Of a stretch of 64,000 bases of DNA, positions 1 to 64,000 are shown in pieces. A program made the translations under genes and the position numbers. Source of the DNA: Orbicella franksi (Eukaryota); assembly GCA_964199315.1 (NCBI GenBank), contig OZ116709.1:7750001-7814000 (forward strand), given 5' to 3'. The first letter of the stretch is position 1. Every line of letters begins with the position of its first letter. Below the pieces are notes generated by a model. It made no database searches. It had not been told where the DNA came from and was given only the letters and a program-made list of their open reading frames with translations.

Positions 1-114
1 TCAACATGCCGCGCTAAGTAGGCGCTATAAAGCCAATATTTCCTCGGCATACTCCGCCAAAGACATATACATGCTTTTGCCACGCAAAACTGAACATAGA
101 GAAGAGGAAATTAA

Positions 115-1450
115 GGACGATGCCTACTTTTGTTAGTACGCACACGTTCTGCGCATCACGCAAGGCATGGTTTAAGCGCCACGCGCGCGCTGGGTTGACA
201 TGACGCAATAGGCCCTTTGCAGCTGAGCCACCATGTGACCTACTTTTCATAAAATTATGGGTTACAACTTAACAAATGCTAGAAATGGAAAAAGCATGTC
301 GAAAATATCAAAATGGCCAAGTTTGAGGCCCCCATCATTAAGGAATGAGATTTTATGACAGTCTGAATTTTTAAAAGAATAAGAAGATTTGTATGGAAAA
401 AGTTGTTGGAGAGCAAGGTCTTGCTCTCCAGCAACATTTTCCATACAAATCCTCTAAATTTTCCGAAAATTCAAGCTGTCGTATTAACTTACTCTTTAAT
501 GCCAGGGGCCTCAAACTTGGCCACTTTGGTATTTTCGATGCGCTCTTTCCATTTCTGGCATTCTTTAAGTTATAGCCCATAATACAAAAATGTTTTAGGA
601 AAAATTTGGTCACGTGACCCCAGCTGCAAAGGGCTTATCAACTACGCTACCAAGTACACGACTAAAGACGACTAAATTGAACGCAAAATTTTCCTACTGT
701 GACCAAATCAAGTTTAATGAACCTGTACTTAAACCAGGAACACCAGAACAGCAGCATATCGCTAACCACGGAGTGTTAACGTCTTCCAGCTGAAAAGCTA
801 GCTGTTATCTGTCGAAAATTATACTGAAATCTAACTGTAAACATGTACCTGCAGATGGCGTAGTGCGCGCGCAAAACAAGTGCGAGATACGCAAATGTTT
901 TACTTACTGGGGAGGTGACAGGAAAAAATGTAACGGGCACCGTAAAAAGTTTCAAAAAGGATCAATAACTTTAAAAGACGCGTGGTTACCCCTATATTTT
1001 ATGTTACGAAATGGAAGTGGCAAGCCTATTCAGCACGTGATTAGTTTTTGGGTGTGAGCAAAAGATATTTAGACTGTATTTTAGTTGAAACAGAGGAAGG
1101 CTGTCAGAGAAGCTAAAAGTACTGTTGCAACGATTTTGTTATTAAAAACATACCAAAAATGGTTTTTATGTTACCATTAACCATGTAGTTTTCAGATCTT
1201 TATAAATGTGTTTGCTTTTCTGTATGTAAAGGCGAATTCTAAAGAAAGCTGTGAAGAAATATCCTCTCCTTCTATTTTCAGAAAAATGCTGATGTCAGCA
1301 TTTTTGTTGAGATTCATGGCTAATTATCTCGAAAAAATGCGTGGCTACCCCCTTTTTTCTTTGTGGATTCCAATAGCCCTTGCAAAGATCTACTTTTTCC
1401 GCGTGGTCCTACCCTGGCGCAAAAACCTTTGTATTTAGTAGGCACCGTCC
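115..1450. mobile_element. Non-autonomous DNA transposon, Kolobok-like (TTAA TSD, TIR starting GG)
   Basis: TIRs GGACGATGCCTACT / AGTAGGCACCGTCC flanked by TTAA at 111-114 and 1451-1454. The paralogous site near 18445 (ggataTTAAaagcaagctaatac) is empty. Confidence 0.75.
209..637. mobile_element. Fold-back MITE nested in the Kolobok-like element
   Basis: TIRs taggccctttgcagctg / cagctgcaaagggctta. The body is an imperfect palindrome centred near 420. Confidence 0.75.
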
Positions 1451-4400
1451 TTAAACACAAGCTAATACTCGACCATCATGCGTGCGTATCAAACGTACAG
1501 CAGAATTCCCTCAGGAAATTACTCGTAGAAGTATCCAGCTGCTGAAATGAGCTATGCTGCTATAATAGTAATCTTTCAGTCAGTACATAAATAACGCTTC
1601 AATTGGCTGAAACACCTGCAAATAGCATATGTATTTGCCAGTCAAATAAGTGGACTCTTGTTACATTTCACGGTAGCATGGTTAGTATAGTGCTATGCAT
1701 CATGCGGGATGAAAACCAATAAAAGAATGCAGTGGAGGATCTGGGGGGGGCGCCCCCCCCCCCCCTTAGTTTGGGTAAAAAAAAAACTGAAGAAGAAATC
1801 ACAGAAGGAAGTATAGCCGGCAGGGCAAGCAAAACAAAACCGCCGCCCCCTTAGCTCAAGGTCTGGATCCGCCACTGGAGTGATTTGTGTGAACTTACCC
1901 AAAGGATTGTTAAAAACACTATCAGAATTGCCTTCACCTTCTCAGTGCCTTATAATCCCCGTTCTCTGGCCTTGTTTTTCCTATACGTCCTATACGATTG
2001 TCGAGCTTCTTTATAACCATAATTTGGACAGTTAACGAGGCGTCAGTTTACGGATTTCGAGAATCTTGGGCTCTCTCAGAAATGAATGCTTCGAGTGTCC
2101 TAAAATAACCCGTTAAGTCAAGACCTTTGTTTTCCTTTGGTCTCAGAATTCAGAAATAAGGGCACGCTTTAAAGAATCCGTAGCTTTTCGTGGGAGAGAC
2201 TGAAGGAAGCGAAGGGTATTTCCGTCAAGTATTCCAAGCAGGGTGGCCTTCGATGTTGGATCCATAACGGGCTGTTAATCAACGGTAACTGTGTTCTTTG
2301 TTTATATTGTGTTTGTAGCTGGCGCAGTGAATGACTGTTTCATTACTTCTGTTGACTTTTGAATTCGAATTTAACTGTTTTTTACATAGAAAGTGCCAGA
2401 CCCAATACTCCCAATCTGAAATGATAAGTGTTTTGCGGATTCCGACATGTTTTGCGGATTCCGAAGTGACTTTGCCACCTTTATTACAGCGCTTACTCAA
2501 GGACTCTTATTTTCAATAAGATAACGGTAGTCACATTCGTAAGCGGGTACAGGGAATTCCCTGGAGGAAAACGTATGGCTACTAAGTTGTATCCTTGGGC
2601 TGGCTTTTTACGAAAGCCTTAGCCTTGAGCTGCACCCTTCCCTGTTCACGTTGTTTTGGTGTCCTTTATGGCCCTGGCCCTGAAAAATTCTCTTCAGGAG
2701 TGGTCGAGTAAGATGTTTACCTTTTTGTATTAACCAGAACAGGTAGAGAAGAATTCTGCTGTTTTTTTTAAACAAGAAAAGCTGATAGGTTTTTACTTTT
2801 CAAAGTATTTTCATTGATATGATTGCGCCGAAATGACCACGCGTGCTACATAAATTAGCATACTTTTCCTCTAGAGACCCTCGTAATACCCATGGGTATT
2901 GAGCAGAGTATTTATACGCCCTCCACACTTGAGATCGTTCTGTTACTGCACTCTAAGTACATCCAAAGGCTGATCACGGGAAAATAATGCCCTATCGCTT
3001 AGCTGGGCTTAGCCAATCGGAATAAGAAGGGATAATCAACTTTTTGTTCACTCATAATTATCTGTATCTAGAATATGGTCCAGCTTTGAATCACTCCCTA
3101 CCTAGAAAAAGCTCAAGGCACTTAAGAGCTGCAGCTGAAAGGAAAGCATGGAAGCCCATTTCTCCAATATGACAAATGGGTGATGATGCTGATGATGATT
3201 ATCATGAATTTGCTCATTTTGAATAATACTTTTTTCGTCACATGCAAGCAAATGAACAAAAAAAGAATCTTTTGTTGAAAAATTAAAAAAAAAAAAAAGA
3301 AAAAATAGACAATGATACAAACCGCAACCCTGCATCTCAACTGGTTATTGTACCATGTTAGATGGGTTAAAAATACAATAATGACCCTAGAACAACACCC
3401 CCAGAGGAAGCAAAGTCAACTAAAATCATGGGTAGGGGTGGGGGTGGGGATCCAAACCATGAAACTTTCCTAGGGAGGAGTGCAGATATTTTCTGCAACA
3501 ACAATGCAATATGGTTGCCATATGCATCTGAAAATGTTGTGCTAAGTGAGTGGTTTCAGAGTCCCAATAGCTCACCCCAAGCCAAAACTTCACAGAGGTA
3601 TTACACCACCTCCACACACCATTCTGGTTTCAAGCATAGATTCAGGTGGATGATGCTACATTTTAACTGTCGCAACATACAATGGGTTCTCAAATCACTG
3701 TTTCAATGTAAAACATCCATCTCAGAATCTGTATGAAAACGACATTTAAATAAAACCGTTGACGCCGGAAAAGGCATCAATATTTATCCCAAGTAATAGT
3801 GGATGGAAAAAAGCAACAGTAAACAGACGCTATTAAACTTCAAATGTACATGTATTCAGGAGCTGTGGCCTGTGCGATTTTTAACCAATTAATTATTTAA
3901 TCAATTAGTATTTAACCGCACGGTCATAGGCCGAGCGCGGGTTTGTTTTTGATCAGACCCAAACTTCCACTCGGCCAAATCATGAGCGGGACTTCGAATA
4001 TCGCAACTGATGATGTTTATTCGCCCAAAGCTGTCACTACAGTAAAACGTTAATGTACTGAAAATTTTATGAATATTGTACTCTTTGTTTAGTACAAAAT
4101 ATATTGGCTTTTTGTGTTATTGAAGCGCTTGTTTCGAGGCGAGTATTTAATACCTAAACAGCAATTACGTCATTCATGGCAAGTGTCGACGTTGCAACTT
4201 TCTCTTGGGCTGCGTGTTGAATAAGATCGTGCTTGCTTTGAACTTTTATTTCGCCAGGAGCAACATTCTTTTTAATTTTCCAAGTAATTTCCGTATTTCT
4301 AGACAAAAGAAGTGAATTGTCGTGCTGTTTTATTGAAGGGAGTTCGCAGATCGGAAGGAAAATTAAATATTTGCAAGCCAAGCCAAGCAAGAACGTGTCA

Positions 4401-5175
4401 GAACGTGCAAGGATTACATCATTGGCAGGGAAATAACCACCGTACTAAAGATAGCCGTGGATAACGTTATTCTTGAATTATGTGACTCGTGTGAATCTTT
4501 GGAATGTGCGCTGCGTTGCGACTGTAGCGCTAAGAAAACAGTTAAATTTTAAAAGCGCAGTTATAAGATCTAAAAGATCTTCTTGTTTCATTCTAAAAGA
4601 AGACAGGGAGATTTTGTTGTCAATTTGGCATGGGGTCCACATTAAATTGCAAACGTATGCATGAACATAGAAGAAAATTGGAAAATTAAACGAGACTTAC
4701 CTGGAAGTTGTAGTTTGATTGAAATTCTACCGTGGCATTTGCAGGAATGAGGAGGTCACGTGAGATAGCAAGCATGTGATATCCGAGCTCAGTCTTGAAA
4801 GCAGTTTGGTGTGGCTTTGATGGTACAGGAAAAGAGGTCACTATGAAGAGCGTAAGGGCCCATGGGACGGGTGGGATGTGACCTCCTCATTCCTGCAAAT
4901 GCCACGGTAGAATTTCAATCAAACTTCAACTTCCAGGTAAGTCTCGTTTAATTTTCCAATTCTACCTCGCATTTGCATACAATCGGAGGTCACGTGAGAT
5001 TTCAAAGCTCAAAGCCACAGCAAATAACAGGCATAATAACTGTAACACCATGGCATGTACTTTAATGATACTCCTTACATGACATGTACCATTACCAAAT
5101 GCTAATGTAAACACAATGAAACAGAATATGATATGGTACCACTGCTAAAGCATGCAAAGCTGCAAACACAGAAAA

Positions 5176-8040
5176 TTACTGGCTACTGCTAGTAAGGATA
5201 GCCTCTGCGAAATTACTTTCATTTATGATAGGGCGATCATAAAACTTTGCAAAGGTTGAATCTGAGCGCCACCCAGCAGTGTGCATAATCTCATGAATAG
5301 GTACATTAGCAGCTTTAGCAGCTGACGTTGCTACACCCCTAGTGCTATGGGGTTTGAAAACTGAAGTATTGATTCCTGCATCCTTCATAGTTTGTCTAAC
5401 CCATCTAGATATTGTGTCCTTAGAGGCAGGTCCATGAGGTGCTACATAGCAAATCAGCAGCTGCTTTGTGCTTTTTCTAAGAGAGGCTGTCCTTTCAATA
5501 TAGACTGTCAAAAGTTCAACAACACAAAGTCTTTTATCCACATTATAACTGGTAAAGGTGATAGGGGATAAGTGTCTGTTCTGGCCACCTTTTGCACTGG
5601 TTTGCTTCAAGAGAGAGGAGATATGGAATATATACTTTCCAGGCGATGCACGCATTTCCTCCAGAGATAACTTTTGAAGAGTCTGGGTTCTCTGTACTGA
5701 GAGGAGTGCCATAAGCATGACTAGTTTCTGAGTGAGTTGCTTAAGTGACAAGTTTCCCGTGGTTGGATAAGTTTTTAAATGGTTGAGCACAATCTGTGGA
5801 TTCCAAGTCTCAGTATAGCGAGGCAGGGCTGGTTTTTGATTGAATAAACCAGACATAAACCGTGACACTAGTGGGTGATCACCCACTTTTACGCCATCTA
5901 TTTTGATGAAGGTTGACAAGGCACTCCGAGCAGTTGCTACCGGACTATATCCAACTGTTTTTGACTGGAATGACAGGAACTCCAAAACCTGTTGCAGGGT
6001 TGGGTTCATTGGACTGATAGAATTGTCACTACTAAACTTAACCCAGGCTGAAACATATGTATGATATTGCTTACGGGTCCCTGATTGCCATGATTCCAAG
6101 ATGGTGTTCAAAGGCTCCCCTGTTACGCCTTGATTAATTAATGATGACTGGACACAAGACATCCATGAAGCTGAAGTTTGGGGAACAGAGGGTGAACTTC
6201 TTCTGGTTGATGGGGCAATGTTAAGAGTCTTCTTGTGCATCTTGATTTTTACCGGTGGAGATTTCATTAACTGAAGCAGGAGTGGATACCAGAACTGTGT
6301 TGGCCAATGTGGGTAAACTAGGATGGCTGTTGTTTTGCTCTCTTGTATGAACTGAAGGACTTTGCCGATGAGACTAAACGGAGGGAAACAATAGATAAGG
6401 TTACAGTGGGACCAATCTATAGTAAAGGCATCAATAGCTACTGCCCCTGGATCTGGTCTCCAGGCTATATAGTGGGTTGTCTTGTGGTTTAGCCTTGACG
6501 CAAACATATCAATATCAGGCTCACCCAGCTTTGATTTTAATTCATTAAATGCAGTTTGGTCTAGCGACCATTCAGTATTACTACTGTGGAATTCACGGCT
6601 AGCCTTATCTGCTTCTGTGTTTAGTTTCCCTGGTAAGTGGGAAATTGATAGTGTTAGCTCTCGATCTATGCACCACATAAAGATTTCCCTGGTGATGTCA
6701 TTGCAACTGCAAGATTTTGTACCGCCCATATTACGAATGTATGAAACAGCAGTAGTATTGTCACAAAGGATTTTTATGTGGCGATTCCGCATATGGTTGC
6801 AGAGGGCCTGCAAGGCGAGATGAATGGCCTTCAATTCCAAAAAGTTAATATGTAGTTGGGATTCTTGGTGTGACCATCTGCCACCCGCTACAGATGATGT
6901 GCCCTCAATCACCCCTCCCCAGCCCTTAAGAGAGCTGTCAGTCAGGAGAGTTAAGTCTGAAGGTTTAGACGTGATGGCTTGGGGGAGTTGATCAACATTG
7001 GTGATCCACCATGAAAGGTCCTGTTTTGCTAGAGGGGAGAGTGTCATTTTCCCCTCCAAGTCCCATCCATTGTTTTTTAGAGCATATGTCTTGTCATTTT
7101 CTAGAGACCTATAGAACAGAGGTGCATACTGAACTCCTTCAAAGGCTGAGACCATGAGGCCCACTACAGAGGCCACATCTCGAATTGGAATGGGTCCTTC
7201 CAGATGTGCTAGATTGTGACACTTGGATTTGACAATGGCTGCTTTTTGAGGGATCATAGAAATGATCATGTCCTTAGAGTTCAGTAAGAATCCCAGGACT
7301 TTGGCAATCTGGGTTGTGACACACTTTGATTCGTGAATTGATTCGTGAATTGTAAATCCCAGTGATCTAAGCAAAGCAACAACTTGCTCTAATTCATGAG
7401 GTGTTTTTGCTAGCAAAAGGATGTCATCTATGTAGCCTACTATCAGATATCCTTTTGACCTCAATGTTGCATATACTGGCTTCATGAGCTTTGTAAATAC
7501 TCTAGGGACCGATGCAAGGCCATTAGGTAAGCAGGTGAACTCATAAAGAGATCCTTTAAACTCAAATCTGAGAAATTTCCTGTGCTGGGGGTTTATGGGC
7601 ACAGAATAATAAGCATCCTTGAGATCTAAAACTACCATCCAATAGTCTTTTTTAAGTAATTGTACTGCTGACTGGAGAGATTCCATTTTAAAATGGTGAT
7701 ATGTGACATACTCATTCAATCTTTTAAGATTTAGGATAAGTCGATGACACCCATCTTTCTTGGGCCGAGTAAAAACTGTGGATATGAATTCAGTGTCACA
7801 ATGTGTAGTTTTGTTAATTACTCCCTTCTCTAGGAGTTTATTTATCTCTCCAGCAATGATGAGATCATCGCTGTTAGAAAAAGTAATATGTGGCACAGCT
7901 GACTGACATGGTGTGCTTTCAAATTCAATGAAATAGCCTGACACAATCTCAAGGATGCTTAGGTCTGTGGTAGTAGACCTCCAGTTAGAGATGTGTTTAG
8001 CTATATTACCAGCAACAAAATTTGAAACAGCATTTACCAT
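5176..8040 (-). CDS. DIRS pol (RT YIDD, RNase H, DNA adenine methyltransferase-like) in frame with tyrosine recombinase, 954 aa
   Basis: LDLKDAY, LPNGLAS, GYIDD; LLTDSSLKGWGG and HINFLELKAI; PDIDMFASRLN and YCFPPF; YR motifs QRTQTL, KPHSTRG, AGW, TFAKFY. In-frame 12-bp duplication at 7328-7351 (IHES twice). Confidence 0.92.
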   Translation of the reverse strand: MVNAVSNFVAGNIAKHISNWRSTTTDLSILEIVSGYFIEFESTPCQSAVPHITFSNSDDLIIAGEINKLLEKGVINKTTHCDTEFISTVFTRPKKDGCHRLILNLKRLNEYVTYHHFKMESLQSAVQLLKKDYWMVVLDLKDAYYSVPINPQHRKFLRFEFKGSLYEFTCLPNGLASVPRVFTKLMKPVYATLRSKGYLIVGYIDDILLLAKTPHELEQVVALLRSLGFTIHESIHESKCVTTQIAKVLGFLLNSKDMIISMIPQKAAIVKSKCHNLAHLEGPIPIRDVASVVGLMVSAFEGVQYAPLFYRSLENDKTYALKNNGWDLEGKMTLSPLAKQDLSWWITNVDQLPQAITSKPSDLTLLTDSSLKGWGGVIEGTSSVAGGRWSHQESQLHINFLELKAIHLALQALCNHMRNRHIKILCDNTTAVSYIRNMGGTKSCSCNDITREIFMWCIDRELTLSISHLPGKLNTEADKASREFHSSNTEWSLDQTAFNELKSKLGEPDIDMFASRLNHKTTHYIAWRPDPGAVAIDAFTIDWSHCNLIYCFPPFSLIGKVLQFIQESKTTAILVYPHWPTQFWYPLLLQLMKSPPVKIKMHKKTLNIAPSTRRSSPSVPQTSASWMSCVQSSLINQGVTGEPLNTILESWQSGTRKQYHTYVSAWVKFSSDNSISPMNPTLQQVLEFLSFQSKTVGYSPVATARSALSTFIKIDGVKVGDHPLVSRFMSGLFNQKPALPRYTETWNPQIVLNHLKTYPTTGNLSLKQLTQKLVMLMALLSVQRTQTLQKLSLEEMRASPGKYIFHISSLLKQTSAKGGQNRHLSPITFTSYNVDKRLCVVELLTVYIERTASLRKSTKQLLICYVAPHGPASKDTISRWVRQTMKDAGINTSVFKPHSTRGVATSAAKAANVPIHEIMHTAGWRSDSTFAKFYDRPIINESNFAEAILTSSSQ

Positions 8041-8054
8041 GTTAGCTTTGTGGG

Positions 8055-9210
8055 CTACTGAGATGACCTCTTGTTGTTTGTGTTGGACTTCTGGGAATCC
8101 TTGTGTCGCCAGGGTTTGAAGGTCTGGCCCTTCAAGTTTTTTGACTGATTTCTGTGAGGAAAAGATCCCTTGGAGTTGTTGTTGTTGACATAGCGCGTTT
8201 GGGATCTGTGGGGTCCTCTATGACCTTGCACTTTGGCTCCGATTTTATTCACATCTCCTATGTCTTTCAACTGTTTTTGAAGGTCATCTCCAAACAACAA
8301 GTCAGTGAACGGCACATGAGGAGAACAGAGAGAGACATAATCTCTGCCAATATCAGGTTTCATGAGTTGCTTTCGCTGCATGTTAGGTTCATAGTTAACA
8401 CGCGTCAGCAACGATAGAGCGTCGAGTCCAAACTGTTTTATCTGTTGAACCCCTTCCTGGTCTAGGCCTTTCTTCTCTGTCATGGACAGATCCGTCAAAC
8501 GAGCGACTGGGATTATGCCTTTAACGAGGGCTTGCTGGATTTTGAACAGCTGCAAATCCCTCTTCTGCGTGGGCTCACGGAGCTTACGCCAGATGCCTGG
8601 ATTTACCCTTGTGGGTTTAGCAGTATCGCAATTTTCCGGTCTAGCTTGGCACTCAAGCTTTTCTTTCAGCAACTTATCTGGCAAACGGTTGCGGAACATC
8701 TTGTTAAGCAGTTTGGCGAGCTGTGGACTGTGAATACTTTTGCCACTTCTCCAAGTCCGCTAAAATTTCGTCTTCCTCTGGCTCTTCCGCCTCAAGATCG
8801 CCATCTTCACCCTCTACTTTATCCATGAGAGTCTGAATGTCTTCTTCGTTCTCATGTTGGTCGCTCGAGGAGCTCGAGCTGTCTTTGGCGGGTTTCTTGG
8901 CGGGAAGACCGTGTTGATGTTCTCGGTCATCACTCAGCCGTTTACCTTTGCCTTTTCCTTTCCCTTTAGAAGGGAATTCCTCGAATTTATCGATTTTCTT
9001 TGACAAGGTCAGTATCGCTGACGAAAGGAGCTTTACGTCAGCGTGCGACATCGAAATGTTCGAATCGCTCACAGGGGCCTTGGCCGCCATGACACTTGGC
9101 GTGTCGAGATGTTTCTCTCCGGATACTCCGGCGTTGTTGTCCTCGTCTGGGTCATAAGCCAATAACTGGTCTTCGTTCGCCGATTCTGTGGATTCTTTTC
9201 CTCCAGACAT
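8055..9210 (-). pseudogene. DIRS gag-like ORF1, frameshifted near 8750
   Basis: Acidic N-terminal part (8704-9210). Another frame reads SGKSIHSPQLAKLLNKMFRNRLP into RPENC, NPGIW, LFGDDL (8055-8699), as typical of DIRS gag. Confidence 0.8.
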
Positions 9211-9384
9211 GTTAACCGCAAGACGTAGAAAGGTCTAAAACACTCGAAAATAAGACTGCGAGAATAAACTTTAGACTGCTTGCTCGGACAGCTAACTTGC
9301 ACTGAGCTCGGATATCACATGCTTGCTATCTCACGTGACCTCCGATTGTATGCAAATGCAAGGTAGAATAATGAGCAGGTAAGT

Positions 9385-9463
9385 CGGCAATGATTGGCTG
9401 GTAAAAAAGAAAGTTACGTAAAGCAAAAGTTGATTGGCTCAAAATGATTTAGGGAAAATCCCC
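9385..9463 (+). promoter_or_regulatory. OAS-A proximal promoter: two reverse CCAAT boxes and a kappaB site
   Basis: gattggctg and gattggctc. GGGAAAATCCCC at 9452-9463, whose minus strand GGGATTTTCC fits GGGRNWYYCC, about 70 bp upstream of the ATG. The position is conserved in paralog B. Confidence 0.5.
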
Positions 9464-9532
9464 AAAGTCTTCTCAAAATTGAGGAAGCACCAAAGCCGTT
9501 GGTTAGTCTTTCGTAACACAAGGATTTAAGCT

Positions 9533-9833
9533 ATGTCGGAGAGTCGTATTCGCTCTTCCATCGAAGCTGATGTACAGCGCGTTATGTTGGAGAGAGGCAC
9601 AGAGAAAGGAAGTCGGGGAAAACATGTGCAATGTTGTGTTAAAGGGTGTTCTACGAGGGTGCCCAAGTTACGTCAACATATCAGAAAGTCCCATAGGGAG
9701 CTCTGTCCTGTGTCATGTTCTACTTGCCCGGCAAAGTTCGTGGGACAGAATGATTTGAATATCCATCAAAGAAACGGATGTCCCCGCCGAAAGCATCTAA
9801 GTTATCGAGTGACCACCCCGGGAAGCTTGATAG
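9533..9833 (+). CDS. OAS-A exon 1: tandem zinc fingers (C-x4-C-x9-H-x4-H and C-x2-C-x12-H-x4-C)
   Basis: CCVKGCSTRVPKLRQHIRKSH and CSTCPAKFVGQNDLNIHQRNGC. Ends ATA G|gtaagc (phase 1). Confidence 0.75.
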
Positions 9834-12800
9834 GTAAGCATAAAGCAATGTGTTTAATTATTGCATAGTTAGTGGAGGGGAATTAAATTTTTGCAAGCCA
9901 AGCAAAGAACGTGTCAGAACGTGCAAGGATTAACTATGATTATTGTAACCCGTGAAAATTTTCCAAAAAGGCTAGTGGCCCATTCCAAAGTTGTCAAAAG
10001 AACTTTGCGACCCATCCAACTCGAGGAGCAAGGTTCTAGTGTGTTCCGATAGAACAAGATTTTCGCACAGTCCCCGGCATACATTTATTATGCACGCAAG
10101 TTTGCGACTTCCGTGATGCTCGGTTTCACGTAAATTACGAAAACGAAATTCGAACTTCCAGTTTCGTTTTTCGTTTACCCGCGCCATCGGAAAAGGGAAT
10201 TCGAACTTTTATTTTCGTTTTTCGTTTTCCTAGTACATTGAAAGCGAAATTGGAACTTCTATTTTCGTTTTTCGTTTTCTCATGACCTCATTTCCGTTTT
10301 TCATCTTCTATTTCCGTAAGACATTGAAAAACGGAATTTTGAACTTCGATTTTCGTTTTTCGTTTTCGTGTTCTATTATATTATCTCAAGACAGTAGCAG
10401 CAGACGCTAGCGCTTTTTTGGGCTTAGATGTATTTTTTCCTACCTTACGATCCTCAAAATGGACGTCATAGCTAACTGTACGTGATGTCACTGACTGTAC
10501 ATACGGAGTTTTGATTTCAACAAATAGCATAAAAAAAAACTGTGCAGCTGTATTTATAGAAAACTGATATTTACGAATTTTTCAGCCCGTTACAAACCAC
10601 ATCGAGCGAGCTGACTGTTAATAAAAACTTTCTGTTCAATAGGACTACCACGATATCGATATCAGCAAGGAAATGAAATTATGCGTACACTATCACAAAT
10701 CACGGGATTAAATGGTTATTTAAGTCAAAAAGTTTCAGTACAAAGGCTTGTCATGATTGATTTGGAAAATATAGTCGAACCTCCGATATGGCACCTTCTA
10801 CTTCGATATCGACCGGTCAGTGTAAAACGCAGACTGCTGACTGGAGACCGGGGATAAAATGCATACTGAGGGTAAAATGTAGACTGCAGACTACAGACGT
10901 TTTAAGTATATATCGACGGTGTTATTTCCATTATCCATTTCTAACCGGAAACAGAGTTATTCAGGCTAATCGCAGTGAAAGTTTGCAATGCTCCGGTTAG
11001 CCTGAATATCACTCAGGTTAGCTTAAAGAACACTCCGGTTTGCCTGTCTCCGTTTAGCTCTCAATGATGGAAACGGTAACACGACTCAGTTAAAAAGTCT
11101 ACAGTCTGCATTTTACCCCTGGTCTGCAGTCTGCATTTTATCCCAGTCTGCAGTCTGCAGTCCGCAGTCCTCATTTTACACTAACTGGATATCGACTGTT
11201 CCATCTGCCACTGACCTTCTCTTCTTGATACCATGACAAGTGAAAAGCCTTTTCACACTCAGCAAACTACTGTGCAACCCCTTATATTCGGGTATCGGTT
11301 CTTGATTACCTCGAGAAGGTCTTCATAACTATTATTTTCCTCAGTAAGAGAACGGCGGACAAAGACTTCATCAAGGATGTGGTTTCCAGCTCTATTGTTA
11401 GCGAAAGGAAGTGCCAACATTCTTCCGATTCAGGTAACACAAGAAAGTGACAAAAACAAAGAAACGAAAAACGAAAATCGAGGTTCAAATTCCGATTTTC
11501 AATATCCTATAAAAACGAAAGACGAAAAAAGGAAATGAGAATTAGAATTCTATCGTCCAAAGTTGTGGGAAAAACGAAAATAAAAGTTGGAATTCCATTT
11601 TCAAAGTAGCAGGAAAACGGAAAACGAAAATGGAATCTCGGGGTACTTACCATTTACATGGGAAAACCGGAAATTCCAGTTGGAAAATCAAATGGTTCGC
11701 GCCATTCCGTTAGGGAAGCTTCAGAAAATATGGGCTGTGATTTGAGGCGATGCTATTTTTCTGCTCTTTTAAGTTTCTCTAACTGATGTGGATATACTTT
11801 ATAGCGATTCCTTCTCCCGCAACGTCGCACGCAATTGTTTAATCTTCATGCCTGAAATTTCCAACTGGATGGTTTTTGTAAATGGTAAGCACCCTCGAAT
11901 TCCTTTTTCCGATGGCGTGGGTAAACGAAAACGAAATTGGAAGTTCGAATTCCGTTTTCCCACATCGTAGAAAAACGGTTGCACTGAGATACACACATTA
12001 CAGTAGCCTATTAAGCAGACGCCAGTGCTCTTTCGGCTTGTATTATTGCCTCCCTTTACTATCACAAATCACGGAATGAAATGGCTATTTAGGTCCCAAT
12101 ATAAAGTCAAAAGGCTTGTCATGATCGATATCTTTCAAAAACGAAAGACGAAAAAAGGAAATGACAATTAGAATTCCGTTGTCCAAAGTTTTGGAAATAC
12201 GAAAAACGAAAATAGAACTTAGAATTCCATTTTCAATGTAGTAGGAAAACGGAAAACGAAAATGGAATCTCGAACTCCCTTTTACGATGGGGTGGTAAAC
12301 GAAAAACGAAACTGGAAGTCCGAATTCCGTTTTCCCACATCGTAGGAAAACAGTTGGCACTAAGGTACACGCATTCTCTTACCGGAATTTCGTGCCGCGA
12401 TCGAGGTGAGCCTAGGCCTGTCATTGCAGTTGCTAAGACAATCTACCTTATTGGTAATTAATTTCGCGGGTCTTTAATTTCGCAATTTTCGCAATTTTAA
12501 ATAAATCGCGAAATTAAAGACCCGCGAATAAAAATCCTCACCAAATTTAGACACACGAAATCTAACACCCATATAGAAAATTCAAATCACAGGTGAATAA
12601 AAAAAGATTAACATGTAATAACAACAACACTGAGTACAATGTGTATCACGGCCAAGTTTCAAATAGCTAAATTTATGTACTATTATCATAACAACCTGTT
12701 GCCTCCATTGTTTTTCAACTTGTTTTTTACAAACAGTCAAATTCATGGCTATAGCACCAGAACAGCCAATAATTATCGCGTGCATCATTGCCGGACTAAT

Positions 12801-15800
12801 CTAAAAAAATTCACAATTCTTTACAAAGGTCCAAAGATCTGGAATTCCCTTCCTGTTACAATCCCTTCATTGTCAAGTTTTCCCAATTTTAAGAAAAAAC
12901 TGTCAGAGTTTTTAGTAAAATAACTACTGAACTGGCAAAGCCGCACACTGTTGCACTATTTATGTAACTGTATTGTTACATACGAGGTGGCCTCAACTAA
13001 AAGCCTGATGGTTTCTAGAGGTCACCTCGCCTCACATTAAAATATTTATAAATACTGTACATTAAGTAAAAAGGCAATAAACAGAATGAATGAATGAATG
13101 AAAAAAAAGTTGTAAAAAGTTAATTTTCAAATATGCCTTTTGCTTGATCTAGTTTAATTTAAATGGTAATTTATAAAAATGCGTTTTGCTTGTTCCAGTT
13201 TATCTAGGAATTTTAAAATGTTCAGACTTTTGAAAAATGAAATGAAGTTGAGAACGCTTGAATCGCGTTTTCATATCAAGTAAGTAAGAACTATTTGCCT
13301 ATTGAAATCGCGAAAATACATTTCCGCCCCCCCCCCCCTCCCCCGAAATACTGTCTCGCCAAATTCGAAATTAAGTACCACAAAGGTATATTCACATATT
13401 CTATTTCCTACAATCTATATTTTTTAGGGACAAAAAAATAAATACTGGCTTTACTCGTGGTTGACTCGAGGTTGACTCGTGACTCATGTTTGACTTGGGC
13501 CCGCAGTTAGCTCTTGTAACGCTACAGCTTTTGCGAAATACATGATGTTCCTTTTGTAATGTATGCGTTTCGGTTCCCGCCTTCAATAAATATATGCGCC
13601 TCGTTTTGGTGTGTGTTTTTACGGGACCGCCATTTTGAATGTTTAGTTCTTGACTCACGCTACAGAATAGATAAAAGAGGCCATACTAAATTGAAAGAAC
13701 ACTTTACACCTTTGTTTAAGCTGCAAAGTCATTTGTACGAGCCAACTTACCAGGACATGCATGGGCACAGCTGCTTTGTAAAAAGCCATAATTCCAGATA
13801 ACACATGGGAGATCAAACGTAGCCTAGCTTGGTGCATACTTTGGCTGCAGTGGTTTTTGAACTTGCTTCCTTTATAGCAAATACTATACACCAAGCGATA
13901 ATTCTGTAGGCTGAAGATGCAACTTTTACAACTTTCATTCTAGCTAAATATAAACTAAAATCAATCGAAGCACTTTACTAATGGCCTGGCAATGTTTTTT
14001 TTTTCCTGACTTTTTTATAAACAGAATAAAAATCTAATATATATGCAAAACATTAAATCCTTAAGTACAATTCCGGGAAATAGACGATGCACTTTTGTGA
14101 ATTTTCTCTCGTTCCAGATCACCTGAGGAGGCATTTAGGTTTGAAAAATGGTCAAAGTCATATGTTAGGTAAGGTTAGGTAAGATAACTTTATTTTAAGT
14201 CGTGAGCGTAGGGAGTGGTTGCCCAATCTCCCACTCATGACAAAAATGCACTACTATTTGCAATAACATTACTACTTACAATTACTATATTCGATGAGAT
14301 AAATTCAGAATTAAAATATTCCTAAGAGCAATTGGTCCTAAAATTAAGAATTTGAGTTAGAAAATACAGTTCATGCACTGGCACCCTGCAAACTCCACAC
14401 TATTCAAACGAGAACGAAATTGTGCCAGTGGTTGAGGATTTGGTGAGTGAATAGAAAGCTTTTTGTACAAGTTGTTTTTGCTCTTTTCTTTTTCTTTTCT
14501 TTCCACAATCCCACGGGAACGAGGCAGGAAGGTGGACAGAGAGGGACAAGGGGCGGGGCGTGGGGGGGGGGGATTTTAGTACCCTGCAGTATAGTACATT
14601 ACACAACACGTAACACACATTACACACACGACACAGCCAAAAGCGCTAAAGCGAGCTGGCTAACTGTGTGCTTGACTTCCATTATTTTTATTTGAAAAAG
14701 TTGACTTCACTGATAGCTCTGCTGTTAATGAGTTCATTACCAACGAACTCCAACTTGACGAGGCCAACAGGAATGCAATTTCCCAGGTTGTAGACCAACT
14801 GCACAAATACCTCCAACATAATCTGCCATCTCTCAGCATAAACTGCCTTGTTAAGGTAAGAGTCACCACCTTGTGTATTGAATGTTAATTTAAGGAAACT
14901 TTCATAAATTAGTGCACCACGAGGGGAGGGTATTAAAATTGGAATTTCAAAGTTTAGTTTCAAACAAGTGAAAGTACCAAAACTATGTGACCCCACCCCC
15001 TCCCGCCCCATTTTCTGTTCTATGCTGTGCAAGGCAAATTTTATCGAATGAATCCATGACTGCAGTTCTCTAAAATTGTACTACTTTAAAATGACCAAAA
15101 AGCTAATGCAGTATTAATGTCTCAGCTTAAGACAAAAAGTTTCACCTGGTTAAGTGCTGCGTTTAGCTTACTTGCCGATGCAAATCACCACTAGTGAGTT
15201 TTTCTAAAATCCCATCTCTGCTATAGTGCCATAGTAACCAGGGGAATGTCAGGTAGCATTTCACTTCGATAAGAAGTACTTAAGTCTTCAAAATATGTCG
15301 TGCTTAATTTGAAGTACATTAATAAAATTAATACAAGAAAATAGACAAAGTCATGTTTACTCTAACTTCTTACTTCATTTCGATGGAACTGTTCCAAACA
15401 CGATAAGAACAACAATCTCAAAAATATGTATGTCAGAAAGCAAATGAAAATCAAATTGCACAATATAAAATTGGTTTGGTTAGGGGACAATTAAATTTTG
15501 CAAATTAAATATTTTTCAGGGACAAACTCAGTCGACAGACACATAAGGGTTAGTCTCTATATCCTGAGTTTTTACCACAAAATTTTGAGAAACTATGCTC
15601 TCAGAAATGCATTTTTCTGCATTGTGGAAGCATAATTTTCCAGGTGTTTTGCTTATTTGGACTTTCTGTGTTCGTATAATGTAGTGTCAAGTCAAATCCC
15701 CAACAGGATAGAGAAAACTTATTAACTCATACATTTCTTCGGGGAGGCAGCGTGGCCAAGTGGTTAGGGTGCCGGATTTGCATGCATTGGCCCTGGGTTT

Positions 15801-17867
15801 AAATCCTGCTTTGGCATCGATTCAGCCCTTTTTTTTTTGTTTTTTTTTTCAAGATGTGCTGTTTTGTTAGTAAATATCACTTGTACTTTCAACACAATTC
15901 AGGGAGGCTCTGTCGGGAAGGGAACAGCTGTCAAGGAAAAAGCAGACATCGACTGTGTCGTTTTCCTCAACAATATGAAAACCATGGAAGAGCACAAACT
16001 TAAGTTGCAGGAAACAAAGAACCGCCTGGAGTTATGCCTTAAACAGAGTCCCTATAAAGACCAAATCACCTTTGATGGACAGACACCCTTCGCCGTGAAA
16101 TTCAAATTTCGCCTGGATTTGTCTCGAGAATTTAACATTGACTTGCTGCCGACATTTACAACTGATCAGAGTCGAGGTAAAATAGGATTTTAATCTTTCT
16201 TTAACCCAACCTCAATACGAGTCCATTGTTTGTCAGTCATGTAGAGACAGTCCCCTTTTGGCCAGCCTCCTTGCAGCTTGTTGCAGATCATGGTCTCTTG
16301 CCATAATGAAGTCTATTTGTTTGCAATTTCATTGCTTCGGGGAATACATAAACTTTTGAACCATGTGAGTTAGCTGTGTGTGTGTCCAAGTTGAATCAGA
16401 CCATTAGTTAATTAGAATGTGTATTTTTTTGCCCTTGTAGAACAACTGTACGAAGAAATGATTCGTTGTACAACGGAAGACAAGCGTTATTACTCAGCAC
16501 ATTTCGTGAGCTTACAAAGGGAGTTTGTCAAGGATCAACCGTCGAGCGTGAAAAACTTAATCCGCCTTGTAAAGTACTGGCGCAAAACCTGCATTGAAGA
16601 CAAAAGCAGTGGTAAAACTAGACTGCCATCTTCGTATCCACTGGAGCTCATTACCATAGCCTGTTGGGAGAAGGCTGGAAAACTATCATTTGACATTCGG
16701 GCCGGTTTTAAAGCTGTTCTTCAACAGTTGGTCGATAATTGCCACATACACGTCATTTGGCATAAATACTACAGTGAGGCTCTCGCGAAGAGAGGAATCA
16801 TGGGGATGACGATAAGGTTCGTTTTTGTTCCTGTACAGGGAAAATTTGCTATAACAAAAAGGTGAAAATGTCACTCAACATTAACGAGTTGTTTTAAGAC
16901 TGGTTCCTCTTACGGGTGAAAATCGATTTTGGGCCACACCCACAAAACTAATTTTAGGGGTTGTTTTCAAAATTTCCGACAATCACTTTCTCACTTTATT
17001 ATGGGAGGCCAACCCCGGGAAGCAAGACAGCCTAAACGACATTCAGATAAATCAAAGGAAAAAGGGTCAGCTGATAGCCACAATATGCGTGCTAAGGCAA
17101 CAAAGGTACAACAGCACTTAGAGTTCTTCTACTGCTGTTCTATCTTGTGGCTATCAGCTGATATGACCCTTTTTCCTTTGATTTTAGAAATTAAGCCACA
17201 CTCCCACATTTATACTATTCTTTGACAATCAGATAGTTACGATAGACACCCACAGAGAGATAGTAAGTGAGACAAAGGATGGCGGAGCGAAAGCCAAGTA
17301 GTCAGAAAAATATGCAATCAGCCACCCAGTCAGAAAAACAGACAGACAGAAAGGCTTACAGACAGGCAGACAGAGACAATCAGGTAAATAGGAAAACAAT
17401 CAGAAAGTAGATAGTCAGTCAGTCAATCAGTTAAAAATACAGCACTTGAGAGTCTGAGAGACAGCGACTGACAAATTTCATTTAACCCAAAGGTAGACAG
17501 CTGGGGGTAGACACACAGACAGCCACACATGCAGACAGTATCATCAGACATAAGACATACCAAGGAGAACGTTAAGCAGAAACAAATTATGTGAAATTGC
17601 TTAAGAAACACGGTCTTAGTAATCAGAAATAATCTTGGTAATATGAATAATGTCAGTGTCGCTTACGGCATGATACTGGACTGAAATACTGTACGCCTTC
17701 TTCCACGCAGCCCACCATTTGTTCTGGACCCTGCCAACCCAACCAACAACGTATGCAGTGCTAGCGATGCCGAGGGATGGAAAACCGTGGCAGATGTGGC
17801 TAAAATGACACTTCAGAGGCAGCCACTGAAGGGCATCAACTTCAATAGAAACTGGCAAATAATATAG
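9533..17867 (+). CDS. OAS: Zinc-finger-fused 2'-5' oligoadenylate synthetase A, about 420 aa; exons 9533-9833, 14701-14855, 15903-16176, 16441-16816, 17711-17867
   Basis: All GT-AG junctions are phase-compatible (1,0,1,2), total 1263 nt. OAS motifs VK/GGSVGKGT, DIDCVVF, FNIDLLP, LIRLVKYW, LPSSYPLELITIACWE, PFVLDPANPTNNV. The exon-2 acceptor (AAG) is weak. Confidence 0.85.
10814..11187. mobile_element. Mutator-like MITE with 9-bp TSD
   Basis: TIRs cggtcagtgtaaaa / ttttacactaactg, TSD gatatcgac at 10805-10813 and 11188-11196, subterminal gcagact repeats. Confidence 0.75.
11641..11894. mobile_element. MITE with 3-bp TSD (Harbinger-like)
   Basis: TIRs gggtacttaccattt / aaatggtaagcaccc, TSD tcg. 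An empty equivalent site occurs near 12268. Confidence 0.7.
12632..13105 (+). mobile_element. 3' fragment of a LINE (CR1/L2-like)
   Basis: ORF2 C-terminus IHGYSTR, YKGPKIWNSLP, FKKKL, then AATAAA and a (GAAT)4 tail. Confidence 0.75.
15742..15815 (+). mobile_element. tRNA-derived SINE head (orthologous relic at 32974-33040)
   Basis: A box TGGCCAAGTGG and degenerate B box GGTTTAAATCC, no complete cloverleaf. Confidence 0.55.
17230..17560. repeat. Degenerate (CAGA)n-rich tract in OAS last intron (paralog about 36720-36910)
   Basis: Runs of cagacagacaga / gtcagtca in both units. Confidence 0.6.
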
Positions 17868-17966
17868 GTCTCGTCTACTAACTATGGTTTTCACTGTTTT
17901 GTATTTTTGTTTTTAAATCACTATCAATATGGTGTTTTTTCCATTGTTAAATTAACGTGCTGTTGA

Positions 17967-18332
17967 CCCCCGGGAGAGGGATACTCCCTATTATGGGCTA
18001 GATATGTATGCGCGGCCCCAGTATGGTTTTTCAAACGTTTTGGTCATGATTATAAATAGGGTATGTTTTTAGCACTCTAGCCTTGAGTGGGGTATGTTTC
18101 TTAGAAGAAGTTACGTTTTCATCATCATCAATAAGACCATCAACAAAAGTCCTTTATAACGTATGTTTAGGGCAACTGTGCCAGAAGCAACGGTTATAAA
18201 TATGGTATCAAATTTTTGGCCAGGTCATAAATCGGGTAGCAAAAATCGCAAATTTTGGTCATAAATAGGGTAAGGGTTTTGGGAAGTGGACCGTACACCC
18301 CCACTCAACTTTTCTAGTAGTACCCCCCTCGG
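17967..18332. mobile_element. MITE with CCCGGG termini; truncated in unit B (about 38290-38370)
   Basis: cccccggg ... gtacccccctcggg. Unit B is deleted between aatagg microhomologies. Confidence 0.5.
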
Positions 18333-20056
18333 GCTATTAACATGGCGCTCTAAGTAGGCGCTACTGAAAAGCTAATATTTCCTCGGCATATACTCCCCCA
18401 GACATAAACATGCTTTTGCCATGCAAAACTGAACATGGCAATAGGATATTAAAAGCAAGCTAATACTCGACCGTCATCACACATACAGCAGAATTGCTTT
18501 AGGTGATAAATCACGGGTGATGATAAAAACACTGACCCCTTGTCAATGGACTACCCCGATGGACTACCTAAATGGACTTCCTTAAACAGAACTTAACCTT
18601 GGAGTCTTTTGTTTTTTTGCTAGCTACAGCTATAACCGGCGCAATTTAATCAATTTTTTTTTGAAAATTCAAAGTTCTTTCTTCGAAAAATGGCTCGAAG
18701 TCATGCTACATCCCTCAATATCAGTGTTTGACCGCCGGTCCAAGATTTACGATCAATGTGAATTGTTTTGAAGATCACTTGACCACTTAATCTTGACTTA
18801 AGCACAATAAAATAAACGGTATCATTGAAAGCTCTGTGTGCTTTGCTAATTTTTAAGCTTCCTCCTCCTATTCAGGAGCAATTAACTGAACAATATATTT
18901 TTTTTCGGGGGGGGGGGGGGGGGGGCGAGAATCCAAGAGAGAGGAAGCGGAATGTCTCGTATTACACGTAGAAGTATCCAGCTATTGAAATGAGCTATGC
19001 TGCTCTAGTAATCTTTCAGTCAGTACATACATAACACTTCAATTGGCTGAAACACCGGCAGATAACATGTATTTGCCAGTCAAATAAGCGGACACTTGTT
19101 ACATTTCACGGTAGCCTGGTTAGTGTAGTGCTATCGTACAGGATGAGAACCAGTAAATAATGATTTGTGTGAACTTACCCAAATGGTTGTTTAAAACACT
19201 GCTCAACACTGACAGAATTTCCTTCACTTCTGCCTTATAATCCCAGTTCTCTGGCCTTGTTTTCCCTATACCTCCTATACGATTGTCGAACTTCTCTACA
19301 ACCATAATTCGGGCAGTAAACGAGGTTTCAGTTTGCGAATTTCGTAAATCCTGGGCTCTATCGGAAATGAATGCTTCGAGTATCCTAAAATAAAAAACCT
19401 TTGTTTTCCTTTGGTGTCAAAATTCAGAAACAAGCGCACGCTTTAGAGCATCGGTAGCTTTTCGCGGGTGAGACTGAACGAAACGAAGGATATTTCTGTC
19501 AAGTATTCCTAGCAGGTTGGCCTTCAATATTGGATCCATAGCAGGCGGTTATCGCACAGCCTAGTCAACAGTAACTGTGATCTTTGTTTATTTTGTGTTT
19601 GTAGCTGGCTTGAAGGATTGTTCATTACTTCTGTTGACTTTTGAATTCGAATTCAACTGTTTTTGTACATAAAAAGTGCCAGACCCAATATTCCCGATAT
19701 AAAATGATAAGTGTTTTGCGGATTTCGACATTTCAGAAGTGACTTTGCCACTTTCATTACAGCGTTTAGACAATTCGTGTTTGCTATAAGCCAGAAGGTT
19801 TGGACTCTAATATTAATAAGACAACGGTAGCCACATTCGTTGAGTATAGGGACCTCCCTGGAGGAAAACGTTTGGCTACTGAGTTGTATCCCTGGGATGA
19901 AAAGCTGATAAGTTTTTACTTTTCAAAATTTGCCTTTTGCTGCCCTTTCCCCTAGATAGAGAATCACTCATTTCTGTGATGTTTTTACTCATGAATGCAG
20001 GGTTTTTCTGTTATAGTAGTTGTTTGCGAGGCAGTTTGCAATGCCGGCCAAAGAAT

Positions 20057-23000
20057 TTACAACGTATTACCGGAAGGTTCACTACCATCAGTAAGAACTG
20101 TACCCCCGGGATTGACACTAGCGACTGGCTTTTCAGCCTCCGTGGTCAGCGCAATAGCGCTGGGGTGCCCTGGTACAGTGGCGTTTGGCTCCTGTGAGAT
20201 AGCACCCTCAAGGGGGGCTGGGTTTAATTCTTTTTCAGCAGGTGTTATGTTTTTACTTTCAAGAGTCACTATATTCGAGTCGGAAGCCACTTCCTCCGAC
20301 ATCGGAACCTCCGACGAAGACAACACTTCGGCTACCATCGGAACGTCTTCGATGGGAGTCGGTGTTTCATCCGTGGATTCTCCTTTAGAAAGCGAATCTG
20401 CGATTAAATCTCGGGGAATGGCGCCATGTGATTTCGTTGGCGCTTCGTTTGCTGGTGTTATCGAAGTATCATTTTCCCTGTTTTTAAGTATTGGAGGTGA
20501 TAAGGTTTGTTCTAATGCCGACGGAACAGCTTCAGTGTCGGAGCCCGAAGTTATATCGGCGCCTGTGTCGGTTCCCGATGATCCTTTCGGCTGATGCGAA
20601 ACTGAGGTGTTGGATGAAGAGGTCTAGTAATAAAGAGAAATGTTAAAGTTAGTGGATACTCAGTGAGATGATCGAGTATTCCATTCTAACATTGAAGAAG
20701 ATAGGCGGGTTAGTTGCCTCAGAATTATTTCGGATTCCCTCAACAAATCACCAGTGCGCATTTCATACACCTATACTGGACAAGATTCATTGTAAGTAAC
20801 ATATACAAAAAATTTATTTCTTGTAACTTACAATCTAAGGATTTTACTGCATACAGTGGGCAATCATTATGAAGGCTTTGCTCGTGTGTGGCTTAAGCAT
20901 TCTCAGTCCAACTTCTTTTCTATGCGGTGTTAGCTAACACTTTAGACCAAGTCTGCTTGTTTTACGTCCCTGTTTTAGAGAACTCCATTTCAAAATCGGA
21001 ATGACCCTGATAAAAACATTTTGATGGATAACCTTCTATTGTGGGGTAGTGACCCATTAATGCCTTGTGATTGGCCAGACGTAACTGCATTCTTTAGACA
21101 AAAAGGTGCTGACGCCTTCCCTCAACAAACTACAGTTTGTCAGCACTGTATCAATTCAATTGAGCTTGTAATTCTATTTGCCGTCTTAGTGTATAGCAGG
21201 GATTGTTTTGGGGCTCGGGGCATTGTACCTGTCGTTTGTTCTGATCTATTGTTCTCTTAAAGAGTATCGAGCCACTCATGTGAGACCTTACGAGAGCTGC
21301 TACCTGACCCCAGTTTGTACCCAGAATCTTCTTTATCTTCAATGTAAAGTAATATTTTAAAATAGCAATACGAGTACATTACCTGTGGTTTGACGTGTTG
21401 TTGGCAATATTTCAAAGTCTGATCCAGCAAAGAGGAAGGCGACTCTGGATTTTCCTGCACGAATTCAAGTGACTCCCCTGACGAGGACTACAATCAAGAA
21501 AGTAGGTATTCCAGGTGAGAACGATTCTGTTTTCCACAGGATTGAAGCGATTACAATCAAACTACTACTGCTATAAGATCAAAGTGGCTATGAGCCACTC
21601 AACTTGGAAAATGGACCGTCTATAAACATGGGCAATTTTGATTTCACTGCCCTGTTTTGTTATCCGTAGGTCATTTATATATCGAGCTTGTAACATAAAC
21701 AAGACGAGTCCGAAGGTTATTAACATTGTTGTTAACCAAAGTTTGGTTTATCAAAAATGCGAAAAGATTGTTACAATATTCTGGTTCTAGTTCAGAGTCA
21801 TAGTCATGACTCTCAGATTAAAGCAAGTGGACAGCTTATGTATCAAAGCTAAGTAGGCGTATAAACAAGCAATGACATAACATGATGTATCGAGCTAGAG
21901 AGGCGAAAAATAAAGTTGAAGCCCACTTGCATTATTAAGAAATAATGCAAAACGCAACAATAAGAGAATACATAAGGAGATGTGACACCGTTAAAACATT
22001 CATGAAGTCATCCTAGTCCGAGAAGTTGCAGTACGTTCGCTGTTGGCTTGACAGAATATCACCAACACCTATCAAACAGCGTTACACGAAGTGAAAGGAC
22101 TCACAAAGAAGTTCTTTACAGGGTCCTTTCCCTTTGCAAACACCCCTACGTTCAAAATGTCAACTCTCCCCATTGATTGTCATACATTTCCTTCAAAGTT
22201 AGTTGTGAGAATTTGGAGGTAAATCAAGAAGATATCCCTTAGTTGATGTCTGTGTACATTCCTGTTGAAAACGTCTCATGGTATTTCAGTGTGCGCATGA
22301 TTGATAAGTACCCGTTAAAGTTATTTTTCAAAACAAGAAACAACTCACTTTAGAAATCACTAACATCTCAAAGGCCTGCGTCAGCAAACTTTCAGTCACC
22401 TAAAAAAAACAGGTAAAAAACAAAAATTGGAACAACACCAGTCAACTTGCACAACCCGCCGAAAAAAGGTGAGCAGAAGCTTCAACGCCATCGATAAAAA
22501 AAGGACATTTTACACTTCTTTCTCTTTGTAATCACGAAAGTAAGCAAGAACTGAAGGCAAGATAAAATGACAATGATTTTTTTTACGTTGAAACATGGTG
22601 AATAGAGGAAAATGGTTAGGAAACCGGGCAAAGTTCTTTGTTGTATGTTTTTGTTTGCTATTTTGGGGGTTGATCCTGCACAAAACCTGGCAAAATACAA
22701 AAGATGGTTACGTGTGTGCATACAACTAACCAATAGATGCATTACGATTATGTAAATCATGCATAGTAAAAGCATAAAACAAAAGATGCGCAGGGTCAAG
22801 GACCGTCCAACATAAATCTTGGCCTGTTTGTTTGCTTCTTTGATATTTATCGGCCTTCCTAACCATTTCCCTCTATTAACTATGGTTGAAAGTTCTAGCA
22901 TACCTTAACATAAGGCTCATATTTTTGTCCAGTTTTCCAGCACTCGTACATGTCCACGACCAGCTGAGATAAAATAGAGGGTTCAACCTGCAAACACGAG

Positions 23001-24620
23001 AAAAAGATACTGACTTGAAACCATGCCACGCTTGTACTCTGGAATTTCCTCTTGAAAACACAGCGGATTCCCACCCCATTTATCACCGATGATGCTCGTG
23101 ATCTGCCAGATACGGTTGAAATTTCTCTCAAGTGTATTCAATACAAATTCCAGCAGCCAGGTTAGGAGAATAAAGGATCTGATGATCTAAAGGAAAACGT
23201 CTTGACTGATAACCAAACTGTTGCAGTAAACAGAGAAAACTGATGTTCCAAAATTACAAGGGAAGATGAAGGGTACGAGAATTAATCCCACATAAAGGCT
23301 TTGTTCCCAAGGTTACCCCTGTAGTAACCAATAGTAACCAGTTCTAATTTTACCACGCGCGTTGCGTGGATAATTTCGTGGACAATAACAATGCGCGATT
23401 TAACAAATTGACCGCTCTCACTCGTTGACGCATCGCATAAATTATAAATTTCTGTGTCTCTCCGCTTAGTGACAATAAAAATTAGTCAATAAACGTAAAA
23501 TATGATTAGACCTGTTTTTGCATCAGAATTTGCTTGTGTCTGTAACTGAAGCAATCCCTCATCTTATTGATGGGTATCTGTAAGCTCAGCAAATGTAGAC
23601 TAGTGTCCCCACTGTCAATTCTTGAGTGATAACAGAATAGACGTATGAAAAACTGACGTTAATTTGTCTTTTACAATAATAAATTGTCAAATCGTGCGCT
23701 CTCGCTCGTTGACGCATCGCATAAATTATAAATTCATGTGTCTGTCCGCTTGTTGACAATGAAAATTAGCCAATGAGCGCGCGAGAATTTCTGCAGTTAT
23801 CGTAATAAAGCCATTTGGCCTGTTCACGTGTGTAAAATCAGTGTCTCAGGATTGGCTATTTAAAAACCCTCTGAAAATCGGGATTGATCTAAAAATAACT
23901 TGAGATAGATTACGTTGGTAATAATAAATCTCTTACTCTTCATTCTCTCTTACAATAAAACTAGAGAGCTTTCTTTTCTCGTTAGCAGGCAGATAGACAA
24001 AATAGCCGGCATTTTACAACATTGCGGAATCGCAATTTTTACTTTCTGGCGTGCGGTACTCATTCAACAAATTTAAACTGTGTGCTTACCTTCGAATCCT
24101 GCTTAGAGACTCGAACTTTCATTATTTCCAGCGAATACTCAAAAGCCTGTTAATAGATTCAATGTAGACATAAGAAAACAACAGAACAATCCATCCACCA
24201 TAGCAATCAGATCCGTAAACAAAAACCCCAAGAGCACCAGCACTACGTACGTTGTCATGACAGCTTGTCGTCATGACGACACGTCACGTTACTTAGCAAC
24301 TACTCTACAAAAAAAATGCGGGCTCAATCAATTTTAGAATTTAAAATTGCTCCGTCAGGAGATAAGGTAGTAGTTTACCCTACCGGGCAAAGTTAAAACG
24401 TTGTCAATCGTGAAACAGTATTCAGTAGAAAAGCGAAAGCGACGGTTTGACGGAATCCAAGCGGAAATATTATGGCTGAATGTCAGTGGTCGAGCAAGCG
24501 ACACAAAAGGATGGCACTGAAAGAATTGACTTAAAAATGTGGATTTTTATTTATTTCAGTTTCTTCAAGTTTCTTACCTTTCTGGCTAAATAGTGTCTCT
24601 CGTTGTCTCTCAAGTATTTT
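20057..24620 (-). pseudogene. CABIN1: Duplicated 3' fragment of CABIN1 (last six exons): 24620-24578, 24146-24090, 22987-22904, 22399-22349, 21487-21383, 20623-20057
   Basis: KYLRDNERHYLARK / AFEYSLEIMKVRVSKQDSK / VEPSILSQLVVDMYECWKTGQKYEPYVK / VTESLLTQAFEMLVISK / LLDQTLKYCQQHVKPQ / low-complexity last exon. Splice sites and frames are intact, but no upstream exons before the hAT. Confidence 0.85.
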
Positions 24621-24760
24621 CTGTCAAAAAGAAAAAAAAATCAGCCAAAAAAAAAGATGACTCGACTGATGAGAAAATGTAAAACACGTTAGTAAAATCA
24701 CTGTCAGAGTGTCTTTCTTGGAAGATCTTGTCGCCTTGATCATAATAAGACTTCGGTTAG

Positions 24761-27700
24761 CAGGGTTCGTACACTTTTTCAGGCCAAAAATTCAAGGACT
24801 TTTCAGGACCCTACTTTGAAATTTCAAGGACTTTTTTTAGTAAGAAATTTACCACATACCAAGCAAAATGTTTGCGTTTAAACCTATGTTTTGGCATACA
24901 GATAGTGCAAACCTTGAACAACATCAACTATCAACCATAGATCACATTTAACACTTTGTGTAAGTCCTTAAGTACAAAGCCTGGACATGGCAAAACATTA
25001 CCGGTATATTACAGTGAGCTTTTAACGCCTTGTAGCTTCTCTTTAATTTCTCCTTCCAGTGACTTAATCTGTTCTTCTTTCTCCCTTGCAGTTCTTCTCA
25101 TACCATTAGACTTTGCAATGAATGTCAACTTTCCACTTGATTCTGCTTTTTCCGCATAATGGTCTGCAGAACGTTTCAGTGCCTCAAAGTCACTCTCCAA
25201 TCTTCTCTTCTTCTCCTTTAAAGTGGAAATTTCCTCAAGCAGCGACCTCTTCCCTTCCGATCTCCTTGTTGTTTCATTTTCTCTTTTTTTCTCATCAAGA
25301 ACAGCATGGTATCTCTGTCTTGCACCTGCTGCAGATAACAGCAACTCCTTGGAAAACGCAACATTAAGAACACCTCCCGCACTACGCACATGGTCACAGA
25401 TGACTCTTTGTGCCACTAGTGAATGTTGAGCAAGATTCTCGACCATGACTTCTTTGTTGGAAGAGAAACCGTGCTCCACAGTAGCTTGTCCGTGAGAAAG
25501 AGTCAGAAGCAGCTTGACAACTTTCCAAAGCTCCTTCAAGTCAGCCTTGGTAGCTAGCCGATCAAAATAAAAAGTGTCAACTCTATTAGACTCCATTGAA
25601 AAGCTTTTGAACGCCTCAGAGTCTGCAGTCAGAGAATTGTCATGGAACTGACGGAACTGCTTCATTACTTTATCACATTCATTGTCTGTGATATGTCCAG
25701 CTTCACTCATTATGCGAAGAATACGTGTAAGCTTCTCAGCAGATGTTTCTTTCTTTGCAATAAGAATTCTTGGATCCAGGATATTCATGTACCGTACAAG
25801 AGGGTAGGTCAAAGGGGATTTGTCTAGAATTTTCTTGACCATCTTTATGAGAAATGCCTTGCAACTCATTCGAAACTCGAAAATTTGTCTCTCACTCAAT
25901 TTCTTGCTACCTTTCAGTTCACATAAAATTCTCTCAGCTGCAAATCCAACCTTCACTTTGGATAAGTCCACATGATTTGGAAATTTTTCACACTCAATCT
26001 TCAGTAATTTGACCACTGTAGTGGCATCACTCAAGAAATCTGGTTTAATAAACTTTTGAATTAACTCCTTGACTAAATTCTTCATTTCAGTGGCAAAAAA
26101 AGGAAGGAGTAGCTTGTCAGCTTGGTACTTAGTCAGAAACGGTTGGATTTCTTTTGCAATCATCAAGAAGAAGTTCAGTTTTGCTGTGAGTAGTGGGTCT
26201 TTAACAGATTGCTGAACATTTTCAAATGATTTGTTCTTGGGTCCTGTGACTTTTCCTGATTTAGCAGCAGTTATATACTGCACCACAAAAGGGATAATTT
26301 CAAGAGCTCACTCAACAACAGGGACATTTTCTAACCAACAATGCCTGCAAAAATCCAGTGGAAAACTATTACACCCTGTTACGCTTGTGTAATCCTCACG
26401 GCGGGCAGGAGAATCTTTAAACAGCCATCTAACACTTGTAAGAAAAGTTTCAACATCCCATTCCGCTGCAGAACATCCATCCCTAAAGGAGTTGTGAATC
26501 ACAGGAAGGCCACAGCTTCCAACATTCAACAACTTCTTTCCAGTTTGCTTTTGCACATCCTCCTGCATCAACCTAAACACCTTCCAGTTCACGTTAGGAC
26601 CATCCATGGAAAGTTGAGCAAGCTTCTCATAACCAAGCTCACCACAAACTGATTCAAATTTGTCATGTACTGCTTCAGCATCTGCATGGCCCAAAAAGTA
26701 TGAAGTGAAATACCGCGACTCTACTTTATCAGTATTCCAATACCTGACCAGCACATCTAACTGTTTACTTTGCATTCAACCGTTTAGACTTTCGTCAAAT
26801 AGCAAAACATATTCAGACTGATCACGGACTTTTCCCTTCAACAATGAGAGACAATGAGGTGCAATTCCAAAAGTTGCCAGATACGCAGCTTTTCTTTCCC
26901 CACAAACAAAATGTTAAGCTATGTCACTGTCTGGAAACATAAAATTAAAGATACTGTTTATCCCTTCACATGATTTTAATGAGTAATGACTTGTTATCAC
27001 CTTAAGTGTCCAGCAGATCTCTGCCCTCAATGTTGCATTTCCGCCAAGAAGAGACTGGATACTATGCGATCCTTACTTTGCGGGGCCAGTTCCAGTGGCC
27101 ACCTGCGATGTTTCTGTTGTTTGCTCTCGACGATTTCCAGTTGATTTCGCCAAAGTTGAGCTTGCTGAGGAGCTAAAAAAATCGCTTATTTTGGTGGTTT
27201 TTTCATTGCTTTGAAGACTTTTTACGTATTCTCCATGTTTCTTGCCTTTCATATGGCTCACTCACCAAGGCTGACTCTCCCATTACATTCAAGTCGATGC
27301 TTTTCTTGCAGGCAAAACAGAACGCTTTGTTTGGATTCTTGTCGTCTTTCCGCAGCCATGACTTATACCCATCTTTTTCCAGCCATTTTTCATTAAAATG
27401 GCACCTGCCAGGCATTGTGACGTCCAGCTTGACCCTCAAAACAAGTACAAAAACGCCGGGAAACGAGAGCTTGAACACACGTGCAAACCAGACATGCGCA
27501 GTGCACTTGTGGCTCAAGGTACATGCGCGAGAGTAACAAGAGAGCATTGGGAACGAAAACAAGCGGTTTTAGACATTTTGTCAGCATTTCAAGGATGTTA
27601 TACTTTGTTTACCTGAACATTTGTTTTCACTGGCTTTAATTTACTTTAAAACCTTAAGGTATTAACATTTCTCGATCTTCTTCAATAAAAAACCAAGGAC

Positions 27701-27801
27701 TTTCAAGGACCAAAATCAATTTCAAGTACTTTGAAGGCCTTGAAATCGGACGTCTGAAATTCAAGGGTTTTCAAGGGTTTTCAAGACGCGTACGAACCCT
27801 G
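24761..27801 (-). mobile_element. hAT-superfamily DNA transposon, degenerate
   Basis: 12-bp TIRs CAGGGTTCGTAC / GTACGAACCCTG, subterminal ttcaaggac repeats, transposase fragments. Flanks tcggttag vs tacaaaat do not form a TSD. Confidence 0.85.
25009..27415 (-). pseudogene. hAT-like transposase split by frameshifts and stops
   Basis: BED-type finger AFCFACKKSIDL...HMKGKKH (frameshift near 27260), SMDGPNVN, GSCGLPVIH, C-terminal LLTLSHGQATVEHGFS. Confidence 0.8.
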
Positions 27802-29189
27802 TACAAAATTTGTTTAAAGTAATCAAGATATAAAGCAGGTGGGAGCAGGGGGAAGCATACTAGGAGAAACAGGAAATGTTAGCCAAGAAAGATCTCTCAA
27901 AGTTTACAGTTTTCTTCATAATTTTTCAAATGCATGTTAACCACTTTCTATGCCTCAAAAAATAAAAGCCAGGCAGCATAACAAATACTGACAAGACCAG
28001 GATTGAGATCATTGCCTATACCTGCTCTACCAGCTCTAGAACATTACTCCTATTTACTCCACTGTGGTACAAGTACAAAAGCATTCAACACAATGTAAGG
28101 TTTGCTGTGCGGACGCATTACGGGCCTAGATGCGTCCGCATTTAAAAAGAGCTTAATATTTCTGTTAATTAAATCTATTAGTATTAAACGCCAGTAACAT
28201 GTACAGCTGGCAGGTTTAATTGCATTGGACAGTTAACTGAAATAAATGCTCGGTTCTGACACGATAGTTCTTACCTTAACTCCATAATTAAATCGCTGAT
28301 CATGACTCCAAAGTGGTCCCAAAATATAGCTCGCTCTTTTGTCAACATGTTTTGGGACCATTTTTTCGTGACCACATCAGTATCTTCAAGTTTCTATAAC
28401 AACTGTAACATCTGTTGCTTCGGCACACATGTTTGCTTGCCATTGTGAAACTTATTCGTTCGCTTTCCCCCTACAAAATGTCACAAAATGTCGATCTGGA
28501 TAAACATATTTCACCGCACCATTCAGAGTTGAATCCGCCGCCATTTTTAGTGAAGTGGAAGCCAGGTCTCGACCGTCACATTTGTGGACGGTTACAAAGC
28601 TCGGTCGAAAAGTGGTCCCCAAATATTTTTCTGGGCGGTCATAGGCCGAGCGCGGGTTTATGTTTTTGACCAGACCCAAACTTCCACTCGGCCAAATCAC
28701 GAGCGGGACTTCGAATCACGCAACTAATGATTTTATTCGCCAAAAGCTGTTACTAGAGTAAAACGTTAAATGTACTGAAAATTTTATGAATATTCTACTC
28801 TTTATTTAGTACAAAATATATCGCCTTTTTGAGTTATTGAAGCGCTTGATTCGAAGCGAGTATTGAATACATAAAAACCAATTACGTCATTAATGGAATG
28901 TGTCGACGTTGCAACTTTCTCTTGGGCAGCGTGTTGAATAAGATCGTGCTTGTTTTGAACTTTTATTTCTCCAGGAGCGACAGTCTTTTTAATTTTCCGA
29001 GTATTTTCCGTATTTTTAGACAAGAGAAGTGAATTGTCGTGCTGTTTTATTGAAGCGAGTTCGGAGATCGGAAGGAAAATTAAATATTTGCAAGCCAAGC
29101 AAAGAACGTGTCAGAACGTGCAAGGATACGTCATTAGTAGGGAAATACCCACCGTACTGAAAATAGCAGAAAATGATATGCAGGAAAGT

Positions 29190-29269
29190 CGGCAATGATT
29201 GGCTGGTCAAAAAGAAAGTTTACGTAAAGCAAAAGTTGGTTGGCTCAAAATGATTTAGGGAAAATTCCC
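29190..29269 (+). promoter_or_regulatory. OAS-B proximal promoter: reverse CCAAT box and kappaB-like site
   Basis: atgattggctgg. Near-palindromic GGGAAAATTCCC at 29258-29269, about 70 bp upstream of the ATG. Confidence 0.5.
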
Positions 29270-29340
29270 ATAGGCGTCCTCTCAAAATTAAGAAAGCACC
29301 GAAGCCGTTGGTTAGTCTTTCGTAACACAAGGTTTTAGCT

Positions 29341-29599
29341 ATGTCGGAGAGTACCATCGAAGATGACGTACAGCGCGTTATGTCGGCGAGAGGCACAGGA
29401 CCGGGAACTCGGGGAATACGTGTGGAATGTTGTGTTGAAGACTGTTCTAAGACAGTGCGCAAGTTACGTCTACATATCAGAAAGTTCCATAAGAAGCTCT
29501 GTCTTCTGTATTGTTCTCCTTGCCAGGCAAGGTTCGTAGGACAAAATGATTTGAATAACCATCATAGAAACGGATGTCATAAAAGCTTAAGCTTAATAG
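29341..29599 (+). CDS. OAS-B exon 1: tandem zinc fingers
   Basis: CCVEDCSKTVRKLRLHIRKFH and CSPCQARFVGQNDLNNHHRNGC. Ends ATA G|gtaagc (phase 1), matching the ttttttcag|AA acceptor at 31161. Confidence 0.8.
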
Positions 29600-32500
29600 G
29601 TAAGCATAAAGCAATGTGATAAATTATTGTAACCCGTGAAAATTTTCCAAAAAAGCTGGTGGCCCATTGAAAAGGTGTCACAAGAACTTTGCAACCCATC
29701 CAACTTGGGGAACAACGTTCTGGTGTTCCGAGAGAGCAAGATTTCCGCACAGTCCCATATAAATTTATTATGCACGCAAGTTTGCGACTTCCGTGATGCT
29801 TGGTTTCACGTTAGGTCATCAACGCCGAGATGGTGGTCAGGAACAAAAGAATTTCTGATTAGCTCTCACTGTTTTGACCACCATCTGCATGCCATTAACG
29901 TACCATTGTTATCTGAGTCTCTAGAGACTGCTTGCAACCTAGCAATTCATGATTGTTGTACGTTTGTGGGTAATTATGCAGGGAGAGGATTGTATGCATA
30001 ATTGAGTATGGAGTTGTATGGAAATCTGTCCGCCACTCTGATTCAAGGCTTTTATCTATGCGATTGAACAATAATTTTCGGCCCGTTCAACCCACAAACA
30101 ACTTTATCCTCCATAACGTCCTAGTATGGGTTAAAAAGCCAACTTTTATGGACAAACCCCAACGAATTAGCAAGATCTCCATTTTATTTGCAAGGTGTTT
30201 TGCAAAACACATGATGTTCCTTTGTTTACAGGCTGCACAGTCATTTGTAAAAGCCAACTTACTAGGACATGCATGGACACAGCTACTTTGCAGAAAGCCA
30301 AATTCCAGCTAACACATGGGAGATCAAACGTAGCCTAGCTTGTCTAGCTTGTTGCATACTTTGGCAGTGGTTTTTGAACTTGCGTATTTTAGAGCAATTG
30401 ATATAGACCGAGTGATAATTCTGTAGGCTGAAGATGCAACTTCACAACTTTCATTGTAAATATCAACTAAAATTACTTGTTTTTTTCGGAATCAGCGGTT
30501 CGCTCTCGTGGAGAAGCTGACAAAGAGTAGTGAAAGAAGAACGCCACCCATGCCACCAGACCTCTTATTTAATCTTTTGTGGTAGGGATGTATTGTTCCA
30601 GTGAACAGGTTTTTGTTGTTCAGGTCGATCCAACTTTTTTAGAGAAAACGAGCTGGAACGAGAGAAAAACTGCACTGTCAGTTTCTCCATTTCATACCAA
30701 AACCCATGCAACACTGTATACAAACGGTGCAAAATATAAACACCATGCAACAAAATGGTAAAAGTGAGAATGATAAATTAATATTGAGGATGGAAGACAT
30801 CAAAATTATTGATTTCGTCTGTTTTGTTTTAATTCCTTAAGCCTTGCATTTAAGCTGTCATGAATATATCATAAATATGTATATCTGTGTGTACTTGAAA
30901 TAGTCAAAGTCATATGTTAATTATAGTTTGATGGTTATGTGAATAGAAAGCTTTTTGTATATGTTGCTTATGCCCTTTACTTTTTCTTTTCTTTTCCACA
31001 AGCCTGTGGAAATGAGGCAGGAAGGTGGGGGAGGGGGGAATTTTAGTACCCTGCAAGACAGTACATCACGCAACATATCACACACAACACACACACGACA
31101 CAGCCAACAGTGCGAAATTAAAGCGAGCTGGCTAACTGTGTGCTCCTTCCATTTTTTCAGAAAAGTTTTTTGGAAAGGTTGACTTCAGGTACAGCTCTGC
31201 TGTTAATAATTTCATTGCCGACAAACTCCAACTTGACGAGGCCAGCAGGGATGCAATTTCCGAGGTTGTAGACCTACTGTACGAACACCTCCAACATAAT
31301 CTGCCATCTAGATTCAGCATAAACAAACTCGTTAAGGTAAGAGTCACTGCCTAATGTGTATTGAATGTTAATTTAAGGAAACGTTCATAAATTAGTCCCC
31401 TGCGAGGAAAGGGTATTAAAAGTGGAATTTTAAAGTTTAGTTTCAAAAAAGTGAAAGTACAAAGACTATGTGACTCCATCCCCTGGCCCTCCCACCCTAT
31501 TTCCCTCGCAAGGCAGCAGAATAAGTTTTTACCCAGACAAAACTATGGTGTTTTGACGATATCTAGATTGCCATATAAGATTTTTCAAAGCCTAATATAG
31601 TTGTCGTTTCCAAGTGGACAAAAGGCAAGCTGAAGCAACACTATTCCGTATCAGCAGCAGACCAGTTTGTTGGCATATGCATAGAGGGAAGATGTTGGCC
31701 TACTTTCAATTGTTCATGATCTCTTGCTGATCTGCATGGTCGGCGCAGACTGAACAACTCGATGAAGTACTTGCATGTAGGGTTAGGGTTCATGAGGAAA
31801 GCGCAATGCACCAACATGCACTGCTCCTAAATGTTTGTATGCTTTTTTCAAGCATCATTAATTGGCTTATTAATTTATTTGTGTATTTCGCAGCCATAAT
31901 GACACAACCGCTTGCGGTGAATTCTGGAAACTTGCTTTGCCAATTAAGCCGAATTATCCTCCTGAATAGGCTGATTGCACTGCAAAGAAAAATCTGTTCT
32001 ATGCTGTACAAGGCAAATTTTATCAAATGAATCCAAGTCTGCAGTTCTCTAAAATAGACGATTTTACAGTTGTCTGCTCAGTGACCTGGCCTCTGAATGG
32101 CAGTGAGGCTGGAGGTGGCCTTGTTTTGATAAAGACCTCACTGGTTTATTGTGTAAATCAATTTTTTCTTGTGCTAACTAGTTGGCATTTATTAAATAAT
32201 AAAAGTAGAGAGGTCTGTATCAAAGTCAGGTCACCTTCAGCCTCACCTGCATCCATGGGCCAGGTAACTAAGCACAGAACTGTAAAATGGCCTATTTGTC
32301 CTAAGTACTTTAAAATTACCAAAGGGAGCAATGCAGTAAATATCTCAGCTTAAGGCAAAAAGTTTCATTTGATTCAAAAGTGCTGCGTTTAGCTTACTCG
32401 CCGGCACAAATCACCAGTTTTCCATGAGTTTTTCTATAATCCCATCTCTGCTACTATAGTGCCATAGTAAACAGGGGAACGTCAGGCAGAATTTCACTTA

Positions 32501-35500
32501 CCACAGGAAGTGCTAGTCTTACGAAAAACGAAATATTTCGTGCTTATGAAGTACATGAATAAAGTTAGTTTCAAAACAGACAAAATCATGTTTACTCTAA
32601 CTTCTAATACTTCATTTCGATGGAACTGTTCCAAACATGATAAGGACAGCAATCTCAAAAATATGTTTGTCAGAAAGCAAATGAAAATCAAATTGCATGG
32701 CATAAAATTGGTTGTAGGGGACAATTTAATGTTGCAAATTAAAGATTGTTCAAGGACAAACTAAGTCGACAGACACGTAAGGGTTAGTCTCTATATCCTG
32801 AGTTTCTACTGCAAGATTTTGAGAAACTATGCTCTCTGAAATTCATTTTTCTGCATTGTGGGAGCATAATTTTGCAGTTATTTTGGTTATTTGGACTTTC
32901 AGTGGTCATAATGTAGTGTCGAGCCAAATCCCAAACAGGATATAGAAAACTTATTAATTCTTACATTTCTTCAGGGAGGCAGCGTGGCCGAGTGGTTAGG
33001 CCGCTGGATTTGCGTGGTGGCCCTGGTGTTGATTCAACCCTTTGTGTTTTTTTCAAGATATACTGTACTAATTGTTGATAAATATCCCTTGTCCTTTCAA
33101 CACATTATTCAGGGAGGCTCTGTCGGAAAGGGAACAGCTGTCAAGGACAAAGCAGACATCGACTGTGTGGTTTTCTTCAACAGTTTGAAAACCATGGAAG
33201 ATCACAAAGTTAAGTTGCAGGAAACAAAGAACTGCCTGGAGTCATGCCTCAAACAGAGTCCCACCTATAAGAAAGACCAAATCACCTTTGATCGAAAGAC
33301 GCGCTTCGCTGTGAAATTCAAACTTTGCCTGGATTTGTCTCCAGAATTTGACATTGACTTGTTGCCGACATTTACTGCAACTGATCTTGAAAGTCCAGGT
33401 AAAATAGGATTTTAATGTTCCTTTAACCCAACCTCAATAAGAGTCCATTGTTTGTCAGTCATGTAGAGAGGGTCATGAAGGGGGGCACTAAATCCCAGTT
33501 CCCAGCCCAAATTTTTGCCAAATCCCAGTTCCCAGCTTAAATTTGGTCCAAATCCCAGTTACCAAATCTAAAATCCCATTCCCAGTGATTGCTTGCAGAC
33601 TAATGTGTATAATTAATTAAAAGTGCGGACTGACGTCGTTTGGATACACACCGCATACCTTAACCTGGACTGAAGAAAATCTTTCGCTCATCTGATGAGC
33701 AGTCTTTGTCTTCCAGCCCTCGTTGGCATAACCATATTGAAACCACTTGTATCATCTACACAATCCTCTTCAGACTCACTGTCTCCACTTTCGCTGCTGC
33801 TGTACTCGTCACGTTGATCAGTGCAGGTGAGAACCTCCACAGACTGTTCATTAGACTCACCCTCTGGACGTTCTGCACTTTCTCCCGGCACTGAGCTTTG
33901 CGCACGAGGAAGTAAAAACTGCAATTCTAATGGATTAAGCAATGTTGTCTTTCATACAAATTCAGAGGCAGTGTCCCAGCTCTGTCCATGGTGTGCCTTA
34001 CACTCTTGCCGTATCGTTTTGCCCACACTCTCATCTCTGCTTCGTCATTTCCAGACAATCTTTCTCTGGCCGGTTTGGGAGTTTCAAAAAGGACCAACTG
34101 GCCAGTAGCAGAAGGTTCAACAGGGTAGTATGAGTTGGGATGCATGTAACAATGTGCAGACCATGGTGTCACTCTCTTTACTCCTTCTTCTACTGATGAA
34201 CCAAAAATCTGTACGTATTCGTAGAGAGTAAATGTTTCCTTCTTAAAATGAGTGACTGCATGTTGGTTCTCAACATTTAACGTCAGGAGTGATTCTAAAT
34301 TCAAGTTCACCTCGAAATCTGGATATGAAGACAGATCTTTGATGTTGTTCTCTACCTTGCAAAGCGATTGTGCCATCAGTTCCAATGACTTGTTAGATAG
34401 AGTACCCTCTGGCACATCAGTAGTTTCTTTTGCCAAGGACTGTAGCTCTCTTGCCTTCCGTGAGCAATACTTCACGTACTCCAGCACCTCATCCACCATA
34501 GCAATTGCTTCGGTCTGTTGATTAGTTTGCCCGCAACAGAACCAGAGTCTGTAACGTAAATGTTACGATCAGATTCAATGCAGATTCCAATTGGTTGACA
34601 CAGTTTCGAGTATGATTGTGAACCATAACTATCGCCTTTACTGTGTCCTGCAATCACAACAACAGCCCCAGATTTAAAGAGCTCAATGGAGTGCTCTTCG
34701 CAGAACAAAATATCTTTACCAAACCAAGCAACATTCACTGCTCGTGATGATATGGGTAGGCAATCACTCCCTCTAATGATTCTTGTTACACCCTGCGATG
34801 GAAAAAAAGACATGAAGAACACCATCCGCACAAACAGCAAGTTCATCCCCTGAGAGTGCCAAAGGAATAACAAGTTCAATGTTGTCCACATAAAACATTT
34901 CCAGTGCATGGTCCGCAAACCCCCTCTTTGCAGCAGAATCCTCAACTCCACACTTTTCCATAATCATCTTTTGTAATTCTCTTGGGCTGTAGCTTAAGTT
35001 TAACGAAAGTTTAAAATTTTCTGTGTGTATTACAGCATTTTTTTGCGTTAATATACTTGATTTCGATGATCATAGTCTGGTAATTGGACGCCATTTTTGT
35101 CTTTCCCGCCACGTGCAAACATGCGCATATCATTCCATCAACAACAAACCGCTGACCAGGAAAACTGACAGGACTTAACGATAAAACCGTGTGGAGCCTG
35201 GTAGTTAGAACGCGGAAATGAAAAATGGAATGATTTTATGTGTCTACGGAAGTCTAATGATGCAGAATTTTAATTCGTTATTCAAAAGAATAGGCTCAAT
35301 TAAGCGGTGGTGTCAAAAATAGGGTCAGAGAGCGCTAAAAATAAAAATCCCTTTCCCATTTTTGAAATTGTTCATCCCAGTCCCAGTGCAGTAAATCCCA
35401 TTTTCCCAGCCCAAAACAGGGCAAATCCCAGTTCCCATTTTACCCCTTCACGCCCCTCTGTAGAGACAGTCTCCTTTTGGCCAGCCTCCCTGCAGCTTGT

Positions 35501-37140
35501 TTCAGTTTATAGTCCATAATGAAGTCTATGTGATTGCAATTTCATTGTTTTGGGGAATACATAAACTTCTGAACTATGTGAATTAGCTGTGTGTGTGTGT
35601 CTACGTTGAATCAAGCCAAGTTAATTAGAATGTGTATTTTTTTGTACTTTGCAGAACAAAGGTACAAACTGTACGAAGAAATGATTGATTGTACAACAGA
35701 AGACCAGGATTTTTACTCAGCACATTTGGTGAGCTTACAAAAGGAGTTTGTCAAGGATCAACCACCGATTGTGAAAAACTTAATCCGTCTTGTAAAGTAC
35801 TGGCGCAAAACCTGTATTGAAGACAAAAGCACTGGTGAACCTAGACTGCCATCTTCATATCCGCTGGAGCTCATCACCATAGATTGTTGGGAGAACGCAG
35901 CTGGAAAAACTTCATTTGACATTCGGGCCGGCTTTAAAGCTGTTCTTGAACGGTTAGCTGATAATTGCCACATACACGTCATTTGGCATAAATACTACGA
36001 TAAGGATCTCGCTGAGAGAGGGATCAAGATGTGTGAAAGGTTCGTTTTCGTTCCTGTACAGGGAAAATGGCAAGGAAGACCCAGGCGGGGGGAAGATGCC
36101 CATATAAAAGCGATGGCCGGGGGTGATCATCATACCTTTTAGGGGGTCAAATTTGTCAATTGATACCTCTTAGGGTGCTAAAATCAAGGATGACCACTGG
36201 TAGAGTTATCGCGGTAGCGTTTACTGTGCTGAGCAGAGAAGTGTGACAGGAACCAATTGCCAGTCAAATTTTGTGATATTCTTTATTGCTGTAATGAAAT
36301 GGTGAAAATGTCACTTAACATTAACGAGTTGTTTTAAGATTGGTACCATTTAGCAGTGAAAATGAATTTGGGCCACACCCACAAAACTAATTTTAGGGGT
36401 TGTTTCCAAAATTTCCGACAATCACCCTCTCGATTTAATATGGGAGCCCCCACCGGAAGGAAGACAGCCTAAATGAAATTCAGATAAATCATAGGAAAAA
36501 GGGTCAGCTGACAGCCACGAGATGCACGCTAAGGCGATAAAGGTAGAACAGCACTAGGTTCAACATTTTTTGTAGAAAAAAAGCCCAGTGCTGTTCTACC
36601 TTTGTCGCCTAAGTGTGCATCTTGTGGCTATCAGCTGACCCTTTTTCCTTTGATTTACATATTAAGCCACATCCCACATTTTTACCATTTTTACCATTTT
36701 TTGACATTCAGATAGTTATGATAGACACCCACAGACAGATAGTAAGTGAGCCAAAGAATGGTGGAGCGAAAGTCAAGTAGTCAGATAGAGATACAATCAG
36801 CTACCCAGTCAGAAAAACAGGCAGACAGAAAGGCTTACAGACAGGCAGACAGAGACAATCAAGTAAATAGGCAAACAATAAAAAAACATACAGAGATTGA
36901 GAGTCTGAGAGACAGCGACTGACAGATTTCATTTAACAGCATGTTACTGGACTGAAACACTGTCTTCTTCCACGCAGCCCACCATTTGTTCTGGACCCTG
37001 CCAACCCAACCAACAACGTATGCAGTGCTAGTGATGCCGAGGGATGGAAAACCGTGGCAGATGTGGCTAAAATGACACTTCAGAGGCAGCCACTGAAGGA
37101 CATCAACTTCAATAAAAACTGGGAAATAATACAGATTTAA
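29341..37140 (+). CDS. OAS: Zinc-finger-fused 2'-5' oligoadenylate synthetase B, about 422 aa; exons 29341-29599, 31161-31336, 33113-33398, 35655-36039, 36978-37140
   Basis: Canonical GT-AG sites, phases 1,0,1,2, total 1269 nt with no internal stop. GGSVGKGT, DIDCVVF, FDIDLLP, LIRLVKYW, LPSSYPLELITIDCWE, PFVLDPANPTNNV. Confidence 0.9.
33467..35459 (-). mobile_element. Unclassified TIR DNA transposon deletion derivative with NHL-repeat coding remnants, in OAS-B intron 3
   Basis: 17-bp imperfect TIRs agagggtcatgaagggg / ccccttcacgcccctct and GTAG duplication. Empty site in OAS-A intron 3 (gtcatgtagagacag, about 16237-16251). ORF remnants at 33927-34980. Confidence 0.8.
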
Positions 37141-37159
37141 GACAATCATAGGTCATAAA

Positions 37160-37664
37160 TAGCGGTGGGCCGATACCGATAACAAATACTCGATATCACT
37201 GGCGTTTCCTTAAAAAGTATCAATACTTTTGGGAAATATCGATCGTTTCGATCTCTTTCAATACTGCACTCGTGACTGCTCAATGAAATATTCCAGGCTG
37301 TTTCAGTGCCCTAAAACAATATTTTTCTCGTTAGTGGTGTTGTACTGCACTCGAAGGAACAATCGCAACCTTGCAACTTCCATCTAGAGGTGACGTAAAT
37401 ACCTGGCATGCGCAATAGTTCTGGGAGTCTGAGTTCTTTTTGGTACCCATAGAAGAAATTAAAAATGATACACTTTTGCTATGGTTTTTTTTTTTATATG
37501 GACTATTAAAAGGCTTTCAGTGCTTAATTGATAACATCTGAGCAAAATTTTGAATGACGTCACAGTATTGATATCGATATCGAATATCGAAAAAAAACCG
37601 AAATATCGGTAAATATCGTACTCGTATCGTATCGATTTAAAAAACTGGTATTAACCCACCACTA
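37160..37664. mobile_element. MITE-like insertion immediately 3' of OAS-B
   Basis: Ends tagcggtgggc / acccaccacta with atcgat-rich subterminal repeats. Absent from unit A. Confidence 0.5.
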
Positions 37665-39974
37665 TAGTCACTGATAAATGATTCACTTCGCTCTGCATTG
37701 TTTTGAAGTATTTAATGAACACACTTGTTCTGTATTGTCAATAGTAGAACTCCCAGTCAGAAGCGCGTGCAAGCGGAGCACCATAGCAAAAGAATATGTA
37801 TCCATGCGATTTAATTTGGATTGTCAGGCAAGCGTGCATCCATACTCTATGATTGGTTTTCACACATACGTGCGTAATGCGTGCAGAACCGACAATATTT
37901 CTCTTCAAATACATGACCTCTTAACTAGGAGCTCTGTGGTTAGGCTTGCCTATCTATATATATTAACCAACTATTTAGTTTAAAAAATTGTTAAAAGGTA
38001 TAATTTCTAGGTTGGTGGGCGTAAGCACCTTAAACAATTTAACAAAGCCGACACGCAGTCGAGGGTTTGCATAACTTTCGAGAATCTTTTACGAGTTTGA
38101 AAATTCTCGCGTGCTTATGATTAAACGCACTTTTATGAATCTTTCCTATGAAACTCGTGACAGTGACAATCAACTGATATTCATTTCGTTTTCACTGTTT
38201 TGTATTTTTTTAAAATCACTATCAATATGGTGTCTTTTCTGTTGTTAAATTGCTGATCATTAACGGTCTTAACGTGCTGTTAACCCTCCCCCCCCGGGGG
38301 GTACTCCCTTATATGGGCTCTATAGGTATGTGCGGCCCCATAAGGTATGGTTTTTCAACCGTTTTGGTCATAAATAGGATATTAAAAGCAAGCTAATAAT
38401 CGACCATCATGCGTGCGTATCACACGTACAGCAGAATTGCTTCAGGTGATATATTACAGGTGATAAACAAAACACTGACCCCTTGTCAATGGACTACCTA
38501 AATGGACTACCCTCAACAGGACTAATCCTTGGAGTCTTTTGTTTTTTGCTAGCTATAGCCAACACCTATTTTAAAATTCAAAGTTCTTTCTTCGAAAAAC
38601 AGCTCGAAGTCATGCTACATCCCTCAATATCAGTGTTTGACCGCCGGTCCAAGATTTACGATCAATGTGAATTGTTTTGAAGATCACTTGACCACTTAAT
38701 CTTGACTTAAGCACAATAAAATAAATGGTATCATTGAAAGCTCTGTGTGCTTTGCTAATTTTTAAGCTTCCTCCTCCTATTCAGGAGTAATTAACCGAAC
38801 AATATATTTTTTTTCGGGAGGGGGGGGGGGGGGGGGGAGAGAGAATCCAAGAGAGAGGAAGCGGAATGTCTCGTATTACACGTAGAAGTATCCAGCTATT
38901 GAAATGAGCTATGCTGCTCTAGCAATCTTTGAGTCAGTACATACATAACACTTCAATTGGCTGAAACACCGGCAGATAACATGTATTTGCCAGTCAAATA
39001 AGCGGCCACTTGTTTCATTTCACGGTAGCCTGGTTAGTGTAGTGCTATCGTACAGGATGAGAACCAGTAAATAATGATTTGTGTGAACTTACCCAAAGGG
39101 TTGTTTAAAACACAGCTCAACGCGGACAGAATTCCCTTCACCTTCTGCCTTATAATCCCCGTTCTCTGGCCTTGTTTTCCCTATACCTCCTATACGATTG
39201 TTGAACTTCTCTATAACCATAATTCGGGCAGTAAACGAGGTTTCAGTTTGCGGATTTCGTGAATCTTGGGTTCTCTCGGAAATGAATGCTTCGAGTATCC
39301 TAAAATAAAAACCTTTGTTTTCCTTTGGTGTCAAAATTCAGAAACAAGCGCACGCTTTAGAGCATCAGTAGCTTTTCGCGGGTGAGACTGAACGAAACGA
39401 AGGATATTTCTGTCAAGTATTCCTAGCAGGTTGGCCTTCAATGTTGGATCCGTAGCAGGCGGTTATCGTACAGCCCAATCAACAGTAACTGTGATCTTTG
39501 TTTATTTTGTGTTTGTAGCTGGCTTGAAGGATTGTTCATTACTTCTGTTGACTTTTGAATTCGAATTCAACTGTTTTTGTACATAAAAAGTGCCAGACCC
39601 AATATTCCCGATGTGAAATGATAAGTGTTTTGCGGATTTCGACATTTCAGAAGTGACTTTGCCACTTTCATTACAGCGTTTAGACAATTCGTGTTTGCTG
39701 TAAGCCAGAAGAAGGTTTGGACTCTAATATTAATAAGATAACGGTAGCCACATTCGTTGAGTACAGGGACCTCCCTGGAGGAAAACGTGTGGCTACTGAG
39801 TTGTATCCCTGGGATGAAAAGCTGATAAGTTTTTACTTTTCAAAGTATTTGGCTTTTGCTGCCCTTTCCCCTCGATAGAGAATCATTAATTTCTGCGATG
39901 TTTTTACTCGTGAATGCAGAGTTTTCTGTTATAGTAGTTGTTTGCGAGGCAGTTTGCAATGCCGGCCAAAGAAT

Positions 39975-42900
39975 TCACAACGTACTACCGGAAGGTTCAC
40001 TACCATCAGTAAGAACTGTACCCCCGGGAGTGACACTAGCGAGTGGCTTTTCAGCCTCCGTGGTCAGAGCAATAGTGCTGGGGGGCCCTGGCACAGTGGC
40101 GCTTGGCTCCTGTGGGATAACACCCTCAACGGGGGCTGGTTTTAATTCTTTTTCAGCGGGCGTTATGTTTTTACTTTCAAGAGTCACTATATTCGAGTCG
40201 GAAGCCACTTCCTCCGACATAGGAACCTCGGACGAAGGCAACACTCCGGCTACCATCTGAACGTCTGCGATGGGACTCGGTGTTTTATCCATGGATTCTC
40301 CTTTAGAGAGCGAATCTGTGATTAAATCTCGGGGAATGGCGTCAGGTGTTTTCGTTGGCGCTTCGTTTGCTGGTGTTATCGAAGTATGATTTTCTTTGTT
40401 TTTAATTATTGGAGGTGATAAGGTTTGTTCTAATGCCGACGGAACAGCTTCAGTGTCGGAGCCCGAAGTTACATCGGCGCCTGTGTCGGTTCCCGATGAT
40501 CCTTTCGGCTGATGCGAAACTGAGGTGTTGGATGAAGAGGTCTGGTAATAAAGAGAAATGTTAAAGTTAGTGGATACTCGATGAGATGATCGAGTATTTC
40601 ATTCTAACATTGAAGAAGATAGGCGGGTTAGTCGCCTCAGAATTATTTCGGATTCCATCAACAAATCACCAGTGCGCATTTCATACACCTGTACTGGACA
40701 AGATTCATTGTAAGTAACATATACAAAAAATTTATTTCTTGTAACTTACAATCTAAGGATTTTACTGCATACAGTGGGCAATCATTATGTAGGCTTCGCT
40801 CGTGTGTGGCTTAAGCTTTCTCAGTCCAACTTCTTTTCTATGCGGTGTTGGCTAACACTTTAGACCAAGTCTGCTTGTTTTACGTCCCTGTTTTAGAGAA
40901 CTCCATTTCAAAATCGGAATGACCCTGATAAAAACATTTTGATGGATAACCTTCTATTGTGGGGTAGTGACCCATTAATGCCTTGTGATTGGCCAGACGT
41001 AACTGCATTCTTTAGAGAAAAAGGTGCTGACGCCTTCCCTCAACAAACTACAGTTTGTCAGCAGTGTATCAATTCAATTGAGCTTGTAATTCTATTTGCC
41101 ATCTTAGTGTATAGCAGGTATTGTTTTGGGGCACGGGGCATTGTACCTGTTGTTTGTTCTGATCTATTGTTCTCTTAAAGAGTACCGAACCACTCATGTG
41201 AGACCTTACGAGAGCTGCTACATGATCCCAGTTTGTACCCAGAACTGGAAAATCTTCTTTATCTTCAATGCAAAGTAACATTTTAAAATAGCAATACGAG
41301 TACATTACCTGTGGTTTGACGTGTTGTTGGCAATATTTCAAAGCCTGATCCAGCAAAGAGGAAGGCGACTCTGGATTTTCCTGCACGAATTCAAGTGACT
41401 CTCCTGACGCGGACTACAATCAAGAAAGTAGGTATTCCAGAATTATAACGTGAGAAAGATGCTGTTTTCCACAGGGTTAAAGCGATTACAATCAAACTAC
41501 TACTGCTGTAAGATCAATGTGGCTGTGAGCCCCTCAACTTGGAAAAAGGATCGTCTGTAAACATCGGCAATTCTGATTTCACTGCCCTGTTTTGTTATCC
41601 GTAGGTCATTTATATATCGAGCTTGTAACATAAACAAGACGAGTCCGAGGGTTATTAACATTGTTGAAAACCAAAGTTTGGTTTATCAAAAATTCGAAAA
41701 GATTGTTACAATATTCTGGCTCTAGTTCAGTCATAGTCATGACTGTTAGATTAAAACAAGTGGACAACTTATGTATCAAAGCTAAGTAGGCGTATAAACA
41801 AGCAATGACATAACATGATGTATCGAGCTAAAGAGGCGAAAAATAAAGTTGAAGCCCACTTGCATTGTTAAGAAATAACGCAAAACGTAACAATAAGAGA
41901 ATACATAAGGAGATGTGACACCGTTAAAATATTCATGAAGTCATCCTAGTCCGAGAAGTTGCAGTACGTTCGCTGTTGGCTTGACAGAATATCACCAACA
42001 CCTATCAAACAGCGTTACACGAAGTGAAAGGACTCACAAAGAAGTTCTTTACAGGGTCCTTTCCCTTTGCAAACACCCCTACGTTCAAAATGTCAAATCT
42101 CCCCATTGATTGTCATACATTTCCTTCAAAGTTAGTTGTGAGAATTTGGAGGTAAATCAAGAAGATATCCCTTAGTTGATGTCTGTGTACATTCCTGTTG
42201 AAAACGTCTCATGGTATTTCAGTGTGCGCATGATTGATAAGTACCCGTTAAAGTTATTTTTCAAAACAAGAAACAACTCACTTTAGAAATCACTAACATC
42301 TCAAAGGCCTGCGTCAGCAAACTTTCAGTCACCTAAAAAAAACAGGTAAAAAACAAAAATTGGAACAACACCAGTCAACTTGCACAACCCGTCGAAAAAA
42401 GGTGAGCAGAAGCTTCAACGCCATCGATAAAAAAAGGACATTTTACACTTCTTTCTCTTTGTAATCACGAAAGTAAGCAAGAACTGAAGGCAAGATAAAA
42501 TGACAATGAGTTTTTTTACGTTGAAACATGGTGAATAGAGGGAAATGGTTAGGAAACCGGGCAAAGTTCTTTGTTGTATGTTTTTGTTTGCTATTTTGGG
42601 GGTTGATCCTGCACAAAACCTGGCAAAATACAAAAGATGGTTACGTGTGTGCATACAACTAACCAATAGATGCATTGCGATTATGTAAATCATGCATAGT
42701 AAAAGCATAAAACAAAAGACGCGCAGGGTCAAGGACCGTCCAACATAAATCTTGGCCTGTTTGTTTGCTTCTTTGATATTTACCGGCCTTCCTAACCATT
42801 TCCCTCTATTAACTATGGTTGAAAGTTCTAGCATACCTTAACATAAGGCTCATATTTTTGTCCAGTTTTCCAGCACTCGTACATGTCCACGACCAGCTGA

Positions 42901-45900
42901 GATAAAATAGAGGGTTCAACCTGCAAACACGAGAAAAAGATACTGACTTGAAACCATGCCACGCTTGTACTCTGGAATTTCCTCTTGAAAACACAGCGGA
43001 TTCCCACCCCATTTATCACCGATGATGCTCGTGATCTGCCAGATACGGTTGAAATTTCTCTCAAGTGTATTCAATACAAATTCCAGCAGCCAGGTTAGGA
43101 GAATAAAGGATCTGATGATCTAAAGGAAAATGTCTTGACTGATAACCAAACTGTTGCAGTAAACAGAGAAAACTGATGTTCCAAAATTACAAGGGAAGAT
43201 GAAGGGTACGAGAATTAATCCCACATAAAGGCTTTGTTCCCAAGGTTACCCCTGTAGTAACCAGTAGTAACCAGTTCTAATTTTACCACGCGCGTTGCGT
43301 GGATAATTTCGTGGACAATAACAATGCGCGATTTAACAAATTGACCGCTCTCACTCGTTGACGCATCGCATAAATTATAAATTTCTGTGTCTCTCCGCTT
43401 AGTGACAATAAAAATTAGTCAATAAACGTAAAAAAATATGATTAGACCTGTTTATGCATCAGAATTTGCTTGTGTCTGTAATTGAAGCAATCCCTCATCT
43501 TATTGATGGGTATCTGTAAGCTCAGCAAATGTAGACTAGTGTCCCCACTGTCAATTCTTGAGTGATAACAGAATAGACGTATGAAAAACTGACGTTAATT
43601 TGTCTTTTACAATAATAAATTGTCAAATCGTGCGCTCTCGCTCGTTGACGTATCGCATAAATTATAAATTCATGTGTCTGTCCGCTTGTTGACAATGAAA
43701 ATTAGCCAATGAGCGCGCGAGAATTTCTGCAGTTATCGTAATAAAGCCATTTGGCCTGTTCACGTGTGTAAAATCAGTGTCTCAGGATTGGCTGTTTAAA
43801 AACCCTCTGAAAATCGGGATTGATGTAAAAATAACTTGAGATAGATTACGTCGGTAATAATAAATCTCTTACTCTTCATTCTCTCTTACAGTAAAACTAG
43901 AGAGCTTTCCTTTCTCGTTAGCAGGCAGATAGACAAAATAGCCGGCATTTTGCAGCATTGCGGAATCGCAATTTTTACTTTCTCGCGTGTGGTACTCGTT
44001 CACAGATTTGAACTTTGTGCTTACCTTCGAATCCTGCTTAGAGACTCGAACTTTCATTATTTCCAGCGAATACTCAAAAGCCTGTAAATAGATTCAATGT
44101 AGACATAAGAAAACAACAGAACAATCCATCCACCATAGCAATCAGATCCGTAAACAAAAACCCCAAGAGCACCAGCACTACGTACGTTGTCATGACAGCT
44201 TGTCGTCATGACGACACGTCACGTTACTTAGCAACTACTCTACAAAAAAAAATGCGGGCTCAATCAATTTAAATGAATTTAAAATTGCTCCGTCAGGAGA
44301 TAAGATAGCAGTTTACCCTACCGGGTAAAGTTAAAACGTTGCCAATCGTGAAACAGTATTCAGTAGAAAAGCGAAAGCGACGGTTTCGCGGAATCCAAGC
44401 GGAAATATTATGGCTGAATGTCAGTGGTCGAGCAAGCGACACAAAAGGATGGCACTGAAAGAATTGACTTGAAAATGTGGATTTTTATTTATTTTAGTTT
44501 CTTCAAGTTTCTTACCTTTCTGGCTAAATAGTGTCTCTCGTTGTCTCTCAAGTATTTTCTGTCAAAAAGAAAAAAAAATCAGCCAAAAAAAAAGATGACT
44601 CAACTGATGAGAAAATGTAAAACACGTCAGTAAAATCACTGTCAGAGTGTCTTTCTTGGCAGATCTTGTCGCCTTGAACATAATAAGACTTCGGTTACAT
44701 TGTAGTGGGAACGTGGGGGGAAAACAGCGGAGGAGGAAATATCAGGCTACAATCCCAGACGGAAACGTTGGGATAACCAGCAAGTTGTCCCCTTTCCCAC
44801 TCACAATGTCGAAAATCAGGTATTTTTTTTCCCTTTTCGTCGAAACAAAACGCGGCATTTTCCCATCATTGATTGGGGAAGGTGAGGCATACGTGATCCA
44901 CAAGTTTCCCCTACTAATTTCGTCTGGGATTGTAGAAATATGTACTTGTTATTCAACGCTTTCTCGTGATATACTATGGATTAATATTCCACTTGTCACT
45001 GGTATTTTTCTGGTTTATACACTCGCCTTTTTCTCTACTATACCATGCCACAGAAAATGCAGTGGTCAACACAATCAATCCCGGGAATCAATGCGAGATA
45101 CGCCAGCGCACGACGGGAAGGTTGGGTGTTGTACCGTCAAGTAAACAACTGCTTTCCTGTCTTCCGATTGGCTGTATTTTCTATGGCATGGTATAAATAA
45201 GCGTTGTTAACTATGTGCGCGACTTACTTCCCCTGCTCCGGTGTTCGATAGAGAAGAGTCTGGATAAGTAACAATGTGTCCCACTCGTTTAATTCTTTGA
45301 GAACTTCCAGCAACAAAGCCACCGACTTGTACGTGTGTGTACAGAAACATCCGGGCCTAAAATGAACCACAAGACACTGTTGTTGGATGTACAGCCCTGA
45401 AAGTAATCTATGCTTTTTTTAAAAATAAAATAAAATAAAATAAAATAAAATAAAATAAATGCGGAAACATAGAATTATTCGGCTAACGTGTTTAAATCCT
45501 TGTTGCCACCCAATTCAGATCATTTGATGATTCACTTGAGAGGTTACAATTGTTCTATTTGTTCATACTCCCATGCAATCAGTTGAGTGTGGCAAATTGC
45601 ACAATGAACCACATTCGTATTCTCGGTATTGGACTGGAACTAGCTTGCAACTGAGGCTATGCGGGGGGTCTTTTCAAATGCAAATGTAGTTGATCTCTTT
45701 TTAATGATATTCCCCGCATGAGCCTCCATTGCAGGCTAGTTCCAGTCCAAAAGCGAGAATACGAATATGGCCTATTGTAAGCTAAAAAATGAAGCGTAAC
45801 GTTGTCTGAATTGGGTGACAAAAAAGGATTTAAATAAGTTAGCCGAATTCGTAAATTGATGGTTGGACATGTTTAGAAGAGATTTTTGGTCTGAGTAGTA

Positions 45901-48900
45901 AATGTTACATTTAAGAAATAACTTTGATTATCAAAATGTAAATTTTCTTTGCTCGCGCCATCATTACGTCAACAGCTCGAGCTATTTCTGTGTTTGTACC
46001 GAGTTATAGAAACACGATTTTTAAACAATCAGCGCGCGTATATTCTTAGGACTGTTTTCTAAAAAGGAATACTTCAGGTTAAGTGGTTATCAAAAAAAAA
46101 AAAAAAAAAAAAAAAAAATAGATAACCATATTACACCGTCATCCCTTTGTTTCTTTGTCCCTCAAGCGTCAGAGAAAAAAAGCGACATAAAAAGCGGCTA
46201 ACGTGTAGTGAATATTTTCAAGTTATGCTCACTCTACCGTCACAGTTACGGCAGACATGGTTATTGTCTCACCGTTCATTTGCTGTTTTACCAAAACAAT
46301 AGCCTCTCAAAACAGACCGCATTCTTTTAGCTCAACGCACTCTCGTTTACAACTAAGGTTGGAACAGAGATAGTGATGAGCCAGAACAAGTGTTTCTCGT
46401 AACTTTATAGCTCCAACAAGACTTCAGCTAAACCAGCATGATCTGCAAATAATTCTTTTCAGCTCCATATTGCCTGGTACCATTGTCAACATTCAGTTTT
46501 CCAGGTCACACTCCGGTTCACAATAACTTCGTACATGATAGCTCCCTGTTAGTAATTTCATATTCAAATTTTGTAAGCTATCACTGGATAGTTATATTGG
46601 CTCAAGTTGCTGCCCAATTTCTATCAAAAATCCAGACGGCCAGGAGCGAACATAAACATTCTTGGTTTGTTCTGCGCTGATCTGTGAACAGAAACCATGC
46701 CGGTCGTCGGGAAAAACTGGCAAACAACAAGAGCCACCATCAGAGAAAGAAGCAAGTTTATCTCTTAACCGATGTGAAGTTTGTAGTGACAAAGGCCAAT
46801 GGCGAAAGTGTAAGTAAACAAGTGATTTCAGCTCACAAGTTTGTGCTGTCGATTAGCAGTCCTGTGTTTGAAGCCATATTTTACGGTGAGCTGGCGGAGA
46901 CTACAGACTCTATTGAACTGCCTGACTGTGAGTACGACAGTCCGTTAGAGTTGTTTCGTTACATGTATAGCGATGAGGTAATGTTGAGCAGAAGAAATGT
47001 GATGGGAGTGTTGTACACAGGTCCCTACTTGAAGCAGTAGTCATAAGAAGTACTCTGATTATTGAAGAGATAGAGTTGTTTAAGGCTGTCGACTTGTGGG
47101 CAACAAAGCAATGCGAGAAACCAGGTTTACCGGCCGATGGTGCAACAAAAAGACTTCTCGGAGAAGAAGTGATTAAAGGAATACGCTTTCCAAAAATGAA
47201 ACAAGAAGATTTCGCTACTGTGGTGATAGGCAGTGAAATCTTGGAAGAAACAGAATTCGTCAGTATTAACAGACATATGAGTTCCAATTCAGCCTCAAGG
47301 ATTCCAGTGAGATTTCCAGAAACCGAACGATCTGGTTTTGTCGCTGACAACGTTTCTGGATATAAGCAACCAGTGACGTTTCTGGATATAAGCCCCTTAG
47401 ATACGATGCTATCAATTTCTATGTGGACAAAGATATTGAACTACACGGTGTGTGCTTATTTGGTAGTGAGAATAACACGTACCATGTGAAGTTACTGATA
47501 ACAAACGTAATAAATGAGACAGTTCTGGTACGGAAAAGAGATCAGTTTACCTCAAAGTTATTACAATGTGAGAAATATGGCTATCACGGTTTTGAAGTGT
47601 TGTTTGACGAGAAAGTAATTCTAGCGAAAGACACCAGGTACGAACTGTTTGCTGAAATAAGAGGATCTGATTCGTTTTTTGGAGGAGACGGTGTCAGTTC
47701 TGTTAAATGTCGACACGTAATGTTCACGTCTTTCATGAAAGAGGACGAGGAAACCGTCGGTTATAGCGGATCAGACGTTGTATAGGGTCAATTTAACGGA
47801 TTCCTTTTTCCTTTAAGATACATGTTATGTTCAAGCAATATGTGTCGCGAATTCGAAAAAGATTTGATTAACTTAACGCTTTAACAATATTGCTTTACTC
47901 AAAGTACTGAGTCACGAAGTGGCTGGGTGATAGGTGAAGGTTATATCACACACGATTGCGAGACAGAATTTGAAAGAGGAGACATTACTCTTCCTCAATT
48001 TAACTAGAAATCGATCTTAAAAGGCTCCAAATCAAACTTAACTTTAGGTATATCAATTGATTAGAATGCTTGTTACAGCCATAAATCTTCAGTAAACGAG
48101 TGCATGGGTACCCTGTGGATCTACGCTACTCCTACATGAAATTAAGTTTACCTGCAAGTCACTTATTACAAAAAAGGCCTCTGGACTAGTATCAATCAAA
48201 GTGTGAATCAACTACTAGTGTTTTAAAAGAATTATTAATATGAAATGTAGACTGACAAGTTACCCTTAGCCTGAAGATCCAACGGACAAGAGAGATTTCC
48301 GTCTTGTTGTAAATTGTTGATTGGTAGTAGATTATTATCTATAAATGAGTCTGTTATAAAATAGATTTACCATTAATACTAAGTAGGAATTAATGCCATT
48401 GACATGTGTAACAAAAGCGTTGTTTTTTTTTTGTATTCCATAACAAAAAGCAAAATTTGGAAGAAAAGAGAAAGGGTCTAGCTACTGTTTGTGAAACATG
48501 TAAAATATCAATGATTCTTTATGCTTAAAAAGGTTGATACAAACGTCCCAGATTGATAACATTGTGTGTCATGCAATTTAGATAATTGGTGGAGCTTTGT
48601 TTTGGAAAAAATTATATTGTTCTTCAACAAGTAAATGTTAATATTTGAAGCCCCAGGGCTCACGTTCGGAGCAAACTGGGGGGGGGGGGGGGTGCTCTCA
48701 TGGAAGGGTTTCTGTGTTTAAGGAGGAATACTTCCTTAGTTGTAGATTTATAGCATGGGCTAAGAGTACCTCTAAACGTTTATTACTGGTCTCACTTCTA
48801 GAACACAAAACAAAAACACTGTCGAAACTTCGCATAGTCCACAGTGTCCTCGAGAAAACAAAGGGACACCATCATAAGCTTGACTTCAAACAATCTGAAC

Positions 48901-51900
48901 CAAAAACATATTTTCATCGATGGAAACCAAAACTTTATTGCCCAGTTTTGTCAAAACTTACAACACAAGTGAACTGAAGCGATAAAAGCCGTTTTATAAT
49001 AATTATGCACCCACAAGACTGTCACGTAATGTTGAAAATATCACTGAAAACCAAATCTTCAACAATTCACTTAACATCTTCATCCCTGTGCTCTAGGAGC
49101 ATTTCTGGTTGTTAGTACTAATTTTAGCCCTGCTTTGACCAAAAATGTAGCAACCTCGCCGTAAGTAAGAGCTTCCCTTAAAGAGGTTATAAAAAGACAG
49201 TTCTCTTCTTTTTCTGAGTCTGTCGAACCGGAGGTCATTCAGCCGTGACCAATTTGTATAAGAACATTCCAAAACATTCTGATCCTTATGTAATTACTCA
49301 GATTAGAAACTGTGTCAAACTACTTAATTTGGTTCCAAATAGAAGTTTCTAGAACTTTAAGCCTCATGTATATTAGAGCGAGAGTTTCTTCTGTAAGAGA
49401 GATTGATTCAAATTTGAAGAAGCTTAGCGCTGCAAATTCGCGAAGTTACCTTACGGAAATAAATTAGTTTGTTGCTGTTACCGGCGATCCTAAGTTCTGT
49501 CTGGAAAAAACCCTGCTCTACAATGATACTCGTAACAAAATTCATATTAAAGGATTTAATTTTAAAGAAAAACAAGACAGTCAACTGAATATTTCTGGAT
49601 CTTTAAATGATCAAGAGCAGCTCAATATTGAACTGAACGCTTTTGATCCAGTACCAATGGAGAAAAAAAGTTTTTACCTGAGATAGAAATTGATCACGTG
49701 CTAGGCCGGTGACCAGGCAATCGCGTCGTCGCCTGGTCATGATCACGGCAACTTTCGCACAGAGAAATGAAAGTAATCTATAACTAAGCGATAAACTAAA
49801 TATGTTTTATGAATTCTTTTCGCCTACATAGCCACTGGTGAATAAACGTTAGCTAAAAATTAGTATTATATTATACGCAGTCCGCCATCTGGCGTCTGTC
49901 TCATCTCAAGGATACCCATTGAAATCTACCTGTAGGTCTAATAAGCGCTAAAGACGTCACAGTTTGAATGCACAAGTTTAATCATACTGGGCGTAAACAC
50001 GAAAGAAACAAAAGTGATCGTGGGTGTGTGATGTGTGAGATTCAACTGAAAAATAAACGAGACAAAATATTTAAGTACAAAATATAACGACACAAAAAAC
50101 TGACAACGGAACAAAATAAACTTACAAAACTGTGGCGACTCGAATTCTAGAATTTGTACCTCAGGGCTCACACAACAGTGAAGCAGCTAAGGAAAAAACG
50201 CGGTAGAAACCAGTAGATCGAACTTTCAGCGCTAGCAAGCACTGGCCAAAAATGAAAACCACAAAACTACGCATAATGAAGAACGCTTAAGTATTACAGA
50301 GTGGGTTGCATAATTCCCAGGGGTCACGGAAAAACGTGACACCCAAAGGCAAAGAAAGTTCTAGTCGCTACACTACCAAACAGAGTTTACCAGCGTGACC
50401 TTCTGACCCCGCGGACGTTTGTGGAAAGACGCAGTAAAGACGTAGACGCCAGCGGGACTTCATTTTAGTCCAGTGGGTCTTTGGTTTAGTCCAGTTCTCT
50501 TACATCTTAGGTAAGTTGCCACTCAATTTCCAACACGAATCTACACGGCCAAGCAAACTAAAACTTGCTTGGTTTATTTTGCGCTGATCTACGAACCGAA
50601 ACCATGTCAGCCATCGGGAAAAACTGGCAAACAACAAGAGCCACCATCAGAGAAAGAAGCAAGTTTATGTTCGACAACGATCTCTTCACCGATGCGAAGT
50701 TTGTTGTGCCAAAGGCCAATGGCGAAAGTGTAAGTAAACAAGTGATTTCAGCTCACAAGCTGGTGCTGTCGATTAGCAGTCCTGTGTTTGAAGCCATGTT
50801 TTACGGTGAGTTGCCGGAGACTGGAGACTCTATTGAACTGCCTGACTGTGAGTACGACAGTCTGTTGGAGTTGTTTCGCTACATGTACAGCGATGAAGTG
50901 ATCTTGATCGGAAGTAATGTGATGGGAGTCTTGTATTTGGCCAAGAAATATATGGTGCCTTCACTGGCTGATAAATGCACCGAATATCTGCAAAATAATT
51001 TACATCCGTCTAATGTGTTCAGCATCTTGCCCTCTGTTCTGAAATATGAAGATAAAACCCTGGTGGATCAATGCTGGAAAGTGATCGATAAACAGACAGA
51101 AGAGGCTGTGAAATCAGATGGGTTTGCGACAGTCGAGAGGTCCATACTTGAAGCAGTAGTCAACAGAGAAACTCTGAGAATTGAAGAGATAGAGCTGTTT
51201 AAGGCTGTCGACTTGTGGGCAAAAAAGCAATGTGAGAAACAAGTTTTTTGGCGGCCGATGGTGCAACAAAAAGAAGACTTCTCGGAGAAGAAGTGATTAA
51301 AGGAATACGTTTTCCAACAATGAAACAAGAAGACTTCGCTACTGTGGTGTTAGACAGTGAAATCTTGCGAGAAAAAGAAATCATCACTGTTGTCGAATAT
51401 CTGAGTTCAGCCTCATCGATTCCAGTGGGATTTCCAGAAACCAAACGATCTGGATTATGTGGAGATATTCAACGATGTTGTAGGTTTGGCTCGTTGTCAA
51501 GCCATGTTTCTCGATACCGTAACGCCAGAGACGATGCCATCAAATTTCGTGTGGACAAAGACACTGAACTGCACGGAGTGTGTCTATTTGGTAGTGAGAA
51601 TAATACTTACCTGGTAAACTTAAAGATACAGAACGCCATTAGTGGAGCACTCCTGGCATCTAAAACTTGATACTTTCGCTCAAAGTTAATACAATGTGAG
51701 AAATATAGCTATCACGGTTTTGAAGTGTTGTTTGACGAGAAAGTAATTTTACGGAAAAACACCAGGTACTGCCTGTGCGCTAAAATAAGAGGGCGTGATT
51801 CGTTATGTGGAGGAGATGGTGTCAGTTCTGTTAAATGTGGAGAGGTAACGTTCACGTTTTTCATGGACGAGGGCTTTGAGTACGTCAGCTTTAATGGAAC

Positions 51901-54900
51901 ACAAGTTCAACAGGGTCAATTTCCCGAATTCCATTTTGCTTTAAAATAGATATTTTTATTTCAAACAATTTTAAGGAAAGTACGTTTCGCTAATTCGACA
52001 AAGATTTCTTAAAATCAACCACTTAACAATACTGCTTTACTCAGGCTACTGAGTGATAGACCAAGTCTCGATAAAACAAGATTCGAGGCAAGGATTGACA
52101 CACAAGACATAAGCCTAGTTAAGTTTCCTCAATTCGACTAGAATCAGCCCCAATCGGTCTAAAAACCGTCCAAATCAAAACAAAATTCAGGTGAACCAAT
52201 TTCATTTGATCAATATTCTTGTAGCAGCCATACATCTTGAAGCAAATATTAGAATTTGAAAAGAATGATGAACATTAAATATAGAATGAGAAGCCGTAAG
52301 AAAAACACAGGCAAGGCAAATTTCTGGCTAGATGGAAATTGTTTCCTATAGAGAGTGAATTATCTTTAATTAAATAGACAGCCTACACATTTACTATTCT
52401 TGTATGAGAGTATGTGATAATGTTATCGACATGTGAAACAAAACCGTTCTACTTTGAAGTCAACAACGAGAAATTAAAATGTGGAATAAAAGAGGAAAAG
52501 TTCACGTACTAATTATTAAACACATGTAATACAACAGTGATATGCTAAAAAAGGTTGCCACACACGTCCTTAACTCGAACTCTGACATAGATGAAATTAG
52601 GGGCCGAACATCAAGGGAAGAGGAAATCTGTCATTGCAGGGTTTCCGTGTTTCAGGGGTGCGTTCTTCCTTTATTGGGGGTTTACAGTATGACCTAAGAG
52701 TACCTGTAAACGTTTGTCAAACATTAGCAGTAGATCTGAGACTAAACTGTGTTTTAGTTAAAAATTGCTCTTACTTTTCGAAGAGAAGACAGCTTAACTG
52801 TCGCAACTTTACATATAGTCCACTGAGCGTCCCTTAGAAAACAAGGGACACAATCTTAAGTTTGGCTTCAAAAAATCAAAGCCAAAGAAACGTCGTTTCA
52901 TCCATAGATGCCACAACAATTACTCATTTATTTTAAATTATAATATAGATAGGACCCTGCGCACTGTCATTAGTCAAACACCCATGTTTTATCAGAGAAT
53001 AAAATACAGGAAAAGCGTGTTTTATTGTTTTGCGCGTGTAAAATCCATATCATAAAGCAAATGAAGAAGCCTAAGCCGTGTATTACACTGTGATAAAACA
53101 CTCGGGGCATTTGAGAACACTCGAGAAATGTAGAAAACACTCGCCTGCGGCTCATTTTTTCTACATTTCCATCGTGTCCTCAAATGCCCGTCGTGTTTTA
53201 TCACAGTGTAATACACAGCTCAGGCTTCTAATTTGTCAATTAAGAGTGCTATATAAGTGCGCTGAACGTATACAAGTGGTATTACAATACGTCACGCATG
53301 GACAAGACTAATACAAAGAAGAGAGGTCTGACAGCCGTTTTTAAATTCTGTTGTCGTGTGTTAACAATCTTAAAATAGCATCACTAACAACCGATCACAA
53401 TTTGCTTTGACCTACAATAATGTACTAAACTTGGTGCTCCAGGTGAATTTCTTGTACGAGCAAAACTACTTAGTGCCAATTTTAGCCCTGTTTTGACAAA
53501 AATGGAGCAAAATCACCGTGTCAGTGTTCAAGTAACAGAAAACTAGCCAGGCATACCGATATAAGACTACTACCTCTCCTTATTCTAAGTTCCTCGGGGT
53601 GAACCAGAAAAACGCGAAAGGAAAGGCAGCTAACGTGTGGAGAATATTCTCAACTTGACCTCAGACTACCGTCACAGTTACCGAAATCGCTATTCCTTTA
53701 GAGTTGACTAACACTCCGAATAAATCTCGCCCTGATGTTAAATAAATTCACCAACAGCACCAATGCATATGCTGTTCCCACAAAACAATAGCCTCCCACT
53801 CAGACATTTTTCTGGCCTCGTCACGCACTCCTCCACAATCAACGTTGAGAGACAATGCATAACCAACATAATATCTGCAACATAATGTCTGCCTGAACAA
53901 GTGTTTCTCGTAACCTTTATAGCTCAAATGAGACAGACCCTGAGAATGTGCGATTTTAAACTAAAATGGTCTGAAAAGTAGATCTTTTTGCCGTATTTTG
54001 GTTTACTTCTCGGTCACATACCGAGTGCGTGACAACTTCCTGTTTAGTAATTTTATATTCAAATTTTGGGAACTTAACCACTGACTAGTTCTATTGGCTC
54101 AAGTTGCCACCCAGCTTCTATCACGAATCTACACGGCCGAGCAAACTAAAACTTCCCTGGTTTATTCTACGCCGATCTGAGTACAGTAACCATGTCTGTC
54201 GTCGAGAAACATTGGCAAACAACAAGAGCCACCATCAGAGAAAGAAGCAAGTTTATGTTTGACAACGATCTCTTCACCGATGTGAAGTTTGTTGTGCCAA
54301 AGGCCAATGGCGAAAGTGAAAGTAAACAAGTGATTTCAGCTCACAAGCTGGTGCTGTCGATTAGCAGTCCTGTGTTTGAAGCCATGTTTTACGGTGAGCT
54401 GGCGGAGACTGGAGACTCTATTGAACTGCCTGACTGTGAGTACGAAAGTCTGTTGGAGTTGTTTCGCTACATGTACAGCGATGAAGTGAACTTACGCGGA
54501 AGTAATGTGATGGGAGTCTTGTATTTGACCAAGAAATACATGGTGCCTTCACTGGCTGATAAATGCACCGCATATCTTGATGATAATTTAAATCCGTCCA
54601 ATGTTTTCACCATCTTGGCTTCTGCACAGAAATACGAAGAGAAAAACCTGGTGGATGAATGCTGGAAAGTGATCGATAAACAAACAGAAGAGGCTGTGAA
54701 ATCGGATGGGTTTGCGACAATCGAGAGGTCCTTACTTGAAGCAGTAGTCATACGAGGCACTCTGATGATTGAAGAGATAGAGCTGTTTAAGGCTGTCGAC
54801 TTGTGGGCTGCAAAGCAATGCGACAAACAAGGTTTAGCGGCCGATGGTGCGACAAAAAGAAGAATTCTCGGAGAAGAAGTGATTAAAGGAATACGCTTTC

Positions 54901-57900
54901 CAAAAATGAAAGAAGAAGACTTCGGTAGTGTCGTGTTAGACAGTGAAATCTTGCGGAAAAAAGAAATCGTCAGCCTTGTCAAATGTCTTCATTCAGCCTC
55001 AAAGATTCCTGTGGGATTTCCTGAAACCAAACGATCTGGCTTGGGCGGAGATATTCAACGATGTTGTAGGTTTGGCTCTTTGTCCACAGGTCTTGTTTCT
55101 CAATATGATGGCCTTAGAAAGGATGTCATCAGTTTCTCTGTGGACAAAGATACTGAGCTACGCGGAGTGTGCTTGTTTGGTAGTAAAAACAATACTTATC
55201 GGGTAGACTTGAAGATAGAGAACACTAAGGAAGAAACGCCTGTGGTGTCTAAAACTGGAAACTTTGTCTCAAAGTTAATAGAATGTGAGAAATATAGCTA
55301 TCACGGTTTTGAAGTGTTGTTTGACCAGAAAGTAATTTTAGCGAAAAACACCAAGTACTGGCTGTACGCTGAAATAAGTGGACCTGATTCGTTATGTGGA
55401 GGAGATGGTGTCAGTTCTGTTAAATGTGGAGACGTAACTATCACGTTTCTCGAGCCTCGTTATCTTTTTAGCAGCTTTTCTTATGATCAATCAGACGTTC
55501 AAGCTGGTCAATTTCCGGAATTCCTTATTGCTTAAATTTCGAACAATACGTTTTACTTTACACTGTATACTCGGTGACGATACGCTTTAATACGCGCACC
55601 AAAGGGACAGATCGCAGCGACTATGGAGGTGCCCGTATTGTAGAGGTAAAGACTGTGTGACTTCTGGAACCAACTGAATGCTCGGAATATAGGTGTCCAT
55701 GCAATGGAGCTGTGCTTATGTAGAAGTTCGACTGCACTCAAACCGCCGGGCGTTTTATAAAGTAGTGGCTTAGTGATTGACAAAGTTTGTGATTATCGGA
55801 ATTAACGTTAATTATTATTTTGCCGACACGGAGCAGAGATCTGGGTGCGACCTTGCCTCATAGCTTTTGAGCGTCTTTCGGTTGTGTAGTGAAGGAAAAT
55901 GTGAACATTTCAAACACGATCGTGCGATAAAAAAAGAAACAAGAGATTTATACAAAATTCACCTAGAAATGGCCCGCGTAAACGCACAAAAAACGTTCTA
56001 CAAAGGCTTCAAATTAAACCAACATTCAGGTCTATTTATGTCTTTTGATTAGCATGGTTGTTGCGCCATTTATCTTCGGTGTGTGCATGGGATTCCTGTG
56101 CATCTACGCTACTAGCGAAGAAAGAGGCTGATGAAATAGGCCACATTCGTATTCCCGGTATTGGACTGGAACTAGCTTGCAACTGAGGCTATGCGGGGGG
56201 TCTTTTCAAATGCAAGTGTAGTTGATCTCTTTTTAATGATATTCCCCCTCTTGAGCCTCCATTTCAAGCTAGTTCCAGTCCAATACCGAGAATACCAATA
56301 TGGTCCATTGCTTTATAATTATTACAAAATAGCATACCTCGACCAAACGCAAATGAAGGTCAACCAAAAGTTGGTGTTTTAAAATAATGATTGCCCTATT
56401 AAACTGAGAAGCAACATGCAAAAGAAATTTCAGGGTACAAGGAAGCTTTTGATTAACAATAGGGTTAACAGCTGTTATAAATCAAATTTCCTCCTACCTG
56501 TAAATTCGTAAGTATAAAATACAGTTGACATTTCGTGACGTTACATTACGTATGTATGCTCTTGTAGCAGCCATACATCTTAAGTAAATAGTAGAATTTT
56601 AAAAGAATAATTAACATTTAATATAAAATGACAAGCCGTAAGAAAACAAAGGCAAGGGAAATTTCTGGTTAGATGGAAATTGTTTACTAAGAGTGGATTA
56701 TTATCTTTAAAACAATACCAAGTCTACAGATTTACTGTTCTTGTATGAAAGTATGTAATAATGTTATCGTCATGTGTAACGAAACCGTTGTACTTTGGGG
56801 TCAATGCCGAAAAATTAAAATGTGGAATAAAAGAGGAAAAGTTCACGTACTAATTATTAAACACATGTAATGGAACAGTGATATGCTAAAAAGGTTGCCA
56901 AAAACGTCCTTAACCCAAACTCTGATATAGATAGAATTGGGGGCCGAACATCTCGGGGAAGGGGAGATCTGTCATTGCAGGGTTTCCGTGTTTCAGGGGG
57001 TGTTCTATCTTTATTGGAGTTTTACAGCATGACCTAAGAGTACCTCTTAATGTTTGTCAAACGCTAGCAGTAGATCTGAGACTAAACTGTGTTTCAGGTT
57101 GAAAACTGCTCTTACTTTTCGAAGAGACGACAGCATTACTGTCGTAACTTTACATAGTCCACTGAGTGTCCCTTAGAAAACAAGGGACACAATCATAAGT
57201 TTGGCGTCAAAAAATCAAAGCCAAAAAAACGTGTTATTATTGATAGATGTCACAACAATTACCCATTTATTTTAATTTAAGAGTGTTATATAAGTGCACT
57301 GAAGCTATACAAGGGGTATTACAATAAGTCACGCATGAACATGACTAATGCAAAGACGAAAGGTCTGACAACAGTTTTTAAATTCTGTTGTCGTGTATTA
57401 AGAATCTTAAAATAGCATCACTAACAACCGATCACAATTTGCTTTGACCTACAATAATGTACTAAACTTGGTGCTCCAGGTGAATTTCTTGTACGAGCAA
57501 AGCTACTTACTGCTAATTTTAGCCCTGTTTTGACAAAAATGGAGCAAAATCACCGTGTCAGTGTTCAAGTAACAGAAACCTAGCCAGACATACCGATATA
57601 AGACTACTACCTCTCTTTACTCTAAGTTCCTCGAGGTGAACAAGAAAAACGCGAAAGGAAAGGCGGCTAACGTGTGGAGAATAATCTAAATTTGACCTCA
57701 GACTACCGTCACAGTTACCGACATCGCTATTCTTTTAGAGTTCACTAACACTCCGAATAAATCTCGCCCGGAGGTTAAATAAATTCACCAACAGCACCAA
57801 TGCATATGCTGTTCTCACAAACCAATAGCCTCCCACTCAGACATTTTTTTGGCCTCGTCAAGCACTCCTCCACAATCAACGTTGAGAGGCAATGCATAAC

Positions 57901-60900
57901 GAACATAATATCTGCAAAATAATGTCTCTCTGAACAAATGTTTCTCGTAAACTTTATAGCTCAAATGAGACAGACCCTGAGAATGTGTGATTTTAAACTA
58001 AAATGGTCTGAAAAGTAGATCTTTTTGCTGTATTTTGCTTTACTTCTCGGTCACACACCGAGTCCGTGACAACTTCCTGTTTAGTAATTTTATATTCAAA
58101 TTTTGTGAACTTAACCACTGACTAGTTCTATTGGCTCAAGTTGCCACCCAGCTTCAATCACGAATCTACACGGCCGAACAAACTAAAACTTCCCTGGTTT
58201 ATTCTACGCCAATCTGCGTACAGTAACCATGTCTGTCGTCGAGAAACATTGGCAAACAACAAGAGCCACCATCAGAGAAAGAAGCAAGTTTATGTTCGAC
58301 AACGATCTCTTCACCGATGTGAAGTTTGTTGTGCCAAAGGCCAATGGCGAAAGTGAAAGTAAACAAGTGATTTCAGCTCACAAGCTGGTGCTGTCGATTA
58401 GCAGTCCTGTGTTTGAAGCCATGTTTTACGGTGAGCTGAAGGAGACTAGAGACTCTATTGAACTGCCTGACTGTGAGTACGACAGTCTGTTGGAGTTGTT
58501 TCGTTACATGTACAGCGATGAAGTGAACTTGAGCGGAAGTAATGTGATGGCAGTCTTGTATTTGGCCAAGAAATACATGGTGCCTTCACTGGCTGATAAA
58601 TGCACCGAATATCTGGAAGATAATTTAGATTCGTCCAGTGTTTTTAGCATCTTGCCGTCTGCTCAGAAATACGAAGAGAAAAACCTGGTGGATGAATGCT
58701 GGAAAGTGATCGACAAAGAGACAGAAGAGGCTGTGAAATCGGATGGGTTTGCGACAATCGAGAGGTCCTTACTTGAAGCAGTAGTCGTAAGAAACACTCT
58801 GATGATTGAAGAGATAGAGCTGTTTAAGGCTGTCGACTTGTGGGCGACAAAGCAATGCGAGAAACAAGGTTTAGCGGCTGATGGTGCGACAAAAAGAAGA
58901 ATTCTCGGAGAAGAAGTCATTAAAGGAATACGTTTTCCAACTATGAAGCACGAAGACTTCGCTACTGTGGTTTTAGACAGTGAAATCTTGCGGAAAAAAG
59001 AAATCGTCAGCCTTGTCAAATATATTCATTCAGCCTCAAAGATTCCTGTGGGATTTCCTGAAACCAAACGATCTGGCTTTGGCGGAGATATTCAACGATG
59101 TTGTAGGTTTGGCTCCTTGTCTACAGGTCTTGTTTCTCAATATGATAGCAGGAGAGGGGATGCCATCAGTTTCTCAGTGGACAAAGATACTGAGCTACGC
59201 GGAGTGTGCTTATTTGGCAGTGAGAACAATACTTATCAGGTAGAGCTGGAGATAATGAACACCATGAATAGAACGTGTCTGGTGTCTAAAACTGGAAACT
59301 TTGCCTCAAAATTAATACAAAGTGAGAAATATAGCTATCACGGTTTTGAAGTGATGCTTGACGAGAAAGTACTTTTAGCGAAAAACACCATGTACTGGCT
59401 GTGCGCTTATATAAGTGGACCAGATTCGTTATGTGGAGGAGGTGGTGTCAGTTCTGTGAAATGCGGAGAGGTGTTTTTGGCGTTTTTCGAGTCTACCTAT
59501 ATTTCTGTCTACCATGATAATAAATCAAACGTTCAAGTTGGTCAATTTCCGGAATTCCTTATTGCTTAAATTTCGAACGATATGTTGGCTTAACACTGTA
59601 TACTCGGTGACGATACGCTTTAATACGCGCACCAAAGGGACAGATCGCAGCGACTATGGAGGAGCCCGTATTGTACAGGTAAAGACTGTGTGACTACTGG
59701 AACCAAGTGAACGCCCACAATATCTACTGCAATCAAAACACTGAGCGTTTTATAAAGTAGTGGCTTAGGGTGCGTTTCTTTACGAAAATCCAAGATTGTG
59801 TTCTTAAATTTGAAAACTGATTTTGCGTTTCTTTTCTTAACAGAATAATCCAAGATCTCTCGGATCATGGTGCATCAAAGGAACCGAAGATTCCACTCTG
59901 GGCAAGGATTCTTCGGTTCCTTTGATGCACCACGATCCAAGTGATCTGTTTAGTAAAGAAATGTAAAATCTGTTTTCGGATTTAAGAATCCAATCTTGAA
60001 TTTTCTTATAGAAACGCACCCTTAGTGATGGAGAAAGTTTGTGATTATCGGAACATTAATGTTTTTTTTTGGCCGACAGGGAGCAGAGATCTGGGTGCAC
60101 CCATGCCTCATAGCTTTTGAGCGTCTTTCAGTTGTGTATAGTGAAGGCAAAATGTGAAAATTTCACACGCGATCGTGAGATAAAAGTAAAAACAAGAGAT
60201 TTGTGCAAAATTCACCTAGAAATGGCCCGCGTAGACGCACAAAAAACGTTCCAGAAAGGCTCCTTATCAAACCAAAATTACAGGTATATTAATGTCCTTT
60301 GATTAGCATGCTTGTTGTGCCATTAATCTTCAGTGTATGCACGGGATTCCTGTGCATCTACGCTACTATAACGAAGAAAGTGGCTTATTAAATTGCTTTG
60401 TAGTTATTGCAAAATGACATATCTGGACCAACCGTAAATGAGGTAAGCAAACATTGGTGTTTTAAAATAATGATTGCCCTATTAACTGACAAACAACATG
60501 CAAGGAAAACTTGTGGGTAGAAGAAAGCTTTGATTTACAATAGATTATCATTTGTTATAAAATTGGTTCACTCATACTTCTAAAATTGTATGTAAGTATC
60601 ATATATTATTGACATTTCGTGACGTTACATTACGTATGTAAGAAAGTAATGTTATTGACATTGTGACAAAAGCGATGTATTTTGTAGTCAAGTACCAGGT
60701 AATAAAAATTTTATTTGTGCAATGATGTTTTCATCTTACTAATTGGCCCCTTGTGTCGAACAATCCATGGAAAAATTGACGGGTTTTGCTATGGGAAGAA
60801 ATTATACGATTTCTTAATAGCTAAATCTTAATATAAGCCCAAAGGGTAACAATTTTTTTCGGGGAAGAGGGATTGTGGCTGTCATAGTGGGGTTTCCCTG

Positions 60901-63900
60901 TTTCAGGGGAGTATCCTTTCTTGTTATTGAATTTGGAAGTATGACCTTAAGTACCTGTTAAAAGTCAGGAGTGAATCTACGACTAAATGTTTCAGGTTTA
61001 AAACTGGTCCACTGGAAGTTCTTGAGAAAACAAAGACGCCCTTATATTTGTGCTTAGCTTTTAAATTTCCATCACAATCTGAAATTTTCACTCACCGGTC
61101 GATATCTTCTTCAGGAATCCTCCAGAACGCCTGTAGCGAAACAGAAATGCCTAATGAATGAACTGAATAAATTCACAGTTACTTAAGGTGGCTCAAAACA
61201 GTTTCCAGCCCTTAGATTTTGATGGGTCGTTATAACCACTCTTTATCACTTGATGCTACAATCATGGTATCGAAAAACTGCCCAATCACTGGTGAACACG
61301 TTGTTATCATTTCGTGACGCAATAGGTTACCATAGCAACAGTATGACCTCCTAAAAAACACCCTTAATTACAACTTTAGGGGCTTATAATTCAAAAACGG
61401 CACGGTGATTTTTTTATATTATCAACTTTTGATAAGCATAATAAGACGCAAATTTTGGCAAAGTTAAAAAAATTCTGTAGGTAGGGTTCAGNNNNNNNNN
61501 NNNNNNNNNNNNNNNNNNNNNNNNNNNNNNNNNNNNNNNNNNNNNNNNNNNNNNNNNNNNNNNNNNNNNNNNNNNNNNNNNNNNNNNNNNNNNNNNNNNN
61601 NNNNNNNNNNNNNNNNNNNNNNNNNNNNNNNNNNNNNNAATTTTCGAAAATTTAAGGACCAAAACTAGCGAAATTAACTGGGTGGAAACTCCCAGGACTC
61701 GGATTTACATTGACGGTTCCAAAGAAAGCTCAGAAAAATTTTGAGACTTCAACTGGATTCGAACTCATGGCCTTTGTGAATTCCCATGCAATTGCTGTGC
61801 TAGCTTAACTATACATGACATTCAGAAAGGTCCAGACAGCAGCAGACAAGTTATCAGTCCTAAAGTGTGGTTCACACATAGCGACATAACGACATAATCG
61901 CTCATGTAGGAAATGTGAACATCGACTTCAAGACACAAGAAAAAGATCAGTTTTTTCCTTATGTTGTTATGTTCATGCTGTTATGTTGCTATTATGTCAT
62001 TATGTCAGGATGTTCACACTGCAAACATAGCGACCTAACGTTCTTCTTATGTCGTTACGTCGCCAGTGTCAACTAGGCTTAAGAAAAAGAAAAAAATCTA
62101 GGCTCAAGAAAAACGACAACAGTTTTGATTTCCACAGATCTTCTACTGTCTTCAGTTCTAAATCGTAGAAAACAAAGCTGAATTCAAAATAAGTATGATT
62201 GAGAACTGAATTTGACAAAATCGGTCGAAACATGTCTTCTAAACTCAAAACTGTTGCGAATGTTTTTCTTTAACTTAAATTGCATTCAGTCTTGTTTGGA
62301 AAGTTGATTACTTCAGCAGAGATTGTTTGGAACCACGAAAAAAATTCCTTTAGAAAGTTTCTAGCCGCTTCCTTTCTCCTTTTTTCGCTCCGCCGCTTTT
62401 TTCGTGCCGTGTCCCAATTAACTGGGCGCCTGGAAGAGGCTTGAAAATTTATTTCTACATTTAACTTGTTAAGTTTAAAAAGTTCTTACTTCATATTTTA
62501 AAACACAGGGACACTGGTCCTCAAAGAACCCTTTCAGTCCCAAGCTCAAAATGCTATCACTTAGCTGATGATTTTCTTTATTCTCGTCACCTGCCTGCTT
62601 GATAATGTATTGGTATTGTAATGAGAAATTCTGATCAGTCCTGGGATTTAAAGGGTTGACTAAGAGTATCAGTAGTCTCCGGTCTAACTTGAGTCTTCGG
62701 CCCAAATGACAAAGCCACCAAGGGACGGAGGCGTAGCAGTTTTCTAAAGCTTTTAATTCTGTCGTGCTAGTGTAACAGGGCTAGGGGCATTGTTTCTGTT
62801 GTTTGTTCTATTGTTCTCTCTAAGGGTATCGAGCCATTCATGTGAGACCTTGCAAGAACTGCTACCCAACCCCGAAGGGAAACCAACCATTGTACAACAG
62901 CAGTTTTGGGGGCAATTTGAGAGCTCAACACACTGCTTACCGAGAACAGGTTTGTCTTGCTTTTCTCGTTAAAAACTCCGTGATGTGGAAAGGGAAATGT
63001 CTTGAACTGTCTTGTGTTGCTACCCAAGAGTAGATCACGGCACGCGCTAGTCTCCTGAAAGATAAGAAAACAGGTGCTTTGACAAATGCAATTATTTTGT
63101 TTTTACGACCGTTTGGAATTATTTTGTTATTTTACAGCAGAAAAAAGACCGCGCGTTCTTGTACTTTATTTACCCACGTAGAGCTGAAGAGTAATCAATA
63201 GGCTTGTTTAGATAGGCAATTACATCGATCAAATTCCTACCCAACTTGTGAACGAGTGTCAACGGGGCAGACCACCATACTTAGGATTTTCGTGCCCAGC
63301 CCTTTACGAACGGCGTTGTTCGATATGAGGTTAAGCACGAGCCGGAATAGGAGACAGGGCCAACGGCTTAACGACTTAATGTCAACGCCCAGTGACGCGA
63401 TCAAATAAACCAAGTTATGGTGGTATGTACTGAAAGCATGATCTTACCAGTTTTTCTAAGACCCTGGTTTTTGGTGTGGTAGAGAAATTCGTTTTTGGAG
63501 CAACAGTTAATGTACCCCAAAGGATAGTCTAACCTGTGGTACTGGGGAAGTTAATCTAATGTAACGTCACACAAAGATGGTTTCGTTACCTTATGTTCAG
63601 GAGAGTAATAGTAAACATACGCCAGACGATAGCGTGACTTGTGATGCTGAGGGAACCGCCGCAGACAGTACTCGAGAGCATGATTACAGCGATCCATGAG
63701 CTCTTTCTTCTTGGCCTGTTGCTCCGCCGTTAATGGGGCCCGCTTGCTCTCCACTACTTTACCGCCCTGTGTTGCGTCTACCACGGTGTTAGGGGAAGAT
63801 GTCACAGGATCACTTAAAGTCGTCGGTGAAACAACCTTCGACGCTTCAACCATATCAACGTCTTCATCAGCGTCCATTTTTTCTGGCTTGGTGTCATTCT

Positions 63901-64000
63901 CAAGATTTTCATTCGCTGCACTAATTTTCTCTGTTTCAATATTAGTATCTTCCACGTTTGCCGAGGACTTGGTCCCTTCTTCTTCCTTCTCTTGAGCTGA
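39975..64000 (-). CDS. CABIN1: Calcineurin-binding protein cabin-1, 3' ten exons: 64000-63590 (open to edge), 63054-62941, 61130-61096, 45356-45228, 44558-44516, 44081-44025, 42920-42837, 42332-42282, 41413-41309, 40541-39975
   Basis: Spliced peptide CLRRFPQHHKSRYRLAY..., DLLLGS...FNEKSKTNLFS, AFWRIPEEDIDR, PGCFCTHTYKSVALLLEVL...YRTPEQGK, KYLRDNER, VDMYECWKTGQK, LDQALKYCQQH. This follows my recollection of human CABIN1 (CLSRFPQHYKSLYRLA, GIWRIPVDEIDRPGSF, RTPDQGKKYLRD, LDAYRVWQQGQK, LEQAVKFCQVH). All phases are compatible. Confidence 0.92.
45421..45460. repeat. (TAAAA)n microsatellite
   Basis: About 7-8 perfect units. Confidence 0.9.
45604..45774. mobile_element. Palindromic MITE of about 170 bp (second copy 56136-56308)
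   Basis: ccacattcgtattctcggtattggactggaactagc ... gctagttccagtccaa...gaatacgaatatggcctat. The two copies are nearly identical. Confidence 0.75.
46697..47815 (+). pseudogene. BTB-BACK-PHR (BTBD1/2/3/6 family) pseudogene, copy 1
   Basis: Homologous to copies 3 and 4. About 13-bp deletion near 46760, large deletion in BACK near 47010-47070, further frameshifts and a premature TAG near 47783. Confidence 0.85.
50604..51949 (+). pseudogene. BTB-BACK-PHR copy 2, frameshifted
   Basis: Intact BTB-BACK up to a +2 frameshift near 51245 (caagttttttggcggcc vs caaggtttagcggcc), plus a GGA>TGA nonsense codon at 51668-51670. Confidence 0.85.
52946..53240. mobile_element. Fold-back repeat inserted upstream of BTB copy 3
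   Basis: Internal inverted repeat gtgtattacactgtgataaaacac / gtgttttatcacagtgtaatacac. Absent at the equivalent position near 57275. Confidence 0.6.
54192..55535 (+). CDS. BTB-BACK-PHR protein (BTBD6-like Cullin-3 adaptor), copy 3, intronless, 447 aa
   Basis: FTDVKFVV, ISAHKLVLSISSPVFEAMFYG, IELPD, LFRYMYSD, YMVPSLADKC, IRFPKM; PHR region FSVDKD..LRGVCLFG, GQFPE. Confidence 0.93.
   Translation: MSVVEKHWQTTRATIRERSKFMFDNDLFTDVKFVVPKANGESESKQVISAHKLVLSISSPVFEAMFYGELAETGDSIELPDCEYESLLELFRYMYSDEVNLRGSNVMGVLYLTKKYMVPSLADKCTAYLDDNLNPSNVFTILASAQKYEEKNLVDECWKVIDKQTEEAVKSDGFATIERSLLEAVVIRGTLMIEEIELFKAVDLWAAKQCDKQGLAADGATKRRILGEEVIKGIRFPKMKEEDFGSVVLDSEILRKKEIVSLVKCLHSASKIPVGFPETKRSGLGGDIQRCCRFGSLSTGLVSQYDGLRKDVISFSVDKDTELRGVCLFGSKNNTYRVDLKIENTKEETPVVSKTGNFVSKLIECEKYSYHGFEVLFDQKVILAKNTKYWLYAEISGPDSLCGGDGVSSVKCGDVTITFLEPRYLFSSFSYDQSDVQAGQFPEFLIA
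58229..59569 (+). CDS. BTB-BACK-PHR protein (BTBD6-like), copy 4, intronless, 446 aa
   Basis: Same motifs as copy 3, uninterrupted ORF. Confidence 0.93.
   Translation: MSVVEKHWQTTRATIRERSKFMFDNDLFTDVKFVVPKANGESESKQVISAHKLVLSISSPVFEAMFYGELKETRDSIELPDCEYDSLLELFRYMYSDEVNLSGSNVMAVLYLAKKYMVPSLADKCTEYLEDNLDSSSVFSILPSAQKYEEKNLVDECWKVIDKETEEAVKSDGFATIERSLLEAVVVRNTLMIEEIELFKAVDLWATKQCEKQGLAADGATKRRILGEEVIKGIRFPTMKHEDFATVVLDSEILRKKEIVSLVKYIHSASKIPVGFPETKRSGFGGDIQRCCRFGSLSTGLVSQYDSRRGDAISFSVDKDTELRGVCLFGSENNTYQVELEIMNTMNRTCLVSKTGNFASKLIQSEKYSYHGFEVMLDEKVLLAKNTMYWLCAYISGPDSLCGGGGVSSVKCGEVFLAFFESTYISVYHDNKSNVQVGQFPEFLIA
59768..60021. mobile_element. PIF/Harbinger-type (Tourist-like) MITE
   Basis: TIRs GGGTGCGTTTC / GAAACGCACCC with TTA TSD. 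Empty site after copy 3 (gtggcttagtgattg, about 55770). Confidence 0.85.
61492..61638. other. Assembly gap (147 N) inside a CABIN1 intron
   Basis: Run of N. Confidence 0.99.
62770..62880. repeat. About 120-bp dispersed repeat, also at about 21190-21310 and 41110-41230
   Basis: Shared core ttctattgttctc..aag.gta.cga.cca.tcatgtgagacctt.c.aga.ctgctac. Confidence 0.7.

Follow-up and report, generated by a model that had tools for sequence, protein, structure and literature searches.

Coral 2′-5′-oligoadenylate synthase genes headed by a zinc-finger exon: two tandem copies in Orbicella franksi

Structure of the two genes

The DNA analyzed, hereafter the window, is a stretch of 64,000 nucleotides of the coral Orbicella franksi and contains two tandem genes of the 2′-5′-oligoadenylate synthase (OAS) type. 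OAS enzymes are among the oldest antiviral sensors of animals. An earlier note on this DNA had claimed that two mini-ORFs starting at 9533 and 29341 encode paired zinc fingers and are spliced to OAS exons. Both mini-ORFs are present, 9533..9868 (111 aa) in copy 1 and 29341..29619 (92 aa) in copy 2, and both contain the phase-1 donor G/GTAAGC that had been described as matching the next OAS exon, after 9833 and after 29599, so that the finger exons measure 301 nt and 259 nt, respectively. Joining five exons at canonical AG/GT borders reproduced exactly the predicted stop-free proteins of 420 aa (copy 1) and 422 aa (copy 2). The retention of the eight zinc ligands and of the finger core was also borne out, as all eight and the core residue F69 occur in both copies. 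The features of the locus are summarized in Table 1.

Table 1. Features of the two finger-OAS genes, in positions of the window
Feature	Position	Strand	Evidence
Copy 1, conserved leader/promoter region 5′ of the start codon	9375..9532	+	copy 2 counterpart at 29180-29340
Copy 1, exon 1: ATG and two zinc fingers (short-spaced C2H2-like, then C2HC), phase-1 donor	9533..9833	+	sequence, ligand alignment, AlphaFold, RNA words
Copy 1, exon 2: N-terminal helices of the OAS body, no in-frame ATG	14701..14855	+	alignment to the N-terminus of solved OAS1/OAS2 via a Montipora relative
Copy 1, exon 3: nucleotidyltransferase core, GGSxGKG, D-x-D, third Asp within DLLPTF	15903..16176	+	Pfam NTP_transf_2, E 4.6e-5, above cut-off
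Copy 1, exon 4: OAS1_C domain	16441..16816	+	Pfam OAS1_C (PF10421), E 8.3e-27
Copy 1, exon 5: end of OAS1_C (LDPANPTNN motif) and stop codon	17711..17867	+	sequence
Copy 2, exon 1: ATG and two zinc fingers, phase-1 donor	29341..29599	+	sequence; X8 RNA contigs, 0-2 differences
Copy 2, alternative acceptor exon for the finger donor, running on into exon 2	30496..31160	+	X8 joint 29599>30496, depth 26
Copy 2, exon 2: 176 nt, no in-frame ATG	31161..31336	+	X8 joints 29599>31161 and 31336>33113
Copy 2, exon 3: nucleotidyltransferase core	33113..33398	+	Pfam NTP_transf_2, E 8.8e-6; identical to XP_020627944.1
Copy 2, exon 4: OAS1_C domain	35655..36039	+	Pfam OAS1_C (PF10421), E 1.6e-26
Copy 2, exon 5 and stop codon	36978..37140	+	sequence

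The arrangement of finger ORF and OAS exons exceeds chance. The next Met after exon 2 lies beyond the GS motif in both copies and exon 2 itself offers no start codon, so the finger exon provides the only ATG that gives a complete enzyme. When the two copies are aligned, the exon 2 acceptor of copy 2 sits 21 nt further upstream than that of copy 1. Upstream of the start codons, the two copies are about 91% identical over 162 bases, while their introns are about 84-88% identical. A reading of this upstream stretch as a promoter with transcription-factor sites was set aside, the homologous stretch being located, colinearly, within the 5′ untranslated part of an RNA contig (L001).

Concerning the OAS body, Pfam NTP_transf_2 scored 24.2 and 26.5 bits in the two copies (cut-off 21). 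The motifs GGSVGKGT and DIDC and the Asp of DLLPTF occur in both. A Montipora relative, which matches solved OAS2 (E 2.6e-61) and OAS1 (E 2.3e-38) across the whole body, places them opposite the corresponding motifs of these structures. With the core containing the GS motif, the three catalytic Asp and OAS1_C all intact, both proteins are, as judged from sequence, members of the OAS family, and their predicted product is 2′-5′-linked oligoadenylates or a related nucleotide signal.

The OAS1 of vertebrates, like each unit of OAS2 and OAS3, shares with the coral proteins a body made of nucleotidyltransferase and OAS1_C, which is colinear with theirs all the way from the N-terminal helices up to the LDPA-PT motif. 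In the human OAS1 gene, as in the coral genes, an intron directly precedes the GGS motif. Unlike the coral proteins, vertebrate OAS1 lacks a zinc finger and supplies its own start Met, located a few residues ahead of the first helix; RNA is sensed by the body itself, and the product acts on RNase L. OASL resembles the coral proteins in having an OAS body to which exon or domain shuffling has added an accessory domain, but its accessory part consists of C-terminal ubiquitin-like domains, instead of N-terminal zinc fingers. No ubiquitin-like domain was found in either coral protein; both end within OAS1_C, 50-55 residues after the start of exon 5. RNase L has been reported to be absent from corals (PMC6307210; PMC10400998), and a sponge OAS has been reported to be active with no dsRNA requirement (PMC6307210).

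Transcripts of the finger exons

The splicing of copy 2 was followed in X8, an RNA run nearly identical to the window, with contigs that show 0-2 differences and with zero depth in most intron bins. The joint 29599>31161, which the earlier note had proposed to look for in RNA, was present in X8 contigs at depth 15, and the joint between exons 2 and 3, 31336>33113, at depth 68 (side 176). The read depth of X8 was zero directly past the copy 2 donor, which indicates that transcripts do not continue past the donor to the ORF end at 29619. The two outcomes that would have spoken against the fusion in copy 2, namely an OAS start in another exon and an ORF ending at 29619, were not encountered, as the OAS body has no other start codon and there is no depth past the donor. 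Concerning copy 1, a fraction of 0.7-0.94 of the sampled words of its finger exon was found in many polyA RNA runs; the junction 9833>14701 is predicted from these words and from homology to copy 2. No single read or contig covering exons 1 through 5 was seen. Some loose X8 letters before 29333 were considered as a possible upstream spliced leader, which was rejected, since their appearance is that of a colinear allele with minor differences.

In RNA, the copy 2 finger donor was joined to three different acceptors. As far as can be judged from contig word depth, which is a poor gauge of isoform abundance, the most abundant X8 joint from this donor is not the productive one, since 29599>30496 reached depth 26 versus 15. 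The 30496 form meets a stop after 11 added codons and would give a finger-only protein of 97 aa. In run X5, the finger donor was joined directly to exon 3 (29599>33113), with skipping of exon 2 and a frameshift, in a contig of depth 217. In addition, the independent RNA contig L001 (protein P0008) shows a three-finger exon joined in frame to OAS exon 2, and then skips exon 3, so that it encodes a protein of 191 aa with the fingers and the N-terminal helices. Non-productive splice forms are thus a sizeable share of the observed transcripts.

These three forms are what would be expected if the finger exon were mainly a regulatory leader, spliced for the most part non-productively to yield finger-only peptides of about 100-190 aa or targets of decay, with the fusion as a minor product and the fingers relevant as a small protein or as a switch of OAS. 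We regard this as quite unlikely. A complete OAS is impossible without the finger ATG, and yet both copies have intact OAS exons that are under constraint; moreover, the phase-1 match is retained at diverged loci, and the depths on which the apparent excess of non-productive forms relies carry the reservation already made. In each OAS gene, the coding sequence begins with the finger exon, giving a zinc-finger-OAS fusion, on the basis of the copy 2 RNA junction, of the sole start codon, and of the conservation of layout and phase in corals.

Other corals and database gene models

The zinc-finger-OAS layout is common to other reef corals, where it stands unremarked in a few database models. A finger exon with the phase-1 donor G/GT, followed by OAS exons, was found at diverged loci of other coral assemblies (L003 and L004). 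Models with fingers and OAS exist in RefSeq for Montipora foliosa (XP_068703160/1 and XP_068701100/1), Montipora capricornis (XP_068718913) and Porites lutea (XP_073230619), the latter with the five-exon layout of the window copies; the number of such models is at least this, as the searches worked by word matching and within limits of length. All of them carry the automatic name "2′-5′-oligoadenylate synthase 1-like", with the fingers uncommented. The Montipora fingers are homologous to those of copy 1 (about 63-64% identity), while P. lutea has in its first exon two classical C2H2 fingers rather than the pair of short C2H2 and C2HC.

A word search with an exon 4 ORF returned exon-sized ORF fragments only, of the kind produced by metagenome-style gene calling, a second one led to the RefSeq models, and a third, restricted to the finger region of a Montipora protein, returned only two clusters, both of Montipora foliosa. 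HMMER, run with the finger exon on 1.84 billion representatives, retrieved no finger-OAS protein of about 420 aa; its close matches were finger exons read through the donor and ending in ...IGKHKAM. Among the loci with a finger exon, L008-L010 are too short to include the sequence that follows it, and L006 and L007 show about 300 nt downstream a weak exon-2-like match (E 0.003), which was left out of the count. At locus L002, exon 1 lies behind a reverse-transcriptase insertion, beyond the flank examined.

The RefSeq models of these genes in Orbicella faveolata (P0235, P0236 and P0254) all lack the finger exon. The one corresponding to copy 2, XP_020627944.1, consists of its exons 3-5, with neither finger exon nor exon 2. 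These omissions could be taken to mean that no fusion protein exists, the finger ORFs being small genes of their own, or remnants, and the RNA joints being read-through or assembly noise, and the fact that the junction contigs have just 28-30 letters on the finger side could be taken in the same sense. Such a length is, however, what is expected from a k=31 graph at a branch point, and the joint has canonical GT..AG borders. In RefSeq, the copy 2 model begins inside intron 2, without the N-terminal helices of OAS, in contradiction with the RNA joint between exons 2 and 3; the newer Montipora models include the fingers, and the drop of X8 depth at the donor speaks against read-through. The absence of a fusion, highly improbable in our estimation, is thus largely refuted by the data at hand, and it can be said that, for this cluster, the present O. 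faveolata models are wrong at their 5′ ends.

As to novelty, the architecture had been put forward as a candidate new one. No description of a zinc-finger-OAS fusion was found in the literature searched on OAS, corals and cnidarians, but the architecture is already contained in the Montipora and Porites RefSeq models. A parallel is offered by other invertebrate fusions of OAS, such as OAS with TRADD-N (PMC8195603), which demonstrate the shuffling of OAS with immune-type domains in marine invertebrates; in the OAS passages of that paper the fusion partner is TRADD-N, and no finger partner appears in them.

The finger pair and its probable role

The pattern of the finger pair is C-x4-C-x9-H-x4-H followed by C-x2-C-x12-H-x4-C. 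The ligands, in copy 1 numbering, are C34, C39, H49, H54, C62, C65, H78 and C83, and a ninth conserved Cys (C58), located between the fingers, is also kept in both copies, as is F69. The probability that all nine Cys/His be identical between the two copies by chance is 0.01. In an alignment of 25 finger sequences, eight residues were invariant (C34, C39, H49, H54, C62, C65, H78 and the core F69), the last ligand, C83, was substituted in four of the most distant sequences, and conservation was 98% in the ligand columns versus 63% in the others.

The earlier note had suggested Pfam and structure prediction as checks. AlphaFold predicted for copy 1 two beta-beta-alpha units, with pLDDT >90 over residues 31-80. 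The Pfam scores of the fingers were below the cut-offs (zf-C2H2, 15.9 bits versus 25.2; zf-C2H2_4, 16.9 versus 27). The ligand pattern and the predicted fold fit C2H2 fingers, and with such scores they are atypical members of the class at best. Because of these scores, surveys of OAS architecture that rely on Pfam will miss the coral fingers. The dsRNA-binding JAZ/ZFa type (PF12171) was not matched, since copy 2 alone scored and did so with 16.9 bits versus 22.6; the spacings H-x4-H and H-x4-C differ from the H-x5-H of that type. A Foldseek comparison of the finger model with PDB structures yielded nothing significant, the best match being to the DNA-binding fingers of WT1, KLF4 and Zif268 (E 0.014), so that no call is made between RNA and DNA binding. 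These tandem C2H2 proteins, which are the best matches, even if weak, in both Foldseek and PDB sequence comparison, share with the coral fingers two consecutive beta-beta-alpha units and the seven residues from the last His of one finger to the next Cys. The coral fingers differ from them in that 9 residues, instead of 12, separate the first His of finger 1 from its second Cys, and finger 2 ends in Cys.

The finger modules contain 12 Lys+Arg versus 2-4 Asp+Glu, and over their 56-58 residues the net charge is about +8 to +10. In the two tandem paralogues, the first coding exon adds this strongly basic pair of predicted beta-beta-alpha fingers, through a short linker, to the N-terminus of a complete OAS body. 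The role of the fingers is probably to bind nucleic acids or to target the enzyme, and we consider it rather probable that the pair would serve as an extra head of this kind. The fingers would select the RNA or DNA to which the synthetase is brought, or by which it is switched on, and the enzyme would make 2′-5′-linked oligoadenylates or a related signal. Alternative splicing from the finger donor, with finger-only or frame-shifted products, may regulate the output.

It is also conceivable, but unlikely, that the fusion is real and the fingers serve protein-protein contact, oligomerization, auto-inhibition or placement in the cell, and not nucleic-acid sensing. A vertebrate parallel for placement would be the OAS1 isoforms that differ in membrane targeting. 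This possibility would agree with the unusual short spacing of finger 1, with the extra invariant Cys C58, and with the lack of a significant structural match to nucleic-acid-binding fingers. It would also agree with the OAS body having kept part of its own basic RNA-binding helix, with QREFVK (copy 1) and QKEFVK (copy 2) opposite QRDFLK of human OAS1. Of the human OAS1 residues of the body that take part in activation by dsRNA, the coral positions aligned to R195, K199 and K60 are basic and those aligned to K204 and K42 are not. Nevertheless, the very basic character of the module, the canonical seven-residue spacing between fingers and the nearest matches, though weak, to DNA/RNA-binding tandem C2H2 fingers speak against this possibility.

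Concerning evolutionary rates, the comparison of copies 1 and 2 gave a dN/dS of 0.87 for the finger exon, not distinguishable from neutrality in a single pair, and of about 0.5 for exons 3-4 (p = 0.009 against neutrality), which indicates constraint on the enzyme part. Finger surfaces that apparently change fast between paralogues around fixed ligands, together with a finger number that is 2, 3 or 4 depending on the gene and species and with the classical C2H2 fingers of Porites, would fit a set of sensors whose recognition heads diversify. A further step, to which we give little credence, would be that tandem OAS arrays of reef corals, with finger heads diversifying in both sequence and number, work as sequence- or structure-specific nucleic-acid sensors. 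Each would link finger recognition to the making of a 2′-5′ oligonucleotide signal, the receptor of which would not be RNase L, with the finger-only forms acting as tuning competitors. If finger-headed OAS proved conserved and expressed, early animals would have solved ligand recognition in a modular way, with a recognition domain bolted onto the synthetase.

The zinc-finger-OAS genes offer an experimental handle, in that enzymes with and without fingers, and paralogues with different fingers, can be compared. Some Acropora paralogues (P0237-P0239) have lost the fingers, so the OAS body can apparently dispense with them.

Gene structure and the finger exon

The two mini-ORFs described in the earlier note, 9533..9868 (111 aa) and 29341..29619 (92 aa), are present, and each contains the claimed phase-1 G|GTAAGC donor, after 9833 (301 nt from the ATG) and after 29599 (259 nt), respectively. 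Four OAS-body exons with canonical borders lie 3′ of each finger donor, and the stop-free five-exon proteins were of exactly 420 and 422 aa, as had been anticipated. The two loci form a tandem duplication whose unit takes in the finger exon together with some 160 nt 5′ of it. No third such gene was found in the window by tblastn with both proteins as queries, only copies 1 and 2 being matched.

Coordinates of the OAS genes and of other coding features in the window
Feature	Positions	Strand	Remark
Copy 1, exons 1-5	9533-9833, 14701-14855, 15903-16176, 16441-16816, 17711-17867	+	exon 1 is the finger exon
Copy 2, exons 1-5	29341-29599, 31161-31336, 33113-33398, 35655-36039, 36978-37140	+	exon 1 is the finger exon
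Three consecutive long ORFs (425, 155, 119 aa)	25009-27562	-	between the two OAS genes
Two overlapping ORFs (190, 159 aa)	33927-34951	-	inside copy 2 intron 3
BTB-BACK(-PHR) tandem set, apparently intron-less	50565-51296, 54192-55535, 58229-59569	+	downstream of the OAS pair

The finger exon is the first coding exon, as the fusion claim required, because no other start is available and because RNA junctions and related loci agree with it. In both copies exon 2 contains no in-frame ATG, and a stop nine codons 5′ of it closes the reading frame; the next Met after the exon 2 start is past the GS motif, and a product initiated there would be devoid of the N-terminal helices and of that motif. Four RNA runs were compared with positions 28500-33500, on the copy 2 side. 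Run X8 matched the window near-perfectly, with zero depth in most intron bins, and its contigs contained the 29599>31161 GT..AG joint exactly as predicted (depth 15) and the exon 2>3 joint 31336>33113 (depth 68, shorter side 176 letters). Depth was absent directly 3′ of the donor, so the alternative that the finger ORF ends at 29619 was not borne out. In an independent RNA contig, L001 (protein P0008), OAS exon 2 of another paralogue follows a three-finger exon with the frame kept, and the 5′ untranslated part of L001 runs colinear with the stretch upstream of the finger ATG. In locus L003, of another coral assembly, OAS exons 2-5 come after a finger exon, and a tandem array continues beyond them with its next finger exon. 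Locus L004 has a four-finger exon (P0013, with fingers only about 46% identical to those of the window) ahead of exons 2-4 of a diverged OAS paralogue. At both loci a G|GT phase-1 donor occurs and the codon is completed by the acceptor. The copy 1 junction is predicted by homology with copy 2, and 0.7-0.94 of the words of the copy 1 finger exon occur in polyA RNA from many runs on several related organisms. The gene structure can make a complete OAS only as a finger-OAS fusion, and this structure is conserved. The view that there is no fusion at all, the last of three alternatives in order, is largely ruled out by the present data.

The RNA also contained non-productive forms. In X8 the finger donor 29599 was joined as well to an acceptor at 30496 (depth 26, contig depth being a poor gauge of isoform abundance), in a form that continues through to exon 2; its frame closes 11 codons on, so that a finger-only product of 97 aa results. 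In run X5 an assembled joint runs from the finger donor directly to exon 3 with the frame shifted; with its one difference at 29511, X5 possibly stems from an allele or from a close paralogue. Exons 1-5 were nowhere seen together in a single molecule. Clearly, other forms exist beside the in-frame one, which is perhaps not the main form. These forms bear on the second alternative in order, namely that the exon is chiefly a regulatory leader yielding finger-only peptides, and they stand beside the in-frame joint of copy 2. As a separate observation, L001 (Logan contig of SRR26351952) contains at 281-1263 the finger exon and exons 2, 4 and 5, the catalytic exon 3 being skipped; owing to the frameshift, the predicted protein has 191 aa and consists of the fingers and the OAS N-terminal helices.

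OAS body, finger module and divergence of the copies

Exon 3 encodes GGSVGKGT, the D-I-D pair and a third Asp within the DLLPTF stretch, and exceeds the cut-off of Pfam NTP_transf_2; exon 4 matches Pfam OAS1_C (E 8e-27 in copy 1 and 1.6e-26 in copy 2), and exon 5 contains the motif LDPANPTNN. A full-length Montipora capricornis relative, P0261, matched the solved structures of human OAS2 (E 2.6e-61) and of pig and human OAS1 (E about 1e-38) over residues 86-393, i.e. the whole body. With these domains, catalytic motifs and matches, OAS family membership of both window proteins can therefore be considered firm on sequence grounds. Aligned through P0261 with OAS1, the body retains some basic residues of the vertebrate dsRNA-binding surface.

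Concerning the fingers, all nine Cys/His positions are identical in both window copies, in agreement with the ligand retention claimed before; given the divergence, the probability of all nine being unchanged is 0.01. When 25 finger sequences were aligned (columns 43% identical on average), C34, C39, H49, H54, C62, C65, F69 and H78 were invariant, C58 was nearly so and C83 was replaced in only four distant sequences, with a conservation of 98% in ligand columns versus 63% in the others. The AlphaFold model built on this alignment comprises two strand-strand-helix units, and its pLDDT exceeds 90 over residues 31-80. Foldseek against the PDB returned only weak matches (WT1, KLF4 and Zif268; best E 0.014), and scores for Pfam finger families fell short of their cut-offs. 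The module is strongly basic (12 Lys+Arg versus 2-4 Asp+Glu), and a short linker separates it from the first OAS helix (copy 1, at most about 17 residues; copy 2, about 10).

Many paralogues (P0005, P0008 and P0010-P0013 were compared) have an extra N-terminal finger (C-x2-C...H), lost in both window copies (9533-9600 and 29341-29400), where two Cys are gone and a helix remnant (..VQRVM..) is left. Finger number thus varies between paralogues: two in the window copies, three in L003 and L001, and four in L004. Inside intron 1 of L003, the 3′ half of the finger exon is partly duplicated (positions 5875-6030); the duplicate has a degenerate last finger and shares the G|GTAAGC donor. Montipora foliosa isoform X1 (P0260) includes a comparable additional half-finger segment, which suggests that such segments are alternative cassette exons.

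Between the two copies, dN/dS was 0.87 in the finger exon (not different from 1), 2.1 in exon 2 (few sites, p = 0.25), and 0.50 and 0.51 in exons 3 and 4 (p = 0.009 against neutrality for both together). Non-synonymous change in the finger exon was about twice that of exons 3-4 (p = 9e-5). This fast surface change on a fixed zinc scaffold fits either diversifying recognition or relaxed constraint, which one gene pair cannot separate.

Distribution among corals, putative function and novelty

The Orbicella faveolata RefSeq protein XP_020627944.1 corresponds to copy 2 exons 3-5, identical over all 277 residues, but starts at an ATG inside intron 2, about 32912, read through into exon 3 (32912-33398), without exon 2 or the finger exon. 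The identity places the window in O. faveolata or a very close relative. The 5′ end of this model is wrong, because RNA joints splice exon 2 to exon 3. In other models of the O. faveolata cluster (P0235, P0254), the start is at exon 2 or there is a fusion to the upstream OAS through its last exon; the neighbouring model XP_020627890.1 shows such a fusion. Homologous fingers occur on full OAS proteins in newer RefSeq models of Montipora foliosa (XP_068703160/1, XP_068701100/1) and M. capricornis (XP_068718913). Porites lutea XP_073230619 carries two classical C2H2 fingers on OAS with the five-exon layout of the window, and some Acropora models (P0237-P0239) have a decayed finger exon or start at a linker Met. 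Since Orbicella, the acroporids (Montipora, Acropora) and Porites represent separate scleractinian families, the fusion is probably older than their split, with fingers later gained, lost and exchanged. About 300 nt 3′ of a distant finger ORF (P0081), two JGI metagenome contigs (L006:2690-2797 and L007:1776-1883) weakly resemble the stretch of the Porites protein that forms the OAS N-terminal helices (E 0.003); both contigs end early, and this is no more than a hint of the fusion in a further organism.

The copy 2 junction is used in RNA, and the catalytic motifs are intact. It seems reasonable to interpret that the fusion protein would be an active OAS-type synthetase. Its basic fingers may serve nucleic-acid binding or some other targeting of the enzyme, and could add to or alter the ligand recognition of the body itself. 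The first alternative in order is that the fingers serve protein contacts or localisation.

As to novelty, zinc fingers are unmentioned in two papers on OAS evolution (PMC10400998, and PMC6307210, which covers O. faveolata) and in one on eukaryotic CD-NTases, OAS included (PMC10732462). A paper on TRADD-N domains (PMC8195603) places OAS among marine-invertebrate fusion partners. The architecture thus appears undescribed and uncharacterised, so that the earlier claim holds for the OAS papers examined, though the fusion is already present, unremarked, in a few automatic RefSeq models. Its interest is real but moderate until a finger function is demonstrated.

Other features of the window

RNA contig depth was very high (hundreds to thousands), with many loose ends, at 29001-29167, 32007-32173 and 9881-9930, stretches that have the appearance of copies of a small, abundant mobile element. 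Identity between 29078-29127 and 9881-9930 is 98%, and the two are placed differently relative to the finger exon. No Pfam family matched the ORFs between the OAS genes at E 0.01; they may be what is left of a mobile element, or a single gene that has been interrupted. The insertion carrying the overlapping ORFs, the second of which has one weak NHL-repeat match (E 1.4e-4), accounts for the greater length of intron 3 in copy 2 (2.3 kb) than in copy 1 (0.26 kb). The BTB-BACK(-PHR) set comprises copies of 447 and 446 aa, plus a shorter one of 243 aa.
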